In this document: positions 1 to 64,000 of the stretch, piece after piece
How the letters are laid out: the number at the start of each line of letters is the position of its first letter
How positions within the stretch are numbered: the first letter of the stretch is position 1
Assembly (NCBI GenBank): GCA_009787385.1
Contig: WRGC01000006.1
Coordinates: 2,657 to 66,656, forward strand
Source: Bacillota bacterium
GTDB lineage: Bacteria; Bacillota; Clostridia; Christensenellales; Pumilibacteraceae
Direction: 5' to 3'
DNA length: 64,000 nucleotides
Notes under the pieces: model-generated
Told to the model about the DNA's origin: nothing
Seen by the model: only the letters and a program-made list of their open reading frames with translations
Database searches by the model: none
Program-made: the position numbers and the translations under genes

Positions 1-120
1 GATAGAGAAGAGATTACTACTCTTACGACATTAGCGGGTGTAATAATAGTGTTGTTGATGGTATTAGATATGATATCTCAGTTATTTAGTACTTTGCGTA
101 ATATGTTTGGATTGTTTTAG
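1..120 (+). CDS. spoIIIAC: Stage III sporulation protein AC, C-terminal fragment (runs off the 5' edge)
   Basis: Open frame 1 ends at TAG 118-120. It encodes a hydrophobic tail ...TLAGVIIVLLMVLDMISQLFSTLRNMFGLF and sits immediately upstream of spoIIIAD-AH in the conserved operon order. Confidence 0.6.
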   Translation, partial: DREEITTLTTLAGVIIVLLMVLDMISQLFSTLRNMFGLF

Positions 121-159
121 TTGTAAGACAATATATAAATTTTGGTGACGAGAATCCCT

Positions 160-543
160 ATGGAAATAATAAAAATATGTATTATAGGTGTAGTTACCGC
201 CTTTTGTGTGCTTGTATTGAAAGATGTGAGAAGTGATGTGGCAACACTATTGAGTATTGTAGGCGGATTGCTTATTATGCTTATTGTGGTTGATATGCTC
301 ACAGGTATAGTTACTATTTTTACAGCTATTGCAAATGAAGCAGGTTTGGGGGGAGAATTTCTTTCAATTATCATAAAGATAGTTGGCTTGGGGTTTGTTA
401 TAGATTTTTGTGCAGGAATATGTGAGGATACGGGCAACAAGAATTTGAGTGAAAAAGTGATTTTGGGAGGCAAGATAGCTATTATGTTTGTGTCATTGCC
501 AATAGTATCATCTTTGTTTCACTTGATTGTAGATTTATTGTAA
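160..543 (+). CDS. spoIIIAD: Stage III sporulation protein AD (small polytopic membrane protein)
   Basis: 127 aa counted from ATG 160; the ORF track starts at TTG 142. The pattern MEIIKICIIGVV...IIKIVGLGFVIDFCAGICEDTG...KVILGGKIAIMFVSLPIV matches the SpoIIIAD layout, and the operon context agrees. Confidence 0.8.
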   Translation: MEIIKICIIGVVTAFCVLVLKDVRSDVATLLSIVGGLLIMLIVVDMLTGIVTIFTAIANEAGLGGEFLSIIIKIVGLGFVIDFCAGICEDTGNKNLSEKVILGGKIAIMFVSLPIVSSLFHLIVDLL

Positions 544-587
544 ATAGGTGTAGTCTACAATTTATTAAAATAATATTGTGAGATAAG

Positions 588-1916
588 ATGTTTAAAAGAA
601 AGTCAAAAACTCAAAAGCCTATCAAGCTACACACATTTAAGTCATATTATTTGGATAAACACAATTTAGTGTTGTTGTACAAAAAAGGGCGTGGTGTCAA
701 TGTAGAGTATGCTAGGTTTAAATTTGTTTTGTTTTTGGCTATTGGGTTTTTTGTTGTTGCAATATTATTGAGTACTATGGCTACAACAGGACATGCTGCG
801 GACAATGATTTGCCTTTGAATATAGGTGATGATATGTCGCAGAGTGTAGATGATTTGCTAAATGGATTGGACTTATCTCATTTAGAAGATATACTCAAAC
901 AGATGACTGAGCAACAGAGAAATTTGTTTGGAGGCAGTAGTTTTTTAGAACGCATAAGAGCTACTATCAATGGCAGTATTGGTATAGATTTTGGTAGTTT
1001 TGTAGATTTTATATTTTATTTGTTGGGTGTGAGTGTAGTAGGATTTTTGCCACTTTTGGCAATGATGATTGCAATATCTCTCACATACAATATTATGTCA
1101 CAGATAAAGGGAAAGTTTGCAAGTGAGAGTACGGATAGAATAATTTACTTTGCATGTGTAAGTGCTATTACTGTACTGTTGCTGACAACTACGGGCATGA
1201 TGATAGTAGAAGTTTCTCAAACTATTGGGACTGTTAGAAGTCTTGCAACATCTGTGTTTCCTATATTATTGACTGTGATGACTGGAATAGGTGCAACTAG
1301 TAGTGCTGCTGTGTATCAACCATCAGTAGCAATATTTAGTGTTACGCTTATAGAGCTGGTAACATTAGTTGCTGTACCTGTATTCATAATGTCATTTGTC
1401 TTCAATATAGTTGGCAATTTAAGTCCAAATATCAAGTTAGATCATCTTGGCAAGTTTTTTAATAGTGGTGCAAATTGGTTGATGGGGACTATGTTCTTTT
1501 TATTCTTAGCATTTTTGTCATTGCAAGGAGTTACGGCTTCTGTATTTGATGGGATATCTATTCGTACAGCCAAATTCGCAATATCTAGATATATTCCTAT
1601 TATTGGGGGTTATTTGTCTGAGGGGTTTAATCTAGTCATGGCGGGCGGTGTACTTATCAAAAATGCTGTAGGACTCTCTACGATTATTCTTTTGTTTGCA
1701 AGTGTATTGCCTCTAATAATCAATCTTGTGGCTTTTAGTCTAATACTTAAGTTTGGAGCGGCAATAATACAACCTATGGGGGATAGCAATATACCCAATA
1801 TATTGTCAGGTGTTGGCAAGCAAGTGAGTATAATGGCGGTAGTTGTTGTAGCATTGTTGTTTTTATTTTTTATATTTTTGTTGTTGATAATTAGCACAGG
1901 CAATCTTATGATATAG
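588..1916 (+). CDS. spoIIIAE: Stage III sporulation protein AE (polytopic membrane protein)
   Basis: 442-aa ORF with an N-terminal signal-like segment, a soluble region, then about 7 TM helices. It follows spoIIIAD. The start codon is uncertain. Confidence 0.8.
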   Translation: MFKRKSKTQKPIKLHTFKSYYLDKHNLVLLYKKGRGVNVEYARFKFVLFLAIGFFVVAILLSTMATTGHAADNDLPLNIGDDMSQSVDDLLNGLDLSHLEDILKQMTEQQRNLFGGSSFLERIRATINGSIGIDFGSFVDFIFYLLGVSVVGFLPLLAMMIAISLTYNIMSQIKGKFASESTDRIIYFACVSAITVLLLTTTGMMIVEVSQTIGTVRSLATSVFPILLTVMTGIGATSSAAVYQPSVAIFSVTLIELVTLVAVPVFIMSFVFNIVGNLSPNIKLDHLGKFFNSGANWLMGTMFFLFLAFLSLQGVTASVFDGISIRTAKFAISRYIPIIGGYLSEGFNLVMAGGVLIKNAVGLSTIILLFASVLPLIINLVAFSLILKFGAAIIQPMGDSNIPNILSGVGKQVSIMAVVVVALLFLFFIFLLLIISTGNLMI

Positions 1917-2045
1917 TATAATACTGTATTGTATGTAAGACATAATTAGATTTTGTTATTGATTGAGTTTATGTATACACATGGTTAAAAAAGTTAAATA
2001 TTAAATTTATTTATTATATTTAACTAAATTTTGAAAGGAAGATTT

Positions 2046-2537
2046 ATGCAGGGTTTGTCACTATGGATATCAAGTATATTGGCTGTTGCAATTATTGGTG
2101 TTATAGCAGACCTCATATTGTCGGGCAATAGAATGCACAAGTTTGTGCGTGGTATATTTGGAGTCGTAATGTTGTTTGTGATTTCTGCACCATTACCTAG
2201 TCTTATTTGCAGTGGATTTAAGTGGGATTTTGATTGGGGTGGAAGTGTAGAGATAGATCAAGGGTGGTTGGATCAAGTACAAAAAAAACAAATGAAAATA
2301 TTAGAAGATGGTACAGTACAATTGTTAGCACGCAATGGCATTGACAAAGCTAAAGTGACAATACAAGGTACAGTAGATAATTTGATAGTAAATATTACAC
2401 AAGTTACAGTAAATTTGTTGGATGCTGTCATAAACAACAACAATCCACATATAGATATAAAGGAAGTTGTCCTAGAAATAGTGACAAGTGGATTGAATGT
2501 TGACCAATCTATAGTTGTAATTATTTTAGGTAGTTGA
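2046..2537 (+). CDS. spoIIIAF: Stage III sporulation protein AF
   Basis: AAAGGAAG lies upstream of ATG 2046. There are two N-terminal TM helices (LWISSILAVAIIGVIADLIL, GIFGVVMLFVISAPL) followed by a soluble domain, and the gene is in operon order. Confidence 0.65.
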   Translation: MQGLSLWISSILAVAIIGVIADLILSGNRMHKFVRGIFGVVMLFVISAPLPSLICSGFKWDFDWGGSVEIDQGWLDQVQKKQMKILEDGTVQLLARNGIDKAKVTIQGTVDNLIVNITQVTVNLLDAVINNNNPHIDIKEVVLEIVTSGLNVDQSIVVIILGS

Positions 2538-2600
2538 AACTTTCGGTTGGTAGTAGCAATTGCAATTAAAAAATCATTGTAATTAAGTTTTTAAAAAAAT

Positions 2601-3143
2601 ATGAGCAATACAAATTCTACATCAAAAGTATCAAAGTCACAAAAGGAAACTGTTGTGGCAAAGTTGAAAAAAGTAAAGCATATTGAGTTTTATGTAGCGG
2701 GATTGGCTATAGCACTCATGTTGATTGTGTATTTTAGTGCTTCACTGTTTAGTGGTAGTACTAGTAGTGGAAATACCAACACTACTCCAAAACAGTCTTT
2801 TGCAGACTATCAAGACCGTATAGAACAAAATCTTAAGTCAGTAGTGGGAAGTATGAAAGGGGTAGGAAAAACCGAAGTAGCTATAGCTTGGGAAAGTAGT
2901 ATAGAGTTGGTTCTAGCATACATTACAATAAATAATGGTGGCAATCTTTCTAGTACACCACAACTTGTTACTGAAAATGGCACAACAAAACCTCTAGTAA
3001 TCAAGGAGATATATCCAGATGTAATAGGTGTAGCTCTAACTATACAGGGTGGTGATGATGCTAGAGTACGCCTAGCTGTGATTGATACTGTATGTGTACT
3101 ACTTAGCGTATCGTCATCGAAAGTCGTAGTGCAATCAATGTGA
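2601..3143 (+). CDS. spoIIIAG: Stage III sporulation protein AG
   Basis: Single TM helix. The C-terminal ring-forming-domain pattern ...IGVALTIQGGDDARVRLAVIDTVCVLLSV.SSKVVV resembles the SpoIIIAG C-terminus, and the gene is in operon order. Confidence 0.7.
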   Translation: MSNTNSTSKVSKSQKETVVAKLKKVKHIEFYVAGLAIALMLIVYFSASLFSGSTSSGNTNTTPKQSFADYQDRIEQNLKSVVGSMKGVGKTEVAIAWESSIELVLAYITINNGGNLSSTPQLVTENGTTKPLVIKEIYPDVIGVALTIQGGDDARVRLAVIDTVCVLLSVSSSKVVVQSM

Positions 3144-3288
3144 TGTATTGAAAATTACAAATACTTCATCAAATAAATACTTGCATTCTACAAAAATTTT
3201 TGTAGTTGAGTTTTTTAAATAATAGTAATAAATACAAAAGTACAAGCATATTGTAGAGAGTAAATAAAAAATTTCAAAGGAGCAACTT

Positions 3289-3771
3289 ATGTTGACAAAA
3301 AGAAAAAAGATAATAATACTCGTAGGCATGGTAGGGCTGCTTGTAGTTACAGGTTGGCTAAATATAATGCTTAATACTTGGGGCATAGGTAAAAACAATG
3401 ATGATACGCCTACAGGTGGTTCGCAACTCAATTTTTTTGAGCAGTTTAGGATAGATAGAATTGCTACTATGGATCAAACTAGAATGCATCTAGAGACTAT
3501 AGTAAACAATCCTGCTAGTACTCCTGAAGCAGTAGAAAGTGCTTTGGCTGAAATAGAAAATCTTGCCAAAGTATTTAACCAAGAAGTTGCATTAGAGACT
3601 ATAATAAAAGCTTTAGGATTTAGTGATGTTGCTGTGACCAATGCTTTGGTCAATCTTACAGTAATGGTGCAAGCCGAAGAAATATCTCAAGAACAATCTG
3701 ACAAAATATTGCACGCTGTAGTGAGTGAAACTAATAGAGATCCAATTGATGTGCGATTGTTGACAATATAA
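3289..3771 (+). CDS. spoIIIAH: Stage III sporulation protein AH (SpoIIIAH-like)
   Basis: Strong SD (AAAGGAG) and an N-terminal TM helix. Contains FFEQFRIDR....ALETIIKALGF.DVAV....LTVMV typical of SpoIIIAH, and is the last gene of the operon. Confidence 0.7.
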   Translation: MLTKRKKIIILVGMVGLLVVTGWLNIMLNTWGIGKNNDDTPTGGSQLNFFEQFRIDRIATMDQTRMHLETIVNNPASTPEAVESALAEIENLAKVFNQEVALETIIKALGFSDVAVTNALVNLTVMVQAEEISQEQSDKILHAVVSETNRDPIDVRLLTI

Positions 3772-3978
3772 TTTATAAAAACCTATACTCTAAGTTCGTT
3801 ATAATACTGTAAAATCAATATTTGAAATGTTGAAATATAAGCTAATAGTGTTGTAAATATCAACCAAATTCAGTTTAGTATTTGGGTATTATTGTAATAC
3901 TGTATTTCAACTTATTTGATTTGTAGTTAAAGTGATTGAGTTAATATAACTATAAATATCCAATTCATTGATAGCAAT

Positions 3979-4015
3979 AAAGACACTGTACAGATTTTGG
4001 CTGTATAGTGTCTTT
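3979..4015. terminator. Hairpin between convergent spoIIIAH and the DUF1294 gene (putative bidirectional terminator)
   Basis: AAAGACACTGTACAG-attttgg-CTGTATAGTGTCTTT, a 15-bp stem with one G.U pair. T-rich sequence flanks it on both strands. Confidence 0.5.
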
Positions 4016-4021
4016 TATAAA

Positions 4022-4300
4022 TTATGCAAAATATATAATAATCAAGGTAGCTAGTACTGCCTGTATAAATAGTATCATAGGGACACCTATTGTAAATTTG
4101 GCATGTTTTGTTTTGTGTCTTAGATGATGCATTGCCCACAACATGCCTATGCTACCGCCTAGGGCAGCTATTATGATTAGCGTACTCTCTTTGATACGCC
4201 AATCATGGCGTTTGGCTGCTTGTTTGTCGTGTGCCATTACGGCATATGCGACTATACTTGCAATAATGAAATAAATAATAAAAGCAATTGCGATATACAT
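4022..4300 (-). CDS. DUF1294 family small membrane protein
   Basis: 92 aa with the pattern DKQAAKRHDWRIKESTL..IAALGGSIGMLWAMHHLRHKTKHAKF characteristic of DUF1294. Confidence 0.75.
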   Translation of the reverse strand: MYIAIAFIIYFIIASIVAYAVMAHDKQAAKRHDWRIKESTLIIIAALGGSIGMLWAMHHLRHKTKHAKFTIGVPMILFIQAVLATLIIIYFA

Positions 4301-4423
4301 TGAGTTTTAGTATAGCACAACCCCGTTGATATTGTCAACAGGGTTGATTGTCTTGGGTTTTCAGCTATTATTGGTTGAATACTTAACTGAAAATTGACAA
4401 CTGACGGTAGATAGGATTAATAT

Positions 4424-4528
4424 CTACTTACCTTGTTTGTTGTCACAGTTCTTTGATTTGGTGCTGCTAGTAGTTTTGCTTTGACTAGCTTTACTGTTGT
4501 TCTTTGTGCTATTTTTTGTATTTGACAT
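4424..4528 (-). CDS. Unlisted 34-aa hydrophilic ORF (MSNTKNSTKNNSKASQSKTTSSTKSKNCDNKQGK)
   Basis: Read by eye on the minus strand. An AAGGAGAAT SD lies about 8 nt upstream of the ATG (4528-4526), with stop TAG at 4426-4424. It falls below the ORF-track length cut-off and sits directly downstream of aroF. Confidence 0.35.
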   Translation of the reverse strand: MSNTKNSTKNNSKASQSKTTSSTKSKNCDNKQGK

Positions 4529-4624
4529 AAGTGTATATTCTCCTTGTACAATTAGTATGGTACAACTATACAAATATATACTTGTGGTTGTATGTCAATA
4601 TTTGGTATGTGGGTTTATTACAAT

Positions 4625-5431
4625 TTAACTTTGACAAATATTATTGGTAGGTGCGTTAAGCTCTAGTTGCCATATTTTTTGCAATTGATTAATCAACATG
4701 CTTAGTTGCTCTATTCTTAGAGCTTGTTCTTTGTCTACTTTAGAAATTTGTGGGTTGGTGTGGCATTCTATGATTAGTCCATTTGCTCCTGCAGCTACAG
4801 CGGCCTTGGCTAGTGGAGGTACTAAGTTGGCTTGTCCAGTTGCGTGTGATGGGTCAATGTATATGGTGTATCCATTAGCTTGAATTTGAGGTATGCTAGC
4901 AATGTCTAATCTAAATCTAGTACTATTTTCAAAACTTCTTATACCTCTTTCACACATAATTATATTATTGTTGCCCATTGATTTGATATATTCGGCACTT
5001 AGCAACCACTCTTTTATAGTATTGCCAAAACCCCGTTTGAGTAGTATTGTTTTTTGTGTTTTTCCAAGTTCTTTAAGCAATTCAAAGTTTTGCATACTTC
5101 TTGCTCCTACTTGGATTATGTCAATATCATTAAACAACTCTAAGTGGTTGATTGATAAAATCTCTGTCACAATAGGCAACTTGGTTTCTTGCTTAGCTTT
5201 TAATAAATATTGCAAGCCTATAGCTCCCAATCCTGCCCAATCATATGGTGAAGTGCGAGGCTTGAATGCTCCTCCTCTCAATGCACTAGCTCCAGCTTGC
5301 TTGACTGCATGGGCAATTTCTATAATTTGTTTTTCACTTTCTACACTACATGGTCCTGCTATTATTTCTAAATTATGTGTTTGGTATGAAATAGTATTTA
5401 AATGCGTTGACTCTTCACTTTTGTTTTTCAT
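4625..5431 (-). CDS. aroF: 3-deoxy-7-phosphoheptulonate (DAHP) synthase, type I-beta core only
   Basis: [32 protein letters not shown] and IDPSHATG motifs. 268 aa with no regulatory extension. Confidence 0.85.
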
Positions 5432-5507
5432 TTTGATATTATATTATAATTTCAAAAAACTAGCAACTACAAATTTTGAATAATACTACAGTTAAGTTTA
5501 ATTGACT

Positions 5508-5697
5508 GAGGGTGTACAATTAGATGTTATTACCTATAGACACAACTTTCAATAAAACCAGCGTTATTCTTTTTGATGCCTAAAATAAGCAAAAAGCTCT
5601 TGGGGTTACCAATCTCTCCCAAAAAACCCGAACGCTTTAAGGTTGTTTTTATTTAACTATTACTTCTTCTATTTTAACATAATCTATTTGTACACTC
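5508..5697 (+). repeat. Intergenic TIR/hairpin element, copy 1 (degenerate core)
   Basis: GAGGGTGTACAA...GTTATTCTTTTTGATGCCTAAAATAAGCAAAAAGCTCTTGGGG...CCCGAACGCTTTAAGGTTG...TTTGTACACTC. It aligns to the other 15 copies. Confidence 0.8.
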
Positions 5698-6035
5698 CTA
5701 ATCGCATTATCACAATTTATTGTTACATAGTATTATTTATCAACAAATATTTTAAGGTAAAGAGGTTTTTGTGTTTATTAGTTAATTAAATTAAATCCCA
5801 ATAATTAACAATAAAATATATTCATATAATATTCACACTTTATTGACATTTTTATGATAGTATGCTATAATATTATATAAGGAAAATTTTTGCATATACT
5901 ATTATTTGTAGTTGTCAATTTTGGTTGGTCAACTTTTTGTTGCATGGATTTTTTGTATTAATGTTTTTGTTTTGTAATGAATGAAAAAATCACACAGAGT
6001 CAAAGATTGAAAACTGATAACTAAAAAGGACAATA

Positions 6036-7991
6036 ATGAATCAGCAAAAGATATTTAAAAAGGAAGATAATATTTCTCTTCAAGTTAGACTAAAGGAGAA
6101 AGACTATTTTGTTTTGACAATTACTATTGCATCTAAAGAGTGGATAGTAGACGAAGGGCGTGTTATACATGCTGATTTCTTGGATGTGGGTAGCACTGTA
6201 TATGTCGCTTATGTATTGTTTTTGGGACATACAAACATTATCAAGCTTGCAGAAGTGGATAAACGAGTAGGTGAAGTAAATTATGAGATGGCATTGTTTG
6301 GTATGTTTAGCAATCCGCTTTTGATGTATTTTCAGGACGAAATTTTGGTATTTGCAGAATTGTATACCGACAAATCAAAATTTGTAGGTATTCGGCAAGG
6401 TAAGTGTTTTGATTTGTCTGCAGGTGGAAACAATAGATTGACTAGTATTATAGATAATGGTGATAGTTTGATAGCTGTATTGGACTGTGACCACTTTGCC
6501 AAGCAAACTGAGCCAATTAATGGTGGTATTATGCCTTTTGATTGTACAGGATTGCGTATCAAACGCAAACCTGCACTTATGACATATCGTTTGACTAATG
6601 AAGACGAAAAGGGCAAACCCAAGATAGGTATAGAGCGAAGTGATACAGATGCCTTTCTAGAAGGTGGATCAGAGATAGTCAAGCTTGCTAGTCATAGGGG
6701 ATATATTTATGCGGCGTATATGAGATTTGAAAAGTTTAGTTATGTCATCAAGGTTACTGACTTTGCAAAAGCTCAAGTTGTAGTTGACACACATCGTATA
6801 GTTAGACACTTTGATATGCACATAGAAGGAAATGAATATGTTGTAAAATCAGTAGATGCTATTTATCGCAAGCCAATAGTGGGGGGGCTAGAATTGGATT
6901 TCTTGGTTGGTGGACCTTGTAGTCAAATACATGATTGCAAGCCTGCACCTTTAGGAATGCATAGAGATTTTTATAGTTCTCCAAAAAAGAAGCCTAAAGG
7001 ACTCAATTATTATTGGGGGGACTTGAGAGTTAGGACGGATATTTCTATTAATAGTCACAGTACAGGTTGGCACTGTGGTAGTCCTGATGACAAGTTTATG
7101 GAAGTCAAGCAACTAAATGGATTGGACTTTTGTGCATTGTCTGATATAGATACTCACATAGATGATGAGCAATGGCGTGACATAAGATTTAGAAATGAAC
7201 TATACAATATAGAACATAAGTTTGTAGTTTTCAATGCTTATGAATGGGGTTTGCCTAAAGATAGAGAGAGTGAGGGGCGATACAATGTAATATTTAGAGG
7301 TAGAGGGGATATAATGCGTGGAAATCAAGCGGGCAGTGATAGTATCAACAATCTATCTTATCGTTTGCAAAATCCAATGCGTGAGGGTTTGTTTATAGTA
7401 GCTGACCCTGTAGACAAAATGAGAGGTGTCAATTGGAATAAGTTTCCGTCGGGTGTTCCAGCTCTTACAGAAGTTTTTAATGCTAAAGGTGCGTTTGAAA
7501 CTATAGACGGATTGCACAACCCTTCTCTTTACAATCGCAAAGTTAGAGAAGATTGCTTTTTAGAACAAGTTTTGCTTAGAATACCACTAGGATTTATTGG
7601 TGGTGGTGGACATGAGGGGGTGGGATTGACTTGTATTTTGGCAAAAGAACTAACTAGAGAAAGTTTGTACGATGCTCTCAAAAATCGTAAATGCTATGCA
7701 ACAACAGGTGCAAAGATATATTTGGATATTTGTATCAATGGATCTATTATGGGTGACTTTATAGCATCTAGTAGAGAAGATTATAAGGTAGAAATAAATG
7801 TAGAATCTGAGGGGTTGTTAGAAAGTGTAGAGCTTGTGACCAATCAAGGAATAACAAGAGTTCCATTTAAAAGAACAAAAGCTCAAACTGTAGTAATGGT
7901 TCAACCACACTTCAAATATATTTATCTAAGAGTATTGCAAGATGATGCACATGCTGCTTGGTCTTCACCTATATTTGTAAAACGCCGTTAG
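6036..7991 (+). CDS. Hypothetical 651-aa protein. The C-terminal half resembles the PHP/DUF3604 metallohydrolase fold, but the His motifs are substituted.
   Basis: YYWGDLRVRTDIS, ALSDIDTH, AYEWG..GRYNVIF and RKCYATTGAKIYL...SSPIFV resemble the DUF3604 signature order (GDLHxHT, TDH, EW..GH.NV, ATTG). The N-terminal 330 aa are not recognised. Confidence 0.4.
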   Translation: MNQQKIFKKEDNISLQVRLKEKDYFVLTITIASKEWIVDEGRVIHADFLDVGSTVYVAYVLFLGHTNIIKLAEVDKRVGEVNYEMALFGMFSNPLLMYFQDEILVFAELYTDKSKFVGIRQGKCFDLSAGGNNRLTSIIDNGDSLIAVLDCDHFAKQTEPINGGIMPFDCTGLRIKRKPALMTYRLTNEDEKGKPKIGIERSDTDAFLEGGSEIVKLASHRGYIYAAYMRFEKFSYVIKVTDFAKAQVVVDTHRIVRHFDMHIEGNEYVVKSVDAIYRKPIVGGLELDFLVGGPCSQIHDCKPAPLGMHRDFYSSPKKKPKGLNYYWGDLRVRTDISINSHSTGWHCGSPDDKFMEVKQLNGLDFCALSDIDTHIDDEQWRDIRFRNELYNIEHKFVVFNAYEWGLPKDRESEGRYNVIFRGRGDIMRGNQAGSDSINNLSYRLQNPMREGLFIVADPVDKMRGVNWNKFPSGVPALTEVFNAKGAFETIDGLHNPSLYNRKVREDCFLEQVLLRIPLGFIGGGGHEGVGLTCILAKELTRESLYDALKNRKCYATTGAKIYLDICINGSIMGDFIASSREDYKVEINVESEGLLESVELVTNQGITRVPFKRTKAQTVVMVQPHFKYIYLRVLQDDAHAAWSSPIFVKRR

Positions 7992-8049
7992 TAGAATTTT
8001 GTATATTTTTGTATAAAAATCTTTTAATATATGAATTATAAATTTACAA

Positions 8050-8505
8050 ATGATAGATACAATGAAAAAGTTTATGAAACAGTCTATACATGTAGCACGC
8101 AATAGTGATGATTGTGAAGTGCCTGTTGGTGTTGTTATTGTACGAGAGAACGAAGTTTTGGTTAGTGCTTGCAATGAGCGAGAAAGCAATTTTGATCCTA
8201 CAGGGCATGCCGAAATTGTTGCATTACGCAAAGCAGGTGCTATTTTGAATAGATGGAATTTGAGTGATTGTGATTTGTATGTCACGCTAGAACCGTGTAC
8301 TATGTGTGCGGGTGCTATAGTCAATGCAAGAATTCGTAAAGTAGTATTTGGGGCATATGACGCAAGATACGGTGCAATGCAATCGGCATATTCAATTGGA
8401 ACAGATGGCAAGCTCAATCATAGAGTGCAAGTTCAAGGCGGTATATTGAGTGATGAATGCGGTCTTTTGCTCACGGAATTTTTTAAAAAAATTAGAAGAA
8501 AATAG
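8050..8505 (+). CDS. tadA: tRNA-specific adenosine deaminase
   Basis: HAEIVALRKAG and TLEPCTMCAGAI (CMP/dCMP deaminase zinc motifs H-A-E and PC..C). 151 aa. Confidence 0.9.
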   Translation: MIDTMKKFMKQSIHVARNSDDCEVPVGVVIVRENEVLVSACNERESNFDPTGHAEIVALRKAGAILNRWNLSDCDLYVTLEPCTMCAGAIVNARIRKVVFGAYDARYGAMQSAYSIGTDGKLNHRVQVQGGILSDECGLLLTEFFKKIRRK

Positions 8506-8696
8506 TTGTGGTAGAATGTATGTTAAAATTGAAAAGTGTATAATCTTATAAATTGTTGAGATTTGTTGATTTTAAATTAATTTATTAATTGATTTAAAAT
8601 ATAGACATAGTATTTAAATAAATATGTATAAAAAGATAAAATAAAAATTTGGCTATTTTATTCAATTTATTTTACATTTTTGTGGTAAAGTTATAT

Positions 8697-8737
8697 AATC
8701 AATATTGAAAAATTTGAGCAGTTTTTCAATATTGATT
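8697..8737. repeat. Perfect 16-bp inverted repeat in an AT-rich 395-bp spacer
   Basis: AATCAATATTGAAAAA-tttgagcag-TTTTTCAATATTGATT. A second palindrome, CTTTCTAATTTAGAAAG, lies about 30 nt downstream. Confidence 0.6.
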
Positions 8738-8900
8738 ATTTGATTATTGTCAAGTTAGTTGCTTTCTAATTTAGAAAGTATATATTTTTTTGTTGATGTT
8801 TTTAATATTCTCAAATTTTTATCTATATAATATAGTGTTTTTATTTAATATAAAAAACAACACTTTAAATTCATATCTATCAAATTAACTAAGGGGAAAA

Positions 8901-10502
8901 ATGGAACATTTTGCAATTTGTATTAGGTGCAAAAATAGCATGCTATTGAGAAAAATGCATGCCGGCAATTTTGTTTGTCCATTGTGTGGCAAGGATTTTG
9001 GTACTCAACCTGAAAATATATCAGGTTTGTTGGTTCAGTTTGATATTGCCAATCAATCTTATGAGACAGGACAGGAGTATTTTAGAAATACTGATTTTGG
9101 TGAAGCTTTAAAGTATTTTGAGCAAGCCAAACAATACAACCCCAATCACTATCTAGCAGTATATTTTGCTCATATGTGCAAAATATACGAACAAGAAAGC
9201 ACCAAGGATTTTGATTTAATAGAAAATATTGTAAATACTTTGATAGAGTCTGTCAAAATTGCAGTTTTGGCAAGAATTGAAATATCTAAGAGATTGGGTT
9301 TTTTTATACTCATTTTTAATGAGTGTACTATTTTGATATCCAATTTTTATAAAAAAATCACTGGGAATCTTGAACAAATAGATCACAATACACGCAATAA
9401 ATTGCGTCAAGATAGTCTCAAATTTGCAATTTCTCTTAGAAGAATAATTAGTATAGATAAAGAAGATGTATTAGCTCACAATCCTAACATATCTAAGTTT
9501 TGTCTTACAATATCAGATTTGGGTATTATGGCATGCAATACTGTTGTTCAACCATATGTAGTACAAAATAGCAAGCTTGTATCAGAGCTAAATTTGCCAT
9601 CAGATAGTCAATACTATAGGGTTAAGAATCTATGTAGAGACTTTATGTCGTATGCTCAATCATTAAAGGTTGGATTTGTGCAAAGTGCATCTACAAATTA
9701 TGGTGATGTACTGTTGTATATAGATAAACATGTAATACCTATGAGAAATAGATATTACGAAACCAACAAGGCTTATACCAATAGATTTTTGTCGTACTAT
9801 CCAGATATATTTAAGAGATTGTCTAGTACTTCTAGTTTTGCTGTCAAGTATGCACATCGTATATGCTTTCATGATTTGTTTGGCAAAAAGAGTGAGTATT
9901 ATGATTTGCTGATTTATGAGAGTGTAGACAACTGTTTTGACAGTCTTATGCCTCGTATACAACTATTGGAAAAAGGTAAAAAAGTAGACATATATTGTAT
10001 ATCTCTTAGAGAAAGTCTATTGTTAGCAAGTCATCTCAACGACTTTTTGAGAGAATTGTACAAAATTAATAGAGAATATGCTATCAAAAAAGTGTATAGT
10101 TATTTTAGATATGTCTATGATGGTGTACATAGGTATTATCAAAGAGTAAAAAAGAATTATTTCAAAGTTAGTCCTCGCCTTGATGAAGATGAATATAGAT
10201 TGGAGCTTGGGAGATATCTCAACTTTTTGTATCAAGTTGTTTCTACATGTGTATTGACTGCGTTGGTAGTAGATATAGACAAGAATGTAGTAGACAATAA
10301 GAGAGATGATATGTTGCAGTTGGCTTTAGATGCATGTATAGCATTTGATAGTATGTCGGATATAGATGCTACAAGTATAACAGATCTAGAGAGATTTAGT
10401 GATTTTGAGGAATTATTTGATATTGTTAAGGCTGCATGTGGACTAGATAGGGGGCTTGCAAAGCCAAATAATGCCAACAAAAAGATATTTAAATTTGGTT
10501 AA
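8901..10502 (+). CDS. Hypothetical 533-aa protein with an N-terminal zinc ribbon and a TPR-like segment
   Basis: SD AAGGGGA. CIRCKN...CPLCGK (CxxC..CxxC), then YETGQEYFRNTDFGEALKYFEQAKQYNPNH. The rest is helical and unrecognised. Confidence 0.6.
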   Translation: MEHFAICIRCKNSMLLRKMHAGNFVCPLCGKDFGTQPENISGLLVQFDIANQSYETGQEYFRNTDFGEALKYFEQAKQYNPNHYLAVYFAHMCKIYEQESTKDFDLIENIVNTLIESVKIAVLARIEISKRLGFFILIFNECTILISNFYKKITGNLEQIDHNTRNKLRQDSLKFAISLRRIISIDKEDVLAHNPNISKFCLTISDLGIMACNTVVQPYVVQNSKLVSELNLPSDSQYYRVKNLCRDFMSYAQSLKVGFVQSASTNYGDVLLYIDKHVIPMRNRYYETNKAYTNRFLSYYPDIFKRLSSTSSFAVKYAHRICFHDLFGKKSEYYDLLIYESVDNCFDSLMPRIQLLEKGKKVDIYCISLRESLLLASHLNDFLRELYKINREYAIKKVYSYFRYVYDGVHRYYQRVKKNYFKVSPRLDEDEYRLELGRYLNFLYQVVSTCVLTALVVDIDKNVVDNKRDDMLQLALDACIAFDSMSDIDATSITDLERFSDFEELFDIVKAACGLDRGLAKPNNANKKIFKFG

Positions 10503-10672
10503 TAAAATTATTTTATGGATTGTTTTGCATGTAAATATGTGAGACAATTCTTTTTTGAACAACAATCTATGCATACAGATTTTTTGATGACTAGTTGTGT
10601 AGATAATTAATTTATATTGACATGATTTGATAATGTGTTGTATAATGCAAATATTGATAGAAGTTAAAGATT

Positions 10673-10851
10673 GAGAGTATACAAATAGAGATTATTAACA
10701 ATAGTATACAAATAACAAAATAAGCATTATTCTTTTTTGACCCCAAAAAAGAATCAAAAAAGCTCTTGGGGGCGAATCCCCCAGAACGCTTTAAGGTTGA
10801 TTTTATTTAAGTTGTTACTTTCTCTCATCTAATGTTTTTGTTTGTACACTC
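10673..10851 (+). repeat. Intergenic TIR/hairpin element, copy 2
   Basis: GAGAGTATACAAATAGAG...TTATTCTTTTTTGACCCCAAAAAAGAATCAAAAAAGCTCTTGGGGGCGAATCCCCCAGAACGCTTTAAGGTTG...TTTGTACACTC. Confidence 0.9.
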
Positions 10852-10895
10852 CTTAAAGATTTATCATAATTATTTTAATCAACATATATTATACA

Positions 10896-11816
10896 ATGAC
10901 CAAACTAAATATATTTGATTTTCATAATGACATTGTTACTAGTGAAGAATTGATACTCAATCAAAAATTGGATTGGATAATAGAGCAGTCTAAATGCAAT
11001 GGTATCATACTTGCACTATGGACTAGCAAGAAGTCGTTGACTTTAGAAAATATCAAATCTATTTTGCAACCATACATTGATTTAAATTTGCCAAATGTAT
11101 ACTTTAGTATAGAAGATATCAATATCCATGATTATAGGCTTGTTGATTTGAAGTATGTCAATAATGATATTTATGGCACATATGAAAAAAATAAATATTT
11201 ATTTTTTTGTGAGCTTGCAACTATGCCTTTTTTGTTTTATGGTATAGTTTGGAACAACTCCAATAGATATGCAAGCAGTTGTATGAGTGGCAATATAGAA
11301 GATTGTGATGGATTGACGCATGATGGAAAAATATTTTTACATACCTTGTTGCAACACAATAAGGTTGTAGATACAGCGCATGCAAGTAGAAATAGTTTTT
11401 ATGATATTTTAGATTGTGTTCAAGGCAAAAATATAGTGTGTAGTCACGCGTGTTTTGAACCTGTATATAAACACCCTCGCAATTTGGATTATTATCAATG
11501 CAAATCTCTAGTGGAGTGTGATGGGTTGGTAGGTTTGACATTAGTCAAAAATTTTTTGTGTGAACATGATACAAAAGATACTTGGATACAGCGAGTTGTT
11601 AGACATATTGACTGGTTTGTACAAAATTTTGGGGTAGACAATTTGTGTATAGGTACAGATTTTTTTGGGACTAGTCCGTTGCCTACATTGAGTAGTTATG
11701 ACGAAATTGCAATACTTAGAGATTTTTTGGTGAATTTGGGATACAACAACGGTGATATAGATAAGTTGATGTTTTCTAACTTGCAAAACTATATTAGTAG
11801 GATATTTTATGGATAA
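10896..11816 (+). CDS. Membrane-dipeptidase-family (peptidase M19) protein
   Basis: The order of motifs DFHNDIV, IVWNNSN, GLTHDGK, DTAHAS, CSHACF..KHPRN and GTDFFG parallels the M19 signatures DGHNDL, WN..N, GLT, D.SH, SHS..H.RN and G.DFDG. Confidence 0.65.
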   Translation: MTKLNIFDFHNDIVTSEELILNQKLDWIIEQSKCNGIILALWTSKKSLTLENIKSILQPYIDLNLPNVYFSIEDINIHDYRLVDLKYVNNDIYGTYEKNKYLFFCELATMPFLFYGIVWNNSNRYASSCMSGNIEDCDGLTHDGKIFLHTLLQHNKVVDTAHASRNSFYDILDCVQGKNIVCSHACFEPVYKHPRNLDYYQCKSLVECDGLVGLTLVKNFLCEHDTKDTWIQRVVRHIDWFVQNFGVDNLCIGTDFFGTSPLPTLSSYDEIAILRDFLVNLGYNNGDIDKLMFSNLQNYISRIFYG

Positions 11817-13266
11817 AAATATATACAATAATCCACTTACAGATAGGTATTGTAGTGTGGAGATGAGTGAGATATTTAGTCCACTGCATATGGCAAAAGT
11901 ATGGCGACAGCTTTGGATAGTTTTGGCAAAGGGACAACGAGAGTTGGGACTAAATATTAGTCAAGAACAAATTGATGATTTGGTTGCTTATTCAAATGAT
12001 ATAGATTTTGATGTGATAGAATATCATGAGCAAAGAATACGACATGATGTAATGTCTCATCTTTATGCGTATGGTGAGCAAGCAAAGTTGGCAAAGCCTA
12101 TTTTGCATTTGGGTGCAACTAGCAATTATATAAAAGATAATACTGACCTAATTTTGTTCAAACAAGCATTGCAATTGGTAAAGGCTAAATTATTATTAGT
12201 AATAAAACAATTAAGCAAGTTTGCATTGTTGTACAAAGATTTGCCAACATTAGGATGGACACATTTGCAACCCGCACAGCCTACAACCGTAGGCAAGAGA
12301 GCAACACTGTGGTTGTTTGATTTTGTGCAAGATTTTGACAAACTTGAGTATTTGTTGAGTACTTTGAGATTGCGTGGGTTGAAAGGTACTACAGGTACTC
12401 AAGCTAGTTTTTTGGACTTGTTTGATGGACAAGCTTCAAAAACAACAGAGTTAGAAGATAAAATAGCAAGTCATTTTGACTTTAAGGGCGTATACGCAAT
12501 TACAGGACAATCGTACTCTCGCAAGGTGGACTATGATATTTTGTCAATGTTGTCTAGTATTGCACAAAGTGCATCTAAGTTTGGTACTGATATGCGATTG
12601 TTGGCAAGCATTAAAGAGATAGAAGAGCCATTTGAACAAGAGCAAGTAGGTAGTTCTGCCATGGCATACAAACGCAATCCAATGCGATGTGAGCGGATAT
12701 GTGGGTTGTCTAGATTTGTGATATCATTGCCTATCAATACTAGTATCACGGCTAGCACACAATGGCTAGAACGGACACTAGATGATAGTGCTAATAGACG
12801 AATTGTCATGTCACAGGGCTTTTTGGCTATAGACTCTATACTCAATTTGATGATTGATGTCACTAACAATATAGTAGTGTATCCAAATGTAGTGCAAAGC
12901 AACTTACAAAAAGAACTTCCATTTATGACTACAGAGAATATTTTGATGAATGCTGTAAAATTGGGTGGTGATAGGCAACAATTGCATGAAGCAATTAGAC
13001 AACATAGCATGCAAGTTTCCAAAAATATAAAGCAAAGTATAGAAAGAGAAAATATAAGTTGTGAAAATTCAAATGATTTAATTAGGCGACTAAAGCAAGA
13101 TAAGTTGTTTAGCAAAGTCAACTTTGATGAAATACTTCAGCCTTGTTTGTATATAGGGTTGGCATCACATCAAACTCAAGACTATATAGAAAATGTTGTA
13201 AATCCAATTTTGGATATTAATAAAAAGTTGATAGATGATGTTGTGTTGCATAAAATTTCTGTTTAG
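11809..13266 (+). CDS. purB: Adenylosuccinate lyase
   Basis: The N-terminus NPLTDRYCSVEMSEIFS...W..LW and the fumarate-lyase signature GSSAMAYKRNP. Overlaps the upstream gene by 8 nt (ATGGATAA). Confidence 0.9.
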   Translation: MDKNIYNNPLTDRYCSVEMSEIFSPLHMAKVWRQLWIVLAKGQRELGLNISQEQIDDLVAYSNDIDFDVIEYHEQRIRHDVMSHLYAYGEQAKLAKPILHLGATSNYIKDNTDLILFKQALQLVKAKLLLVIKQLSKFALLYKDLPTLGWTHLQPAQPTTVGKRATLWLFDFVQDFDKLEYLLSTLRLRGLKGTTGTQASFLDLFDGQASKTTELEDKIASHFDFKGVYAITGQSYSRKVDYDILSMLSSIAQSASKFGTDMRLLASIKEIEEPFEQEQVGSSAMAYKRNPMRCERICGLSRFVISLPINTSITASTQWLERTLDDSANRRIVMSQGFLAIDSILNLMIDVTNNIVVYPNVVQSNLQKELPFMTTENILMNAVKLGGDRQQLHEAIRQHSMQVSKNIKQSIERENISCENSNDLIRRLKQDKLFSKVNFDEILQPCLYIGLASHQTQDYIENVVNPILDINKKLIDDVVLHKISV

Positions 13267-13318
13267 AAACTTATAATTGCAATAAACAACTTATTTGTAA
13301 TTTAAGGATAATTTTGTA

Positions 13319-13515
13319 GAGTGTATAATTAGAGATTCTTAACAACAAGATACAAACAATCAACCAAAACAGCGATATTCTTTTTTGACGCCAAAAAAGA
13401 ACCAAAAAAGCACTTGGGGGGGGGCGAATCCCCCCCAAAAACCCCCGAACGCTTTAAGGTTGTTTTTTATTTATGTATATTACTTCTTTACATCTTAATG
13501 TACTCTATGACACTT
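13319..13515 (+). repeat. Intergenic TIR/hairpin element, copy 3 (G9/C7 core; right TIR degenerate)
   Basis: GAGTGTATAATTAGAG...ATATTCTTTTTTGACGCCAAAAAAGAACCAAAAAAGCACTTGGGGGGGGGCGAATCCCCCCCAAAAACCCCCGAACGCTTTAAGGTTG...AATGTACTCTATGACAC. Confidence 0.9.
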
Positions 13516-13554
13516 TTATAGATTAATGTATTTTTATATACTATATTAATATTA

Positions 13555-14166
13555 ATGGCAGTTATTAGTCAAATTACAATGCAAAACAAAAATAAAAAGC
13601 GTGTCAATTTGTATATTGATGGCAATTTTTGTTGTGGATTAGAGACAATTACTGTATTGAAACACAATTTGATTGAAGGACAGATTGTAGATTTGGATTA
13701 CTTAAGTCAGTTGCAGTTGGAGAGCGAAAAAAATACGGCATTTGATAAAGCTATAAGGTATATATCCATACGCATGCGTAGTCAGTTAGAGATAGAAAAT
13801 TATTTAAAGGATAAGGGTTATTTGCAGGCGACAATTGACTATTGTATAGAAAAACTATTAGATTATAAGTACATTAATGATGAAAGTTTTGCAAAGAATT
13901 ATATTGCAAGCAAAGGGTATAAAAATGGAAAACGCAAGCTTGAGTATGAGTTGCACAACTTTGGTATAGACAAAGACATAATAGACAATTGTTTAGACAA
14001 TTTGGATAGTCACAAATCATTGCTAGATTTGATAGAAAAAAAATATAGAGGTGATAAGCAAAAGATAATTGAGTATTGTTTGGGTAGGGGTTTTGTGTTT
14101 AGTGAAATTAGGCAAGCTTTGGATGTTTTTTTGGAAGGTGTTGAAAGTGATATGAATGTTGAATAA
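13555..14166 (+). CDS. recX: Recombination regulator RecX
   Basis: 203 aa. Contains VNLYIDG..., AFDKAIRYISIRMRSQLEIENYLKDKGY and repeated three-helix units (..DESFAKNYI..) typical of RecX. Confidence 0.8.
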   Translation: MAVISQITMQNKNKKRVNLYIDGNFCCGLETITVLKHNLIEGQIVDLDYLSQLQLESEKNTAFDKAIRYISIRMRSQLEIENYLKDKGYLQATIDYCIEKLLDYKYINDESFAKNYIASKGYKNGKRKLEYELHNFGIDKDIIDNCLDNLDSHKSLLDLIEKKYRGDKQKIIEYCLGRGFVFSEIRQALDVFLEGVESDMNVE

Positions 14167-14226
14167 GTAAATAGTATTGCTGCAACAATTTGTCCTACTA
14201 TTATTGATAAATTCTTAGTTTATTAG

Positions 14227-14340
14227 GAGTATACAAACAAAGTACATTGTTAAAATCAACATTTTGGGAATTAAAAAAGAATTAAGTTGGTTTTGTTGAA
14301 AGTTTGTATGTTATTGTAATAACTCTCGTTGTACGCTCTC
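14227..14340 (-). repeat. Intergenic element, internally deleted copy (both termini kept, hairpin core missing)
   Basis: GAGTATACAAACAAAGTACATTGTTAAAATCAACATT...GGTTTTGTTGAAAGTTTGTATGTTATTGTAATAACTCTCGTTGTACGCTCTC. Only 114 bp, versus about 190 bp for full copies. Confidence 0.75.
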
Positions 14341-14371
14341 TTTTATTTCATTGCTAGTTGTTGTATTATTT

Positions 14372-14722
14372 ATGATAGGTATAGATATAATAAACATAGA
14401 CAGAATAGCTAAATTGATTTCACAATCTCACTTTGTAGCTTCTAAAATATTTTGTGAACAAGAGTGGCAATACTATATGTATAGTGGCTCAAGGGTAGAG
14501 ACATTGGCGGGTATGTTTTGTGCTAAAGAAAGTTTTGTAAAAGCTATGGGTTGTGGTTTTGGTGATATTAGTATGACTGATGTATGTGTATGTCATACAA
14601 ATTTAGGACAACCGTATATTGTAGCTAGTAACAAGGCAAGAGAGTTGTTGTGTGGAAAAATTCCACAATTGTCTATTAGTCATAGTGGTAGTGTAGCTGT
14701 GGCTGTATGTGTGTTGTTGTAA
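14372..14722 (+). CDS. acpS: Holo-[acyl-carrier-protein] synthase
   Basis: MIGIDIINIDRI..., LAGMFCAKESFVKAMG.G and ISHSGSVAVAV. The start is placed at the conserved MIGID (the track ORF begins at 14351). Confidence 0.85.
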   Translation: MIGIDIINIDRIAKLISQSHFVASKIFCEQEWQYYMYSGSRVETLAGMFCAKESFVKAMGCGFGDISMTDVCVCHTNLGQPYIVASNKARELLCGKIPQLSISHSGSVAVAVCVLL

Positions 14723-14828
14723 TGTATTCAATATTTTAATTGTTGCAGTTGACTTTGTTATGCTAATAAATTCAATACAAAAATTAGAAATTTTAAATAG
14801 GTATAATTTAGTAAAAAAAAGGAGATAA

Positions 14829-15029
14829 ATGATGAGTAAGTATCAAGTGGATATCAATAATGAGCAATACGAGTCTGCAACGGATAAGGCTTCTAATCTT
14901 GGATTGAGTGTGCAAGAATATATCACATATATTGTTCACAATCACTTAGATGCTTTGCATAGTATAAAGATAGCAGACTTTCAAAATGCTTATTTTGATG
15001 ATATACTTTTAGGAATAAGCGATATATAA
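14829..15029 (+). CDS. Putative ribbon-helix-helix antitoxin (MazE/EndoAI position)
   Basis: Strong SD AAGGAGATAA. The beta-alpha-alpha pattern KYQVDINNEQYESATDKASNLGLSVQEYITYIVHNHL. Located just upstream of mazF and after acpS, as in the Bacillus ydcB...ndoAI-ndoA region. Confidence 0.5.
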   Translation: MMSKYQVDINNEQYESATDKASNLGLSVQEYITYIVHNHLDALHSIKIADFQNAYFDDILLGISDI

Positions 15030-15113
15030 AATTATAATCTCTTCTAATGGTGTTTACATATTAGAGGTGAACCATTAGAGTGAGACGATTGGTAATTAAA
15101 TTGGCAATTGTAT

Positions 15114-15488
15114 ATGGAGAATGAATTGGAAACTTTAAAGAATGATATTCAAATATTTAGGGGCGATATTTATTATGCAGATCTAAGCCCAGTCCTTGGT
15201 AGCGAACAAGGAGGAATGAGACCTGTGTTGGTAGTGCAAAATGATACAGGCAATAAATTTTCACCAACTATTATAGTGTGTGCAATCACTAGTCAATTGA
15301 CAAAGGCTAGACTTCCTACACATATAGAAGTATCAAAGGGGCAATTTGGTTTGCCTAAAGATAGTGTAATATTATTAGAACAAATTAGAACAATTGATAA
15401 AAGGCGTCTAAAAGACATGTGTGGAAAGTTGGACAACAATTACTTAAGTAAAGTAGACAAAGCTCTAATTGTGTCATTGGGATTATAA
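15114..15488 (+). CDS. mazF: MazF/EndoA-type endoribonuclease toxin
   Basis: [57 protein letters not shown]...[17 protein letters not shown] is nearly collinear with B. subtilis EndoA. The start is ambiguous: TTG 15108, ATG 15114, or TTG 15126, which is preceded by GGAG. Confidence 0.9.
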
Positions 15489-15577
15489 TAAATTACTTTA
15501 GATCTAATTCACTCAACAAAGTTGTGAGTTAGATTTTTTAATTGTTAGCAAAATATTTGCGTATTAATGATTTTTTA

Positions 15578-15769
15578 GTAGTGTACAACGAACGGTTATT
15601 AACAATAAAATACAAACAATCAACAAAACTAATATTATTCTTTTTTGACGCCAAAAAAGAACCAAAAAAGCTCTTGGGGGGCGAATCCCCCAAAACCCTC
15701 GAACGCTTTAAGGTTGTTTTTATTTAAGTTGTTACTTTTTTTCAATCTTAATGTACTCTTTATACATTT
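15578..15769 (+). repeat. Intergenic TIR/hairpin element, copy 4
   Basis: TAGTGTACAACGAACGG...TTATTCTTTTTTGACGCCAAAAAAGAACCAAAAAAGCTCTTGGGGGGCGAATCCCCCAAAACCCTCGAACGCTTTAAGGTTG...AATGTACTCTTTATACAT. Confidence 0.9.
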
Positions 15770-15851
15770 CTTAAAATAGATACTGATAGCAGTACAATTG
15801 TTCTAATTTTGTTTTATCACATATTTTGTATATATTTCATACTATAATGGT

Positions 15852-17078
15852 ATGAAAATGCATTTTGTAGGATGTAAGGGTGTAAGCATGGCTCAACTGA
15901 TGAAACTAGTAGAAGCACAAGGAATAGAAACTAGTGGTAGCGATGTTCTGTTGAGTGGACACAATGCTATCAATGTATCAGGTGCTGATGTTGTAGTGTA
16001 TACTAGTGCTATAAATTGCGACAATGTGGAGTTGGTTGAAGCAAGGCGATTGGGAATACCAAGAATAGAGAGAGCGGCATTGCTTGGTCAAATTAGTCAA
16101 AATTATGGTTGTATAGTTGCTATTGCAGGTGCTCATGGCAAAACTACTACTACTACTATGATTGGAGCAACATTGAGTAAGCGAAGAGCTACAATACATG
16201 TAGGTGGGGATAGTGTTGGAATAGGTGGCAATTGCGTGCTAGGCAAACAATATTTTGTTACAGAAGCGTGTGAATATAGACGCAATTTTTTGCACCTAAA
16301 ACCTACAGTTGGTGTTATACTCAACTTTGCATTAGATCACATAGATTATTACAAAGATGAAGCGGATTTGTGGGATGCGTATCAGAGTTTTGCTAATATG
16401 AGCAAAACAGTTGTAGCGCATGCTAGTATAGTCTCAAAGCTAGTTCATACAAAAGATATCATTTCCTTTGGAAAAGGTGGTGATTATACAGCACAAGATA
16501 TAAAATTTGATAAAGATGGGACTAATTTTGATTGCTATTATCAAGATACATTGCTTGGAAAAGTACATATAACAACACAGGGATTTTACAATATTGACAA
16601 TGCATTAGCTTGCATTGCAACATGTAAGACAATTGGTATAGAATGGGAAGAATTAAATCAAGGTTTATCAAGTTTTAGTGGGGTAAAAAGGCGTTTTGAA
16701 ATTGTAAAACAAGGGAATTTTGGTACAATAATTAGCGACTACGCTCATCACCCTCAAGAGATAGAACAATGCATTGCAACAGCAAAATCTATATACAAAT
16801 CTGTGAGAGTGATATTTCAACCACACACATATACCAGAACTAAGGCATTTTTGCAAGAGTTTGCTAATTGTTTGTCAAAAGCTAATCAAGTGGCTTTAGC
16901 CCCAATTTTTGCAGCAAGAGAAAATTCTAATGGTACGACTAGTCAAGATTTGGCAAATATAATACCTAATGCAATTTATTTAAAAACAGTTCAAGATATA
17001 GTGGATTTTATATATGGTGGAGATGTAGGAAGTGCAACCATTGTTATGGGAGCAGGTGATATAGAGAGGTTGATTTGA
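15852..17078 (+). CDS. murC: UDP-N-acetylmuramate--L-alanine ligase
   Basis: MHFVGCKGVSMAQL, IAGAHGKTTTTTMI, DYAHHP. Stop is TGA. The start is ATG 15852 or 15858. Confidence 0.85.
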   Translation: MKMHFVGCKGVSMAQLMKLVEAQGIETSGSDVLLSGHNAINVSGADVVVYTSAINCDNVELVEARRLGIPRIERAALLGQISQNYGCIVAIAGAHGKTTTTTMIGATLSKRRATIHVGGDSVGIGGNCVLGKQYFVTEACEYRRNFLHLKPTVGVILNFALDHIDYYKDEADLWDAYQSFANMSKTVVAHASIVSKLVHTKDIISFGKGGDYTAQDIKFDKDGTNFDCYYQDTLLGKVHITTQGFYNIDNALACIATCKTIGIEWEELNQGLSSFSGVKRRFEIVKQGNFGTIISDYAHHPQEIEQCIATAKSIYKSVRVIFQPHTYTRTKAFLQEFANCLSKANQVALAPIFAARENSNGTTSQDLANIIPNAIYLKTVQDIVDFIYGGDVGSATIVMGAGDIERLI

Positions 17079-17105
17079 TATTAGAACTTGTAAAGCTTAA
17101 TACAG

Positions 17106-17134
17106 TTGACTGTATTTTTATAATCATGTATAAT
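17106..17134 (+). promoter_or_regulatory. Consensus sigma-A-type promoter
   Basis: TTGACT(17106-17111)-N17-TATAAT(17129-17134), 12 nt before ATG 17147. No SD lies between them. Confidence 0.4.
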
Positions 17135-17146
17135 ATATTTATATAT

Positions 17147-17653
17147 ATGACTAATATCTTTGAAGATCAAGATTCTGTAGATGTCATTGCAATTGATGAT
17201 GATTTATCTACACAAGAGCAACCTATATTACCAATTGATGGACAGGTAGATATGTTTGAACCTTTTATTATTGTAGATGCAGACGAACAAGATGATTGGT
17301 TTGATCCAAAGAGTCTAGATGCTAGTACTCCATATGCTAGCCCTAAAATGGATTATGACTTTGATATAGTTTCCAATGATGATGAAGATTGTGAAGAATC
17401 TCAATCAAAACAATACATCGTCGTATTGTATCGTAGTCAAGGCAAAGGTGGAACAAGCCATGTCAAAGTGACTTTAAATCACCAAATGCCAATAGCTAAA
17501 GCTCCAACAAAAGACAATCATATATTTGTAGGCTATTATGATAGTATGATTGGTGGTACGCAATATTACAATAGCACTATGCATAGTACTCACTTGTGGG
17601 ACAAGCCCAATAATAGTATATTGTATGCTAGATTTGTTGAGAATGGACAATAA
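17147..17653 (+). CDS. Hypothetical acidic protein with one Listeria-Bacteroides (Flg_new-type) repeat and no signal peptide
   Basis: The D/E-rich N-terminal half is followed by YIVVLYRSQGKGGTSHVKVTLNHQMPIAKAPTKDNHIFVGYYDS..GGTQYY...WDK.NNSILYARF. The start codon is chosen downstream of the promoter (the track ORF begins at 17075). Confidence 0.5.
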   Translation: MTNIFEDQDSVDVIAIDDDLSTQEQPILPIDGQVDMFEPFIIVDADEQDDWFDPKSLDASTPYASPKMDYDFDIVSNDDEDCEESQSKQYIVVLYRSQGKGGTSHVKVTLNHQMPIAKAPTKDNHIFVGYYDSMIGGTQYYNSTMHSTHLWDKPNNSILYARFVENGQ

Positions 17654-17755
17654 AAATTTATACTTTAATATTGTATATGCATGAAATATATAAAGATAAA
17701 ATTAGAGATTAATTGATAAACAAGTGACAAGATGTAGATTCTGGTATTTGTATAT

Positions 17756-19993
17756 ATGAACGAAAAGATAATAATAAAAAATGCGAGAGAAAACAACTTG
17801 CAAAATATAAGTTTACAAATACCAAAAAAGGCAATCACTGTTTTTACAGGAGTGTCAGGTTCTGGCAAAAGTAGTATAGTCTTTGACACAATTGCCGAAG
17901 AAGCAGGTAGATTGTTAAATCAAAATTATAGTAGTTTTGCAAGATTGTATTTGCCTAAGTATAGGCAGCCAAATGTAGATAGTATTGATGGACTTTGTAC
18001 CGTAATAGCCGTAGACCAAAAACAAATTGGAGGCAACGCCCGTTCTACGCTAGGTACAACAACAGATATTGCTCCATTGTTGAGAGTATTGTTTTCTAGA
18101 TTTGGTATCCCAAAGGTTGGGTTTGCAAATGCATTTAGTTTTAATGATCCATCTGGTATGTGCAATAGATGTCAAGGTATTGGCAAGATTATTGCATTAG
18201 ATGTTGATAAAGCAATAGATAAGAATAAATCTCTCAATGAAGGTGCTATATTGTTGGATGGTTTTAAGGTAGGTAGTTTTTTGTTAAAACTATATACTGA
18301 GTCTGGTTTTTTTGATTGTGACAAAAAGATAGCTGATTATTCTAAAAGTGAGTTTGAGCAACTTGTGTATGCTCAACCGCAAAAGGTTGTAGCCAATTAT
18401 AAAAATAGTCAGTATGATATGACTTATGAGGGTTTGTCTACTAGGTTTATTAGACAAAATATAAATACTGCAAGAGAAAAAACACAATCAAACCAAAAAA
18501 AGATAACTCAATTTTTTGCAGAACAAGTTTGTGATGAGTGCAATGGGGATAGATACAACCTTAGGGCTTTGCAATGCAAAATAAATGGATACAATATTGC
18601 TGATATTAGCAAAATACAATTAGTTGACTTGGTTAAGGAGTTGTACAATTGGAATATACCACAAGCAAAATCTGTCATAGATGATATTGTAAATAGACTT
18701 CAATTATTGATAGATATTGGACTGCCATATTTGAGTTTGGATAGAAATACGAGTACTCTATCTGGCGGAGAAAGTCAAAGAGTTAAGATTGCAAAATACA
18801 TATCTTCTAGCCTTGTAGATGTATGTTATATTTTTGATGAGCCTAGTATAGGATTGCATGCGAGAGATGTTCATAGACTCAATGACTTGTTGATAAAGCT
18901 TAGAGATAAGGGCAATACGGTGTTGGTAGTAGAGCATGATCCAGATGTAATAAAAATAGCAGACCATATTGTAGATATAGGACCAAAGGCAGGTAGGCAT
19001 GGTGGAAAGATTATGTTTGAGGGTAAGTTTGATGATTTGTTGCAAGCCAATTGCTTGACATCACAATATTTAAATCAAAAAGCAAGCATAAATACAAAAC
19101 AGACAAAACCTACTCAATTTTTTGTTAGTTCAAAATCTAGTATGCATAATCTCAAAGACATATCACTATCTATCCCCAAAGGTATGTTTTGTTGCATAAC
19201 AGGTGTGGCAGGTTCTGGTAAGTCTACTATTGTCAATAGTGTATTTGCAAAACAGTTTGATTGCATAAAGATTGATCAAAGTGGTATTGGTGGAAATATT
19301 AGATCTAATATAGCAACATATACAGGTATAATGGAGAATATAAGAAAATTGTTTGCAAAGTCAAACAATCAAAAGCATAGTCTTTTTAGCTATAATTCTC
19401 AAGGAGCTTGCAAAAAGTGTAATGGTACGGGTGCTATAGAGCTAAATTTGTCTTTTATGGATATTAGTGAAATAATTTGTGATGAGTGCAACGGCGGTAG
19501 GTATGATAAGCAAGTTTTGGAATATAAATACAAAGGCAACAGTATTGTAGACATAAACAATATGACAATAGAGTATGCCTTAGAATTTTTTGAAAATAAA
19601 GATATAGTTTCGGTTTTGCAAAGTTTGGTAGATGTTGGATTGGGTTATATGACATTAGGGCAATCATTGAATACTTTGTCGGGTGGTGAGTGTCAAAGGT
19701 TGAAGCTTGCAAAAGAACTTAATCAAAATGGCAATATTTATATTTTAGATGAGCCTACTACAGGTTTGCATTTAAGTGATATAGACAATATATTGACTAT
19801 TATAAACAAGTTGGTTAATTCGGGCAATACAGTTGTAGTAATAGAACATAATTTGGAAGTTATAAAAAGAGCAGATTGGATAATAGATATAGGTCCTGAT
19901 GGCGGAACAAATGGTGGACAAATAGTATTTGAGGGTTTTCCTGTTGATTTGTTGAAATGTTCTAATTCTTATACTGCCAAATATTTGGTTTGA
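17756..19993 (+). CDS. UvrA-family ABC ATPase paralogue (short, 745 aa)
   Basis: N-terminal NLQNISLQIPKKAITVFTGVSGSGKSS, Zn modules CNRCQGIG and CDECNG, LSGGESQR, a second GVAGSGKST, and LSGGECQR. About 200 aa shorter than canonical UvrA, consistent with absence of the UvrB-binding/insertion region. Confidence 0.8.
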   Translation: MNEKIIIKNARENNLQNISLQIPKKAITVFTGVSGSGKSSIVFDTIAEEAGRLLNQNYSSFARLYLPKYRQPNVDSIDGLCTVIAVDQKQIGGNARSTLGTTTDIAPLLRVLFSRFGIPKVGFANAFSFNDPSGMCNRCQGIGKIIALDVDKAIDKNKSLNEGAILLDGFKVGSFLLKLYTESGFFDCDKKIADYSKSEFEQLVYAQPQKVVANYKNSQYDMTYEGLSTRFIRQNINTAREKTQSNQKKITQFFAEQVCDECNGDRYNLRALQCKINGYNIADISKIQLVDLVKELYNWNIPQAKSVIDDIVNRLQLLIDIGLPYLSLDRNTSTLSGGESQRVKIAKYISSSLVDVCYIFDEPSIGLHARDVHRLNDLLIKLRDKGNTVLVVEHDPDVIKIADHIVDIGPKAGRHGGKIMFEGKFDDLLQANCLTSQYLNQKASINTKQTKPTQFFVSSKSSMHNLKDISLSIPKGMFCCITGVAGSGKSTIVNSVFAKQFDCIKIDQSGIGGNIRSNIATYTGIMENIRKLFAKSNNQKHSLFSYNSQGACKKCNGTGAIELNLSFMDISEIICDECNGGRYDKQVLEYKYKGNSIVDINNMTIEYALEFFENKDIVSVLQSLVDVGLGYMTLGQSLNTLSGGECQRLKLAKELNQNGNIYILDEPTTGLHLSDIDNILTIINKLVNSGNTVVVIEHNLEVIKRADWIIDIGPDGGTNGGQIVFEGFPVDLLKCSNSYTAKYLV

Positions 19994-20127
19994 AAAACAA
20001 ATTTTAAGATAATAATTTTATTGCAAATTATTGTTTAGTATATTTGATTTTTTATATTATATAAAAATTTATTAATAATCAAATTAATTTGTTTTTTATT
20101 AATAATATAATTACTTAGGAAGCATCT

Positions 20128-21036
20128 ATGGCATTAACTACTACAATTGACAATACAATTCACATACCACAAGCTCAAGATAGGCTTGATGTGTTGCAAA
20201 AGATAGCTTATAATGAGAGACATGGGTTGTTTCATTTAGATGTAGAAGCTGATGCTCCAACTGTGCCTATAGATGTGGACAAGCTAGATTTGTTGAATGT
20301 AAAATGGACAAGTAAAATTGTAAACAAGATTGCCAATTTTGCGGGCAATAGATTTTTTAAAAAATGGCAAAAGGATAAGGCTATATACAAGGGTACTACG
20401 GGGTTAGAAAATTTGCAAGGATTTTGTGGTAGTGCTATGGTTACATGCAATCACTGTAATATTTTTGACAACTATGCAGCTTATCTAGCTTTGAAGGAAC
20501 ATTGGACAAAACGCAGGTTTGTATTGCACAAGGTAGTGCGTGAGGGAAATTACAGTTATCCTGGTATAATTGGTTATTTGATGCGTCATTGCAATACTCT
20601 CCCTGTACAAGAGACAGACCAAACAAGCATGAGAGTGACGATGGAGACAAGTAGAGCTATCAAAACATTGCTTTCTAAAGGCAAACAAGTGCTTATATAT
20701 CCTGAGCAAGCTATGTGGTGGAATTATAAAAAACCTAGACCATTCAAAAAGGGAGCATTTCACTTTGCAGCAAAAAACAATGCTCCTATTATTCCACTTT
20801 TTATTACCTTAAAAGATAGTGACAAAATTGGACCAGATGGATTCTTTGTACAGGAATTTGTAGTAAATATACACCCTATTATATATCCAGATCCAGCCAA
20901 TACTGTATCACAAAATCTCAATATGATGATGCATACCAATTATCAAATGTGGAAGGATACATATGAAAAAGTGTATGATATCCCGTTAGAATACACTACA
21001 ATGGAGATGCAATATTTGGATGGTTGTTTGGATTAG
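20128..21036 (+). CDS. plsC: 1-acyl-sn-glycerol-3-phosphate acyltransferase family protein
   Basis: An HX4D motif (NHCNIFD) and IYPEQAMWW (PEG-like block). SD AGGAAG. Confidence 0.6.
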   Translation: MALTTTIDNTIHIPQAQDRLDVLQKIAYNERHGLFHLDVEADAPTVPIDVDKLDLLNVKWTSKIVNKIANFAGNRFFKKWQKDKAIYKGTTGLENLQGFCGSAMVTCNHCNIFDNYAAYLALKEHWTKRRFVLHKVVREGNYSYPGIIGYLMRHCNTLPVQETDQTSMRVTMETSRAIKTLLSKGKQVLIYPEQAMWWNYKKPRPFKKGAFHFAAKNNAPIIPLFITLKDSDKIGPDGFFVQEFVVNIHPIIYPDPANTVSQNLNMMMHTNYQMWKDTYEKVYDIPLEYTTMEMQYLDGCLD

Positions 21037-21107
21037 TTTTTTGAAGTTTTAATATAAAAATACTACAGTCTATTGGATTTTAAAATCTATTGGACTGTTG
21101 TTTTTTA

Positions 21108-21136
21108 TTGTGCTATTTATAAAATAGTGTTATAAT
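21108..21136 (+). promoter_or_regulatory. Sigma-A-type promoter abutting the pgi start codon
   Basis: TTGTGC-N17 (ending in TGT, an extended -10)-TATAAT(21131-21136). ATG follows 6 nt later at 21143, with no SD. Confidence 0.45.
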
Positions 21137-21142
21137 ATTGGC

Positions 21143-22537
21143 ATGTTAAAAGTAGATTTCAATAATATGACAAGTGATATCATTGGCGACGAACATGGTA
21201 TCAATATAGCTATTCAATCAGTTAAGGACAAAGATTGGATAAACAGTGCATTTAACTTTGTCAAAAGTAAAGAGGGAAAAGATTGGCAAGAGTGGATGTC
21301 AATGCCACATATGGACACAAAGTATATTGATGAGATTGTAGAGTACGGCAAAACTATCAAAGATACTTGTACTGATTTGGTGGTGTTTGGGATAGGTGGT
21401 TCGGCTCTTGGGGTACAGTCTGTAGCAACGGCATTGACTCATTTGAGATACAATAGTATTTCTCATGCAACAAGAAAAGCTCCTCGTCTATATGTTGAAG
21501 ACAATGTAGATCCTAATAGAATGTCATCATTATTAGATGTTATTGATATAGAAAATGCTCATTTTATTGTCACTACTAAGAGCGGAAATACTAGTGAGAC
21601 TTTGGCACAATTTTTGTATGTGTATGATTTGCTAGTCAAAAAATTGGGCAAGGACAAAGCTAAGAAATCTATTACTGTAATAACTAGTTTTGGCAAGGGT
21701 GATATATTTGGTGTTGCCAAAGCTCAAGGGTTTAAAATGTATGAAGTTCCCAAAGGTGCAGGTGGTAGATTTAGTGTGCTTAGTGTGGTTGGATTGGTTG
21801 CTTTTGCATGTATTGGATTGGATATCAAACAATTACTTAAAGGTGCAGGAGATTTTCAAAACAAATGTTTTGTCAATGATATTTACAAAAATCCAGCATT
21901 GATGACAGCATATTTGCAAGTTCTTAATATGCAAAGAGGTAAGAATATTGGGGTTATGATGCCATATGCAGATGGACTTAAGTATTTTGCAGATTTTTAT
22001 GCTCAATTGTGGGCAGAATCTTTGGGCAAAGCTGTAGATCTAGATGGCAATACAGTTCATGTAGGACAAACCCCTGTCAAGTCTCTAGGGGCGACGGATC
22101 AACATAGTATGGTACAACTTTTCAATGAAGGTCCTTTTGATAAGGTTATTACATTTATTACAGTTCAAGATTTTTGTAATAAAATTAAAATCCCTAAAGT
22201 TGATGGCATAGATATAGGTGATTTTTTGAGTGGACATACCTTTGCTGAGTTGTTGTCTGCTGAGAGAGTAGCTACAGAATATGCAGTTACTAAGACACAA
22301 AAACCTAATTATAACATAATATTGGACAAGCTAAATCCATATACGATAGGTGAACTGTTGGCTTATCTAATGATGCAAACTGCATTTGCAGGGGCTTTGC
22401 TCAATATAGACACATACAATCAACCTGGTGTAGAACAAGGCAAAGTTTCTACATTTGCAATGTTAGATCGCAATGGATACGAAGCTGATAAACAAGAAAT
22501 ATTGTCTATATCTAAGAAAAAAGAATTGATTATATAA
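21143..22537 (+). CDS. pgi: Glucose-6-phosphate isomerase
   Basis: VVFGIGGSALG, TKSGNTSET, GGRFSVLS.VGL. The 464-aa length fits the Firmicute type. Confidence 0.9.
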   Translation: MLKVDFNNMTSDIIGDEHGINIAIQSVKDKDWINSAFNFVKSKEGKDWQEWMSMPHMDTKYIDEIVEYGKTIKDTCTDLVVFGIGGSALGVQSVATALTHLRYNSISHATRKAPRLYVEDNVDPNRMSSLLDVIDIENAHFIVTTKSGNTSETLAQFLYVYDLLVKKLGKDKAKKSITVITSFGKGDIFGVAKAQGFKMYEVPKGAGGRFSVLSVVGLVAFACIGLDIKQLLKGAGDFQNKCFVNDIYKNPALMTAYLQVLNMQRGKNIGVMMPYADGLKYFADFYAQLWAESLGKAVDLDGNTVHVGQTPVKSLGATDQHSMVQLFNEGPFDKVITFITVQDFCNKIKIPKVDGIDIGDFLSGHTFAELLSAERVATEYAVTKTQKPNYNIILDKLNPYTIGELLAYLMMQTAFAGALLNIDTYNQPGVEQGKVSTFAMLDRNGYEADKQEILSISKKKELII

Positions 22538-22613
22538 TTTTTTACAGTCATATGGTACAAGTATTTGGTAGTTAATTTATTAAAAAATATATTACTACTA
22601 ATGCTATTATCTT

Positions 22614-25600
22614 ATGGCTAATTTTTTACATATGCTGAAATTTACAAAAGATCAACAACAAGCAATAGACCAAATAGGTAGTGTAATTGTATCAGCTAGT
22701 GCAGGTAGTGGAAAGACTACTGTAATGATTCAACGAATATTAAGGCTTTTGAAAGAAAAAATAAATGTTTCTGGTTTGATGGTATCTACATTTACTAAGG
22801 CATCAGCTTTGGATATGCAGACAAAACTCAAAGAAAAACTTGGAGAATTGGCTACTACTGACCCAACATTTGCTACACTTGTAGATAGTATCAATGAAGC
22901 TAGTATTGGTACATTTCATAGTTTGTGTTCTAGATTTTTAAGACAGTATTTTTATGCATGCTCTGTTGATCCTGATTTTGTACTGATGGATGAGCAAGAG
23001 AGTGCTATTATATTGAGTGATAGTATTTCAAAAGTTATTGAGGATTCTCACCAAAACCCTACAGAAGACTTTTTGGATTTATACAACATCATGCTCCAAA
23101 ACCGCTCTGATAGAGCTTTGAAAGAACAAATAGTAAAAATATATCAATATGCAAAGGCTCAAGTTGATTGGAAAGGGTGGTTGCAACATGCCGTGGATTG
23201 TCATGACAATCCACATGAAGTTGCAAAATTGTACGAACAGATTGTAGTGTCAAAGATACAAGCTTTGCAAGATAGATTGCTTAATTTTCATACCAATGCT
23301 ACTAAATTGGGAATGGATTTTTCTATATATGTGGCAGAGTTGCAATCATTGATATCAGGTGTGGATACACAATTGTCTGTACTTAGTCAAAAAAAATGTA
23401 ATATTGATAAGGACAACTTTTTGCATATAGAAGCTTATGAAGAATTTAAGGATTTAAAAAAGTATATAAGTGATAGTAGTAGTTCGTTGTTTGCCCCACT
23501 CAAAGATTCTAAGTTGTCATACAATATTGCAAAAGAACTTATTAGGTTGGTTCTTCAAACTTGTGATGAGTATGATATGGCAAAACAAATGATAGCAAAG
23601 ATAGACTTTAGTGATATAGAGCATTGCATGCTAAAAGTTTTGGGCAATGAGCAAGCAAGATTGGAAATGACCAATAGTATTAGTCATTTGTTTGTAGATG
23701 AGTATCAAGACATCAATCCATTACAAGACAAGATATTGGGGATATTGGGTGAAAAAGCAGAAGTGTTTGTAGTTGGAGATGTCAAGCAAAGTATATACGG
23801 CTTTAGAATGTGTGACCCAAAGTTTTTTGTAGACAAAATGTCTGCTAATAGTTTGCTAGACAACAACATGAAACTTATAAAGCTTAATGGCAATTTTAGA
23901 AGTCGTAACCAAATTTTGGATTTTGTAAATGCTGTTTTTGCTCCAACTATGACTTTAGCCAATGGTGGAAGTGATTATGCGTTAGATAGCATGTTGACAG
24001 GCAAACAAGAGAATGATGTTGTAGACAATACTCTCAAAGCGGTGATAACCAAAATTGTGCATGTAGCAAAGACTGAAAGACCAGAAAATTTGCCACCATA
24101 TGATATAATCAATCATGTCAATCAAATTGACAAACAAGCTCCTAAGATAGATGTGATAGTAAGACACATATCTAATTTGGTAATAAATCAAGGTGTGGAG
24201 TTAAAGGACATAGCAATACTTACTCATAGTAGAGATAGATTTTGTTTTAAGTTGCGTGATAAACTAAATGAGTTGGGACTAACTACCAACTTAGAACAAT
24301 CAAAGACGGTATTGGATAGTGTAGCAAGTAGTAGCTTGTTGCAATTTTTGTCACTAGTAGATTATTCTCACAATGATATAGCCTTAGCTACTGTGTTGCG
24401 TAGTGGATTTGTGGGATTAGATGAAATAGCTTTGTCCAAAATTAGGTTGTCTTATTCTCAAACTTACAGTTTTTGTGAATGTTGCGAACTTTATTACAAA
24501 GATACTCAAGATGAGATATCTGTTGCACTAAAATCATTATTTGACAAATTAGAAAATTATCAATCACTCAAAAACAGTTTGACAGTTGCACAACTTGCAC
24601 ATACTATAGTAGCACAACATGATTTTTTGTTGTCATTATATAATAAGAATGACAGTATAGAGTCTTTGTATTGGTTTTTGCAAGATATAGAATCGCACCC
24701 TTATCAACATGATCTATTTAGATTTTTGCAAAGTGTGTTTGACAATCCACCCAAAGCTAGACAAGTTGAGACAAATGATTGTATCAAAATTATCACTGTA
24801 CATGCTTCTAAAGGGCTAGAATATGATTATATTATTATGCCTACTATAGATAGTAACTTTCACAAAGACTATGCTAGAGACAAGTTTTTGTTGGATAACC
24901 AATTGGGTTTGGCTAGCAAAGTTTTTGATTTAGAAGAGGGCGAAACTCACACAAATGCTGTATTTGAGTATTTTAAGTACAAGATAGCCAACAAATCTAT
25001 AAATGAAGAAATGAGATTGTTGTATGTAGCTTTGACTAGAGCAAAAAAGCAATTGTTGCTAGTGGTAGATAGTAGTGCAAGTGAATACAAAACAGGTGAC
25101 AATGTGTCTAAGTGGTCTGATTGGATATACCCAATAGTGCAAAAATTGGGATTGTATGACAACTGTTTTTATGAAGAAGATTGGCAACAGTTTGGGATAG
25201 ATAATCAAAAAGATGATAGTAAGATATTAGATAAAGAATTAAAAACAAATGTATTTGGGACTCCCCCTGATGATTTGTTGCAGCAAGTCAAGCAAACTAT
25301 ATCTATAATACCAAGCAAGTCTACAATGGTATCAAAGTCATCAGTAACAAGATTGCTTAAGACAGAAGATACAGAGCCTGTATTGTACGAAGATAAGGTT
25401 TTGGACATAGGAAAGTTATACCACAAAGTATTGCAAGCATTGGATTTGAGTGTGTCATTTGAAGATGCATATGCTAGTTTGCAAAATGTTATTACTGAAG
25501 TAGAATTATCAAGTATAAAAAAAGAATTGATACGAAAGGCACACAAAACACTGTTTGATTTGAGTATTGGTGCAAAAGTATTTAGAGAAAAAAACTTTAT

Positions 25601-25880
25601 GCTCAATGCAACTAGTCTCACTGTTGTAGATGGAACAAATCAAGTGCTTGCAAGTCAGCATTATAATACAAATCTTATACAAGGTATAGTAGACTTTATG
25701 GCAATCAAATCTAATGGCATAATAGTTGTAGACTACAAGTATAGTGTGAATAAAGACAATATTCAAGCATACAATAGACAATTGGATCTATACTGTAATG
25801 CAATATCCAAAATATTGTCTTTGCCTATAATAAGTGCTTGCTTGTATGATATACAACAATCTAAACTTATAAAGTTCTAA
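22614..25880 (+). CDS. addA: ATP-dependent helicase/nuclease subunit A (UvrD-type helicase + RecB-type nuclease)
   Basis: SASAGSGKTTVM (Walker A), FVDEYQD, VGDVKQSIYGFR, ITVHASKGLE, YVALTRAK, and the C-terminal nuclease motif GIVDFMAI...VVDYKYS. Confidence 0.85.
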   Translation: MANFLHMLKFTKDQQQAIDQIGSVIVSASAGSGKTTVMIQRILRLLKEKINVSGLMVSTFTKASALDMQTKLKEKLGELATTDPTFATLVDSINEASIGTFHSLCSRFLRQYFYACSVDPDFVLMDEQESAIILSDSISKVIEDSHQNPTEDFLDLYNIMLQNRSDRALKEQIVKIYQYAKAQVDWKGWLQHAVDCHDNPHEVAKLYEQIVVSKIQALQDRLLNFHTNATKLGMDFSIYVAELQSLISGVDTQLSVLSQKKCNIDKDNFLHIEAYEEFKDLKKYISDSSSSLFAPLKDSKLSYNIAKELIRLVLQTCDEYDMAKQMIAKIDFSDIEHCMLKVLGNEQARLEMTNSISHLFVDEYQDINPLQDKILGILGEKAEVFVVGDVKQSIYGFRMCDPKFFVDKMSANSLLDNNMKLIKLNGNFRSRNQILDFVNAVFAPTMTLANGGSDYALDSMLTGKQENDVVDNTLKAVITKIVHVAKTERPENLPPYDIINHVNQIDKQAPKIDVIVRHISNLVINQGVELKDIAILTHSRDRFCFKLRDKLNELGLTTNLEQSKTVLDSVASSSLLQFLSLVDYSHNDIALATVLRSGFVGLDEIALSKIRLSYSQTYSFCECCELYYKDTQDEISVALKSLFDKLENYQSLKNSLTVAQLAHTIVAQHDFLLSLYNKNDSIESLYWFLQDIESHPYQHDLFRFLQSVFDNPPKARQVETNDCIKIITVHASKGLEYDYIIMPTIDSNFHKDYARDKFLLDNQLGLASKVFDLEEGETHTNAVFEYFKYKIANKSINEEMRLLYVALTRAKKQLLLVVDSSASEYKTGDNVSKWSDWIYPIVQKLGLYDNCFYEEDWQQFGIDNQKDDSKILDKELKTNVFGTPPDDLLQQVKQTISIIPSKSTMVSKSSVTRLLKTEDTEPVLYEDKVLDIGKLYHKVLQALDLSVSFEDAYASLQNVITEVELSSIKKELIRKAHKTLFDLSIGAKVFREKNFMLNATSLTVVDGTNQVLASQHYNTNLIQGIVDFMAIKSNGIIVVDYKYSVNKDNIQAYNRQLDLYCNAISKILSLPIISACLYDIQQSKLIKF

Positions 25881-25886
25881 AAAGTT

Positions 25887-26876
25887 ATGCCAAAATTTGA
25901 CAAAACAAAAATGCACCCCCCTGCAAGGCGACTGTCCAATATTATGAGATGGTTGCCTTTTAGTGACTGTATATGGCTACAGAGATTGGTTACCAAATTT
26001 AGATTTTATAAATCCAAAAACAAGCATATTAGAATTTCAAAATTATTATTGTCACACAATCCTCATGATTTTTTGGATTCAAATTTGATTAAACAATTTT
26101 CGCAATCACAACTAAAAGGTTTAGGCAAGACATCATGTAGATTGTACAACGGAGATTCAAACAAAATAATGCCCTTGATTGTGTATTTTCATGGTGGTGG
26201 TTTTGTGTATGGCAACTTCAATTCTGCTGATGGTGGATTGAGAGATATGTGCTACTCAACAGGTTGTAATATACTAGTGATAAAATATCCACTAGCACCC
26301 AAATATAAGTGTGACATAGCAATAAGATTGTGCAACTACATATTGACAAATTTAAACATTGATATTTTGTACAAAGGTATAATTCTTATGGGTGACAGTG
26401 CTGGTTGTAGCATTGTCCTAAATACAATACATAGTGTGTTGTCACAATTGCAAGACACAACAAATAGTATAATAGGGCAAATACTCTTGTATCCAATGGT
26501 AGAAGAAGTAACTAAGGATAGTGGAAATAAATATCCATCTATACAAAAATATGCCAAGGGATGTATGCTTACCAAAAAGAGCCTTATAAAAATGTACAAG
26601 CTTTATTTGCCAAAACATATGACTAAAGAGTATTTTGACAAAGCCAATCCAATCAACTTGTCTTTTAACAATTTTCCCAAAACACTAATTTTTGGTTGTG
26701 AATTTGACCCTTTAAGAGATCATGCAATAGCATTGTACAATCAACTAAATCAATACAATTGCAATACCAAGTTGATTAATTACAACGATATTACTCATGG
26801 GTACTTTGCTAGTTTTGAAAAATATATTGCACTATCATTGCTTGAAATTGTAGAGTTTTTTGTAGAATTGTTTTAA
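25887..26876 (+). CDS. Alpha/beta hydrolase, hormone-sensitive-lipase-type esterase
   Basis: HGGGF oxyanion motif (VYFHGGGFVYG), GDSAG nucleophile elbow (MGDSAGCS), and a late DPLRD ... HG. Lies 6 nt after addA. Confidence 0.8.
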   Translation: MPKFDKTKMHPPARRLSNIMRWLPFSDCIWLQRLVTKFRFYKSKNKHIRISKLLLSHNPHDFLDSNLIKQFSQSQLKGLGKTSCRLYNGDSNKIMPLIVYFHGGGFVYGNFNSADGGLRDMCYSTGCNILVIKYPLAPKYKCDIAIRLCNYILTNLNIDILYKGIILMGDSAGCSIVLNTIHSVLSQLQDTTNSIIGQILLYPMVEEVTKDSGNKYPSIQKYAKGCMLTKKSLIKMYKLYLPKHMTKEYFDKANPINLSFNNFPKTLIFGCEFDPLRDHAIALYNQLNQYNCNTKLINYNDITHGYFASFEKYIALSLLEIVEFFVELF

Positions 26877-26918
26877 ATTATTATTTTTTTGTTGATTTTT
26901 TAAATAAAATGTGCTATA

Positions 26919-26947
26919 CTATTAGTGATAAATTTTATCACTAATAG
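26919..26947. terminator. Perfect 14-bp palindrome followed by a T-run (esterase terminator and/or operator upstream of the defence pair)
   Basis: CTATTAGTGATAAA-t-TTTATCACTAATAG, then TTGTTTTTATC. Confidence 0.45.
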
Positions 26948-26994
26948 TTGTTTTTATCATATACTGTAATGTAAAGTGTTTTTAAGGAGTTTTT

Positions 26995-28263
26995 ATGTTG
27001 TTGCAGTTTAGTGTACAAAATTTTAGAAGTATAAAAGAAAGAGTAACTTTGGATATGCAGGCATTGGATGGTAGAAGTATAAAGGAACATAAGGATAGTT
27101 TGATTGCAGGCAATACATTGCCTGTAGTTGCAATTTATGGTCCAAATGGTGGTGGCAAAACTACTCTATTGCTAGCGTTTAGAGCAATGCAGTTTTTTGT
27201 TACTAAGATGTTTGAAAATTATGGTGGTGGGCAATTGTCTCAAGTGCCACCCAATTTGTGTATACCATTTTGGTTTGATAATGAGAGCAAAAATAAGCCT
27301 ACTTGTTTTGAAGTTGTAATTGAATTACAAAATATTCAATACAAATATGGATTTGATGTTTTTAACAATGTTATTAAAAAGGAATATTTGTACAAAAGAG
27401 AAAAAAATAGTGAGATAGAATTGTTGTATGAAAGAATAGAACAAAAAGTAAGTATACCTTGCAAAAATATATCGGGTACAATAACAGAAAATATGGCATC
27501 AAAGGTATCTCAAGATATGCCTTTGCTAGTATTTATTAATCAATTTTACAACGAATCGCCAATCAAGGATATTGTACAGTGGTTTTTAGATAGTAGGTTT
27601 ATAGATTATAATGATGTCAATCAAGAAGGATTGTTGTTAAACATCATTATTGAGCAAAATGAAAATAAGGAATTTAAAAAGGAAATACTTAAAATATTAA
27701 AAGCATTCGATATAAAAGTATTTGATTATGAGATAAGAAAAATAGACCAAAATATCAACTTGCCACATGGTAATTTTAAGCAAAGACAAATAGAATTTAA
27801 AACTATTCACAAGATTGGAGATAAAGAAATTTCATTGTCATTTCAATGGGAGTCAATGGGTACGAAAAAAATAGTAGGACTTGTCCCTTTTATAATAAGT
27901 TCATTGAAAGTAGGTTTTGCATTTTTTATTGATGAATTGGATTCAAAACTGCATCCTAAATTGCTTGAACAGATTATTGGTTTGTATACCAATCCAGATA
28001 TAAATACAGGTGGTGGTCAGTTGATATTTACTTCTCATGATATGACTACTATGAATAGCAAAATTTTTAGAAGAGATGAAATATATTTTATGGCTTTGAC
28101 AGATGAGCAAGATTCTGAATTATATTCTCTAATAGAAATAAAGGAAGATGATGGTAAAGTTACAAGAAAAGATGGAAATATTGCCAAGAGATATCTAGAG
28201 GGAAGATATGGTGCAGACCCGTATTTTGAAAAAATTTCTAATTGGGGTCAGTCAAATGTCTAA
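26995..28263 (+). CDS. AAA_15/AAA_21-type (SMC/ABC-like) ATPase, AbiLi/RloA-like
   Basis: SD AAGGAG. FSVQNFRSIKE...YGPNGGGKTTLL (Walker A), FIDELDSKLHP (Walker B), FTSHD. Confidence 0.8.
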   Translation: MLLQFSVQNFRSIKERVTLDMQALDGRSIKEHKDSLIAGNTLPVVAIYGPNGGGKTTLLLAFRAMQFFVTKMFENYGGGQLSQVPPNLCIPFWFDNESKNKPTCFEVVIELQNIQYKYGFDVFNNVIKKEYLYKREKNSEIELLYERIEQKVSIPCKNISGTITENMASKVSQDMPLLVFINQFYNESPIKDIVQWFLDSRFIDYNDVNQEGLLLNIIIEQNENKEFKKEILKILKAFDIKVFDYEIRKIDQNINLPHGNFKQRQIEFKTIHKIGDKEISLSFQWESMGTKKIVGLVPFIISSLKVGFAFFIDELDSKLHPKLLEQIIGLYTNPDINTGGGQLIFTSHDMTTMNSKIFRRDEIYFMALTDEQDSELYSLIEIKEDDGKVTRKDGNIAKRYLEGRYGADPYFEKISNWGQSNV

Positions 28264-29020
28264 AGATAAACAAAGTTCCAACAACCCAAAAGTATGGTTG
28301 TCATCAAGAAAAGTTGATACTAGATTGCCAGTACACAAGGCGTTGATTGTATGCAATGCTAAGTGTACCGAGGTAAATTATTTTAAAGGTGCAGTCAAGT
28401 TTTTGAATGGTTTAAATAGTAGTCGTACAAGTATTAGACAAGATGTATTAAAGGTTAGGTATCACAAATCAGGTGTATCACCATTACAGTTGGTAGAAGA
28501 AATAAAAAGAAAAAATAAAACTAAAAAATCATCTATAAACATTGACGATTATGATACTGTTTGGATAGTTTTTGATAGAGATGACAATGATGATAATCAA
28601 TTTGAACAAGCTATATCAAAGGCTGAAAAATTAAGCAACCGTAACACCAAAGTTTTTGCGTTGTACAGTATACAAAGCTTTGAACTTTGGTTGTTGTTAC
28701 ACTTTGATTACTATAATGTTGCAACTAATAGAAATTATTATTTTGACAAACTAAAACAAAAGCTTGGACAAGCATACAATAAAACAGACAATAATATTTT
28801 TGATAACTTATTGCAATGTGCTTGTAATAGCAAACAACTTGAATATACTCAAGACAATATACGAGATATTATCAGTATGGCAATAGCTAATGCACAGAGA
28901 TTGCAACAACAATATAGCCCCAAAATACAACAACCTTTGTCTAGTTGTGACCCAATAACAACTGTGTTCAAATTTTTTGAGTATTATTTTGAAGAGTTGG
29001 AATTGATAGAGAGTGTGTAA
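28256..29020 (+). CDS. RloB-family (Toprim-like) protein, AbiLii-like
   Basis: ALIVCNAKCTEVNYFKG, VWIVFDRDDND and SIQSFELWLLLHF match the RloB blocks. ATG 28256 overlaps the ATPase stop (ATGTCTAA). The track ORF starts at 28208. Confidence 0.75.
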   Translation: MSKDKQSSNNPKVWLSSRKVDTRLPVHKALIVCNAKCTEVNYFKGAVKFLNGLNSSRTSIRQDVLKVRYHKSGVSPLQLVEEIKRKNKTKKSSINIDDYDTVWIVFDRDDNDDNQFEQAISKAEKLSNRNTKVFALYSIQSFELWLLLHFDYYNVATNRNYYFDKLKQKLGQAYNKTDNNIFDNLLQCACNSKQLEYTQDNIRDIISMAIANAQRLQQQYSPKIQQPLSSCDPITTVFKFFEYYFEELELIESV

Positions 29021-29197
29021 ATAGAGTACATTAATCTAGAAAGAATTAACACCCCAATTAAATAAAAACAACCATAAAGCATTCAGGGGGGGATTCCCCA
29101 AAGAGCTTTTTTGGTTCTTTTTTGGCGTCAAAAAAGAATAATGCCTGTTTTGTTGAAAGTTTGTATTTTATTGTAATAACTATTGTTTTACGCTCTT
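29009..29197 (-). repeat. Intergenic TIR/hairpin element, copy 5 (its terminus overlaps the RloB-like stop codon)
   Basis: GAGAGTGTGTAAATAGAGTACATTAATCTAG...CATAAAGCATTCAGGGGGGGATTCCCCAAAGAGCTTTTTTGGTTCTTTTTTGGCGTCAAAAAAGAATAA...GTTTTACGCTCT. Confidence 0.9.
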
Positions 29198-29222
29198 AAA
29201 TTGACATAATATTCCAAATCAA

Positions 29223-29252
29223 TTGACTTATATACTATACAGCTATTATAAT
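29223..29252 (+). promoter_or_regulatory. Sigma-A-type promoter abutting the nrdR start codon
   Basis: TTGACT(29223-29228)-N18-TATAAT(29247-29252). ATG follows 6 nt later at 29259, with no SD. Confidence 0.5.
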
Positions 29253-29258
29253 GTAGTT

Positions 29259-29702
29259 ATGAAATGTAGTTTTTGTGGACATTTGGAAAGTAAGGTTGTA
29301 GATACTCGTGACAATGGTGTGGATAGTATTAGGCGACGCAGAGAGTGTTTGTCATGTTGCAAGAGATTTACTACATATGAGTTTGTAGATAGAGAGCAGT
29401 TTGTAGTTGTCAAAAACAATGGTGAACGGCGTCCTTTTGATATATCCAAGGTTAGAGCGGGTATTGTCAAGGCTTGTCAAAAGAGAGAAATACCCGAAGT
29501 TAAGATTGATGAGCTAGTATACAACATAGAGCAACAAGTATTCAATTCTTTGGATTTGGAGATAAAATCTAGCAAGATAGGGGCAATAATCATGGAAGCA
29601 CTCAAGCAATTGGATAGTGTGGCTTATATTAGATTTGCTTCAGTTTATCAAAAGTTTTGTGATGTAGATAGTTTTGTTGAGTTTATTAAGAGCAGTTGTT
29701 AG
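29259..29702 (+). CDS. nrdR: Transcriptional repressor NrdR
   Basis: MKCSFCGHLESKVVDTRD....IRRRRECLSCCKRFTTYE (zinc ribbon) followed by an ATP-cone. The start is fixed by the conserved MxCxFC. Confidence 0.9.
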   Translation: MKCSFCGHLESKVVDTRDNGVDSIRRRRECLSCCKRFTTYEFVDREQFVVVKNNGERRPFDISKVRAGIVKACQKREIPEVKIDELVYNIEQQVFNSLDLEIKSSKIGAIIMEALKQLDSVAYIRFASVYQKFCDVDSFVEFIKSSC

Positions 29703-29749
29703 ATTGTGGGACAAATATTTTCTAGTTGTCAAAATTATTATATTTTTAT

Positions 29750-29943
29750 ATAGTGTACAACTAGAGTTATTAGCAACAGAATACAAACTTTCAACAAAAC
29801 AAACATTATTCTTTTTTGACGCCAAAAAAGAATCAAAAAAGCTATTGGGGGTGTGATTCCCCCAACCCCCCGAACGCTTTATGGTTGTTTTTATTTAAGT
29901 TGTTACTTCCTTTCCATATTAATATACTATATTCGTATACTAT
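29750..29943 (+). repeat. Intergenic TIR/hairpin element, copy 6
   Basis: TAGTGTACAACTAGAG...TTATTCTTTTTTGACGCCAAAAAAGAATCAAAAAAGCTATTGGGGGTGTGATTCCCCCAACCCCCCGAACGCTTTATGGTTG...ATTCGTATACT. Confidence 0.9.
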
Positions 29944-30006
29944 TTATTTTTATTATTGGATATTATTATATGTATAAAAATTTTTAGATGTGTCTACAAT
30001 TGTTGT

Positions 30007-30543
30007 ATGATAAAATCTAAGAAAATATTTTGTATTGTAGTAGTATGTATTGTTGTTGGACTATTGATTTCTCTCGTAATTCCAAAGAAGTCAACTATGT
30101 CTACTGAGTTGATAAGAATACATATAATTGCCAACAGTGACAGTGAAGAAGATCAAAGAGTCAAATTGCTTGTAAGAGATGAAATCACTAGTAGACTTAC
30201 TGATAATTTGAAAAATGTCAATGATAGACAGCAAGCCTATACGGCATTGCAAGAATTGCAAGATGATATACTCACTTGGAGCGACGATGTATTGAACAAC
30301 CAAGGCAAAGAGTACAAGTCAAGTGTATCTTTAGACAACGAATTTTTTCCTACTAGAATTTATGAAGGGATTGTGGTAGATAGTGGATACTATGATGCAT
30401 TGTTGATTACTTTGGGTAATGGAGATGGAAAAAATTGGTGGTGCGTAGTGTATCCCCCTTTATGTTTTCTCACAGATTTGCCTAGTGATTATTGGGAATA
30501 TCGTTCTTTTTTGTTGGAATGGTGGAACAATTTTTGGAATTAG
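30007..30543 (+). CDS. spoIIR: Stage II sporulation protein R
   Basis: TM/signal segment, then LIRIHIIANSDSEEDQRVKLLVRDEI and NWWCVVYPPLCF, both typical SpoIIR blocks. Confidence 0.85.
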   Translation: MIKSKKIFCIVVVCIVVGLLISLVIPKKSTMSTELIRIHIIANSDSEEDQRVKLLVRDEITSRLTDNLKNVNDRQQAYTALQELQDDILTWSDDVLNNQGKEYKSSVSLDNEFFPTRIYEGIVVDSGYYDALLITLGNGDGKNWWCVVYPPLCFLTDLPSDYWEYRSFLLEWWNNFWN

Positions 30544-30582
30544 CAACTGTGGGTTGTAGTCACTTTGTGAAAATTTTATTAG

Positions 30583-30770
30583 GGGTGTATAAATAGAGTG
30601 TATTAAGATTGAAAGAAAGAAGAACTTAGAATAAAAGCAAGCATAAAGTCTTTGGGTGTTTTAATTCGCACCACCAATAGCCTTTTGGGTTCTTTTTAGA
30701 GTCAAAAAAGAATAATCTTGGTTTGGTTGATGGTTTGTATCTTTGTTAACAATCTCTCCTTGTATATTGT
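30583..30770 (-). repeat. Intergenic TIR/hairpin element, copy 7 (degenerate)
   Basis: GGGTGTATAAATAGAGTGTATTAAGATTG...GCATAAAGTCTTTGGGTG...CCTTTTGGGTTCTTTTTAGAGTCAAAAAAGAATAA...CCTTGTATATTG. Confidence 0.7.
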
Positions 30771-30955
30771 CATCTTATTATAGAACTTTATTATAGCAAA
30801 AGTTGGATAATAAAAATACTGTTTGAGTACTATTGCACTAATTTGAAAGTTGGTGCAATAGTATTTTTGTTATTATATTTTTAGTTATATGTCTAATAAA
30901 TGTATAAAATAATAACATTTGTAAAATTTTACAAATGTAGTTTGTTTTTAGCAAC

Positions 30956-30984
30956 TTTACATTTGTGTAAATTAATGCTATAAT
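30956..30984 (+). promoter_or_regulatory. Sigma-A-type promoter abutting the start codon of the 30992 surface-protein gene
   Basis: TTTACA-N17 (ending in TGC)-TATAAT(30979-30984). ATG follows 7 nt later at 30992, with no SD. Confidence 0.45.
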
Positions 30985-30991
30985 AGTACAC

Positions 30992-31849
30992 ATGTATAGA
31001 AAGATAAGTACATTATATTTGAGCTTGATAGTATTTGTATTGCTACTGGCAATGAGTTGGATGAGTGTGCAGTTGGATATTACCAACACTCACAATTTTG
31101 CAACTCAACATCAATTGAGTATAGTGGACTACGGCAATACTGTACAAGGTATAGAGTTGGCAACGCATACACAAACAAGTTCTTATAGTGATTCGGATGT
31201 ATCTCAAACTACACAGAGAGTATTTTTGGATAAAGTGGGTGGTACGGGTGGATCAGATTATGTAGATATGATTTGGGGAGAAAGAGTACCAACTGGGATT
31301 GGAATAAAAGCACCTACTAGGTCAGGGTTTTATTTTAAGGGTTATTGGACGGGATTTTTGACACCTGAATGGAATTATTGGGAGAGTGGAGATGGTAGAA
31401 TGGGATTGGAAATATACAACCAAAATATGGGTGTGGGTTATTTTAATCTTTCACCTAGCATGGATGAGTTTGAAGGAGTGTGGTTGTTTGATCCTGTTGT
31501 TGATAAAGATGGAAATGAGGTGCAAACTGTACTTTATGCTATGTGGGCAAGTATAGATGGTTCTGCTCCAAAAGTAGAAAAACCTTCATTTTATTCAAGT
31601 TTTTTTAGTTCGCCTGCATTTATGTATATTTCATTTGCTTTGGCAATTGGTTTTGTAGGAGTATGTGTCACATCAATCACAATTATGCTAAAACGCCGAA
31701 AAAATGCTAGTATAGTTGATTATAGTAATGGAGATTATTATTCTAACTATGATTATTACGGCAACAATCATAGCAATTATAATAATTATAACAACTATAA
31801 TAGTTTTAATAATAATAAAAACAGCAAAAATAGCAACGATTGGTGGTAA
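30992..31849 (+). CDS. Membrane-anchored surface protein with one Flg_new-like unit and a C-terminal TM helix plus N/Y-rich tail
   Basis: N-terminal signal-anchor LYLSLIVFVLLLAMSW, ...APTRSGFYFKGYW...LYAMW, TM FMYISFALAIGFVGVCVTSITIML, then KRRKN and DYYSNYDYYGNNHSNYNNYNNYNSFNNNKN. Confidence 0.65.
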   Translation: MYRKISTLYLSLIVFVLLLAMSWMSVQLDITNTHNFATQHQLSIVDYGNTVQGIELATHTQTSSYSDSDVSQTTQRVFLDKVGGTGGSDYVDMIWGERVPTGIGIKAPTRSGFYFKGYWTGFLTPEWNYWESGDGRMGLEIYNQNMGVGYFNLSPSMDEFEGVWLFDPVVDKDGNEVQTVLYAMWASIDGSAPKVEKPSFYSSFFSSPAFMYISFALAIGFVGVCVTSITIMLKRRKNASIVDYSNGDYYSNYDYYGNNHSNYNNYNNYNSFNNNKNSKNSNDWW

Positions 31850-31931
31850 TATTTGTAGTGTATTATCAAATTTAAGCCTTAAAAATGTATTGAAAAGTCT
31901 TGCAACAAGTATAATTTTTGTAATCAACTAT

Positions 31932-32116
31932 AGAGTTTACAACTAGAGTTATTGGCAACAGAATACAAACAATCAACAAATATTCTTTTTTGACGCCAAA
32001 AAAGAATCAAAAAAGCTATTGGGGGAGGCGATCCCCTCAAACCCCCGAACGCTTTTAGGTTGATTTTATTTGATTGTTTTTTTCTTTCTATTTTAATGTA
32101 CTCTATTTTTACATTA
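31932..32116 (+). repeat. Intergenic TIR/hairpin element, copy 8
   Basis: AGAGTTTACAACTAGAG...ATATTCTTTTTTGACGCCAAAAAAGAATCAAAAAAGCTATTGGGGGAGGCGATCCCCTCAAACCCCCGAACGCTTTTAGGTTG...AATGTACTCTATTTTTACAT. Confidence 0.9.
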
Positions 32117-32166
32117 CTTTTATATTTAATACTAAAGCATAACGGCTACAACATATAATAAATACG

Positions 32167-33009
32167 ATGAATTATTCTATCAAAAAATCATTTATTATTG
32201 CTCTGTCTCTTGCCTTGTTGTGGGTGGGAGTTTTGGGTATGCTATTTGGATTTGGTATTGGTAGCAATAGAAATGGTGTGAATGATGGTGAATTGGATAA
32301 ACCGCAAAACATTATAAATTTTTATAGAGAAGAAATTAATCTGTTTGTATTAACCCTAGACCCCAATGGTGGCTCTGGATACAGTGATACTATGTCAGTA
32401 GAGTACGGAAGCCCAATGCCAACACCTAGCGATGGGGATTATCAATTGATGATACCGTCTAAAGAAGGTTGTATCTTTGATGGTTATTGGGATACCGCTA
32501 ATCAAGGTGGAAAGCAGTATTATGGTGATGTAATGCAGAGCGTGAATGATTGGGACAAGATGGAAGATGCTACATTATACGCAAGATGGATAAGCAAATA
32601 TACTGTTACACTGGATTCTATGGGTGGTGTAAGAGGGACTAAAAGTACTATAGGCATATATGGATATGCATTGGATACCAATCTAAATCCACCTATAAGA
32701 GCAACTTATAGATTTGTGGGATATTTTAACAAGGTAGACGGCGACGATGCAATTCAATATTATGATCAAAACATGAATTCGCTTAGAGCTTGGGATATTC
32801 AGGGCGATGCTACGCTTTACGCTAGATGGACATCGGCAAGCTTTGAAGAGGGTTTTGGGTGGTTTGATTACAATGACAATGCAGGGTTGATACTTAGTTT
32901 GATAGGCGGTGGAAGTGCATTGGGTATAGTTGGGTGTTTGACTTTTCTATATATTTTAAAGAAAAAGCGAAAGCGTAACAACACACATAATGGCCAAATT
33001 GTACTATAA
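32167..33009 (+). CDS. Surface protein with two Listeria-Bacteroides repeats and a C-terminal TM anchor
   Basis: Signal-anchor, then LTLDPNGGSGYSDTMSVEYGSPMPTP...FDGYWDT..QGGKQYY...WDK.EDATLYARW, a second unit ending TLYARW, then TM + KKKRKRNN. Confidence 0.75.
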   Translation: MNYSIKKSFIIALSLALLWVGVLGMLFGFGIGSNRNGVNDGELDKPQNIINFYREEINLFVLTLDPNGGSGYSDTMSVEYGSPMPTPSDGDYQLMIPSKEGCIFDGYWDTANQGGKQYYGDVMQSVNDWDKMEDATLYARWISKYTVTLDSMGGVRGTKSTIGIYGYALDTNLNPPIRATYRFVGYFNKVDGDDAIQYYDQNMNSLRAWDIQGDATLYARWTSASFEEGFGWFDYNDNAGLILSLIGGGSALGIVGCLTFLYILKKKRKRNNTHNGQIVL

Positions 33010-33025
33010 GTTGTTTAGGTTGTTT

Positions 33026-33239
33026 AGAATGTAATATTATGAAAGCATAACTAGGTTTTATTAACAATAAGATACAAACAATCAACAAAAGTAGTGTTAT
33101 TCTTTTTTGACTCCAAAAAAGAACCAAAAAGCTATTGGGGGCGAATCCCCCAAATCCTAGAACGCTTTAAGGTTGATTTTTTATTTATGTGTTACTTGTT
33201 TAATCTGTCCATCTTAAATGTACTCTATTTGTATACTCT
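33026..33239 (+). repeat. Intergenic TIR/hairpin element, copy 9 (left end degenerate or extended)
   Basis: ...TTATTAACAATAAGATACAAACAATCAACAAAAGTAGTGTTATTCTTTTTTGACTCCAAAAAAGAACCAAAAAGCTATTGGGGGCGAATCCCCCAAATCCTAGAACGCTTTAAGGTTG...AAATGTACTCTATTTGTATACTCT. Confidence 0.85.
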
Positions 33240-33371
33240 AATATTATAAAAAATATATGCAAAGTATTGCAAAACATCATTCATTTTTGGGTGATGTTTT
33301 TGTCTTATAATTTCGTTATAAAAATATATTGCAAGTTACATACTATTTTGTATACAATTGCAAGGTGAAGT

Positions 33372-35585
33372 ATGAAAAATAGTATTCAAAAAAACAATAT
33401 CAACCACAACTCACGATTGGCAAGAATTGTGTTGCTTGCTATGCTGTGTGTGTCGTTGGTGTTGAGTATAATGTCATTTGTATCTTTAGCCAATAGTACA
33501 TCTGCAAATATCTCAAATGACATTGTTGATACAAAAGGCACGGGCAATAGGGCAACTCTAGAATACTTAGAACAAGAGCGTGCTAGGTTGAGAAACAATG
33601 TTAAGGTATTTGCTTATATGCCCTCTTGGGGTGTGTATGGTGGACATGAGCATTTTGATGTAGATAAAGATATTGATTATAGTAGGGTAACACATGTTTC
33701 TTATTCTTTTGTAAAACCAATAGACCTTGACAAGAAATTGCCTGACAATCAAATTAAGCATGACAATCAACATGTAGATGACATTACTGTCAATACTACC
33801 AATTTTGGTGTTAGGTTTGATGACCCCGATGCTGCACTCAACCTAAGTCAGCCTGGACCTTGGAATACTCAGGGCGATATCCTAAACAGAATAAGAAACA
33901 ATTTGTCACGCTATCCTGATAGATATTTTGTATATAGCGTTGGTGGATGGACTTATAGTGAAAATGATGAGTTTGAAAAAGCTACTAGTACGCCAGCTAG
34001 AATGGAACAATTTTCTCAAAGTTTGGTTGACTTTATGCAACAGTACAACTTTGATGGTATAGATATAGATTGGGAATATCCTGAGAATGATACAACAGCA
34101 CAACAGTATCTAGATTTGCACAGAATTGTGAGAGAAAAATTGACAGAGTTGGGTTTGCGTACGGGTAGGTACTATCAACTTAGTTGCGCTACTACACCTA
34201 GAATATCCAAGATACAGTATATAAAACCTAAGGAAATAATTAAGTATGTAGATACAGTCAACTATATGGCATATGACTATAGCGGGGGTAGTTTTGGACT
34301 AGATACAATGGCAGGACACAACGCTCCATTGTACAAGCCATCTATCATGTCACAAAAAGACGAAGCAGATGGCTTGTGGATTGATGCTACTATAAAAGCT
34401 TATTTAGCACAAGGTGTGCCACCTGAGCAATTGTTGATGGGTATACCATATTATAGTCGCAGTTGGATAGGAATACCTGATACCGAACTTGTGGCAGGTT
34501 TGCCTGGTATGGGAGGGCTTGCTACTCAGTTGCCAGCAGAGGGAGGGGAGAGAGATGATGACGGGAAATTTATACAAAATAGTACGGGTGGAATGTGGGG
34601 AAATGGTTCTAATCCATATTATCGTATGGAAGACCTACTTGCAGGTACGCCCACAAGTAGTACATGGCAAGATACAAATGTAGTAACATGGATGGCAAAA
34701 GACTACAAGAGATATTGGGATAATAGTGCAAAAGTACCGTACTTATATAGCAAAACTGACAAGATTTATCATAGTTATGATGATGCTGAGAGTGTTGGTA
34801 TCAAGGTTGATTATATAATGGATAATAAGTTGGGGGGAGCTGTAGTATGGGATTTGTCAGGTGATACACGAAATGGCAACAGTACAAGTCCTGCTTTTGA
34901 AATAGGAAAAGTAGTAGGGCGTTTGGTAGGAAAAACTCTAGGCAATGGCAACGGTGGTGGTGATAATGGTAGTGGTGGAGGAAATAATGGAGGTGGAAAT
35001 GGCGGCGGTGGTGACAATGGCAATGGTGGTGGCAATAACAACAATGATGTATATATATCTACAAACTCACTTATAGATGGGCAAGTTGGCTCAGCATATT
35101 TTTCTAGTGTAAGTGCAAGTGGTGTAGGTCCATTTACATTTACATTGGGTACAGGTAGTCCAAATTGGCTAAATATATCTAATGATGGTTTTTTGTATGG
35201 TACACCCAATCAAGCGGGTTCTGGGATAAGGGTTGTAGTGCAAGTTGTTGGGGCTAATGGAGCTTTTGGTCAAAAAGAGTTTGCAATCAATATCAAAGAT
35301 AGGGACGGAATTATGCCACCCGCACAAAGTAGCGGTAGTGGTGGAAGTGCGGGCTGGATAATTGCAAGTGCAACTACAGTAGCATTGTGTGCTGGTGGGG
35401 CGGGAGTGTATGTGTGGAGTAAGAGAAGGGCTAGTGCTAGCATTGGGAGTAGAGTGGTAAGACCATCAACAAGTAGTAGAAGTAGTACAATGAGTAGTAG
35501 GACTAGGACACCATCTAATAGCACAAAAAGGACACCTACAAGTAGTACAAAAAAGCCCCCAAGTTCTAGAAATAAAGGGCGTTAG
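33372..35585 (+). CDS. GH18 chitinase-family protein with a G/N-rich linker, Ig-like (He_PIG-type) domain, C-terminal TM anchor and S/T/R-rich tail
   Basis: Catalytic block FDGIDIDWEYPEN (DxxDxDxE), MAYDY, GGAVVWDLSGD. Linker GNGNGGGDNGSGGGNNGGGNGGGGDNGNGGGNNNN. LIDGQVGSAYF...FTLGTGSPNWLNISNDGFLYGTP. TM WIIASATTVALCAGGAGVYVW followed by KRRAS. Confidence 0.85.
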   Translation: MKNSIQKNNINHNSRLARIVLLAMLCVSLVLSIMSFVSLANSTSANISNDIVDTKGTGNRATLEYLEQERARLRNNVKVFAYMPSWGVYGGHEHFDVDKDIDYSRVTHVSYSFVKPIDLDKKLPDNQIKHDNQHVDDITVNTTNFGVRFDDPDAALNLSQPGPWNTQGDILNRIRNNLSRYPDRYFVYSVGGWTYSENDEFEKATSTPARMEQFSQSLVDFMQQYNFDGIDIDWEYPENDTTAQQYLDLHRIVREKLTELGLRTGRYYQLSCATTPRISKIQYIKPKEIIKYVDTVNYMAYDYSGGSFGLDTMAGHNAPLYKPSIMSQKDEADGLWIDATIKAYLAQGVPPEQLLMGIPYYSRSWIGIPDTELVAGLPGMGGLATQLPAEGGERDDDGKFIQNSTGGMWGNGSNPYYRMEDLLAGTPTSSTWQDTNVVTWMAKDYKRYWDNSAKVPYLYSKTDKIYHSYDDAESVGIKVDYIMDNKLGGAVVWDLSGDTRNGNSTSPAFEIGKVVGRLVGKTLGNGNGGGDNGSGGGNNGGGNGGGGDNGNGGGNNNNDVYISTNSLIDGQVGSAYFSSVSASGVGPFTFTLGTGSPNWLNISNDGFLYGTPNQAGSGIRVVVQVVGANGAFGQKEFAINIKDRDGIMPPAQSSGSGGSAGWIIASATTVALCAGGAGVYVWSKRRASASIGSRVVRPSTSSRSSTMSSRTRTPSNSTKRTPTSSTKKPPSSRNKGR

Positions 35586-35688
35586 CTGTGTACAATTAAT
35601 CTAAAACATAAATTGCAACCTCAACACATATATATGAGATTGCAATTTGATTTTTACTGCTATAAATAATAAAGTATTGTTGTGTTAG

Positions 35689-35899
35689 GAGTTTAGAGTG
35701 AGCTATTATTAACAATAAGATACAAACAATCAACAAAACAGGCGTTATTCTTTTTTGACGCCAAAAAAAGAATCAAAAAAGCATTTGGGGGGTTGCGAAT
35801 CCCCCCAAACCCCCAAACCCCCGAACGCTTTAAGGTTGATTTTGATTAACTGTACTATACTATACTTCTTTCTATCTTAATATACTATTTGTACACTCT
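35689..35899 (+). repeat. Intergenic TIR/hairpin element, copy 10 (AAACCCCC motif duplicated)
   Basis: GAGTTTAGAGTGAGC...TTATTCTTTTTTGACGCCAAAAAAAGAATCAAAAAAGCATTTGGGGGGTTGCGAATCCCCCCAAACCCCCAAACCCCCGAACGCTTTAAGGTTG...ATATACTATTTGTACACTCT. Confidence 0.9.
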
Positions 35900-36014
35900 T
35901 GAATAGAGTATTATTTATCATAGAACAATGTACATTTTGTAAATATTGACAAATCAAACATATATCAATATTGTTTACAATTTAGTTGTTTTTGTGTTAA
36001 TATTATAGTATATT

Positions 36015-37388
36015 ATGAAAAATAATAGCGTTTTACAATTTAATTTTTTAAAAAAATATATTATTGTTTTGTTGTTATTTAGTATTTGTCTTGGGTTTTC
36101 TAGTTTTTCAAACATGACACAAAAGCATGGGGAAGGCGGGGCAAAACTTGCAAGTGCTAAAGAGACATTTACAATAACCTTTCAAGATATTGGTGAAGGT
36201 CCAGTCCCGTCACCTGTGCAAGTGAGTTTTGGAGAGTTGGTCCCAAACATACCAAGAGTAAAGACAAAACTGTCAAGGACGGGTTGTTATGGCTTTTATA
36301 CTATTATAAATGAAGAACTTGTTTTTTATTATGTGGCTAATGATCGCAATTCTAGAAATCCTCAAGGGACTCCAATGATAGCTTCAAAAACATATGACTT
36401 GCATGAAGATATAACACTTACACCTGCTTATGGCACAATCAGTGGTGAACCACGCAATATAATGCTAAATCCAAATGGTGGGGTATTGCCACAGGATTCA
36501 AAAATAAATGATAAAAATCAAATTGAGGTTTATTGGAATACAAAACTTTCATCAATGCCAGCTCCAACAAGAGCAGGATACAGGTTTGCAGGGTTTTTTA
36601 CGGATTTAGATAGCGATTTTGAAGTAAGTGGAGATGGAGATATGTGGTATGATCAAGAAATGTATTGTCCTAGAGATGAAGATAGTATTAATCTTGATTG
36701 GACACCAATGGTAATACATGCTAAGTGGGTAGCAGCAGACTCAGATGAATATATAGTGACGCTAGATATGCAGGGTGGTACAGGTGGGACTAATCTAGTA
36801 GTAGCCAAGCTCAATCAACCTGTGCCTGATGCCAAAGCCCCTACTAAAGATGGATATATGTTTGATGGATATTATGACAGTAATGACAAACAGTATTATA
36901 TGAGTAGCATGCAAAGTGCAAGGGATTGGGATAGACAAAATGATACAACATTGATTGCAAGGTGGACATTTATAGAGATTGTGACAGATGAATATATAGT
37001 GACGCTAGATATGCAGGGTGGTACAGGTGGGACTAATCTAGTAGTAGCCAAGCTCAATCAACCTATGCCTGATGCCAAAGCTCCTACTAAAGATGGATAT
37101 GTGTTTGATGGATATTATGATATCAATGACAAACAGTACTATACGAGCAGTATGCAAAGTGCAAGAAATTGGGATACAGAAAATGACATTGTATTGTATG
37201 CAAAGTATAATATTGTAGATGTTGGATACAACAATCAAGATGATGGTGACAATAATACAATATTAATAATTAGTCTAAGTGCAGGTGGCGGTGTATTGTT
37301 GATAGGATTGGCATGTTTCTTGATAATAATCAAAAAGAGAAGAAGTGCGTTTGGAACTAATTCTAATGGCAATAAATATAGACGATAG
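36015..37388 (+). CDS. Surface protein with about 4 Listeria-Bacteroides repeats and a C-terminal TM anchor
   Basis: Signal-anchor. Repeats end in HAKW/IARW/YAKY. Each unit reads ..LD.QGGTGGT....L.QP.PDAKAPTKDGY.FDGYYD..DKQYY......WD. TM VLLIGLACFLIII followed by KKRRSAF. Confidence 0.75.
   Translation: MKNNSVLQFNFLKKYIIVLLLFSICLGFSSFSNMTQKHGEGGAKLASAKETFTITFQDIGEGPVPSPVQVSFGELVPNIPRVKTKLSRTGCYGFYTIINEELVFYYVANDRNSRNPQGTPMIASKTYDLHEDITLTPAYGTISGEPRNIMLNPNGGVLPQDSKINDKNQIEVYWNTKLSSMPAPTRAGYRFAGFFTDLDSDFEVSGDGDMWYDQEMYCPRDEDSINLDWTPMVIHAKWVAADSDEYIVTLDMQGGTGGTNLVVAKLNQPVPDAKAPTKDGYMFDGYYDSNDKQYYMSSMQSARDWDRQNDTTLIARWTFIEIVTDEYIVTLDMQGGTGGTNLVVAKLNQPMPDAKAPTKDGYVFDGYYDINDKQYYTSSMQSARNWDTENDIVLYAKYNIVDVGYNNQDDGDNNTILIISLSAGGGVLLIGLACFLIIIKKRRSAFGTNSNGNKYRR
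36744..37229 (+). repeat. In-frame 243-bp tandem duplication inside the 36015 gene
   Basis: Units start at 36744 and 36987. By eye the first 77 nt are identical (GATGAATATATAGTGACGCTAGATATGCAGGGTGGTACAGGTGGGACTAATCTAGTAGTAGCCAAGCTCAATCAACCT), after which there are scattered substitutions. Confidence 0.85.
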
Positions 37389-37403
37389 TAAAGTTCTTGT
37401 AAG

Positions 37404-37447
37404 AAATACAAAAAGTATCTTATTTAAATAAGATACTTTTTGTATTT
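37404..37447. terminator. Perfect 19-bp hairpin terminator after the 36015 gene
   Basis: AAATACAAAAAGTATCTTA-tttaaa-TAAGATACTTTTTGTATTT. Confidence 0.65.
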
Positions 37448-37456
37448 TATTGTTAG

Positions 37457-37649
37457 GAGTTTACAAATAGAGTAAATTAAGATGTAGAAGTAATAACTTA
37501 ATTAAAATCAACATTAAAGCGTTCGGGGGTTTGGGGGGATTCGCAACCCCCCAAGAGCTTTTTTGGTTCTTTTTTGGCGTCAAAAAAGAATAACGCTAGT
37601 TTTGTTGATTGTTTTTATCTTATTGTAATAACCGCTCTTGTACACTCTC
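37457..37649 (-). repeat. Intergenic TIR/hairpin element, copy 11
   Basis: GAGTTTACAAATAGAGTAAATTAAGATG...CATTAAAGCGTTCGGGGGTTTGGGGGGATTCGCAACCCCCCAAGAGCTTTTTTGGTTCTTTTTTGGCGTCAAAAAAGAATAA...CTCTTGTACACTCTC. Confidence 0.9.
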
Positions 37650-37694
37650 TTCTTTTTGATTAAAATACAATTGTATTGTCTACAAATGAGATTG

Positions 37695-37964
37695 CTATTG
37701 TATATCACGATTTTTTATTTTATCAACCAAAGTATTATAATAATCATTTGACAAAATAGCAGCAAACCCTTGACCACAAAAACCAATATTGTCAAACATA
37801 AATGACCACTTTGATTTTTGTCCATAGCTAAAATTGACAACACAATTGCAATTGTGTTGCTTTGCTTGTGTAGCTAGGTTTGCTTTTACATCGTTTAGGT
37901 TTTTCAATTGAGCTCCAAAAGTTTTGCTAAGATCGCAATTGATATGCATGACTTTTTTTGCCAT
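37695..37964 (-). CDS. Hypothetical small protein (remote YbjQ/DUF74-like pattern at best)
   Basis: 89 aa counted from ATG 37964, which is preceded by GAAGGTGA (the track ORF starts at 38018). ...ATQAKQHNCNCVVNFSYGQ...GQGFAAIL. No firm family assignment. Confidence 0.45.
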   Translation of the reverse strand: MAKKVMHINCDLSKTFGAQLKNLNDVKANLATQAKQHNCNCVVNFSYGQKSKWSFMFDNIGFCGQGFAAILSNDYYNTLVDKIKNRDIQ

Positions 37965-38029
37965 ATTGTCATCACCTTCAATAAAAACAATTCCTTCAAA
38001 TATAGTAGAATATCCCATAAATAATATAC

Positions 38030-38224
38030 CTAACTCAACCTGCGTTCTAGCACAGCAACAAATTCATTTCTAGAACTTCCTGCTCCACCAAATGATGGCG
38101 TAGCACAACAAATTACTCTAAAGCCTTGTTGAGCATATGCATTCAAAGCTTCTTGTAATTTAACTGGATCAAACTTTGAAGAGAACCATTTGTCTTTTTG
38201 TGTTAAAACTATATATTCATACAT
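38030..38224 (-). CDS. DUF4177 domain protein
   Basis: 64 aa: MYEYIVLTQKDKWFS.KFDP.KLQEALNAYAQQGFRVI.... Confidence 0.6.
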   Translation of the reverse strand: MYEYIVLTQKDKWFSSKFDPVKLQEALNAYAQQGFRVICCATPSFGGAGSSRNEFVAVLERRLS

Positions 38225-38350
38225 ATGGTATCATTATACCATATTATAGCAACAAAGTCAAGTATACCAGCGTCCCCCTATTTTGTGCTTCATCAATAGT
38301 TTGTATTAGATATTAATATAAATTTATATAATTTGTATGTAAGATATTGT

Positions 38351-38544
38351 GAGTGGACAAATATAATGCATTAATATGAACAATGAAGTAAATATTTAAA
38401 TAAAAACAAACCATAAAGCGTTCGGGGGTTTTGGGGGGGGATTCACCAAGAGCTTTTTTGGTTCTTTTTTGGCGTCAAAAAAGAATAACTCTGGTTTGGT
38501 TGATTGTTTGTATTTGTTGTTAATAATCTCTTGTTGTACACTCT
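38351..38544 (-). repeat. Intergenic TIR/hairpin element, copy 12
   Basis: GAGTGGACAAATATAATGCATTAATATG...CCATAAAGCGTTCGGGGGTTTTGGGGGGGGATTCACCAAGAGCTTTTTTGGTTCTTTTTTGGCGTCAAAAAAGAATAA...CTTGTTGTACACTCT. Confidence 0.9.
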
Positions 38545-38657
38545 AAATATTTGTGATATATTTGAATAAAATTGACAATCAAACAACAAAATTGCCACCA
38601 AAGCTTGTTGTCAAAAGGTTGTGATGGCAATTTTGATATTTAACTAAAAAATATTAT

Positions 38658-38963
38658 TTAATCTTTGATAAATGACATGCACATTGCTTTGTTGTCTTCT
38701 TCGCCCATCATTATGGTTATGCCATTTGCAATGCATTTATTGTCTTTGTTGAATAGACATTTGGCAGTACAGTCTATTGATGTGTCCACACTATAATTGG
38801 CAGGAGCAAAGTCTTCGGCACTTTCAAAGATTGCCTTTCTTTTTTGTTCGCTTGGAGCATAACTCGTGCAGTCTGTGTGTTGGTCTACACCTATTTTTTT
38901 TGCAACACAACTATAGCCTTTGTTGTATTTGCAATCTCTCAATCCACATTTTAAGTCTTTCAT
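38658..38963 (-). CDS. DUF1540 domain protein (two Cys-rich repeats; family common in spore-formers)
   Basis: MKDLKCGLRDCKYNKGYSCVAKKIGV..HTDCTSY and CTAKCLFNKDNKCIANGITI. The start is uncertain (the track ORF extends to 39005). Confidence 0.7.
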   Translation of the reverse strand: MKDLKCGLRDCKYNKGYSCVAKKIGVDQHTDCTSYAPSEQKRKAIFESAEDFAPANYSVDTSIDCTAKCLFNKDNKCIANGITIMMGEEDNKAMCMSFIKD

Positions 38964-39116
38964 ATGTTTATTATGGACAAGTGACACTGATTTTATTAGT
39001 ACCAACTTAGTTTGTAGTTTGCAAATATTTTGATTGATATAATTGTAGTTGTCTCAATATAGGTTTGCAAAGTTTGTCAATCAAGCAATTATTGTTTTGC
39101 AATTGTACAAAAATAG

Positions 39117-39145
39117 TTGCAAAATTATGGTAATTGTGATATAAT
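39117..39145 (+). promoter_or_regulatory. Sigma-A-type promoter with extended -10, upstream of ftsH
   Basis: TTGCAA-N17 (ending in TGA)-TATAAT(39140-39145), about 245 nt before the ftsH start. Confidence 0.4.
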
Positions 39146-39389
39146 AACTCTCAATTAGTATTATACTATCATTGTGTATTTTTGTAGTTTGTTGGTTGTA
39201 GTTGATACAATTTGCATAAATTGGGATACATCTAGTTGTATATTATCAATTTATATATTTGAGTTTTTATTTCAAAGTGCTACTTTGGGGCTAGTGTCTC
39301 ATGTGTGCAAGTTAGTTTGATTGACATTGTACACAAATGAGTTGAGCTTGATTGTTTTTGTTTACTTTGAAGTTGGAGGGTTTTTTGGT

Positions 39390-41465
39390 TTGAAAAGTAG
39401 TACTAAAGGTTTTATAGGTATATTGGCTGCACTAGTTGTTTTGTTGGCGGTTACCTTTTGGTTTATTATTTCATCAGGTGGTCCAGCTAAGATTACGGCT
39501 CATGAGTTTGATTTTCAACTCAATAACAACAATGTTAAAGCTGTCTATATAGCCAATGATACCGTAAAAGCATTGGACAAGAATGGCGACATTGGCAAGT
39601 TCCCAGGTACGGCTACATGGGAGTTCTTTGATAGAGAATTGAGAGTTATAGACACTGTCACTGACTACAATAATGCAAAAAAAGATAAGTGGTTAGAAAA
39701 ATATGATACCAATCAAGATGGTGAAGTGACAGTTGAAGATGCTAAGATTAATGAAGATGGTAGTATTGGTAGCAATTATACAGAAAAAGAGGTGGAAGAG
39801 TTCAAGACAGAACTTAATGAATCTACTGTAAATTTTACTTTTAATGATAGATATGCAACCAATGTATGGAGTATAATAATCAACTTATTGCCAATTGTCC
39901 TTTTGATTGTCTTGGCTATCTTCATATTTAGAATGATGTCTAAGTCCAATAGTAGTGCACTCAACTTTGGCAAGACACATGCGCAATTGTCTACTAGTAC
40001 CAAAGTGCACTTTAGTGATGTTGCAGGTGCTGAAGAAGAAAAAGAAGAGTTGAAAGAGATAGTAGAGTTTTTGAAATCTCCTGCAAAGTTTACTACAGTT
40101 GGAGCTAGAATACCAAAAGGCGTATTGCTAGTAGGACCACCGGGTACAGGCAAAACTTTGTTTGCCAAGGCTGTTGCTGGTGAAGCCAATGTTCCTTTCT
40201 TTAGTATATCAGGTAGTGACTTTGTAGAAATGTTTGTAGGTGTAGGAGCGAGTCGTGTAAGAGATTTGTTTGAACAAGCAAAACGCAATCAACCTTGTAT
40301 TATTTTTATAGACGAAATAGATGCAGTAGGGCGTCAAAGAGGTGCAGGTATGGGTGGCGGACATGACGAAAGAGAGCAAACCCTCAATCAACTTTTGGTT
40401 CATATGGACGGTTTTGTATCAAATGAGGGTATCATTGTCATGGCAGCAACCAATCGTGCCGATGTCTTAGACCCTGCACTTTTGAGACCTGGTAGATTTG
40501 ATAGACAGATTTATGTTCATACTCCTGATGTGCGTGGGCGTGAAGCTATATTTAAGGTTCATAGTCGCAACAAGCCAATGTCAAAAGAAATAGACTTTAG
40601 GGTTCTTGCAAGATTGACAAGTGGTTTTAGTGGTGCAGATATAGAAAACTTGCTCAATGAAGCAGCAATATTGTGTGCTAGAGACGGGCGTATGCAAATC
40701 AATATGCAAGATATATATGAGGGTATCAACAAAGTAGTTTTGGGACCTCAAAAGAAATCTCGCTTAGTCACAGAGATGGACAAACGCAATACGGCATATC
40801 ATGAAGCAGGGCATGCTATAGTTGCTAGGTCTTTGCCCGAATGTGACCCTGTGCATGAAGTTAGTATTATTCCTAGAGGTCAAGCGGCTGGATATACAAT
40901 GATGAGACCTGACAACGACGATAATGATTATACTATCAACAAGCTAACATCACAAATTGCAATGGCAATGGGTGGTAGAGCAGCAGAAGAGATAGTTATT
41001 CATGACTTTAGTGCGGGTGCTGCAGGTGATATCAAACATGTGACTTCAATTGCACGCAAGATGGTTACAGAATGGGGTATGTCTAAGGATATTGGACCAG
41101 TGTTTTATGGTAGTGGTGGCGAAGTCTTCTTGGGTAGAGATTATTCTAGTAGTCATGCCAATACTAGTGAAGTTATTACAGGAAAGATAGATGCCGAAAT
41201 TCATCGTATTATAGAAGAAGGACATCAAACAGCGTTGCGTATATTGACTGAAAAACGAAATATAATGGACAATATGGCAAGAGTATTAGTAGAACGAGAG
41301 ACTATATATGCTGAAGAAGTTCTAATGCTAATGGAAGGCAAAGATGCTAGCACTGTTATAGAGTATATAGATGGCAAGACAGGGAGTCGTAAAGTCAATC
41401 CAACGGTAGTGTCAGCAGTAGTTGATACGACCAACAGTGTTGACAATACAACCAACAATCAATAA
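39390..41465 (+). CDS. ftsH: ATP-dependent zinc metalloprotease FtsH
   Basis: [37 protein letters not shown] region [26 protein letters not shown] zinc motif. The start is placed at TTG 39390, after GGAGGG (the track ORF begins at 39321). Confidence 0.9.
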
Positions 41466-41608
41466 TAGTCAATTATAGTGTTGCGATTATGAGATGATTT
41501 TTTGTGTTAGAAACAAAATGCAAGTAGTTGCAATTTGTTTCTAACATCAAATTTTAGTGTATCAAACAATAGATTTTTGTCATCAATTTCTTAGGGGATT
41601 ATTAACAA

Positions 41609-42244
41609 GTGAGAGCAAGAATAATATTAATTTCAATAATCAGTGTGATAGGGGCGGCACTGATAGTTTGTACAGGGATACTGTTCTTTGTACAAAATAC
41701 TTTTTTTGATAGTTTGCCCAAAGGTGTTAGTGAGATTAGGGTTTATGGGGTAGCGAGTACTGAGCTTGCCATGCCACCTTTGTCACCTAATAGTGATGAC
41801 TCTAGAGTTGTTGATGATTATAATGAGTTTGAAACAGCACTCAACAACACAAAGTTTAGTCTTATTGTAAGTGTTTTGAGTGGTAGATGGTTGGCTGAAA
41901 CTAAGTTTGAAAGAGATGGAGAGGATAACTTGGTAAAGTTGAATAAAGCAGAACTAGATGCATTGCAAGCTGACACAGACAAGTATATGGTTGATATGTA
42001 TTGGGGTTTTGAAAATATTCAAACAATCAAAGTAGAAGATAAGACTATAGAGTTTGATACTATCAAGTTTATATTTGGCAACGATGGCGACTTGTCTTTG
42101 ATTAGGGTATTTGCTTACAATTCTTTAGAAATGATAGGCAATGCACCAACTGTAGAGGACACAGTAGCTAATCCGTTTACCGTATATGCTAGTACTTCAG
42201 GATTGTACAATACTGTAAAAGATATGATTGCAAGAAAACAATAA
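41609..42244 (+). CDS. Hypothetical membrane-anchored protein
   Basis: GTG start after GGGGA. N-terminal TM IILISIISVIGAALIVCTGILFFV. No recognisable domain. Confidence 0.5.
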   Translation: MRARIILISIISVIGAALIVCTGILFFVQNTFFDSLPKGVSEIRVYGVASTELAMPPLSPNSDDSRVVDDYNEFETALNNTKFSLIVSVLSGRWLAETKFERDGEDNLVKLNKAELDALQADTDKYMVDMYWGFENIQTIKVEDKTIEFDTIKFIFGNDGDLSLIRVFAYNSLEMIGNAPTVEDTVANPFTVYASTSGLYNTVKDMIARKQ

Positions 42245-42338
42245 TATATATTGTATAATTCAAATTAACCAAACTTGTTTAACAATCATATTTGTACAAC
42301 TATAACTACAATTAATTCACATTTAGGAGAAAAATATA

Positions 42339-43610
42339 ATGAAGATAACAGATATCAAAGCTTATGAAGTGTTGGACAGTAGGGGAAATCCTACAGTATT
42401 AGCAGAAGTGTTTGCAAGTGATGACAAGACCAAAGCATATGGTTTGGCTATTGTTCCATCAGGGGCAAGTACAGGAGCATACGAAGCTGTAGAGCTTAGA
42501 GATGGTGATAAGACTCGTTATAACAAAAAAGGTGTAACTAAAGCAGTCAACAATGTCAATACGACTATCAAGAATGCGTTGATAGGTGATGATGTTGCCA
42601 ATCAAAGAGCTTTGGACGAAAAGATGATAAAGCTTGATGGTACGCCCAATAAGGCAAATTTGGGTGCAAATGCAATATTGGCGGTTTCTTTGGCGGCGGC
42701 TAGATGTGCGGCAAACGGGAATGGGCAACAACCATATGAGTATATTGCAGGTCTTTATAAGACAAAGATTGCAGGCAACAAGGTTGGCAGTGATTTGCCT
42801 ATGCCTATGATGAATATTATCAATGGTGGAGCTCATGCTGACAACAATCTAGATATTCAAGAGTTTATGGTACAACCTGTTGGTGCTAAGAACATGCAAG
42901 AAGCTGTTCGTATGGGTAGTGAAGTATTTCATGCACTTAAGGAAATCTTGAAAAAAAATAAGCATGTTACTGCTGTAGGTGATGAGGGTGGTTTTGCTCC
43001 AAATCTTAAGGCTAATCGTGAAGGTTTAGAATTGTGTGTAGAAGCGGTAAAAGCAGCTGGATACAAGATGGGTACTGACTTCAAACTTTGTCTTGATGTG
43101 GCAGCAAGTGAGTTTTATGACGAATCAATCAAAAAATATAAGTTTGATGGAAGAGAGATGACAGCAGGTGAAATGGTAGACTATTATGCAAAGTTGTGTG
43201 AAGATTTTGATATTGCAAGTATAGAAGATGGTTTGGATCAAAATGATTGGGAAGGTTATGTAGCTATGACCAAGAGATTGGGTAGCAAGATACAAATTGT
43301 CGGCGATGACTTTTTTTGTACCAACACAACTCGTCTCAAAAAGGGCATAGATATGGGTGCATGCAATGCTATCCTTATTAAGGTTAATCAAATTGGTTCT
43401 TTGACTGAGACTTTGGATTGTATCAAAATGGCACATGATGCGGGGTATAAAACTGTAATTTCACATCGTAGTGGTGAGACCGAAGATAGTACTATTGCAG
43501 ATATTGCAGTAGCTGTCAAAGCGGGACAAATCAAGACAGGTAGCTTGTCAAGGACAGATAGAGTGGCTAAGTACAATAGATTGATATTGATTAGTCATTG
43601 GTTGGCTTAA
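42339..43610 (+). CDS. eno: Enolase
   Basis: [54 protein letters not shown]. Confidence 0.95.
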
Positions 43611-43722
43611 TACAAATTGTACTTGTTGCATATTTGAATTAATTATATTAATCTAAATTAAACAAAATAATCACAAAAATATATACTATTTTGTGATTAT
43701 TTTGTTGTATAGGAGTGTGTGT

Positions 43723-44808
43723 ATGAAAATATATCCCGTCACAAAAAATCTAGTTTGGGGTGGTTCTAAACTAAAAAAGTTTTTTAATAAGTCTAGTAAT
43801 ACTGACAATATAGCCGAGACATGGGAACTATCTGTACATGCCGATGGTATGTCTACAGTGCAAGATGGTTCAACACTCAAGCAAATATTGGATATCAATC
43901 CAAAATGGCTTGGTACTCTCAACCTAAATGGTATACAGATAATTGTAAAATTGATTGATGCTGCAGATAATCTGTCTATTCAAGTACACCCTGACGATGT
44001 GTACGCTAGGCAGTTTGGACAACTTGGCAAAAGAGAATGTTGGTACATTGTAGATGCCGAAGATGGAGCAGGTATATATTGTGGTTTTAATAAAGACTTG
44101 ACAAAGCAAGAACTTGAACAAGCTTTGGTTGACAAAACAATTTTGACAAAACTCAACTTTATATCAGTAAAAAAGGGTGATAGTTTTTTTATAGAGTCGG
44201 GTACAGTGCATGCTATTGGAAAAGGCGTAACTATATGTGAAATTCAACAAAGTAGCAATATTACATATAGATTGTATGATTATGATAGGCGTGATGCAAA
44301 CAATAATCCAAGAGATTTGCATATCAATCAATCCTTAGATGTTTGCAATCTCAAAGCGTATATACCCAAAAAGATAAGTATCAGTATAGATGACAATTTA
44401 TTGTGGTATGCTGGTTGTAAGGACTTTGGGGCATATCAATTGAGGGTTGATGGTGAGTATATTTATACTACACTTGAGACAAGTTTTTGTAGCTTTACAG
44501 TAATAGATGGTCAATGTATTATCAATGGAGAAGATTGCAATACGGGGCAAACATACTTTGCTAAGGCAAGTAACGAATATACAATATTAGGGAAATGTAC
44601 AATAATAATCGCTACAATTGACAAGTATACAGTACAAATAACTGAAGATAATAAAACAACAAAAGCAACTATAACTAATACTGTTGGTAAAACACTAACA
44701 ACGGTATCTATACAACAACCATTAAACAACAATACAAAAGAAAAGTTATTGACTATGTGTGCTGTCAATCTCAATATGAAAGTTGATGACTTTAGTGAAA
44801 AGCAATAA
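43723..44808 (+). CDS. manA: Mannose-6-phosphate isomerase, class I
   Basis: SD AGGAG. IYPVTKNLVWGGSKL, ETWELSVH, SIQVHPDD, ECWYIV, GTVHAIGKG. The start is at MKIYP (the track ORF begins at 43693). Confidence 0.8.
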   Translation: MKIYPVTKNLVWGGSKLKKFFNKSSNTDNIAETWELSVHADGMSTVQDGSTLKQILDINPKWLGTLNLNGIQIIVKLIDAADNLSIQVHPDDVYARQFGQLGKRECWYIVDAEDGAGIYCGFNKDLTKQELEQALVDKTILTKLNFISVKKGDSFFIESGTVHAIGKGVTICEIQQSSNITYRLYDYDRRDANNNPRDLHINQSLDVCNLKAYIPKKISISIDDNLLWYAGCKDFGAYQLRVDGEYIYTTLETSFCSFTVIDGQCIINGEDCNTGQTYFAKASNEYTILGKCTIIIATIDKYTVQITEDNKTTKATITNTVGKTLTTVSIQQPLNNNTKEKLLTMCAVNLNMKVDDFSEKQ

Positions 44809-44905
44809 GGATACAACAGTTGTTGCTAAAATATCTTTGATAGTATTTAAACAAAAATTGATATCTACAATGTTTTATGTAATATAGATAACAGAATATA
44901 TTTAA

Positions 44906-44942
44906 AAAACCCATAAAATTATGATTAAATTTTATGGGTTTT
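44906..44942. terminator. Bidirectional intrinsic terminator between manA and ssrA
   Basis: AAAACCCATAAAATT-atgatta-AATTTTATGGGTTTT, a 15-bp perfect stem with A-run/T-run flanks on both strands. Confidence 0.7.
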
Positions 44943-44969
44943 CTTGTATGTTGAATATACTAAAATTTT

Positions 44970-45361
44970 TGGTGGAGGTGAGGGGAGTTGAACCCCTTTC
45001 CGAAAAGATTGAGAGATAGTGTTCTACAAGTTTAGCACTATTGCAAGATACAAACATTGTGGGAGCAATTGTGCAAATCCCACATCATTCGTGTGACAAA
45101 ATGTCGTATAGTACAAGTCACAATTGACTATACCAGTGGCTTTATAAAATGACAATACTAGCTATAGCTAAAGCAACCAAAGTAGTATCGTCGCAGGCTT
45201 TAATTAGGCTGCGAATGCAAATGTAGGTGCATAAGCAGGAGCTACATTTGTTTTTGCTGTTTTGTTAGCATTTATTTTTTTGCCCATTTTTAAGTAGCAC
45301 ATTGGGCGACTACTACTTGCTGTCCTACTGACGCACTTCCCGTCGAAGCCGTGACACCCCC
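44970..45361 (-). ncRNA. ssrA: tmRNA (SsrA)
   Basis: On the minus strand the 5' end reads GGGGGTGTCACGGCTTCGACGGGAAG and the 3' end reads ...AGGGGTTCAACTCCCCTCACCTCCACCA (T-arm, acceptor, CCA). An internal tag frame ends ...GCACCTACATTTGCATTCGCAGCCTAA (..APTFAFAA-stop). Confidence 0.9.
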
Positions 45362-45509
45362 ATATAATTAGCAACTATACAATAAGATGTTGCATCTCGT
45401 TAATGCAACATCTTATTGTACTATATTACAACAATTTTGTCAATATATAATTTTTGTAAAAATTAGCAAGTTTTGTATCAAGGTACTTATTATACCAGTT
45501 TTATAGCAT

Positions 45510-46601
45510 CTAACCTATATTGTAGTCAACCAAATCAAACTGTAGTACCTCAATAGTCTCAGTATCCAAATATCTCATTGTTTCAAATTGTATCAACAAT
45601 TTGTTGATTGAATTGTCATCATTTTCTTGTTCACCTTGATAAAGCCTTAGATTGTCAGGATTTGAATTGTCCAAAAATATAGTGTCTTTAGAGTATTTCA
45701 ACATTGTAGACAGTCCTGACAGAGTATTGTTGATAGCTAAAGAAGTATTGATAGTATCTATATATTGTTCTTTTGAACCGTTATGACTTTCGTCAGAATC
45801 TTCTTCTTTTAAACCATCTATTGTCAAACCATCATGTGCTATATGCGTGCGAGCAACCTTAGAATCTGTTGCAACTCTCATATTATAATTTTTAAATTCA
45901 TTGTTGTTGAAAAAATCTCTAGGTACAGCAAGATTGATTGTTGTATTTATACCCAACTTCAAGTTTGCAAGAGACCTTATTGCAAAGTATATAGTTTCGT
46001 TGTCCTTCATGCCTTTGATATAGTTGGAAAAATTGATAGTTTTGGATTCGCTCAATGAAGACTCTGTGTCATAATCTATTTCAGTCATGGTAGAACTACC
46101 GTTTTCATAATCTGTCTTTATCTCATGACTGTAGTCTGTAGTCACATTGTCTATAGTTCTAGGTTGCATTTTGACTGTACGAGTACTTGAGTATGGATAC
46201 ATTGTACTAGAACTAAAAATAGTTGTAGAATTTATTTTATCTATTTTTCCTCTATCTTGTACTGGGGTTTTAGTGTCATCTAGATTGACAAGTTCAAAGT
46301 CAAAGTTTAGTTGAGATTTTTTGTTGGCTGGTTTTTCAGATTCTGGTGAGATATTTTGAATTGTGTAAGTTGCAGTCCCTTCACCTATTTTTTTGATTAT
46401 ATCGGTCTTGACATATCTAAGCTCTTTTGTTATACTGTAGGTAGTTTGTTCTATTTTGTTATTGCTAATATTCCAGGCACCTTGCCAAGGTGATATAGTA
46501 TCTAGAGTATTAGAAACTTCACCATTGTTGGTATTGGCACAAGCAACCAAGAGCAACAAGCTAGCAACCAAGAGAGCTATACCACTTAATTTTTTTCTCA
46601 T
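45510..46601 (-). CDS. Hypothetical lipoprotein
   Basis: MRKKLSGIALLVASLLLLVAC-ANTNN (lipobox LVAC). S/T/N/D-rich mature part with no recognised domain. The start is trimmed from the track ORF (46667). Confidence 0.65.
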   Translation of the reverse strand: MRKKLSGIALLVASLLLLVACANTNNGEVSNTLDTISPWQGAWNISNNKIEQTTYSITKELRYVKTDIIKKIGEGTATYTIQNISPESEKPANKKSQLNFDFELVNLDDTKTPVQDRGKIDKINSTTIFSSSTMYPYSSTRTVKMQPRTIDNVTTDYSHEIKTDYENGSSTMTEIDYDTESSLSESKTINFSNYIKGMKDNETIYFAIRSLANLKLGINTTINLAVPRDFFNNNEFKNYNMRVATDSKVARTHIAHDGLTIDGLKEEDSDESHNGSKEQYIDTINTSLAINNTLSGLSTMLKYSKDTIFLDNSNPDNLRLYQGEQENDDNSINKLLIQFETMRYLDTETIEVLQFDLVDYNIG

Positions 46602-46744
46602 AGTACAATTATAGTGTTTTTGTGTGAAAAAGTCAACAAATTTGTAGTTGTGGACAAGTGTCATCAAATAATGTAGATACAGATAATATAATAATTGTAT
46701 TTATTAATTTCATGTTCAAATTTAATATAAGCTTAATTGTAATA

Positions 46745-46927
46745 TAGTGTACAACGAGATGGTATTAACAACAAGAAACAAACTATCAAGAAAACTAGAG
46801 TTATTTTTTTGACGACAAAAAAGAACCAAAAAAGCTATTGGGGAATCTCTCCCCCCCCCACCGAACGCTTTAAGGTTGATTTTATTTAGGTTACTTTTTC
46901 ATATTAGTGTACTCTATTTGTACACTT
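46745..46927 (+). repeat. Intergenic TIR/hairpin element, copy 13 (C9 tract)
   Basis: TAGTGTACAACGAGATGG...GTTATTTTTTTGACGACAAAAAAGAACCAAAAAAGCTATTGGGGAATCTCTCCCCCCCCCACCGAACGCTTTAAGGTTG...AGTGTACTCTATTTGTACACTT. Confidence 0.9.
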
Positions 46928-47192
46928 CAAAAAGAAAAGGAATTAGAATAAAGTAAATAGAAAATATAATAAAGCTTAGTTATTAAGTTCATTTTTAAAT
47001 CTACTAGGTTTATTATACAATTGGATTAGTTTTAGATTTTAAAAATAGATTGGGAACAATGCAATTTATTTTCAGTAAAAATGTAAATAAATTGTAAATA
47101 ATCAATATATTGACAAATTGTAAACAATTGAAATTGAATGACAAAATTATAAAAAAATGTTAATATATAGTTATAGTGGAGTAATGTAATAT

Positions 47193-49082
<1,890 letters not shown>

Positions 49083-49104
49083 ACAATAACAAGTGATATC
49101 TAAT

Positions 49105-49144
49105 AAACTCATAGGGTAATTTGATTTGCTCTGTGAGTTTTTTG
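49105..49144 (+). terminator. Putative intrinsic terminator after the 47193 gene
   Basis: AAACTCATAG-14 nt loop-CTGTGAGTTT (one G.U pair) followed by TTTT. Confidence 0.45.
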
Positions 49145-49218
49145 ACAAAACTATATATCATATGCTATGATATATAGAGTATATTAATCTCAAATAGAGT
49201 TGTATAATGAGTATAGCG

Positions 49219-49399
49219 AAGTGTACAAATATGGTATATTAAGATGTAAAGAAGTAATACCTGAATAAAAAACAACCTTAAAGCGTTCGGGGGGATTCCC
49301 AAAAAGCTTTTTTGGTTCTTTTTTGGCGTCAAAAAAGAATAGCTCTTGTTTTGTTGAAAGTTTGTATTTTATTGTTAACAACCTCTTGTTGTACACTTT
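49219..49399 (-). repeat. Intergenic TIR/hairpin element, copy 14
   Basis: AAGTGTACAAATATGGTATATTAAGATG...CCTTAAAGCGTTCGGGGGGATTCCCAAAAAGCTTTTTTGGTTCTTTTTTGGCGTCAAAAAAGAATAG...CTTGTTGTACACTTT. Confidence 0.9.
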
Positions 49400-49461
49400 C
49401 TTTATTATGTCAAAATACTTATACATAAATTGCTAAACTGTGATTGGTAATTAATTTACAT

Positions 49462-52422
49462 ATGACAACAATATATACACATGACAATTACAATTCTGCA
49501 TTTGAACATATTGTAAAAATTGTACGCAATAGGACAATTGACCTTGCTGTCAATCATCTTATTATTGTTCCTGACAAGTACACTTTAGATATGGAACGCA
49601 GGATATATGACGGTACAAGTGGAAGTATGGATTGTGAAGTTGTGACACTTTCACGCATGGCAGTACAGTCAAGCAACAAGGTATTGTCCAAGACAGCTAG
49701 TATCATGATTGTAAAAAAGATAGTGTTGGGGCGTTTGCGTGATAAAGGTTTTGTAGCATTTGGCAATAGTGTAAATTTTGCTGGATTTGCATCAAAAATT
49801 TTTGATACTATAATGCAGTTCAAGCGATGCCTATTGCAACCAGATGATATTAGACAATTGGGCGATATCAAGTTGGGTGATATTGCGGACATATATAAAG
49901 ATTATTTGGAATATTGTACGCTTTATGGTTTTATGGACGGTGGGGACAAACTCAATTTTTTGCGTGGACAAATCTTGCAAGACAAATTTGCAAATTGTAT
50001 AGCTTATATAGTCAACTATGATGAGTTTGACAAGGCAACACAGCAGTTGATACAATCACTTTCAAACCACACACAACAGTTGCATATATCTACATTGGCT
50101 AGCGTAGATACTAGCTTTGTTGTAGGAGAAACTCAATATATACCGAGTACATCTCAATACAATGGCAAGCTACCTTGCTATATTGCGACAGATGAAATTG
50201 ACGAGATAGACCACATAGCCAAAAATATCGTTTATCATGCTAAACAAGGAATAAGGTTTGGAGACATGGGTATAGTATATGGTGGCAATACTAGTTTGTT
50301 AATGCAAATTTTGGAAAGATACGATATACCATACAATATAGAATTTACTAGAGGTGTAGATACATTTGCTATATCTATATGTCTAAAGAATCTAATCAGT
50401 CTTTATTCCCATCAATACAACAAGACTACTATGTTGTCACTTGCTCACAATTGGTTTGTCCCGCTTAGTAGTTTTGAAAGGGTTAAGTTTGTAGAATATG
50501 CTTATAAGTATGCTGTTGACTACAATGGTTTTTTGTCAGTGTGGAATGATGAAAATGCAGAATTGGCAAGATGCAAAATGGTCAAATTTGTTCAAGACTT
50601 TTTTCAAATTTTGGGTGCAGATAATAGTGCAGAGCTTGTCACAGGGCTTAAATCATGGGTTGTAGCTCAAGAACAACTTAGTATACAATTATCCAAGGTT
50701 GCAAAACAAGACACTGTGAGAGTATTGAATAGCTTGTTGACAGTGCTAAACGAATGTGAAGAATTGTTTTGTATGGAAGAGTCGCCCAAGACTTGTATCA
50801 AGATATTGTTAGAAGCTTTGACTGCTTCAATAGGCATGTTGCCACATATAGATGACGGAGTGATGTGTGGTAGTCCCGAAGTATTTAGGGGTGCTTGCAA
50901 ACAAGTTGTATTTGTATCTACATTGAATGATGGTATTTTGCCGCAAGTAGCGTCTGATAGTGGTTTAATATCCAATGCTCAAATACAAAATTTGCAGAAT
51001 ATAGGGGTGCAACTTCATCCAACTTTAAATGCACTCAACAGACGAGCTAGGATTGAGTTGGAAAATATTTTGTATAGCAATGCCAAAATATATTTGAGTT
51101 GTATAGACAACAATCAATATAGACCTGCATATTTTTTGAGACAGTTAGAAAAGACTGGCAAATTAGAGTATTCTACCTACAAACAGAAAATGCAAAAACT
51201 GAATGATAGTTTGGATTGGGATACAATGCAAATAGAGTTGTCTAGTCCATTTGCAGCCAAACAAGCTTTGTTGAGACAAGACTTGACCAATAACAATCTT
51301 GCCAATGCGTGTTATTATGCATTGGGAGGTTCGCAAACTTTGAATAGGTTTTTGGATAACACACCAACAAGCTATATTCCTGATTCTATCAAGTTGATGT
51401 TGGGTAATTCTAAAGTGTCTGCCAGTCGTATAGAACAGTTCATGACATGCCCTTACAAACATTTTTTGAACTATGGATTGCGGTTGAAGGAAATAGAAAA
51501 AGGTGGAACTCGTCCAGCAGACATAGGTAGTTTTTTGCATTTTGTATTAGAATTGTTTGTAAAGGCGGATTGCAATCTAGACAAACTAGATGATATATTG
51601 AAAAAAAGCTTGATAGAACATGACAAATTGTTGTTGCCAACCAACTTGTTAATTAAGGAACGCTCTATACTAGAAGCAAGACAACTATGCAAGATTGTTG
51701 CCGAACAACTAATGTCATCTAGCTTTGTGCCTTTGGGGACAGAAATAGAGTTTGGTGACGGGTTGCAATATAGTGGATTGGATTATAGTGGTATTGTTTT
51801 GCAAGGCAAGATTGATAGAGTAGATAAGTATAGTGACTATGTACGATTGATTGACTACAAATCAGGTAAGGCGGATTTTAGTCATAAGGAATTATATTTG
51901 GGTAAAAAAATACAATTATTGTTGTATCTGTATGTATTTTTGCAAAATGGCTTTAGACCTGCGGGGAGTTTTTATTTTCCTGCCAAAACTAGATGGGATG
52001 ATGACGAGTATAGTTATCAGCTCAAAGGTGTTTATATTACCGAACCCAACATTGTGTATGCACTTGACAACAATCTTAGAGAATGTAGTCAAGAACATAC
52101 TAGCAAAAAACCAAACAAAAGTTCTATAATAAACTGTAATGTATATTGGGACGAAAAACAGCAAATTCCCAAAATAAAGACACAAATATATAAAGCTGTA
52201 CAAGAAGAAACTTTGGTATCAATGTGCAATTATGCCAACTATTTGGTAGAAAGAGCTATAAATTATATCAAAGATGGATTTATAAAAAAAAGCCCACTAA
52301 TTGCAAGTGGCAATTCTCCATGCAATTACTGTCAATTCAAATCAATATGTCTTGCACATGATGAAATAAACAATAGAGAATGCAATATGTCAGTATTAAA
52401 AGCAGAGGAATATTGTTGTTGA
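49462..52422 (+). CDS. addB: Helicase-nuclease subunit B (AddB/RexB type) with a C-terminal Fe-S/nuclease domain
   Basis: C-terminal region: FMTCPYKHFL, GKIDRVD....VRLIDYKSG (RecB-type nuclease motif) and CNYCQFKSIC (Cys cluster). No GxxGxGK[ST] Walker A is seen in the N-terminus. The start is ATG 49462 (the track ORF begins at 49444). Confidence 0.75.
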   Translation: MTTIYTHDNYNSAFEHIVKIVRNRTIDLAVNHLIIVPDKYTLDMERRIYDGTSGSMDCEVVTLSRMAVQSSNKVLSKTASIMIVKKIVLGRLRDKGFVAFGNSVNFAGFASKIFDTIMQFKRCLLQPDDIRQLGDIKLGDIADIYKDYLEYCTLYGFMDGGDKLNFLRGQILQDKFANCIAYIVNYDEFDKATQQLIQSLSNHTQQLHISTLASVDTSFVVGETQYIPSTSQYNGKLPCYIATDEIDEIDHIAKNIVYHAKQGIRFGDMGIVYGGNTSLLMQILERYDIPYNIEFTRGVDTFAISICLKNLISLYSHQYNKTTMLSLAHNWFVPLSSFERVKFVEYAYKYAVDYNGFLSVWNDENAELARCKMVKFVQDFFQILGADNSAELVTGLKSWVVAQEQLSIQLSKVAKQDTVRVLNSLLTVLNECEELFCMEESPKTCIKILLEALTASIGMLPHIDDGVMCGSPEVFRGACKQVVFVSTLNDGILPQVASDSGLISNAQIQNLQNIGVQLHPTLNALNRRARIELENILYSNAKIYLSCIDNNQYRPAYFLRQLEKTGKLEYSTYKQKMQKLNDSLDWDTMQIELSSPFAAKQALLRQDLTNNNLANACYYALGGSQTLNRFLDNTPTSYIPDSIKLMLGNSKVSASRIEQFMTCPYKHFLNYGLRLKEIEKGGTRPADIGSFLHFVLELFVKADCNLDKLDDILKKSLIEHDKLLLPTNLLIKERSILEARQLCKIVAEQLMSSSFVPLGTEIEFGDGLQYSGLDYSGIVLQGKIDRVDKYSDYVRLIDYKSGKADFSHKELYLGKKIQLLLYLYVFLQNGFRPAGSFYFPAKTRWDDDEYSYQLKGVYITEPNIVYALDNNLRECSQEHTSKKPNKSSIINCNVYWDEKQQIPKIKTQIYKAVQEETLVSMCNYANYLVERAINYIKDGFIKKSPLIASGNSPCNYCQFKSICLAHDEINNRECNMSVLKAEEYCC

Positions 52423-52588
52423 CAGTTTAAATTGCAAATGGATACAAAAACTTTAATAGATTTAGAAATAGAATATTCCATTGTTGATAATTTCCACGAG
52501 TGTAACAACTATGCTATTACACTTTCTAAATTACATTACCTTTAGTATAGGACAATGTCCTATACCCAACATTTGAAAAAGAGACAAA

Positions 52589-52638
52589 CTAATCAAAACA
52601 ACCAAACTTGTATTAAAGAGTTTGGTTGTTTTGATTAG
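52589..52638. terminator. Bidirectional terminator between convergent addB and the hydrogenase-like gene
   Basis: CTAATCAAAACAACCAAACT-tgtattaaag-AGTTTGGTTGTTTTGATTAG, a perfect 20-bp stem. T-rich sequence lies downstream on both strands. Confidence 0.7.
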
Positions 52639-52676
52639 TGGTTGTTTTATTGAAATTTTAAGATATTAAAATTTGT

Positions 52677-53831
52677 TTATTTTTTAGGATAATTTCCATA
52701 CTTAGTATGCAATACTTTGTGTGCTTCATGACTCAATGGTTCTTTGTATTTTTTGTCATAAACTTCTTTTATGCTTGGATTTTCATGGCAATGTCTAATA
52801 GTCATATTGTCATCTTTGTTTTGTAGAGCAGCTATGCGAGCTTTTCTACCATCGTCATCAGTAGGGGGTTGCCCTGGTCCTGAAATGCACCCACCTTTGC
52901 ATGTCATGATTTCTACAAAGTGATATGGACAGTTGCCCGATAGAGTTTGTTCTACTATTGCTTTTGCATTTGCAAGTCCATGTACAACAGCTACCCTTAC
53001 TTCTGTGCCACCTAAGTCTATTGTAGCTTCTCTAATACCATCAAAACCTCTTACTGGAGTAGCCTTGACAAAATCAGGATCTGGATTTTTGCCGTTTACA
53101 ATATAGTATGCTGTGCGGATTGCCGCCTCCATTACACCACCTGTTTTACCAAATATAGCACCTGCACCCGAACCCATAAAATCGTCAAAGTTGCTATCTT
53201 GCATATCATCAAAAGAAATTTTTTCTTCTTTTAGCCAATTGCCTAATTCTACTGTAGTTATGCAATAATCCATGTCACGCATTTCTGGATTGCCATATTC
53301 TATTCCAGCTGCATTCATTTCTTCACGATTTATCTCAAATTTTTTGATTGTACAAGGTGTTAGCACTACATTGACTATATTGTTTGGGTCAATATTATTT
53401 TCTTTGGCAAAATAAGTTTTTATAGTAGGACCGTGCATTCCTATAGGACTTTTGGCTGTAGATAAATGTGGAATAATTTCAGGAAAGCTTTTTTCTACAA
53501 AGTTAACCCAACCAGGGCAACATGAAGTAAACTGAGGTAGTTTGCCTGTACCATTTTTGATACGATCAACTAGTTCGGCAGATTCTTCCATAATCGTCAT
53601 ATCTGCGCCAAAGTTGATATCAAAAACATAGTCAGCTCCTAATTTTCGCAAAGCTGCTACCATTTTTCCCTCTACAAAATGCCCCGCAGGTTTGCCAAAC
53701 ATTTCACCCAAAGCCACTCTTACAGCTGGGGCAGTAGACATAATGACAATCTTGTTTGGATCTGCTACAGCTTTTTTGATATCTTCTATTGGATTATATT
53801 TCATGATTTCTATCATTGACATATTTTTCAT
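52677..53831 (-). CDS. [FeFe]-hydrogenase catalytic (H-cluster) domain protein without N-terminal ferredoxin-like domains
   Basis: H-cluster signatures FTSCCPGWV (P1), LTPCTIKKFE (P2) and VEIMTCKGGCISGPGQP (P3). The ORF begins at the equivalent of the H-domain start (ADPNKIVIMSTAPAVRVALGEMFG). Confidence 0.8.
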   Translation of the reverse strand: MKNMSMIEIMKYNPIEDIKKAVADPNKIVIMSTAPAVRVALGEMFGKPAGHFVEGKMVAALRKLGADYVFDINFGADMTIMEESAELVDRIKNGTGKLPQFTSCCPGWVNFVEKSFPEIIPHLSTAKSPIGMHGPTIKTYFAKENNIDPNNIVNVVLTPCTIKKFEINREEMNAAGIEYGNPEMRDMDYCITTVELGNWLKEEKISFDDMQDSNFDDFMGSGAGAIFGKTGGVMEAAIRTAYYIVNGKNPDPDFVKATPVRGFDGIREATIDLGGTEVRVAVVHGLANAKAIVEQTLSGNCPYHFVEIMTCKGGCISGPGQPPTDDDGRKARIAALQNKDDNMTIRHCHENPSIKEVYDKKYKEPLSHEAHKVLHTKYGNYPKK

Positions 53832-53860
53832 AATAAAATTCCTTATATATTTTTCTTGTA

Positions 53861-54424
53861 TTAAATGTTTATCACTTTTGCATTTAGTAGTTTGACATCA
53901 TTTGGGTCATGACTTACAAAAATACAAATTTTGTCTATGGTTTGGTTTTTGATTGTTTCTATAGTTTGCAATTTGGTTGTCATGTCTAGTCCATCAAAAG
54001 GTTCATCTAATATTAGTATTTCAGGTTTTGCAAACAATGCTCTTGCTATTGCTATCCTGCGTTTCATTCCACCACTAAGTGTATTCACTTTGTATTTGGT
54101 TATGTTGTCCAATCCAAGTTGTGTCAAGAGTGATTTTGCAAACTTTATTTCACTATTTTTGCCAACTAGCAACATGTTTTTTATTACTGTCATGCTCTCT
54201 ACAAGTCTATCTTCTTGAAATACACAACCAATTGTTGCATTGTTGGGCAATACAATTGTCCCACTATCAGGTTTTTGTAGTCCTACAATAAGTGATAAGA
54301 TAGTTGTCTTACCTTTTCCTGACTGCCCCATAATGCATGTATTGCCTTTTTCAAAGCTTATGCTCAAATCTGTTAGAACTTGATTGTCTCCATATGATTT
54401 ACAAATTTTGTCTAATAATATCAT
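53861..54424 (-). CDS. ABC transporter ATP-binding protein (compact, 187 aa)
   Basis: GQSGKGKTT (Walker A), FQE (Q-loop), LSGGMKRRIAIARAL, ILILDEPFDGLD, VSHD. Confidence 0.85.
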   Translation of the reverse strand: MILLDKICKSYGDNQVLTDLSISFEKGNTCIMGQSGKGKTTILSLIVGLQKPDSGTIVLPNNATIGCVFQEDRLVESMTVIKNMLLVGKNSEIKFAKSLLTQLGLDNITKYKVNTLSGGMKRRIAIARALFAKPEILILDEPFDGLDMTTKLQTIETIKNQTIDKICIFVSHDPNDVKLLNAKVINI

Positions 54425-55186
54425 CTAATTCTCAATTTGTTTTTTAAAAGCATTTATACTAAACAATACAACATATTCAAATGACACGCTCAACAATACT
54501 ATTATTACAGTCCATGCAAAAACATTGTCCATCATCAAATATAGTTTGGAAATTTGCAGTTGGTTTCCTATACTATCTTTTACTACACCTATAAGTTCGG
54601 CAGCTATACCTGACTTGAATGCAAGACCAATGCTAATTTTGCATGAAGTAGAAAAATATGGCAGAATATGATGCACTTGTATATAGAGTAGTTTTTTGGG
54701 TCTACTTATATTGAATACTGTTGCCATTTCTATTATATTTTTGTCTATACTATTTAGCCCCAACAATATATTTGCATACACTATTGGAAAAACCATAATA
54801 ACTACAATGATTGTAGATAGGTTGGATTTGTTGGAAAGTGCTATAAGTAATAGTATAATAAAACTAGCTACAGGTATAGCTCTAAGTGCCGAAATTATTG
54901 GGGCAACAAATTGTTTTATAATATCAATTTTGTAAGCTAGTATCGCAATTATTGTTGATACAATACAAGCTATAAAAAATCCCAAAACAATTTTATAAAA
55001 TGAATTGAATATAGACAACCAAAATTCTTGAGTCTTAGATAAATTTAATAGAGAATGCAAAACACTTAGTGGACTAGGCAATACCAAGTTGTTGGATATA
55101 GTTAGTGCAATCACTTGCCACAGTAGTAGCCAAAATAGTATTATAGTTGTTTTAGAAAGTATTTTTAGAAAATGATTTTTTTTCAT
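54425..55186 (-). CDS. ABC transporter permease (NitT/TauT-like, BPD_transp_1 type)
   Basis: 253 aa with about 6 TM helices. Abuts the ATPase gene (stop/start adjacent). Confidence 0.75.
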   Translation of the reverse strand: MKKNHFLKILSKTTIILFWLLLWQVIALTISNNLVLPSPLSVLHSLLNLSKTQEFWLSIFNSFYKIVLGFFIACIVSTIIAILAYKIDIIKQFVAPIISALRAIPVASFIILLLIALSNKSNLSTIIVVIMVFPIVYANILLGLNSIDKNIIEMATVFNISRPKKLLYIQVHHILPYFSTSCKISIGLAFKSGIAAELIGVVKDSIGNQLQISKLYLMMDNVFAWTVIIVLLSVSFEYVVLFSINAFKKQIEN

Positions 55187-55189
55187 ATA

Positions 55190-56185
55190 TTATATAAAAT
55201 AAAAATCGTTGTCAGGCAACTTGCCACCTATGATAGGAGCTTTAAAGTCCAATAATATTTTATAAAATTGTTCTAATTGCTCTTTCATATTTTGCTTTTC
55301 TACAAAGACAACTCCACTATTTGGTAGGGCTTGCTTGGCAATTGGCAATGATGGTATTATTTTCATATCAACTATATATTGAGCTGCTTTGTCTATATTG
55401 ATTGGATCTATCATCCATTCTACAGACTGCTTGTATTCTGTCAAAAATTTATCAAACATTTCTCTATGGTTGTTGACAAAATCTGTTTTTGCTACCATTA
55501 CACCTGTTGCAATTGGTGTGTCAGGATAATACTTACTCCATGTATCAGCTATATTTTGTACAAATGTAGCTAAGGGTTGCCCATTTTCTCCCTCTTGCAT
55601 AATTGCATTTGTTGCGGCAGGTTGTGGCAAAATTGCGTAGTCAGCAGTTCCTTGTTTGAATTTTGCTATAATCTCTGTTGGATCTGGTACAAACTCTAAG
55701 TCTAACTCTATATTTTCTTTGTTTGATAGATGTTGTATTATAGCTTCAGGCGTTGCTCCCTGTCCTGTGGTAAATACTTCTTTTTCATTTAGCTCCGTAA
55801 AACTTGTTATTGGTTCAGCCCCTGTGCGTTGTACTAGTGTGAGTACATTTCCAGCATTGATAGTTATTACTTGCAAATCTACACCTTTGTTGTACAATAT
55901 TGCCGCTACATTGGATGGAACACTAGCAATATCTACACTACCATTGACTAGAGCCGCAGTTGCTTGGTCGGGCGATGTAGCAATTTCTAGATTGTAGTCA
56001 GTCAATTCGCCATTGGATATTTTGTTATTCATATAACCAAATCCAATACCCGTAGGTCCAGACAATGCTATTATATTGACTTTTCTATTGTCATTAGAAA
56101 CGCTACAAGAAGTTAAAAACACACTTGCCATTAATATTGTCAATACAAAGATGTATATATATTGTTTTGATTGTATTTTATTCAT
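55190..56185 (-). CDS. ABC transporter substrate-binding lipoprotein (NMT1/SsuA-like)
   Basis: Signal peptide plus lipobox FLTSC-SVS. 331 aa and the first gene of the operon. The substrate cannot be deduced. Confidence 0.65.
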   Translation of the reverse strand: MNKIQSKQYIYIFVLTILMASVFLTSCSVSNDNRKVNIIALSGPTGIGFGYMNNKISNGELTDYNLEIATSPDQATAALVNGSVDIASVPSNVAAILYNKGVDLQVITINAGNVLTLVQRTGAEPITSFTELNEKEVFTTGQGATPEAIIQHLSNKENIELDLEFVPDPTEIIAKFKQGTADYAILPQPAATNAIMQEGENGQPLATFVQNIADTWSKYYPDTPIATGVMVAKTDFVNNHREMFDKFLTEYKQSVEWMIDPINIDKAAQYIVDMKIIPSLPIAKQALPNSGVVFVEKQNMKEQLEQFYKILLDFKAPIIGGKLPDNDFYFI

Positions 56186-56249
56186 GTGTATATATTATAT
56201 CACATTTTGTGTATTTTGTCTAATATAAAAGTTTTACATATAATTTGAT

Positions 56250-56437
56250 GAGTGTACAAATAGAGTACTTTAAGATGGAAATTAAGAAACAACTAAATAA
56301 AAACAACCATAAAGCGTTCGGGGGTGGGGAGATTCCCCAAATGCTTTTTGCTTCTTTTTTTGGCGTCAAAAAAGAATAAACTTGGTTTTGTTGATTGTTT
56401 GTATATTATTGTTAATAATAGCTCGTTGTACACTCTC
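56250..56437 (-). repeat. Intergenic TIR/hairpin element, copy 15
   Basis: GAGTGTACAAATAGAGTACTTTAAGATG...CCATAAAGCGTTCGGGGGTGGGGAGATTCCCCAAATGCTTTTTGCTTCTTTTTTTGGCGTCAAAAAAGAATAA...CTCGTTGTACACTCTC. Confidence 0.9.
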
Positions 56438-56604
56438 ATAATTTGTTTGATTGTAGATAACTGCAATCATGATTAAAATTGTTTTTACAATTTTGCAACA
56501 ATATGATATAATGACTTGCACTGTCTAGTGAAAATAGTATTGCAAACAACATTATTTTCATAGTTATTAGACAATAATGTTTTATAATTTTAAGGAGAAT
56601 ACGC

Positions 56605-57918
56605 ATGTTGGCAGTACACTTTGGTATCAAGGACAAGGGTAGGGGATTGGTTGGACAAGTATTGAATAATTCTGGATTTGATATTTGTTTTGTAGATACA
56701 GACAAATCAATGATAGATGAGATAAATAAAAAACAAAGTTATAATATTTTTTTTGCAGATGACGCTAATACTCAAATAAGGATAGATGGCGTTGCGGGAA
56801 TAAATATTAATGGAAGTGTTTTGGATTTAAAAAAGATTATCAAAGATGCCGATCTTATCAGTACAACTCTAAGTATAGGTACTTTAAAAAAAATTGCACC
56901 ATTGCTAGCACAATCTATCAACTATAGGTTGCAACATACCAAAATACCGCTCAATATTGTTGTATGTGAAGATAATCCCAAAACCGCATCGGTATTGAAG
57001 GATAGTATTCTACCACATATAGAGAGAGACTTGTTGCCATTGGTAGAACAAAATATTGGGTTTGTTAATGCGACATTGGATAGAATTATTCCCGAGCAAA
57101 ACAATGAGGATATGTTGTCAATTAAGGTAGAACCTTATTGGGAGTGGGTTGTACAAGATTCTAATATTGTAGGAGCAAAGCCCGAATTAAAGGGTGCAAT
57201 TTATGTACCTGAGTTGTTGCCTTATATAGAACGAAAAATATTTTCTATCAAGACAATGGGTACAGCTCTTGCATATGCAGGCAATTATTTTGGTTTTACA
57301 ACAGTCAAACAATGTATTGCCAACAAAGATATACAAGAATTGATTAAGGGACTTACTAATGAGACGGGTGAATATCTAGTTAGCAAGCATAAATTTGATA
57401 GAGCGGAGCATCTCAAGTATCAACAATCTGTTGTAGATAGACTGTCCAATCCTTATATTGATACTCACATATGGCGTATATGCAACAAACCTATTAGTCA
57501 TTTGGGCGTAAATGAGAGATTTGTAAAACCTGCATTAGATATATTTGAAATGCAAATAGAGATGGATACTAGCCAATTAATGAATTTTGAATTGGGTGTT
57601 ACACCCGAATTGCTCAACAATCTTTCTAAGCAATTTGGTATTGACCCCAATATGGTAAAAGATAGTGATAGTCTAAAAGAAGTATTGAAACAAGTTATGG
57701 GGCAATATAGTGCAGTTTTAGCACCAATGAGCTTATCTAGAGTTATAGCTTTAGTGCTATTGTATAGAGACAGTAATTGTGTAGAAGCCGAACAATTAAA
57801 AGAATATATCCAAACAATAGGTGTAGAAGAATTTTTGCAACAATACTGTGGCATACAAGAAGATAGTATGTTAATGCAATTTGTAGTTCAAGAATACTCT
57901 AAGCTAATTAGAAGATAG
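56605..57918 (+). CDS. Mannitol-1-phosphate 5-dehydrogenase family protein with a divergent active-site/cofactor motif
   Basis: Collinear with MtlD (HFG....GRG..G, PLNIVVCED, GFVNATLDRIIP, YIERKIF). However, GAGNIGRG is replaced by GIKDKGRG, and the K-x4-N-x2-H block reads RKIFSIKTMG. Confidence 0.6.
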   Translation: MLAVHFGIKDKGRGLVGQVLNNSGFDICFVDTDKSMIDEINKKQSYNIFFADDANTQIRIDGVAGININGSVLDLKKIIKDADLISTTLSIGTLKKIAPLLAQSINYRLQHTKIPLNIVVCEDNPKTASVLKDSILPHIERDLLPLVEQNIGFVNATLDRIIPEQNNEDMLSIKVEPYWEWVVQDSNIVGAKPELKGAIYVPELLPYIERKIFSIKTMGTALAYAGNYFGFTTVKQCIANKDIQELIKGLTNETGEYLVSKHKFDRAEHLKYQQSVVDRLSNPYIDTHIWRICNKPISHLGVNERFVKPALDIFEMQIEMDTSQLMNFELGVTPELLNNLSKQFGIDPNMVKDSDSLKEVLKQVMGQYSAVLAPMSLSRVIALVLLYRDSNCVEAEQLKEYIQTIGVEEFLQQYCGIQEDSMLMQFVVQEYSKLIRR

Positions 57919-58021
57919 TTTGCTTGTAGTTGAAAATGATAAATTGAGATTTTTAAATATAACTATATTTGACAATTATATAACAACGATTGTTGCTCAA
58001 TAGCTATGCACAAAAAATTTG

Positions 58022-58050
58022 TTGACTTGTTGTTGAGAAAGGGTTATAAT
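58022..58050 (+). promoter_or_regulatory. Consensus sigma-A promoter abutting the pepV start codon
   Basis: TTGACT(58022-58027)-N17-TATAAT(58045-58050). ATG follows 7 nt later at 58058, with no SD. Confidence 0.5.
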
Positions 58051-58057
58051 ACTAACA

Positions 58058-59443
58058 ATGATACAAGATTTAGCTAAATTGATATCTTTTAAAAGTACAC
58101 TAGGTCAATCTCAAGACAACGCTCCTTTTGGTATAGAAACGGCCAAAGCTTTGGAATTTGTATTGGGTAGAGCTACTGACTTTGGTTTGGATATTGTTGT
58201 CAATAAGCACAAGTATGGTTATTGTCAAGTCAATGGGAGTACTGATGAAATTGTAGGTTCGCTTTGTCACTTAGATGTAGTGCCAGCAGGTGAATTGTCT
58301 AAGTGGGATAGTCCTCCATTTGAGTTGTCTATACGAGATGGTATATTGTATGGTAGAGGTGTTACAGACAACAAGGGAGCTGCTATAGCTGTTTTGTATG
58401 CTTTAAAGCGTCTTAAAGATAATGGAATCAAACTAAAGAGGCATGCTAGATTGATATTTGGTTGCAACGAAGAGACTGATATGTCTTGTATTAAAGCTTA
58501 TGTCAACAATGAAACTATGCCTGTTTGTAGTTTTGTTCCTGATGCTGATTTTCCTATTATTAATAGCGAAAAGGGTATAATGCAATTTGAGATTATTGTA
58601 TATGCTCCAAAGTTGTCAAGTTGTGTTGATATCAAAGGTGGGTTTAGACCTAATATGATACCCGAGACTAGTGTAGTCACTGTAGCTAAAGGAAGTAAGA
58701 TATATGACAAGTTGGCTATGCTTCATGGTGACTTGTCACAAATTTTGGATAAATCTCAAGCTTCTCTTTATACATTGCAAGAAACTGACGAAGGTTATAC
58801 TATAAATGCTCAAGGTATTTCAGGGCATGCAATGGCGCCTCACAAGGGGCGAAATGCTATAATGATGAACTTTGCTTTGCTTGCAACATTGTTTGAGACA
58901 TTAGATGCTTGTGAAGATACAAAAGTATTGTATAAGCTACACAGAATGTTTAACAACGATGAGTTTAAACTAACTTCGGGGCTAGTTGAAGAATGTCAAG
59001 ATAGTGGAAATCTTACGCTCAATCCTGGGTTATGTAGGATACAAGATTATAAACTGATACTCACTGTAGACGCTAGAATGCCTCGCACTTTGGACGACCA
59101 GTCTTTATTAAAAAAAATAAATCATGCGTTAAAGATGTTATCTATTGAAGCAGATATCAAAATATTGGAGTACAAACCTGGATTGTTTGTGTCAAAAGAT
59201 GATCCACTAGTAAAGACATTGTTGTCTATTTATACTAGACACACAGGACTTCCGGGAGTTTGTATAAAGAGTGGTGGTGGGACATATGCAAGACAACTCA
59301 AAAATGCCGTAGCCTTTGGTACTAGATTTGTGGGCGTGAGAACGGATATACACAGTCCAAATGAGCAGTATCCTGAAGCTGATTTATATAAATTGGTTGA
59401 TATATACTATGATGCATTTGTAGAACTTTGTGGTGTAGAGTAG
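58058..59443 (+). CDS. pepV: M20-family dipeptidase (PepV/Sapep type)
   Basis: CHLDVVPAG..W.SPPF, ILYGRGVTDNKG, GCNEET, PDADFPIINSEKG. Confidence 0.8.
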   Translation: MIQDLAKLISFKSTLGQSQDNAPFGIETAKALEFVLGRATDFGLDIVVNKHKYGYCQVNGSTDEIVGSLCHLDVVPAGELSKWDSPPFELSIRDGILYGRGVTDNKGAAIAVLYALKRLKDNGIKLKRHARLIFGCNEETDMSCIKAYVNNETMPVCSFVPDADFPIINSEKGIMQFEIIVYAPKLSSCVDIKGGFRPNMIPETSVVTVAKGSKIYDKLAMLHGDLSQILDKSQASLYTLQETDEGYTINAQGISGHAMAPHKGRNAIMMNFALLATLFETLDACEDTKVLYKLHRMFNNDEFKLTSGLVEECQDSGNLTLNPGLCRIQDYKLILTVDARMPRTLDDQSLLKKINHALKMLSIEADIKILEYKPGLFVSKDDPLVKTLLSIYTRHTGLPGVCIKSGGGTYARQLKNAVAFGTRFVGVRTDIHSPNEQYPEADLYKLVDIYYDAFVELCGVE

Positions 59444-59539
59444 TTTTTGATTATTCTATTGAAAATTACTACTTTTAAAATAATCAAAATTTAGTCATAG
59501 TGTACGACTAAATATAGTAACAAATAAGGAAATAAATAG

Positions 59540-59854
59540 ATGGTTATTCATGCAACAACAGACGAATTTAAGAGCGTCGTTTTGGAAAGTAAAGTGCCTG
59601 TATTGGTTGATTTTTGGGCAGAATGGTGTGGTCCTTGCCGCATGCTAGCTCCAACTTTGGACAAATTGGCAGAAGAATTGGAAGGAAAGGCTTCTATAGT
59701 TAAGATTGATGTAGATGCTGAAAAGGCAATTGCCGCACAATATGAAGTTAGTTCTATTCCTACTTTACTAGTTTTTAAGGATGGACAATTGATGGATAGG
59801 CGTTCGGGTGTTATGAATATTAAGCAACTCAAAAGTATGTTGGGCATGGCGTAG
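59540..59854 (+). CDS. trxA: Thioredoxin
   Basis: VDFWAEWCGPCRMLAP; 104 aa. Confidence 0.95.
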   Translation: MVIHATTDEFKSVVLESKVPVLVDFWAEWCGPCRMLAPTLDKLAEELEGKASIVKIDVDAEKAIAAQYEVSSIPTLLVFKDGQLMDRRSGVMNIKQLKSMLGMA

Positions 59855-59930
59855 ATACTAAAAATAGTATGAGTTGCAAAGCTTGTGGCATAGCTACTGT
59901 TGTTTTTATGAATTGGCATTCGGGAGCGAG

Positions 59931-60881
59931 ATGATACAAATACAAGGTACAGGCAAGTTTTTGCCAAAATATGTGTTGACCAATCAACATCTAGAATCTA
60001 TTGTAGAAACTAGTGATGAGTGGATTACTAAACGCACAGGCATAAAGCAAAGAAGAGTAGTTACAGATGAAAGTGTGGCACACATGGCAATACAAGCTAG
60101 TTTACAAGCTTTGGAAAATGCAAAATGTGATGCTAAAGATATAGATTTGGTAGTGTGTAGCACAATAGGTGGGGACTATATTGTACCGTCGGTTGCTTGT
60201 CTTGTGGCAGGACATCTCAAGCTAACTATTCCAGCAATGGATATAAATGCCGCTTGTAGTGGATTTGTTTATGCGTTGGATGTTGTAGTGTCTTATTTGA
60301 ACAGTGGTAGAGCAGACAAAGTTTTGCTCATTGGTGTGGACAACTTGTCTAGGTTTGTAGATTTTGGCAATCGCAATACTTGTGTTTTGTTTGGTGATGG
60401 TGCAGGTGCGTTGATTGTTACACGAGGGGAACAGCTCAAAGCTATCAAACTTACAACTAAGGGTGGTGGAGAGTTGATGAATATACCCAATAGCGAAGGC
60501 AACGCTCCGTTTACACACAAGTACAATTTGCAACCTTATCTATACATGGACGGACCTGAAGTGTATAAGTGGGCAATTAAAGCTATAGATGAAGAAGTAA
60601 GAGCAGTTTTGAGTATGGCAAATTTGTCAATTTCACAAGTTGACTGGTTTTTGCCACATCAAGCCAACTACCGCATTATTGAGACAGCTTCAAAATCTCT
60701 GGGACTAGATTTAAAACAAGTATTGTCCAATATAGAATTTTGTGGAAATACATCGTCAGCTTGTTTGCCTTCATTATTGCATGATGCCTATATGGACAGT
60801 CAACTTAAATTGGGTGATATTGTTGCAATATGTTCTTTTGGTGGTGGTTTGACTACAGGAGCTGCTGTGTTGAAGATATAG
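59931..60881 (+). CDS. fabH: 3-oxoacyl-ACP synthase III
   Basis: GTGKFLPKYVLTN..LE....TSDEWI..RTGI..R, DINAACSGFVYAL (active-site Cys), HQAN, GNTSSA. The start is at ATG 59931, after GGGAG. Confidence 0.9.
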   Translation: MIQIQGTGKFLPKYVLTNQHLESIVETSDEWITKRTGIKQRRVVTDESVAHMAIQASLQALENAKCDAKDIDLVVCSTIGGDYIVPSVACLVAGHLKLTIPAMDINAACSGFVYALDVVVSYLNSGRADKVLLIGVDNLSRFVDFGNRNTCVLFGDGAGALIVTRGEQLKAIKLTTKGGGELMNIPNSEGNAPFTHKYNLQPYLYMDGPEVYKWAIKAIDEEVRAVLSMANLSISQVDWFLPHQANYRIIETASKSLGLDLKQVLSNIEFCGNTSSACLPSLLHDAYMDSQLKLGDIVAICSFGGGLTTGAAVLKI

Positions 60882-60965
60882 CTTTTATATTGATAAATTT
60901 CTAATTATTGTAAACTATACAAAATATATTACAAAACTAAAAATTAACGAATAGGGGAATAAATT

Positions 60966-61184
60966 ATGTTTGATAAAGTAGCAAAATTGCTAAGTGACAA
61001 TAGGGGTATAGAAATAGACAAAATTACACCAACTTCAACATTTGCAGATTTGGGATTAGATAGCTTGGATGTGGTAGATTTGCTTATGGTTTTTGAAGAT
61101 GAGTTTAAGGTAACTATTGAGTTGAATGACAATATTAAGACTGTTGGTGATGTTGCCAATCTTATACAAAGCCTAAAGAAATAG
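60966..61184 (+). CDS. acpP: Acyl carrier protein
   Basis: DLGLDSLDVVDLLM (phosphopantetheine-attachment Ser in DSL); 72 aa. Confidence 0.9.
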   Translation: MFDKVAKLLSDNRGIEIDKITPTSTFADLGLDSLDVVDLLMVFEDEFKVTIELNDNIKTVGDVANLIQSLKK

Positions 61185-61200
61185 GCAAGGGTATTTGATT

Positions 61201-62073
61201 ATGTCAAAAACAGCTTTACTATTTTCAGGACAGGGAGCTCAATTCTCTGGAATGGGCAAAGATTATTATAAGCATTCTAGTCAAGCTAGGCAATTGTTTG
61301 ACGAGTTGTCTCAATATAGAGATGATATTACATCACTTTGTTTTGAAAGTTCATCTCAAAATCTTAATTTTACAATAAATGCTCAACCTGCACTCTTTGC
61401 TACAGGACTTGCAGGTGCTTTTGCTTGGACTGAACAAAATGGAAAAAAGCCTGATTGTATTGCAGGGTTTAGTCTTGGAGAAATTCCAGCGTTGGTATTT
61501 TGTGGTGCTTTAAGCGTGTATGATGGTTGGCGTCTAGTATGCAAGAGAGCTGAGTTGATGCAATTATGTGCAGAAAATACCAATGGTGGTATGGCAGCTG
61601 TGGTAGGTTTGAGTGTAGATAAGGTTATTGATTTAGTTGCAATTGTCAATCAACATTCAAATGATTTGTGGTGTGCTAATTATAATAGTTTTATGCAAAC
61701 GGTAGTAGCCGGAGATTTGAATGCAATAGATAAATTGTCAAACAAAGTTTCAAGTAGTGGTGGACGATTAATAAAACTTAGGGTGAGTGGTGCATTTCAT
61801 TGTCCTTATATGGAGCAAGCACAAATAGGTTTGGCTAATTTTTTGGAGACTTTGCAATTCAATCACATAGATATTCCGTTGTATAGCAATATAGATGGCA
61901 ATTTATATACGGATAAAGATATAAAATCTAGAGTAGCATTGCAATTAACAAGCCCTGTTAGGTGGATAAATATCATACAAAATATGCAAGATTATGGAGT
62001 TGAGCAATTTGTTGAAGTTGGTGCAGGCAATGTATTGACAGGATTGGTAAATAAGATAGTAAATTGCAACTAA
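61201..62073 (+). CDS. fabD: Malonyl-CoA:ACP transacylase
   Basis: LFSGQGAQFSGMG, GFSLGE, VSGAFHCPYM. Confidence 0.9.
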   Translation: MSKTALLFSGQGAQFSGMGKDYYKHSSQARQLFDELSQYRDDITSLCFESSSQNLNFTINAQPALFATGLAGAFAWTEQNGKKPDCIAGFSLGEIPALVFCGALSVYDGWRLVCKRAELMQLCAENTNGGMAAVVGLSVDKVIDLVAIVNQHSNDLWCANYNSFMQTVVAGDLNAIDKLSNKVSSSGGRLIKLRVSGAFHCPYMEQAQIGLANFLETLQFNHIDIPLYSNIDGNLYTDKDIKSRVALQLTSPVRWINIIQNMQDYGVEQFVEVGAGNVLTGLVNKIVNCN

Positions 62074-62153
62074 ATAGTGTGATATAAATATATTGTTGTT
62101 GTTTTAGTTTTTTTATAAAATATATGACTATGTCAAATATATAGGTAAGTAGT

Positions 62154-62909
62154 ATGAAAAATATTTTTGAACTAGATGACAAGGTTGCTCTAATTACAGG
62201 TGGAAGTCGTGGTATTGGTGCAACAACAGCTGTACAACTTGCAAAGTATGGTGCTAGCATTGCTATAGTGTATGGTGGAGATACAAATGGAGCAAAGGTT
62301 ACAGCTGACACTATTGTTGAAAATGGTGGCAAAGTTAAAACATATCAATGTGATGTAGCCAATTTTGAAGCTTGCAAGAAGACAATAGAATGTATACTTG
62401 CAGATTGGAATAAGGTAGATATATTGGTCAACAATGCAGGAATAACTAGAGACAAGTTGGTTTTGCAAATGAATGAAGATGATTGGGATAGCGTATTGGA
62501 TATCAATCTTAAGGGTGCATTTAATATGATAAGACATCTTTATCCACAATTTGTCAAAAATAGAAAGGGTAATATAATAAATGTATCTAGTATAGCAGGT
62601 TGTGATGGAAATTTGGGGCAAGCTAACTACAGTAGTTCTAAGTCAGGCTTGATTGGTCTTACTAAGTCTATAGCAAAGGAGTTGGGAAGTAGGGGTATCA
62701 ATTGCAATGCTATAGCTCCGGGTTTTATTAGTACTCAAATGACAGATAGTTTGAGTCAAGAATTGAAGGATAAAGCTATAAATAGTATACCTCTTAAGCG
62801 TATGGGAACTGTAGAAGATGTTGCTAGTACAATTGTTTTTTTGGCAAGTCCAATGGCTAAGTATATTACTGGGCAAGTATTGCGTATAGATGGTGGATTG
62901 ACACTTTGA
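62154..62909 (+). CDS. fabG: 3-oxoacyl-ACP reductase
   Basis: TGGSRGIG, NNAGIT, S..YSSSK (SDR catalytic triad region). Confidence 0.9.
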   Translation: MKNIFELDDKVALITGGSRGIGATTAVQLAKYGASIAIVYGGDTNGAKVTADTIVENGGKVKTYQCDVANFEACKKTIECILADWNKVDILVNNAGITRDKLVLQMNEDDWDSVLDINLKGAFNMIRHLYPQFVKNRKGNIINVSSIAGCDGNLGQANYSSSKSGLIGLTKSIAKELGSRGINCNAIAPGFISTQMTDSLSQELKDKAINSIPLKRMGTVEDVASTIVFLASPMAKYITGQVLRIDGGLTL

Positions 62910-62996
62910 TTGTATTTCAATCAGGATAAGTATACAACATCAAATTTATGATTATTGAGATATCACAGCAGTTTTAATACAAAATGGAGTTTTGTT

Positions 62997-64000
62997 ATGC
63001 ATTCAAAAAGAGTTGTGGTCACAGGTATGGGAGTAGTTAGTCCTATTGGAAATAGTGTGGATAGTTTTTGGGATAGTTTGATAAAAGGTAAAAGTGGTAT
63101 TGGAAGACTGACTAGATTTGATACATCTAACTACAAAGTTAAGATTGGGGCAGAAGTCAAAGAGTTTTGTGCTGATGGTATATTGGATGCAAGTAGCTTG
63201 CGACGCAATGATTTGTATGCTTCTTACGCCGTAGTTGCGGCACATCAGGCAGTATTGCAAAGTGGAATTTTGGGCAACATATCCCCTGATAAATTTGGGG
63301 TATATGTAGGTAGTGGCATAGGTGGAATTAATACTCTCATAAATAATCAAAATACTTTGATAGAAAAAGGACCTAATAGAGTTTCGCCATATCTTGTTCC
63401 AATGATGATAGCAAACATCGCTTCAGGCTTGATAGCAATCAAGTACAATGCTAAGGGTATCAACCTAGCACATGTGAGTGCTTGTGCCACTGCTACACAT
63501 AGTATAGGTGAGGCTTATAGAGCTATTCAAGGTGGTTATGCAGATGCAGTGTTGGCGGGTGGAAGTGAAGCTCCAATTTGTGGATTGTCTATTGCAGGAT
63601 TTACCAATTGTATGGCACTGAGTCTCAACCCTGACCCTAATACAGCTTGTAGACCATTTGATAAGGATAGAGATGGTTTTGTAATAGGTGAAGGGGCTGG
63701 AATACTTTTGTTGGAGAGTTATGACCATGCCAAAGCTAGAAATGCCACAATTTTGTGTGAGATGGTAGCATATAGCAATACTTGTGATGCTCATCACATT
63801 ACATCACCTGATCCTGATGCCTTTTCTGGTACTAACGCTATACGGCAAGTGATAAAACAAGCAAGTATACAATCATCTTCCCAAGTATATGTCAATGCTC
63901 ATGGTACTAGCACTCCACTTAATGATAAGATAGAAAGTATAGCAATCAAACAATCTTTTGGCGAACAGGCATTTAAATTGTCAATCTCAAGCACTAAGTC
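62997..64000 (+). CDS. fabF: 3-oxoacyl-ACP synthase II, N-terminal roughly 334 codons (runs off the 3' edge; not in the ORF track)
   Basis: Translated by eye: MHSKRVVVTGMGVVSPIGNSVDSFWDSLIKGKSGIGRLTRFDTSNYKVKIGAEVKEF... and later AHVSACATATHSIGEAYRAIQ (active-site Cys). SD GGAG lies 8 nt upstream. Confidence 0.85.
   Translation, partial: MHSKRVVVTGMGVVSPIGNSVDSFWDSLIKGKSGIGRLTRFDTSNYKVKIGAEVKEFCADGILDASSLRRNDLYASYAVVAAHQAVLQSGILGNISPDKFGVYVGSGIGGINTLINNQNTLIEKGPNRVSPYLVPMMIANIASGLIAIKYNAKGINLAHVSACATATHSIGEAYRAIQGGYADAVLAGGSEAPICGLSIAGFTNCMALSLNPDPNTACRPFDKDRDGFVIGEGAGILLLESYDHAKARNATILCEMVAYSNTCDAHHITSPDPDAFSGTNAIRQVIKQASIQSSSQVYVNAHGTSTPLNDKIESIAIKQSFGEQAFKLSISSTK

Follow-up and report, generated by a model that had tools for sequence, protein, structure and literature searches.

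The recurrence of sixteen copies of an unfamiliar repeat in one 64,000-nucleotide stretch of DNA (the window) from an uncultured termite-gut Firmicute population raised the question of what these repeats are, how they arrived and what they carry. The repeats are a family of miniature transposons (MITEs) of ~195 bp without an earlier description, and the kind of element is well known. All 16 copies listed by the first-pass annotation were recovered by repeat finding, MAFFT alignment and an nhmmer profile scan (Table 1). The nhmmer scan of the window matched the 15 full copies at E values of 1e-43 to 1e-57 and the deleted copy at 1.4e-17; no additional copies were found, the leftover weak matches being the palindromic core against itself on the reverse strand. 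The places assigned earlier were right, while the ends were extended by 2 nt beyond the terminal decamers (GA..., ...CT) and the copy set at 33026 was found to start at ~33039. Copies generally lay outside genes, as described at first pass, except for that at 29009-29197, which overlaps 12 nt of an RloB-like ORF. The element measured 181-216 bp, with one copy of 116 bp, below the ~300-bp ceiling for MITEs, and contained no ORF.

Table 1. Copies of the MITE in the window and the central signals of the exemplar copy
Feature	Position	Strand	Length	Remarks
Copy 1	5508..5699	+	192 bp	Divergent spacer, DAHP synthase (-) / 651-aa gene (+); TSD decayed, 5/8
Copy 2, exemplar	10673..10853	+	181 bp	Perfect 8-bp TSD TAAAGATT at 10665-10672 and 10854-10861
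Hairpin 1 of copy 2	10730..10753	+		TTCTTTTTTG-ACCC-CAAAAAAGAA; then A-linker TCAAAAAAGC at 10754-10763
Terminator-like signal of copy 2	10754..10784	-		GC hairpin 2 (10766-10784), then GCTTTTTTGA (reverse complement of 10754-10763), into T-arm of hairpin 1
Copy 3	13317..13517	+	~200 bp	Between purB and recX; end uncertain by ±2 nt because of a 3-nt deletion in right TIR
Copy 4	14225..14340	-	116 bp	Internal deletion; both termini and left arm retained, hairpin 1 through GTTGATT core lost
Copy 5	15577..15771	+	195 bp	Upstream of murC-like ligase gene
Copy 6	29009..29197	-	189 bp	Covers final 12 nt and stop codon of RloB-like ORF ending at 29020
Copy 7	29749..29944	+	196 bp	Perfect TSD TATTTTTA at 29741-29748 and 29945-29952; between nrdR and spoIIR
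Copy 8	30581..30771	-	191 bp	TSD 7/8 (AATAAGAT/AATAAAAT)
Copy 9	31931..32118	+	188 bp	
Copy 10	33039..33240	+	~202 bp	Left terminus degenerate, GAAAGCATAA from 33041
Copy 11	35687..35900	+	214 bp	Additional C-run repeat in hairpin 2; right arm longer
Copy 12	37455..37649	-	195 bp	Terminator-like side toward + strand (37530-37555 plus T-tract)
Copy 13	38349..38545	-	197 bp	
Copy 14	46743..46929	+	187 bp	
Copy 15	49217..49400	-	184 bp	Immediately upstream of addB
Copy 16	56248..56437	-	190 bp	Perfect TSD CAAATTAT on each side

MITEs were defined as AT-rich, folded elements with terminal inverted repeats (TIRs) and a target-site duplication (TSD) (PMC3049150). The termini of the family read GA-GAGTGTACAA ... 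TTGTACACTC-CT, with an abrupt onset and end of conservation in the copy alignment; the outermost two bases were asymmetric (GA versus AG). TIR conservation was 87-88% across 121 strictly unique copies, and the imperfect inverted repeat reached ~45 nt inward. The earlier consensus, with its GAGTGTACAA/TTGTACACTC ends, AATCAAC/GTTGATT pairing and two central hairpins, was correct in each of these parts. A TSD of fixed length, 8 bp, was recognised: of 80 copies, 30 had flanks agreeing at 7/8 positions or more, compared with 0.9 expected (1000 shuffles; mean 0.9, maximum 5 copies), and 11 of that set were perfect; three copies in the window have perfect TSDs. The best scores in flank comparisons all fell on a single diagonal, and the match per position was 0.56-0.76 over exactly 8 positions and ~0.25-0.4 outside them, although some copies may have a TSD of 9 bp. 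The duplications were 85% A+T, and no fixed 4-5-nt target motif was conserved in the left flanks.

Scanning beyond the window, a check that the annotation had proposed, yielded ~120 unique copies on other contigs of the same population, and at least seven large contigs, including that of the window, carried the element. Copies made up 2.2-5.1% of host DNA, or one per 3.8-8.9 kb, and three were present in an 8.9-kb contig extension that served as an unbiased sample. With unrelated flanks at more than 100 unique sites, the family is dispersed. Intergenic copies numbered 124 of 129, orientation relative to genes was unbiased (51:39), and neither gene 3' ends nor convergent genes were enriched. 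The identification as a non-autonomous transposable element was upheld by the TIRs, the 8-bp TSD, the number of unique sites, the absence of coding capacity and the lack of a nearby transposase, and a true MITE is strongly supported.

The family is old. Mean pairwise identity among copies was 73%, divergence from the consensus was about 18%, and the TSDs of many copies had decayed. No insertion polymorphism was detected, occupancy being identical in five assemblies made independently (two from ENA and one each from JGI, Logan and NCBI); because these near-identical assemblies all come from one near-clonal population, strain-level empty sites were not demonstrable among them. Given the 73% identity and the lack of polymorphism, the family is largely fossil, and the recent spread suggested at first pass was not supported. 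In relatives at 62-66% PurB identity, gene order was retained and the spacer orthologous to the site of copy 2 was just 70-94 bp, versus 393 bp here, a comparison at the family level. No copies were found in 42 kb of these relatives, and the element was shown to be restricted to one lineage.

Two near-invariant blocks had been noted within the unit, and the alignment bore this out: hairpin 1 was 96% and CCCCCGAACGCTT 92% conserved, compared with 82% for the whole element. The variable parts were positions 13-19, hairpin 2 (mainly in the length of its G/C runs) and positions 161-172. Divergence was 0.03-0.07 in hairpin 1 and 0.01-0.12 in CCCCCGAACGCTT, against a neutral value of ~0.25 estimated from TSD decay, which puts conservation of the core blocks ~4-6-fold above neutral expectation. 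This makes the earlier suggestion of selection on the core plausible, while the surplus conservation of hairpin 1 could come partly from AT-biased mutation or gene conversion.

Conserved hairpins 1 and 2 and a strong predicted fold (z = -5) would also be expected of a multi-copy structured small RNA or cis-regulatory RNA, in which the inverted ends would be a closing helix. GNRA-like loops (GCGA/GCAA) capping hairpin 2 in several related families, along with compensatory changes between families, agree with that reading. However, both strands folded equally well at z = -5, and mismatches in the pairing showed no strand signal (G.U = 211 versus A.C = 210); the element is therefore a palindrome at the DNA level rather than an RNA. 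Orientation without bias, hairpin 1 without compensatory changes inside the window family and the lack of a consistent promoter also spoke against an RNA family, and the TSD indicated that the unit arrived by transposition. Rfam, which the annotation had named as a check, was scanned at gathering score and permissively (E<=10); nothing overlapped any copy, a tmRNA being the sole match in the window. We consider an RNA family very unlikely.

The central ~95 nt of the MITE, read on its reverse strand, run from a GC hairpin through a T-tract into a T/A palindrome, which is the anatomy of an intrinsic terminator. This feature of the opposite strand of the core had not been remarked on at first pass. 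A scan of the consensus flagged hairpin 2 with its T-tract in the reverse reading of the element. In that direction the terminator-like signal was intact in 68-69 of 79 copies (86%), whereas the forward strand had such a signal in 14 of 79. In tight, operon-like spacers, the terminator predicted from sequence was co-directional in 2 of 12 cases; adding the three co-directional copies that lie within the acc gene cluster, a little beyond the edge of the window, brought this tally to ~3/13 (p about 0.09).

The core of the MITE was homologous to mosaic repeats without TIRs that lie next to stop codons in human-gut Clostridia MAGs, and in these sister families 29 of 67 units started 3-15 nt past a stop codon. 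The sister families combine the core with other hairpin modules, swap compensatory type-1/type-2 variants at orthologous sites and, unlike the window family, are enriched at gene 3' ends; every one of them has the same terminator anatomy with different stem sequences. They behave as REP/BIME/SPRITE-type mosaic modules, resembling REP/BIME in having mosaic hairpin modules that are exchanged between copies just downstream of genes. This behavior, along with high density and intergenic location, would favor reading the window repeats as REP/BIME-type palindromes mobilized or maintained by a RAYT (HUH/Y1) enzyme or spread by recombination, with no TIR-based cut-and-paste. The window MITE, however, has TIRs and an 8-bp TSD, which neither REPs nor HUH-type transposition produce, and the REP/BOX-type alternative raised in the annotation is unsupported for the window family because REPs lack both. 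The unit is ~195 bp rather than 20-40 bp and has no conserved GTAG-type head or REP-like 5' tetranucleotide. A HUH/Y1 motif screen of all loci collected gave no convincing candidate, and no RAYT was found. A REP/BIME origin of the window family is thus highly improbable.

The statement that the window lacks a transposase held: neither a transposase gene nor a multi-copy ORF turned up there, in its ±10-kb flanks or in ~0.5 Mb of host DNA. A search of about 1 Mb of sequence likewise yielded no autonomous element sharing the termini of the MITE; one terminus-like match proved to adjoin DnaB. Hairpin-rich, non-coding and abundant elements can also be palindrome-associated transposable elements (PATEs) of IS200/IS605 or TnpB-type origin, their hairpins being subterminal transposase or guide-RNA structures, and the A/T hairpin of the sister families, at the extreme 5' edge of the unit and preceded by TGRTR, fits this reading. 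Yet IS200/IS605 elements have neither TIRs nor TSD, whereas the window MITE has both, the left flanks hold no conserved 4-5-nt target and no TnpA or TnpB ORF was found, which leaves a PATE exceedingly improbable. A local duplication or assembly artefact, with the clustering of eight copies within 29-38.6 kb as its sole point, was refuted by unique flanks at every copy, an arrangement identical base for base in the five assemblies and copies on at least six other large contigs, and we give it virtually no credence.

Searches of the literature and annotated records with the MITE sequence returned no match, and the view that the repeat is not BOX, RUP, Correia or ERIC was consistent with this and with the Rfam result. 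In Correia elements the TIRs span 26 bp and the duplicated target is TA; RUP, which is associated with IS630-Spn1, also has a TA TSD. Membership of the window MITE in the Correia group was rejected on its different termini and 8-bp TSD: its ends are of the GAGAGTGTACAA type, its duplications are A/T-rich, its sequence is unrelated and its host belongs to another phylum. Correia elements (CREE/NEMIS, Neisseria) nevertheless resemble the window MITE in being short (~100-160 bp), TIR-bounded, intergenic MITEs that fold into long hairpins. They number in the hundreds and take up a few percent of the genome in hosts without a cognate transposase, and they are reported to influence transcription by way of promoters, RNase III sites and termination (background partly in PMC3049150 and PMC10969869). 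SPRITE, a Firmicute interspersed repeat, is defined by a terminator-like stem that leads into a U-rich tract; it is concentrated near gene 3' ends, and co-option as a terminator has been proposed for it (PMC3049150). The stem and T-tract resemble the cargo of the MITE, and most of all the stop-codon-adjacent sister families. However, the "TIRs" of SPRITE are merely AAAA/TTTT, with no demonstrable TSD and ~30 copies per genome (PMC3049150), whereas the window MITE has TIRs of 12 nt or more, an 8-bp TSD, one copy per 4-9 kb and no 3'-end bias, and the sequences are dissimilar. RUP and BOX (S. pneumoniae) and ERIC/IRU (enterobacteria) are likewise small (~100-200 bp), intergenic and non-coding; RUP and BOX share TIRs and TSDs with the window MITE, ERIC forms long imperfect palindromes, and BOX has a modular build, as do the mosaic sister families (PMC10969869, PMC3049150). 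Sequences of RUP, BOX and ERIC are unrelated to that of the window MITE, and their copy densities are lower: RUP and BOX have 110-125 copies per 2.2 Mb, and the highest number reported for ERIC is 711 (PMC10969869, PMC3049150).

Taken as a whole, the repeats are very probably ~195-bp non-coding transposon remnants that were mobilized in trans and carry as cargo a predicted terminator that may be under selection. A DDE-type transposase would have moved the MITE by binding the imperfect TIRs 5'-GAGAGTGTACAA ... TTGTACACTCCT-3', and a staggered cut in A/T-rich intergenic DNA would have produced the 8-bp duplication. We infer that this transposase is gone from the genome or rare; it may have belonged to a family making 8-9-bp duplications, e.g., IS256-like, which is a guess on our part. 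Read on the element's reverse strand, the ~95-nt cargo would be a Rho-independent terminator working in one direction, built from hairpin 2, the T-tract and the T/A palindrome of hairpin 1, which could supply a U-tract from either side, and it may have been maintained by selection after insertion. The family is notable for its density and for this predicted terminator-like cargo. If the cargo does terminate transcription and is selected, the MITE would act like Correia or SPRITE-type repeats, reshaping the boundaries of transcription units.

All 16 positions at which the first-pass annotation had placed copies of an unrecognised intergenic element overlapped repeat families in repeat finding, and the 16 segments could be aligned end to end. 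An nhmmer profile built from these copies and run on the window returned 15 full copies (E 1e-43 to 1e-57) and a truncated copy (1.4e-17). No further copies were detected in the window by this profile, the remaining matches being weak reverse-strand self-matches of the palindromic centre. Across copies, conservation set in sharply at GAGAGTGTACAA and stopped at TTTGTACACTCC(T). The description of the element as unrecognised also stood, as the tmRNA gene was the sole window match at the Rfam gathering thresholds, no Rfam match overlapped a copy even at E<=10, and a full-text search of the literature for the element's sequence strings matched no paper.

Comparison of the left and right flanks of each copy yielded one strong diagonal, with match frequencies of 0.56-0.76 at exactly eight positions, located 2 nt outside the conserved decamers, and background values on either side. 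This target-site duplication (TSD) had at least 7 of 8 bases identical in 30 of 80 strictly de-duplicated copies, while shuffled pairs gave on average 0.9 such copies and at most 5 (1000 shuffles); it was perfect in 11 of the 80, and the duplicated octamers were 85% A+T. The hallmarks of a MITE are terminal inverted repeats (TIRs), a target duplication of fixed length, small size, the lack of an ORF, and many dispersed copies (PMC3049150), and each of these was found in the window family. Therefore, the family is a MITE family, and it is genuine, well bounded, and previously undescribed.

No autonomous insertion sequence with the ends of the MITE was found in the window, its flanks, ~0.5 Mb of host DNA, or ~1 Mb of sequence overall, nor was a transposase gene of any kind found in these searches. 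The search covered solo AGTGTACAA termini in the ~1 Mb, multi-copy ORFs, HUH/Y1 motifs, Pfam analysis of 30 window ORFs, and the annotated flanks. A terminus-like site in MAG CSMAG_1773 (locus L007) was rejected as an autonomous partner, since it adjoins a DnaB helicase gene. An 8-9-bp duplication combined with G-A/G termini is reminiscent of IS256-type elements. Strain-level empty sites were not found in the accessible data, as no flank-joining match occurred among the retrieved loci and every assembly came from one near-clonal population; orthologous pairs were all >=99.5% identical, and the "second MAG", GCA_009787335.1, was the same organism as that of the window.

The spoIIIA operon and the genes spoIIR, nrdR, ftsH, eno, purB, and addAB mark the window as chromosomal DNA from a spore-forming Firmicute that is uncultured. 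Five assemblies made independently carried the window sequence without a base difference: two metagenome assemblies from ENA, JGI 3300002238, one assembly from Logan, and the NCBI MAG GCA_009787335.1, labelled "Firmicutes/Bacillota bacterium". The next-best PurB match was only 66% identical, indicating an isolated host lineage. Relatives with 62-66% PurB identity kept the local gene order, with a spacer of 70-94 bp compared with 393 bp where the window carries a copy, and neither the MITE nor its core was found in 42 kb of these relatives. A metagenome scan with the core pattern recovered at least 103 stretches, in which the profile identified at least 121 strictly unique MITE copies, mostly on large JGI contigs co-occurring with the organism of the window; the core pattern had no match in viral contigs. 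Relating the copy number to the full length of the contigs and to their covered length set bounds on the density of one copy per 3.8-8.9 kb (2.2-5.1% of the DNA), and the unbiased 8.9 kb directly past the window end contained three more copies. The MITE was intergenic in 124 of 129 copies, and in a sample of loci chosen for carrying copies it occupied about a third of the intergenic regions (113/324). Its orientation relative to flanking co-directional genes was unbiased (51:39).

The first-pass annotation had proposed either recent spread or selection on the core. Recent spread was disfavoured by the mean pairwise identity of the copies (73%; 82% to the consensus), by TSD decay, which corresponds to roughly 0.25 substitutions for each site and lineage after insertion, and by the absence of polymorphism; taken together, these suggest a family that is old and for the most part fossil. 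Conservation of hairpin 1 (96%) and of CCCCCGAACGCTT (92%) was well above the element average and exceeded the neutral estimate from the TSDs ~4-6-fold, G/C positions included, which suggests either post-insertion constraint or homogenisation.

The MITE consensus folded on both strands with z = -5 against shuffles. The outer stem is formed by the TIRs, followed by an AATCAAC/GTTGATT stem and an AGCGTT/AACGCT stem, from which hairpin 1 (TTCTTTTTTG-ACGC-CAAAAAAGAA) and hairpin 2 (TTTGGGGGG-loop-CCCCCCAAA) branch off at a three-way junction. RNAalifold produced no consensus on 79 copies, and explicit pair counts were used instead. G.U and A.C mismatches were balanced (211 vs 210) and no compensatory changes in hairpin 1 occurred across the 79 copies, indicating that within the window family the fold is an inherited DNA palindrome; it provides no evidence there of a strand-specific RNA.

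In a scan of the consensus, hairpin 2 and the adjoining T-run were flagged as terminator-like on the reverse strand of the element. On that strand, a stable hairpin (median -13 kcal/mol) ended a few nt from a T-tract in 68-69 of 79 copies, compared with 14 of 79 on the forward strand. Every core family showed the same reverse-strand layout, with a family-specific stable hairpin, 0-4 nt, T6-7, and then TTCTTTTTTG, which is, as predicted from sequence, the anatomy of an intrinsic terminator. The families were compared by folding each one separately, as hairpin 2 was not aligned consistently by MAFFT. Copies in tight, operon-like spacers were predicted to avoid the terminator-sense orientation, and terminator-sense copies made up 2 of 14 in such spacers, or 2 of 12 after de-duplication, fairly stably across thresholds. 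Adding the copies beside acc genes just outside the window changed this count to ~3/13 (p ~0.09). The terminator-like side of the three acc-spacer copies was co-directional with the genes, an odd arrangement if the terminator were efficient.

Several other features were observed in and around the window (see table). tmRNA genes are classic integration hotspots; no integrase was seen. The ATPase and RloB-like genes look like a putative abortive-infection or OLD-type defence pair, and because the RloB ORF has its last 12 nt and stop codon inside MITE copy 6, the native C-terminal end has apparently given way to MITE sequence. Tandem coding repeats of ~243-255 bp specify the Listeria-Bacteroides (Flg_new) repeats of a set of paralogous secreted proteins; no other protein family was multi-copy in 0.5 Mb of host DNA. 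A perfect A/T-rich palindrome beside copy 12 looks like a candidate native bidirectional terminator between a Flg_new gene and a minus-strand ORF. The LPMO_10 and GH18 genes may serve chitin or polysaccharide degradation in this termite-gut symbiont. GC skew was strongly positive throughout the window and approximately zero or negative at 52000-56000, coinciding with the only minus-strand gene block (hydrogenase, ABC transporter).

Features in the window and in loci retrieved from databases
Feature	Locus	Position	Strand	Remarks
MITE copy	window	10673-10853		perfect TSD TAAAGATT
MITE copy	window	29749-29944		perfect TSD TATTTTTA
MITE copy	window	30581-30771		TSD 7/8
MITE copy	window	56248-56437		perfect TSD CAAATTAT
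Three MITE copies, same orientation	L146, past window end	14104-16665		spacers accC-accD, accD-accA, accA-yitT
AAA_21/AAA_23 ATPase and RloB-like pair	window	26995-29020	+	
Flg_new gene	window	32167-33009		
Flg_new gene	window	36015-37388		repeats 36742-37224
Flg_new gene	window	47193-49082		repeats 47752-48798
GH18 chitinase-type gene	window	33372-35585		
LPMO_10 (AA10) gene	L001, upstream of window	339-2147		
Palindrome	window	37404-37447	+	20-bp stem, then T-run; weak spurious Rfam matches
tmRNA gene	window	44970-45361	-	unusual tag ANKTAKTNVAPAYAPTFAFAA
385-aa ORF	window	45510-46667	-	beside tmRNA gene, then MITE copy 14; no Pfam match
Type-1/type-2 core	L013, human-gut Clostridia MAG	2943/4991		
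Type-1/type-2 core	L018, as L013	3701/5784		
Type-1/type-2 core	L036, as L013	12573/14636		
Type-1/type-2 core	L070, as L013	614/2664		
Type-1/type-2 core	L119, as L013	6477		
Nested small repeat	L076	~5400-5517		
Nested small repeat	L017	58-140		
Head palindrome	L141 (pBF9343)	2170-2225		GTTCTTTTTT-loop-AAAAAAGAAC + CAAAAA(A)
Head palindrome	L145 (pMMCAT_BeggCL11T00)	1455-1545		as L141
Head palindrome	L144 (C. perfringens plasmid)	1480-1600		as L141

The core was also found without TIRs in other uncultured Clostridia, namely the human-gut MAGs HGM11348 and UMGS1470 and the termite MAG Th196P3bin33, with nhmmer E values of 1e-9 to 1e-12 over ~65-85 nt. These sister units are mosaics with other long hairpins; 50 of 67 follow a co-directional gene, and 29 of 67 begin 3-15 nt past a stop codon. 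Integron attC sites were rejected as their identity, as their arms deviate from RYYYAAC/GTTRRRY and copies in the window lie in both orientations among housekeeping genes. At orthologous sites with flanks ~98% identical between strains, two diverged core versions (type 1 and type 2) were found, with compensatory differences in both hairpins. Swapping also affected the long A/T hairpin modules downstream (types a, b, and c), giving a BIME/BOX-like mosaic. A small repeat (…CCATGTCATCCTGAGACGCCACTCC…GGCAATCTAAGGATC…) was nested in the core unit at two different positions, indicating mutual insertion among several tiny elements of these MAGs.

The 36-nt head of the core, comprising the palindrome and A-tract, was additionally detected in Brachyspira genomes, Bacteroidales plasmids, and C. 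perfringens plasmids. These cross-phylum matches were short and weak and may be convergent; those in plasmids (E 1e-3 to 10) sat in terminator contexts and may therefore be low-complexity palindromes rather than homologues. In two annotated plasmids, the head directly followed a GC hairpin 3' of a gene, its T-arm forming the U-tract of a predicted forward terminator. In many Bacteroidales plasmids, unannotated DNA contained the T/A palindrome right after ardC or JAB-domain genes, preceded by a GC hairpin, and small C. perfringens plasmids carried it in tandem arrays. The 36-nt head was also shared by two short non-coding repeat families from other metagenomes, with units of ~310 bp (L049/L053/L097/L120; Ga0210386) and ~250 bp (L045/L059/L074/L116/L123), whose remaining sequence was unrelated.

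Prokaryotic MITEs have been little studied. The window family is similar in mechanism to Correia, RUP, and other bacterial MITEs, and its cargo resembles SPRITE, a terminator-like pneumococcal repeat enriched at 3' ends (PMC3049150); however, sequence, termini, and TSD length all differ from those of Correia, RUP, and SPRITE, so it is not a member of these families. Its density exceeds that of the pneumococcal repeats, at 110-125 copies per 2.2 Mb (PMC3049150), and lies at the high end of prokaryotic values in a 2024 review, according to which MITE loads close to those of plants have not been observed in prokaryotes (PMC10969869). One family at 2-5% of a genome is at the upper end of known loads. 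The family is noteworthy for this very high load, for its conserved polar terminator-like cargo, and for the homology of that cargo to stop-codon-adjacent mosaic repeats without TIRs in other gut Clostridia. The link between a MITE with TIRs and TSDs and such repeats of human-gut Clostridia suggests that functional modules move between repeat families, which bears on the origin of REP/BIME/SPRITE-type elements. As a polar terminator-like signal is part of every copy, the places where transcripts end in this uncultured termite-gut symbiont may have been rewired by the family. It explains the fragmentation of MAG assemblies and the inflated length of intergenic regions in the host clade, and its profile can be used as a lineage marker.

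A more speculative reading, which we consider rather unlikely, is that the core is more than cargo and evolves independently as a "portable terminator" that is exchanged horizontally. Such a module would consist of the T/A palindrome GTTCTTTTTTG-N4-CAAAAAAGAAC, the A/T tract, and a variable GC hairpin, would be common to the termite-gut MITE with TIRs and to the non-TIR mosaics 3-15 nt behind stop codons of human-gut Clostridia, and would possibly occur in Brachyspira chromosomes and Bacteroidales or C. perfringens plasmids as well. It would stay under selection after insertion, and, if this were true, mobile repeats would have supplied a large proportion of the transcription-unit boundaries of these genomes.
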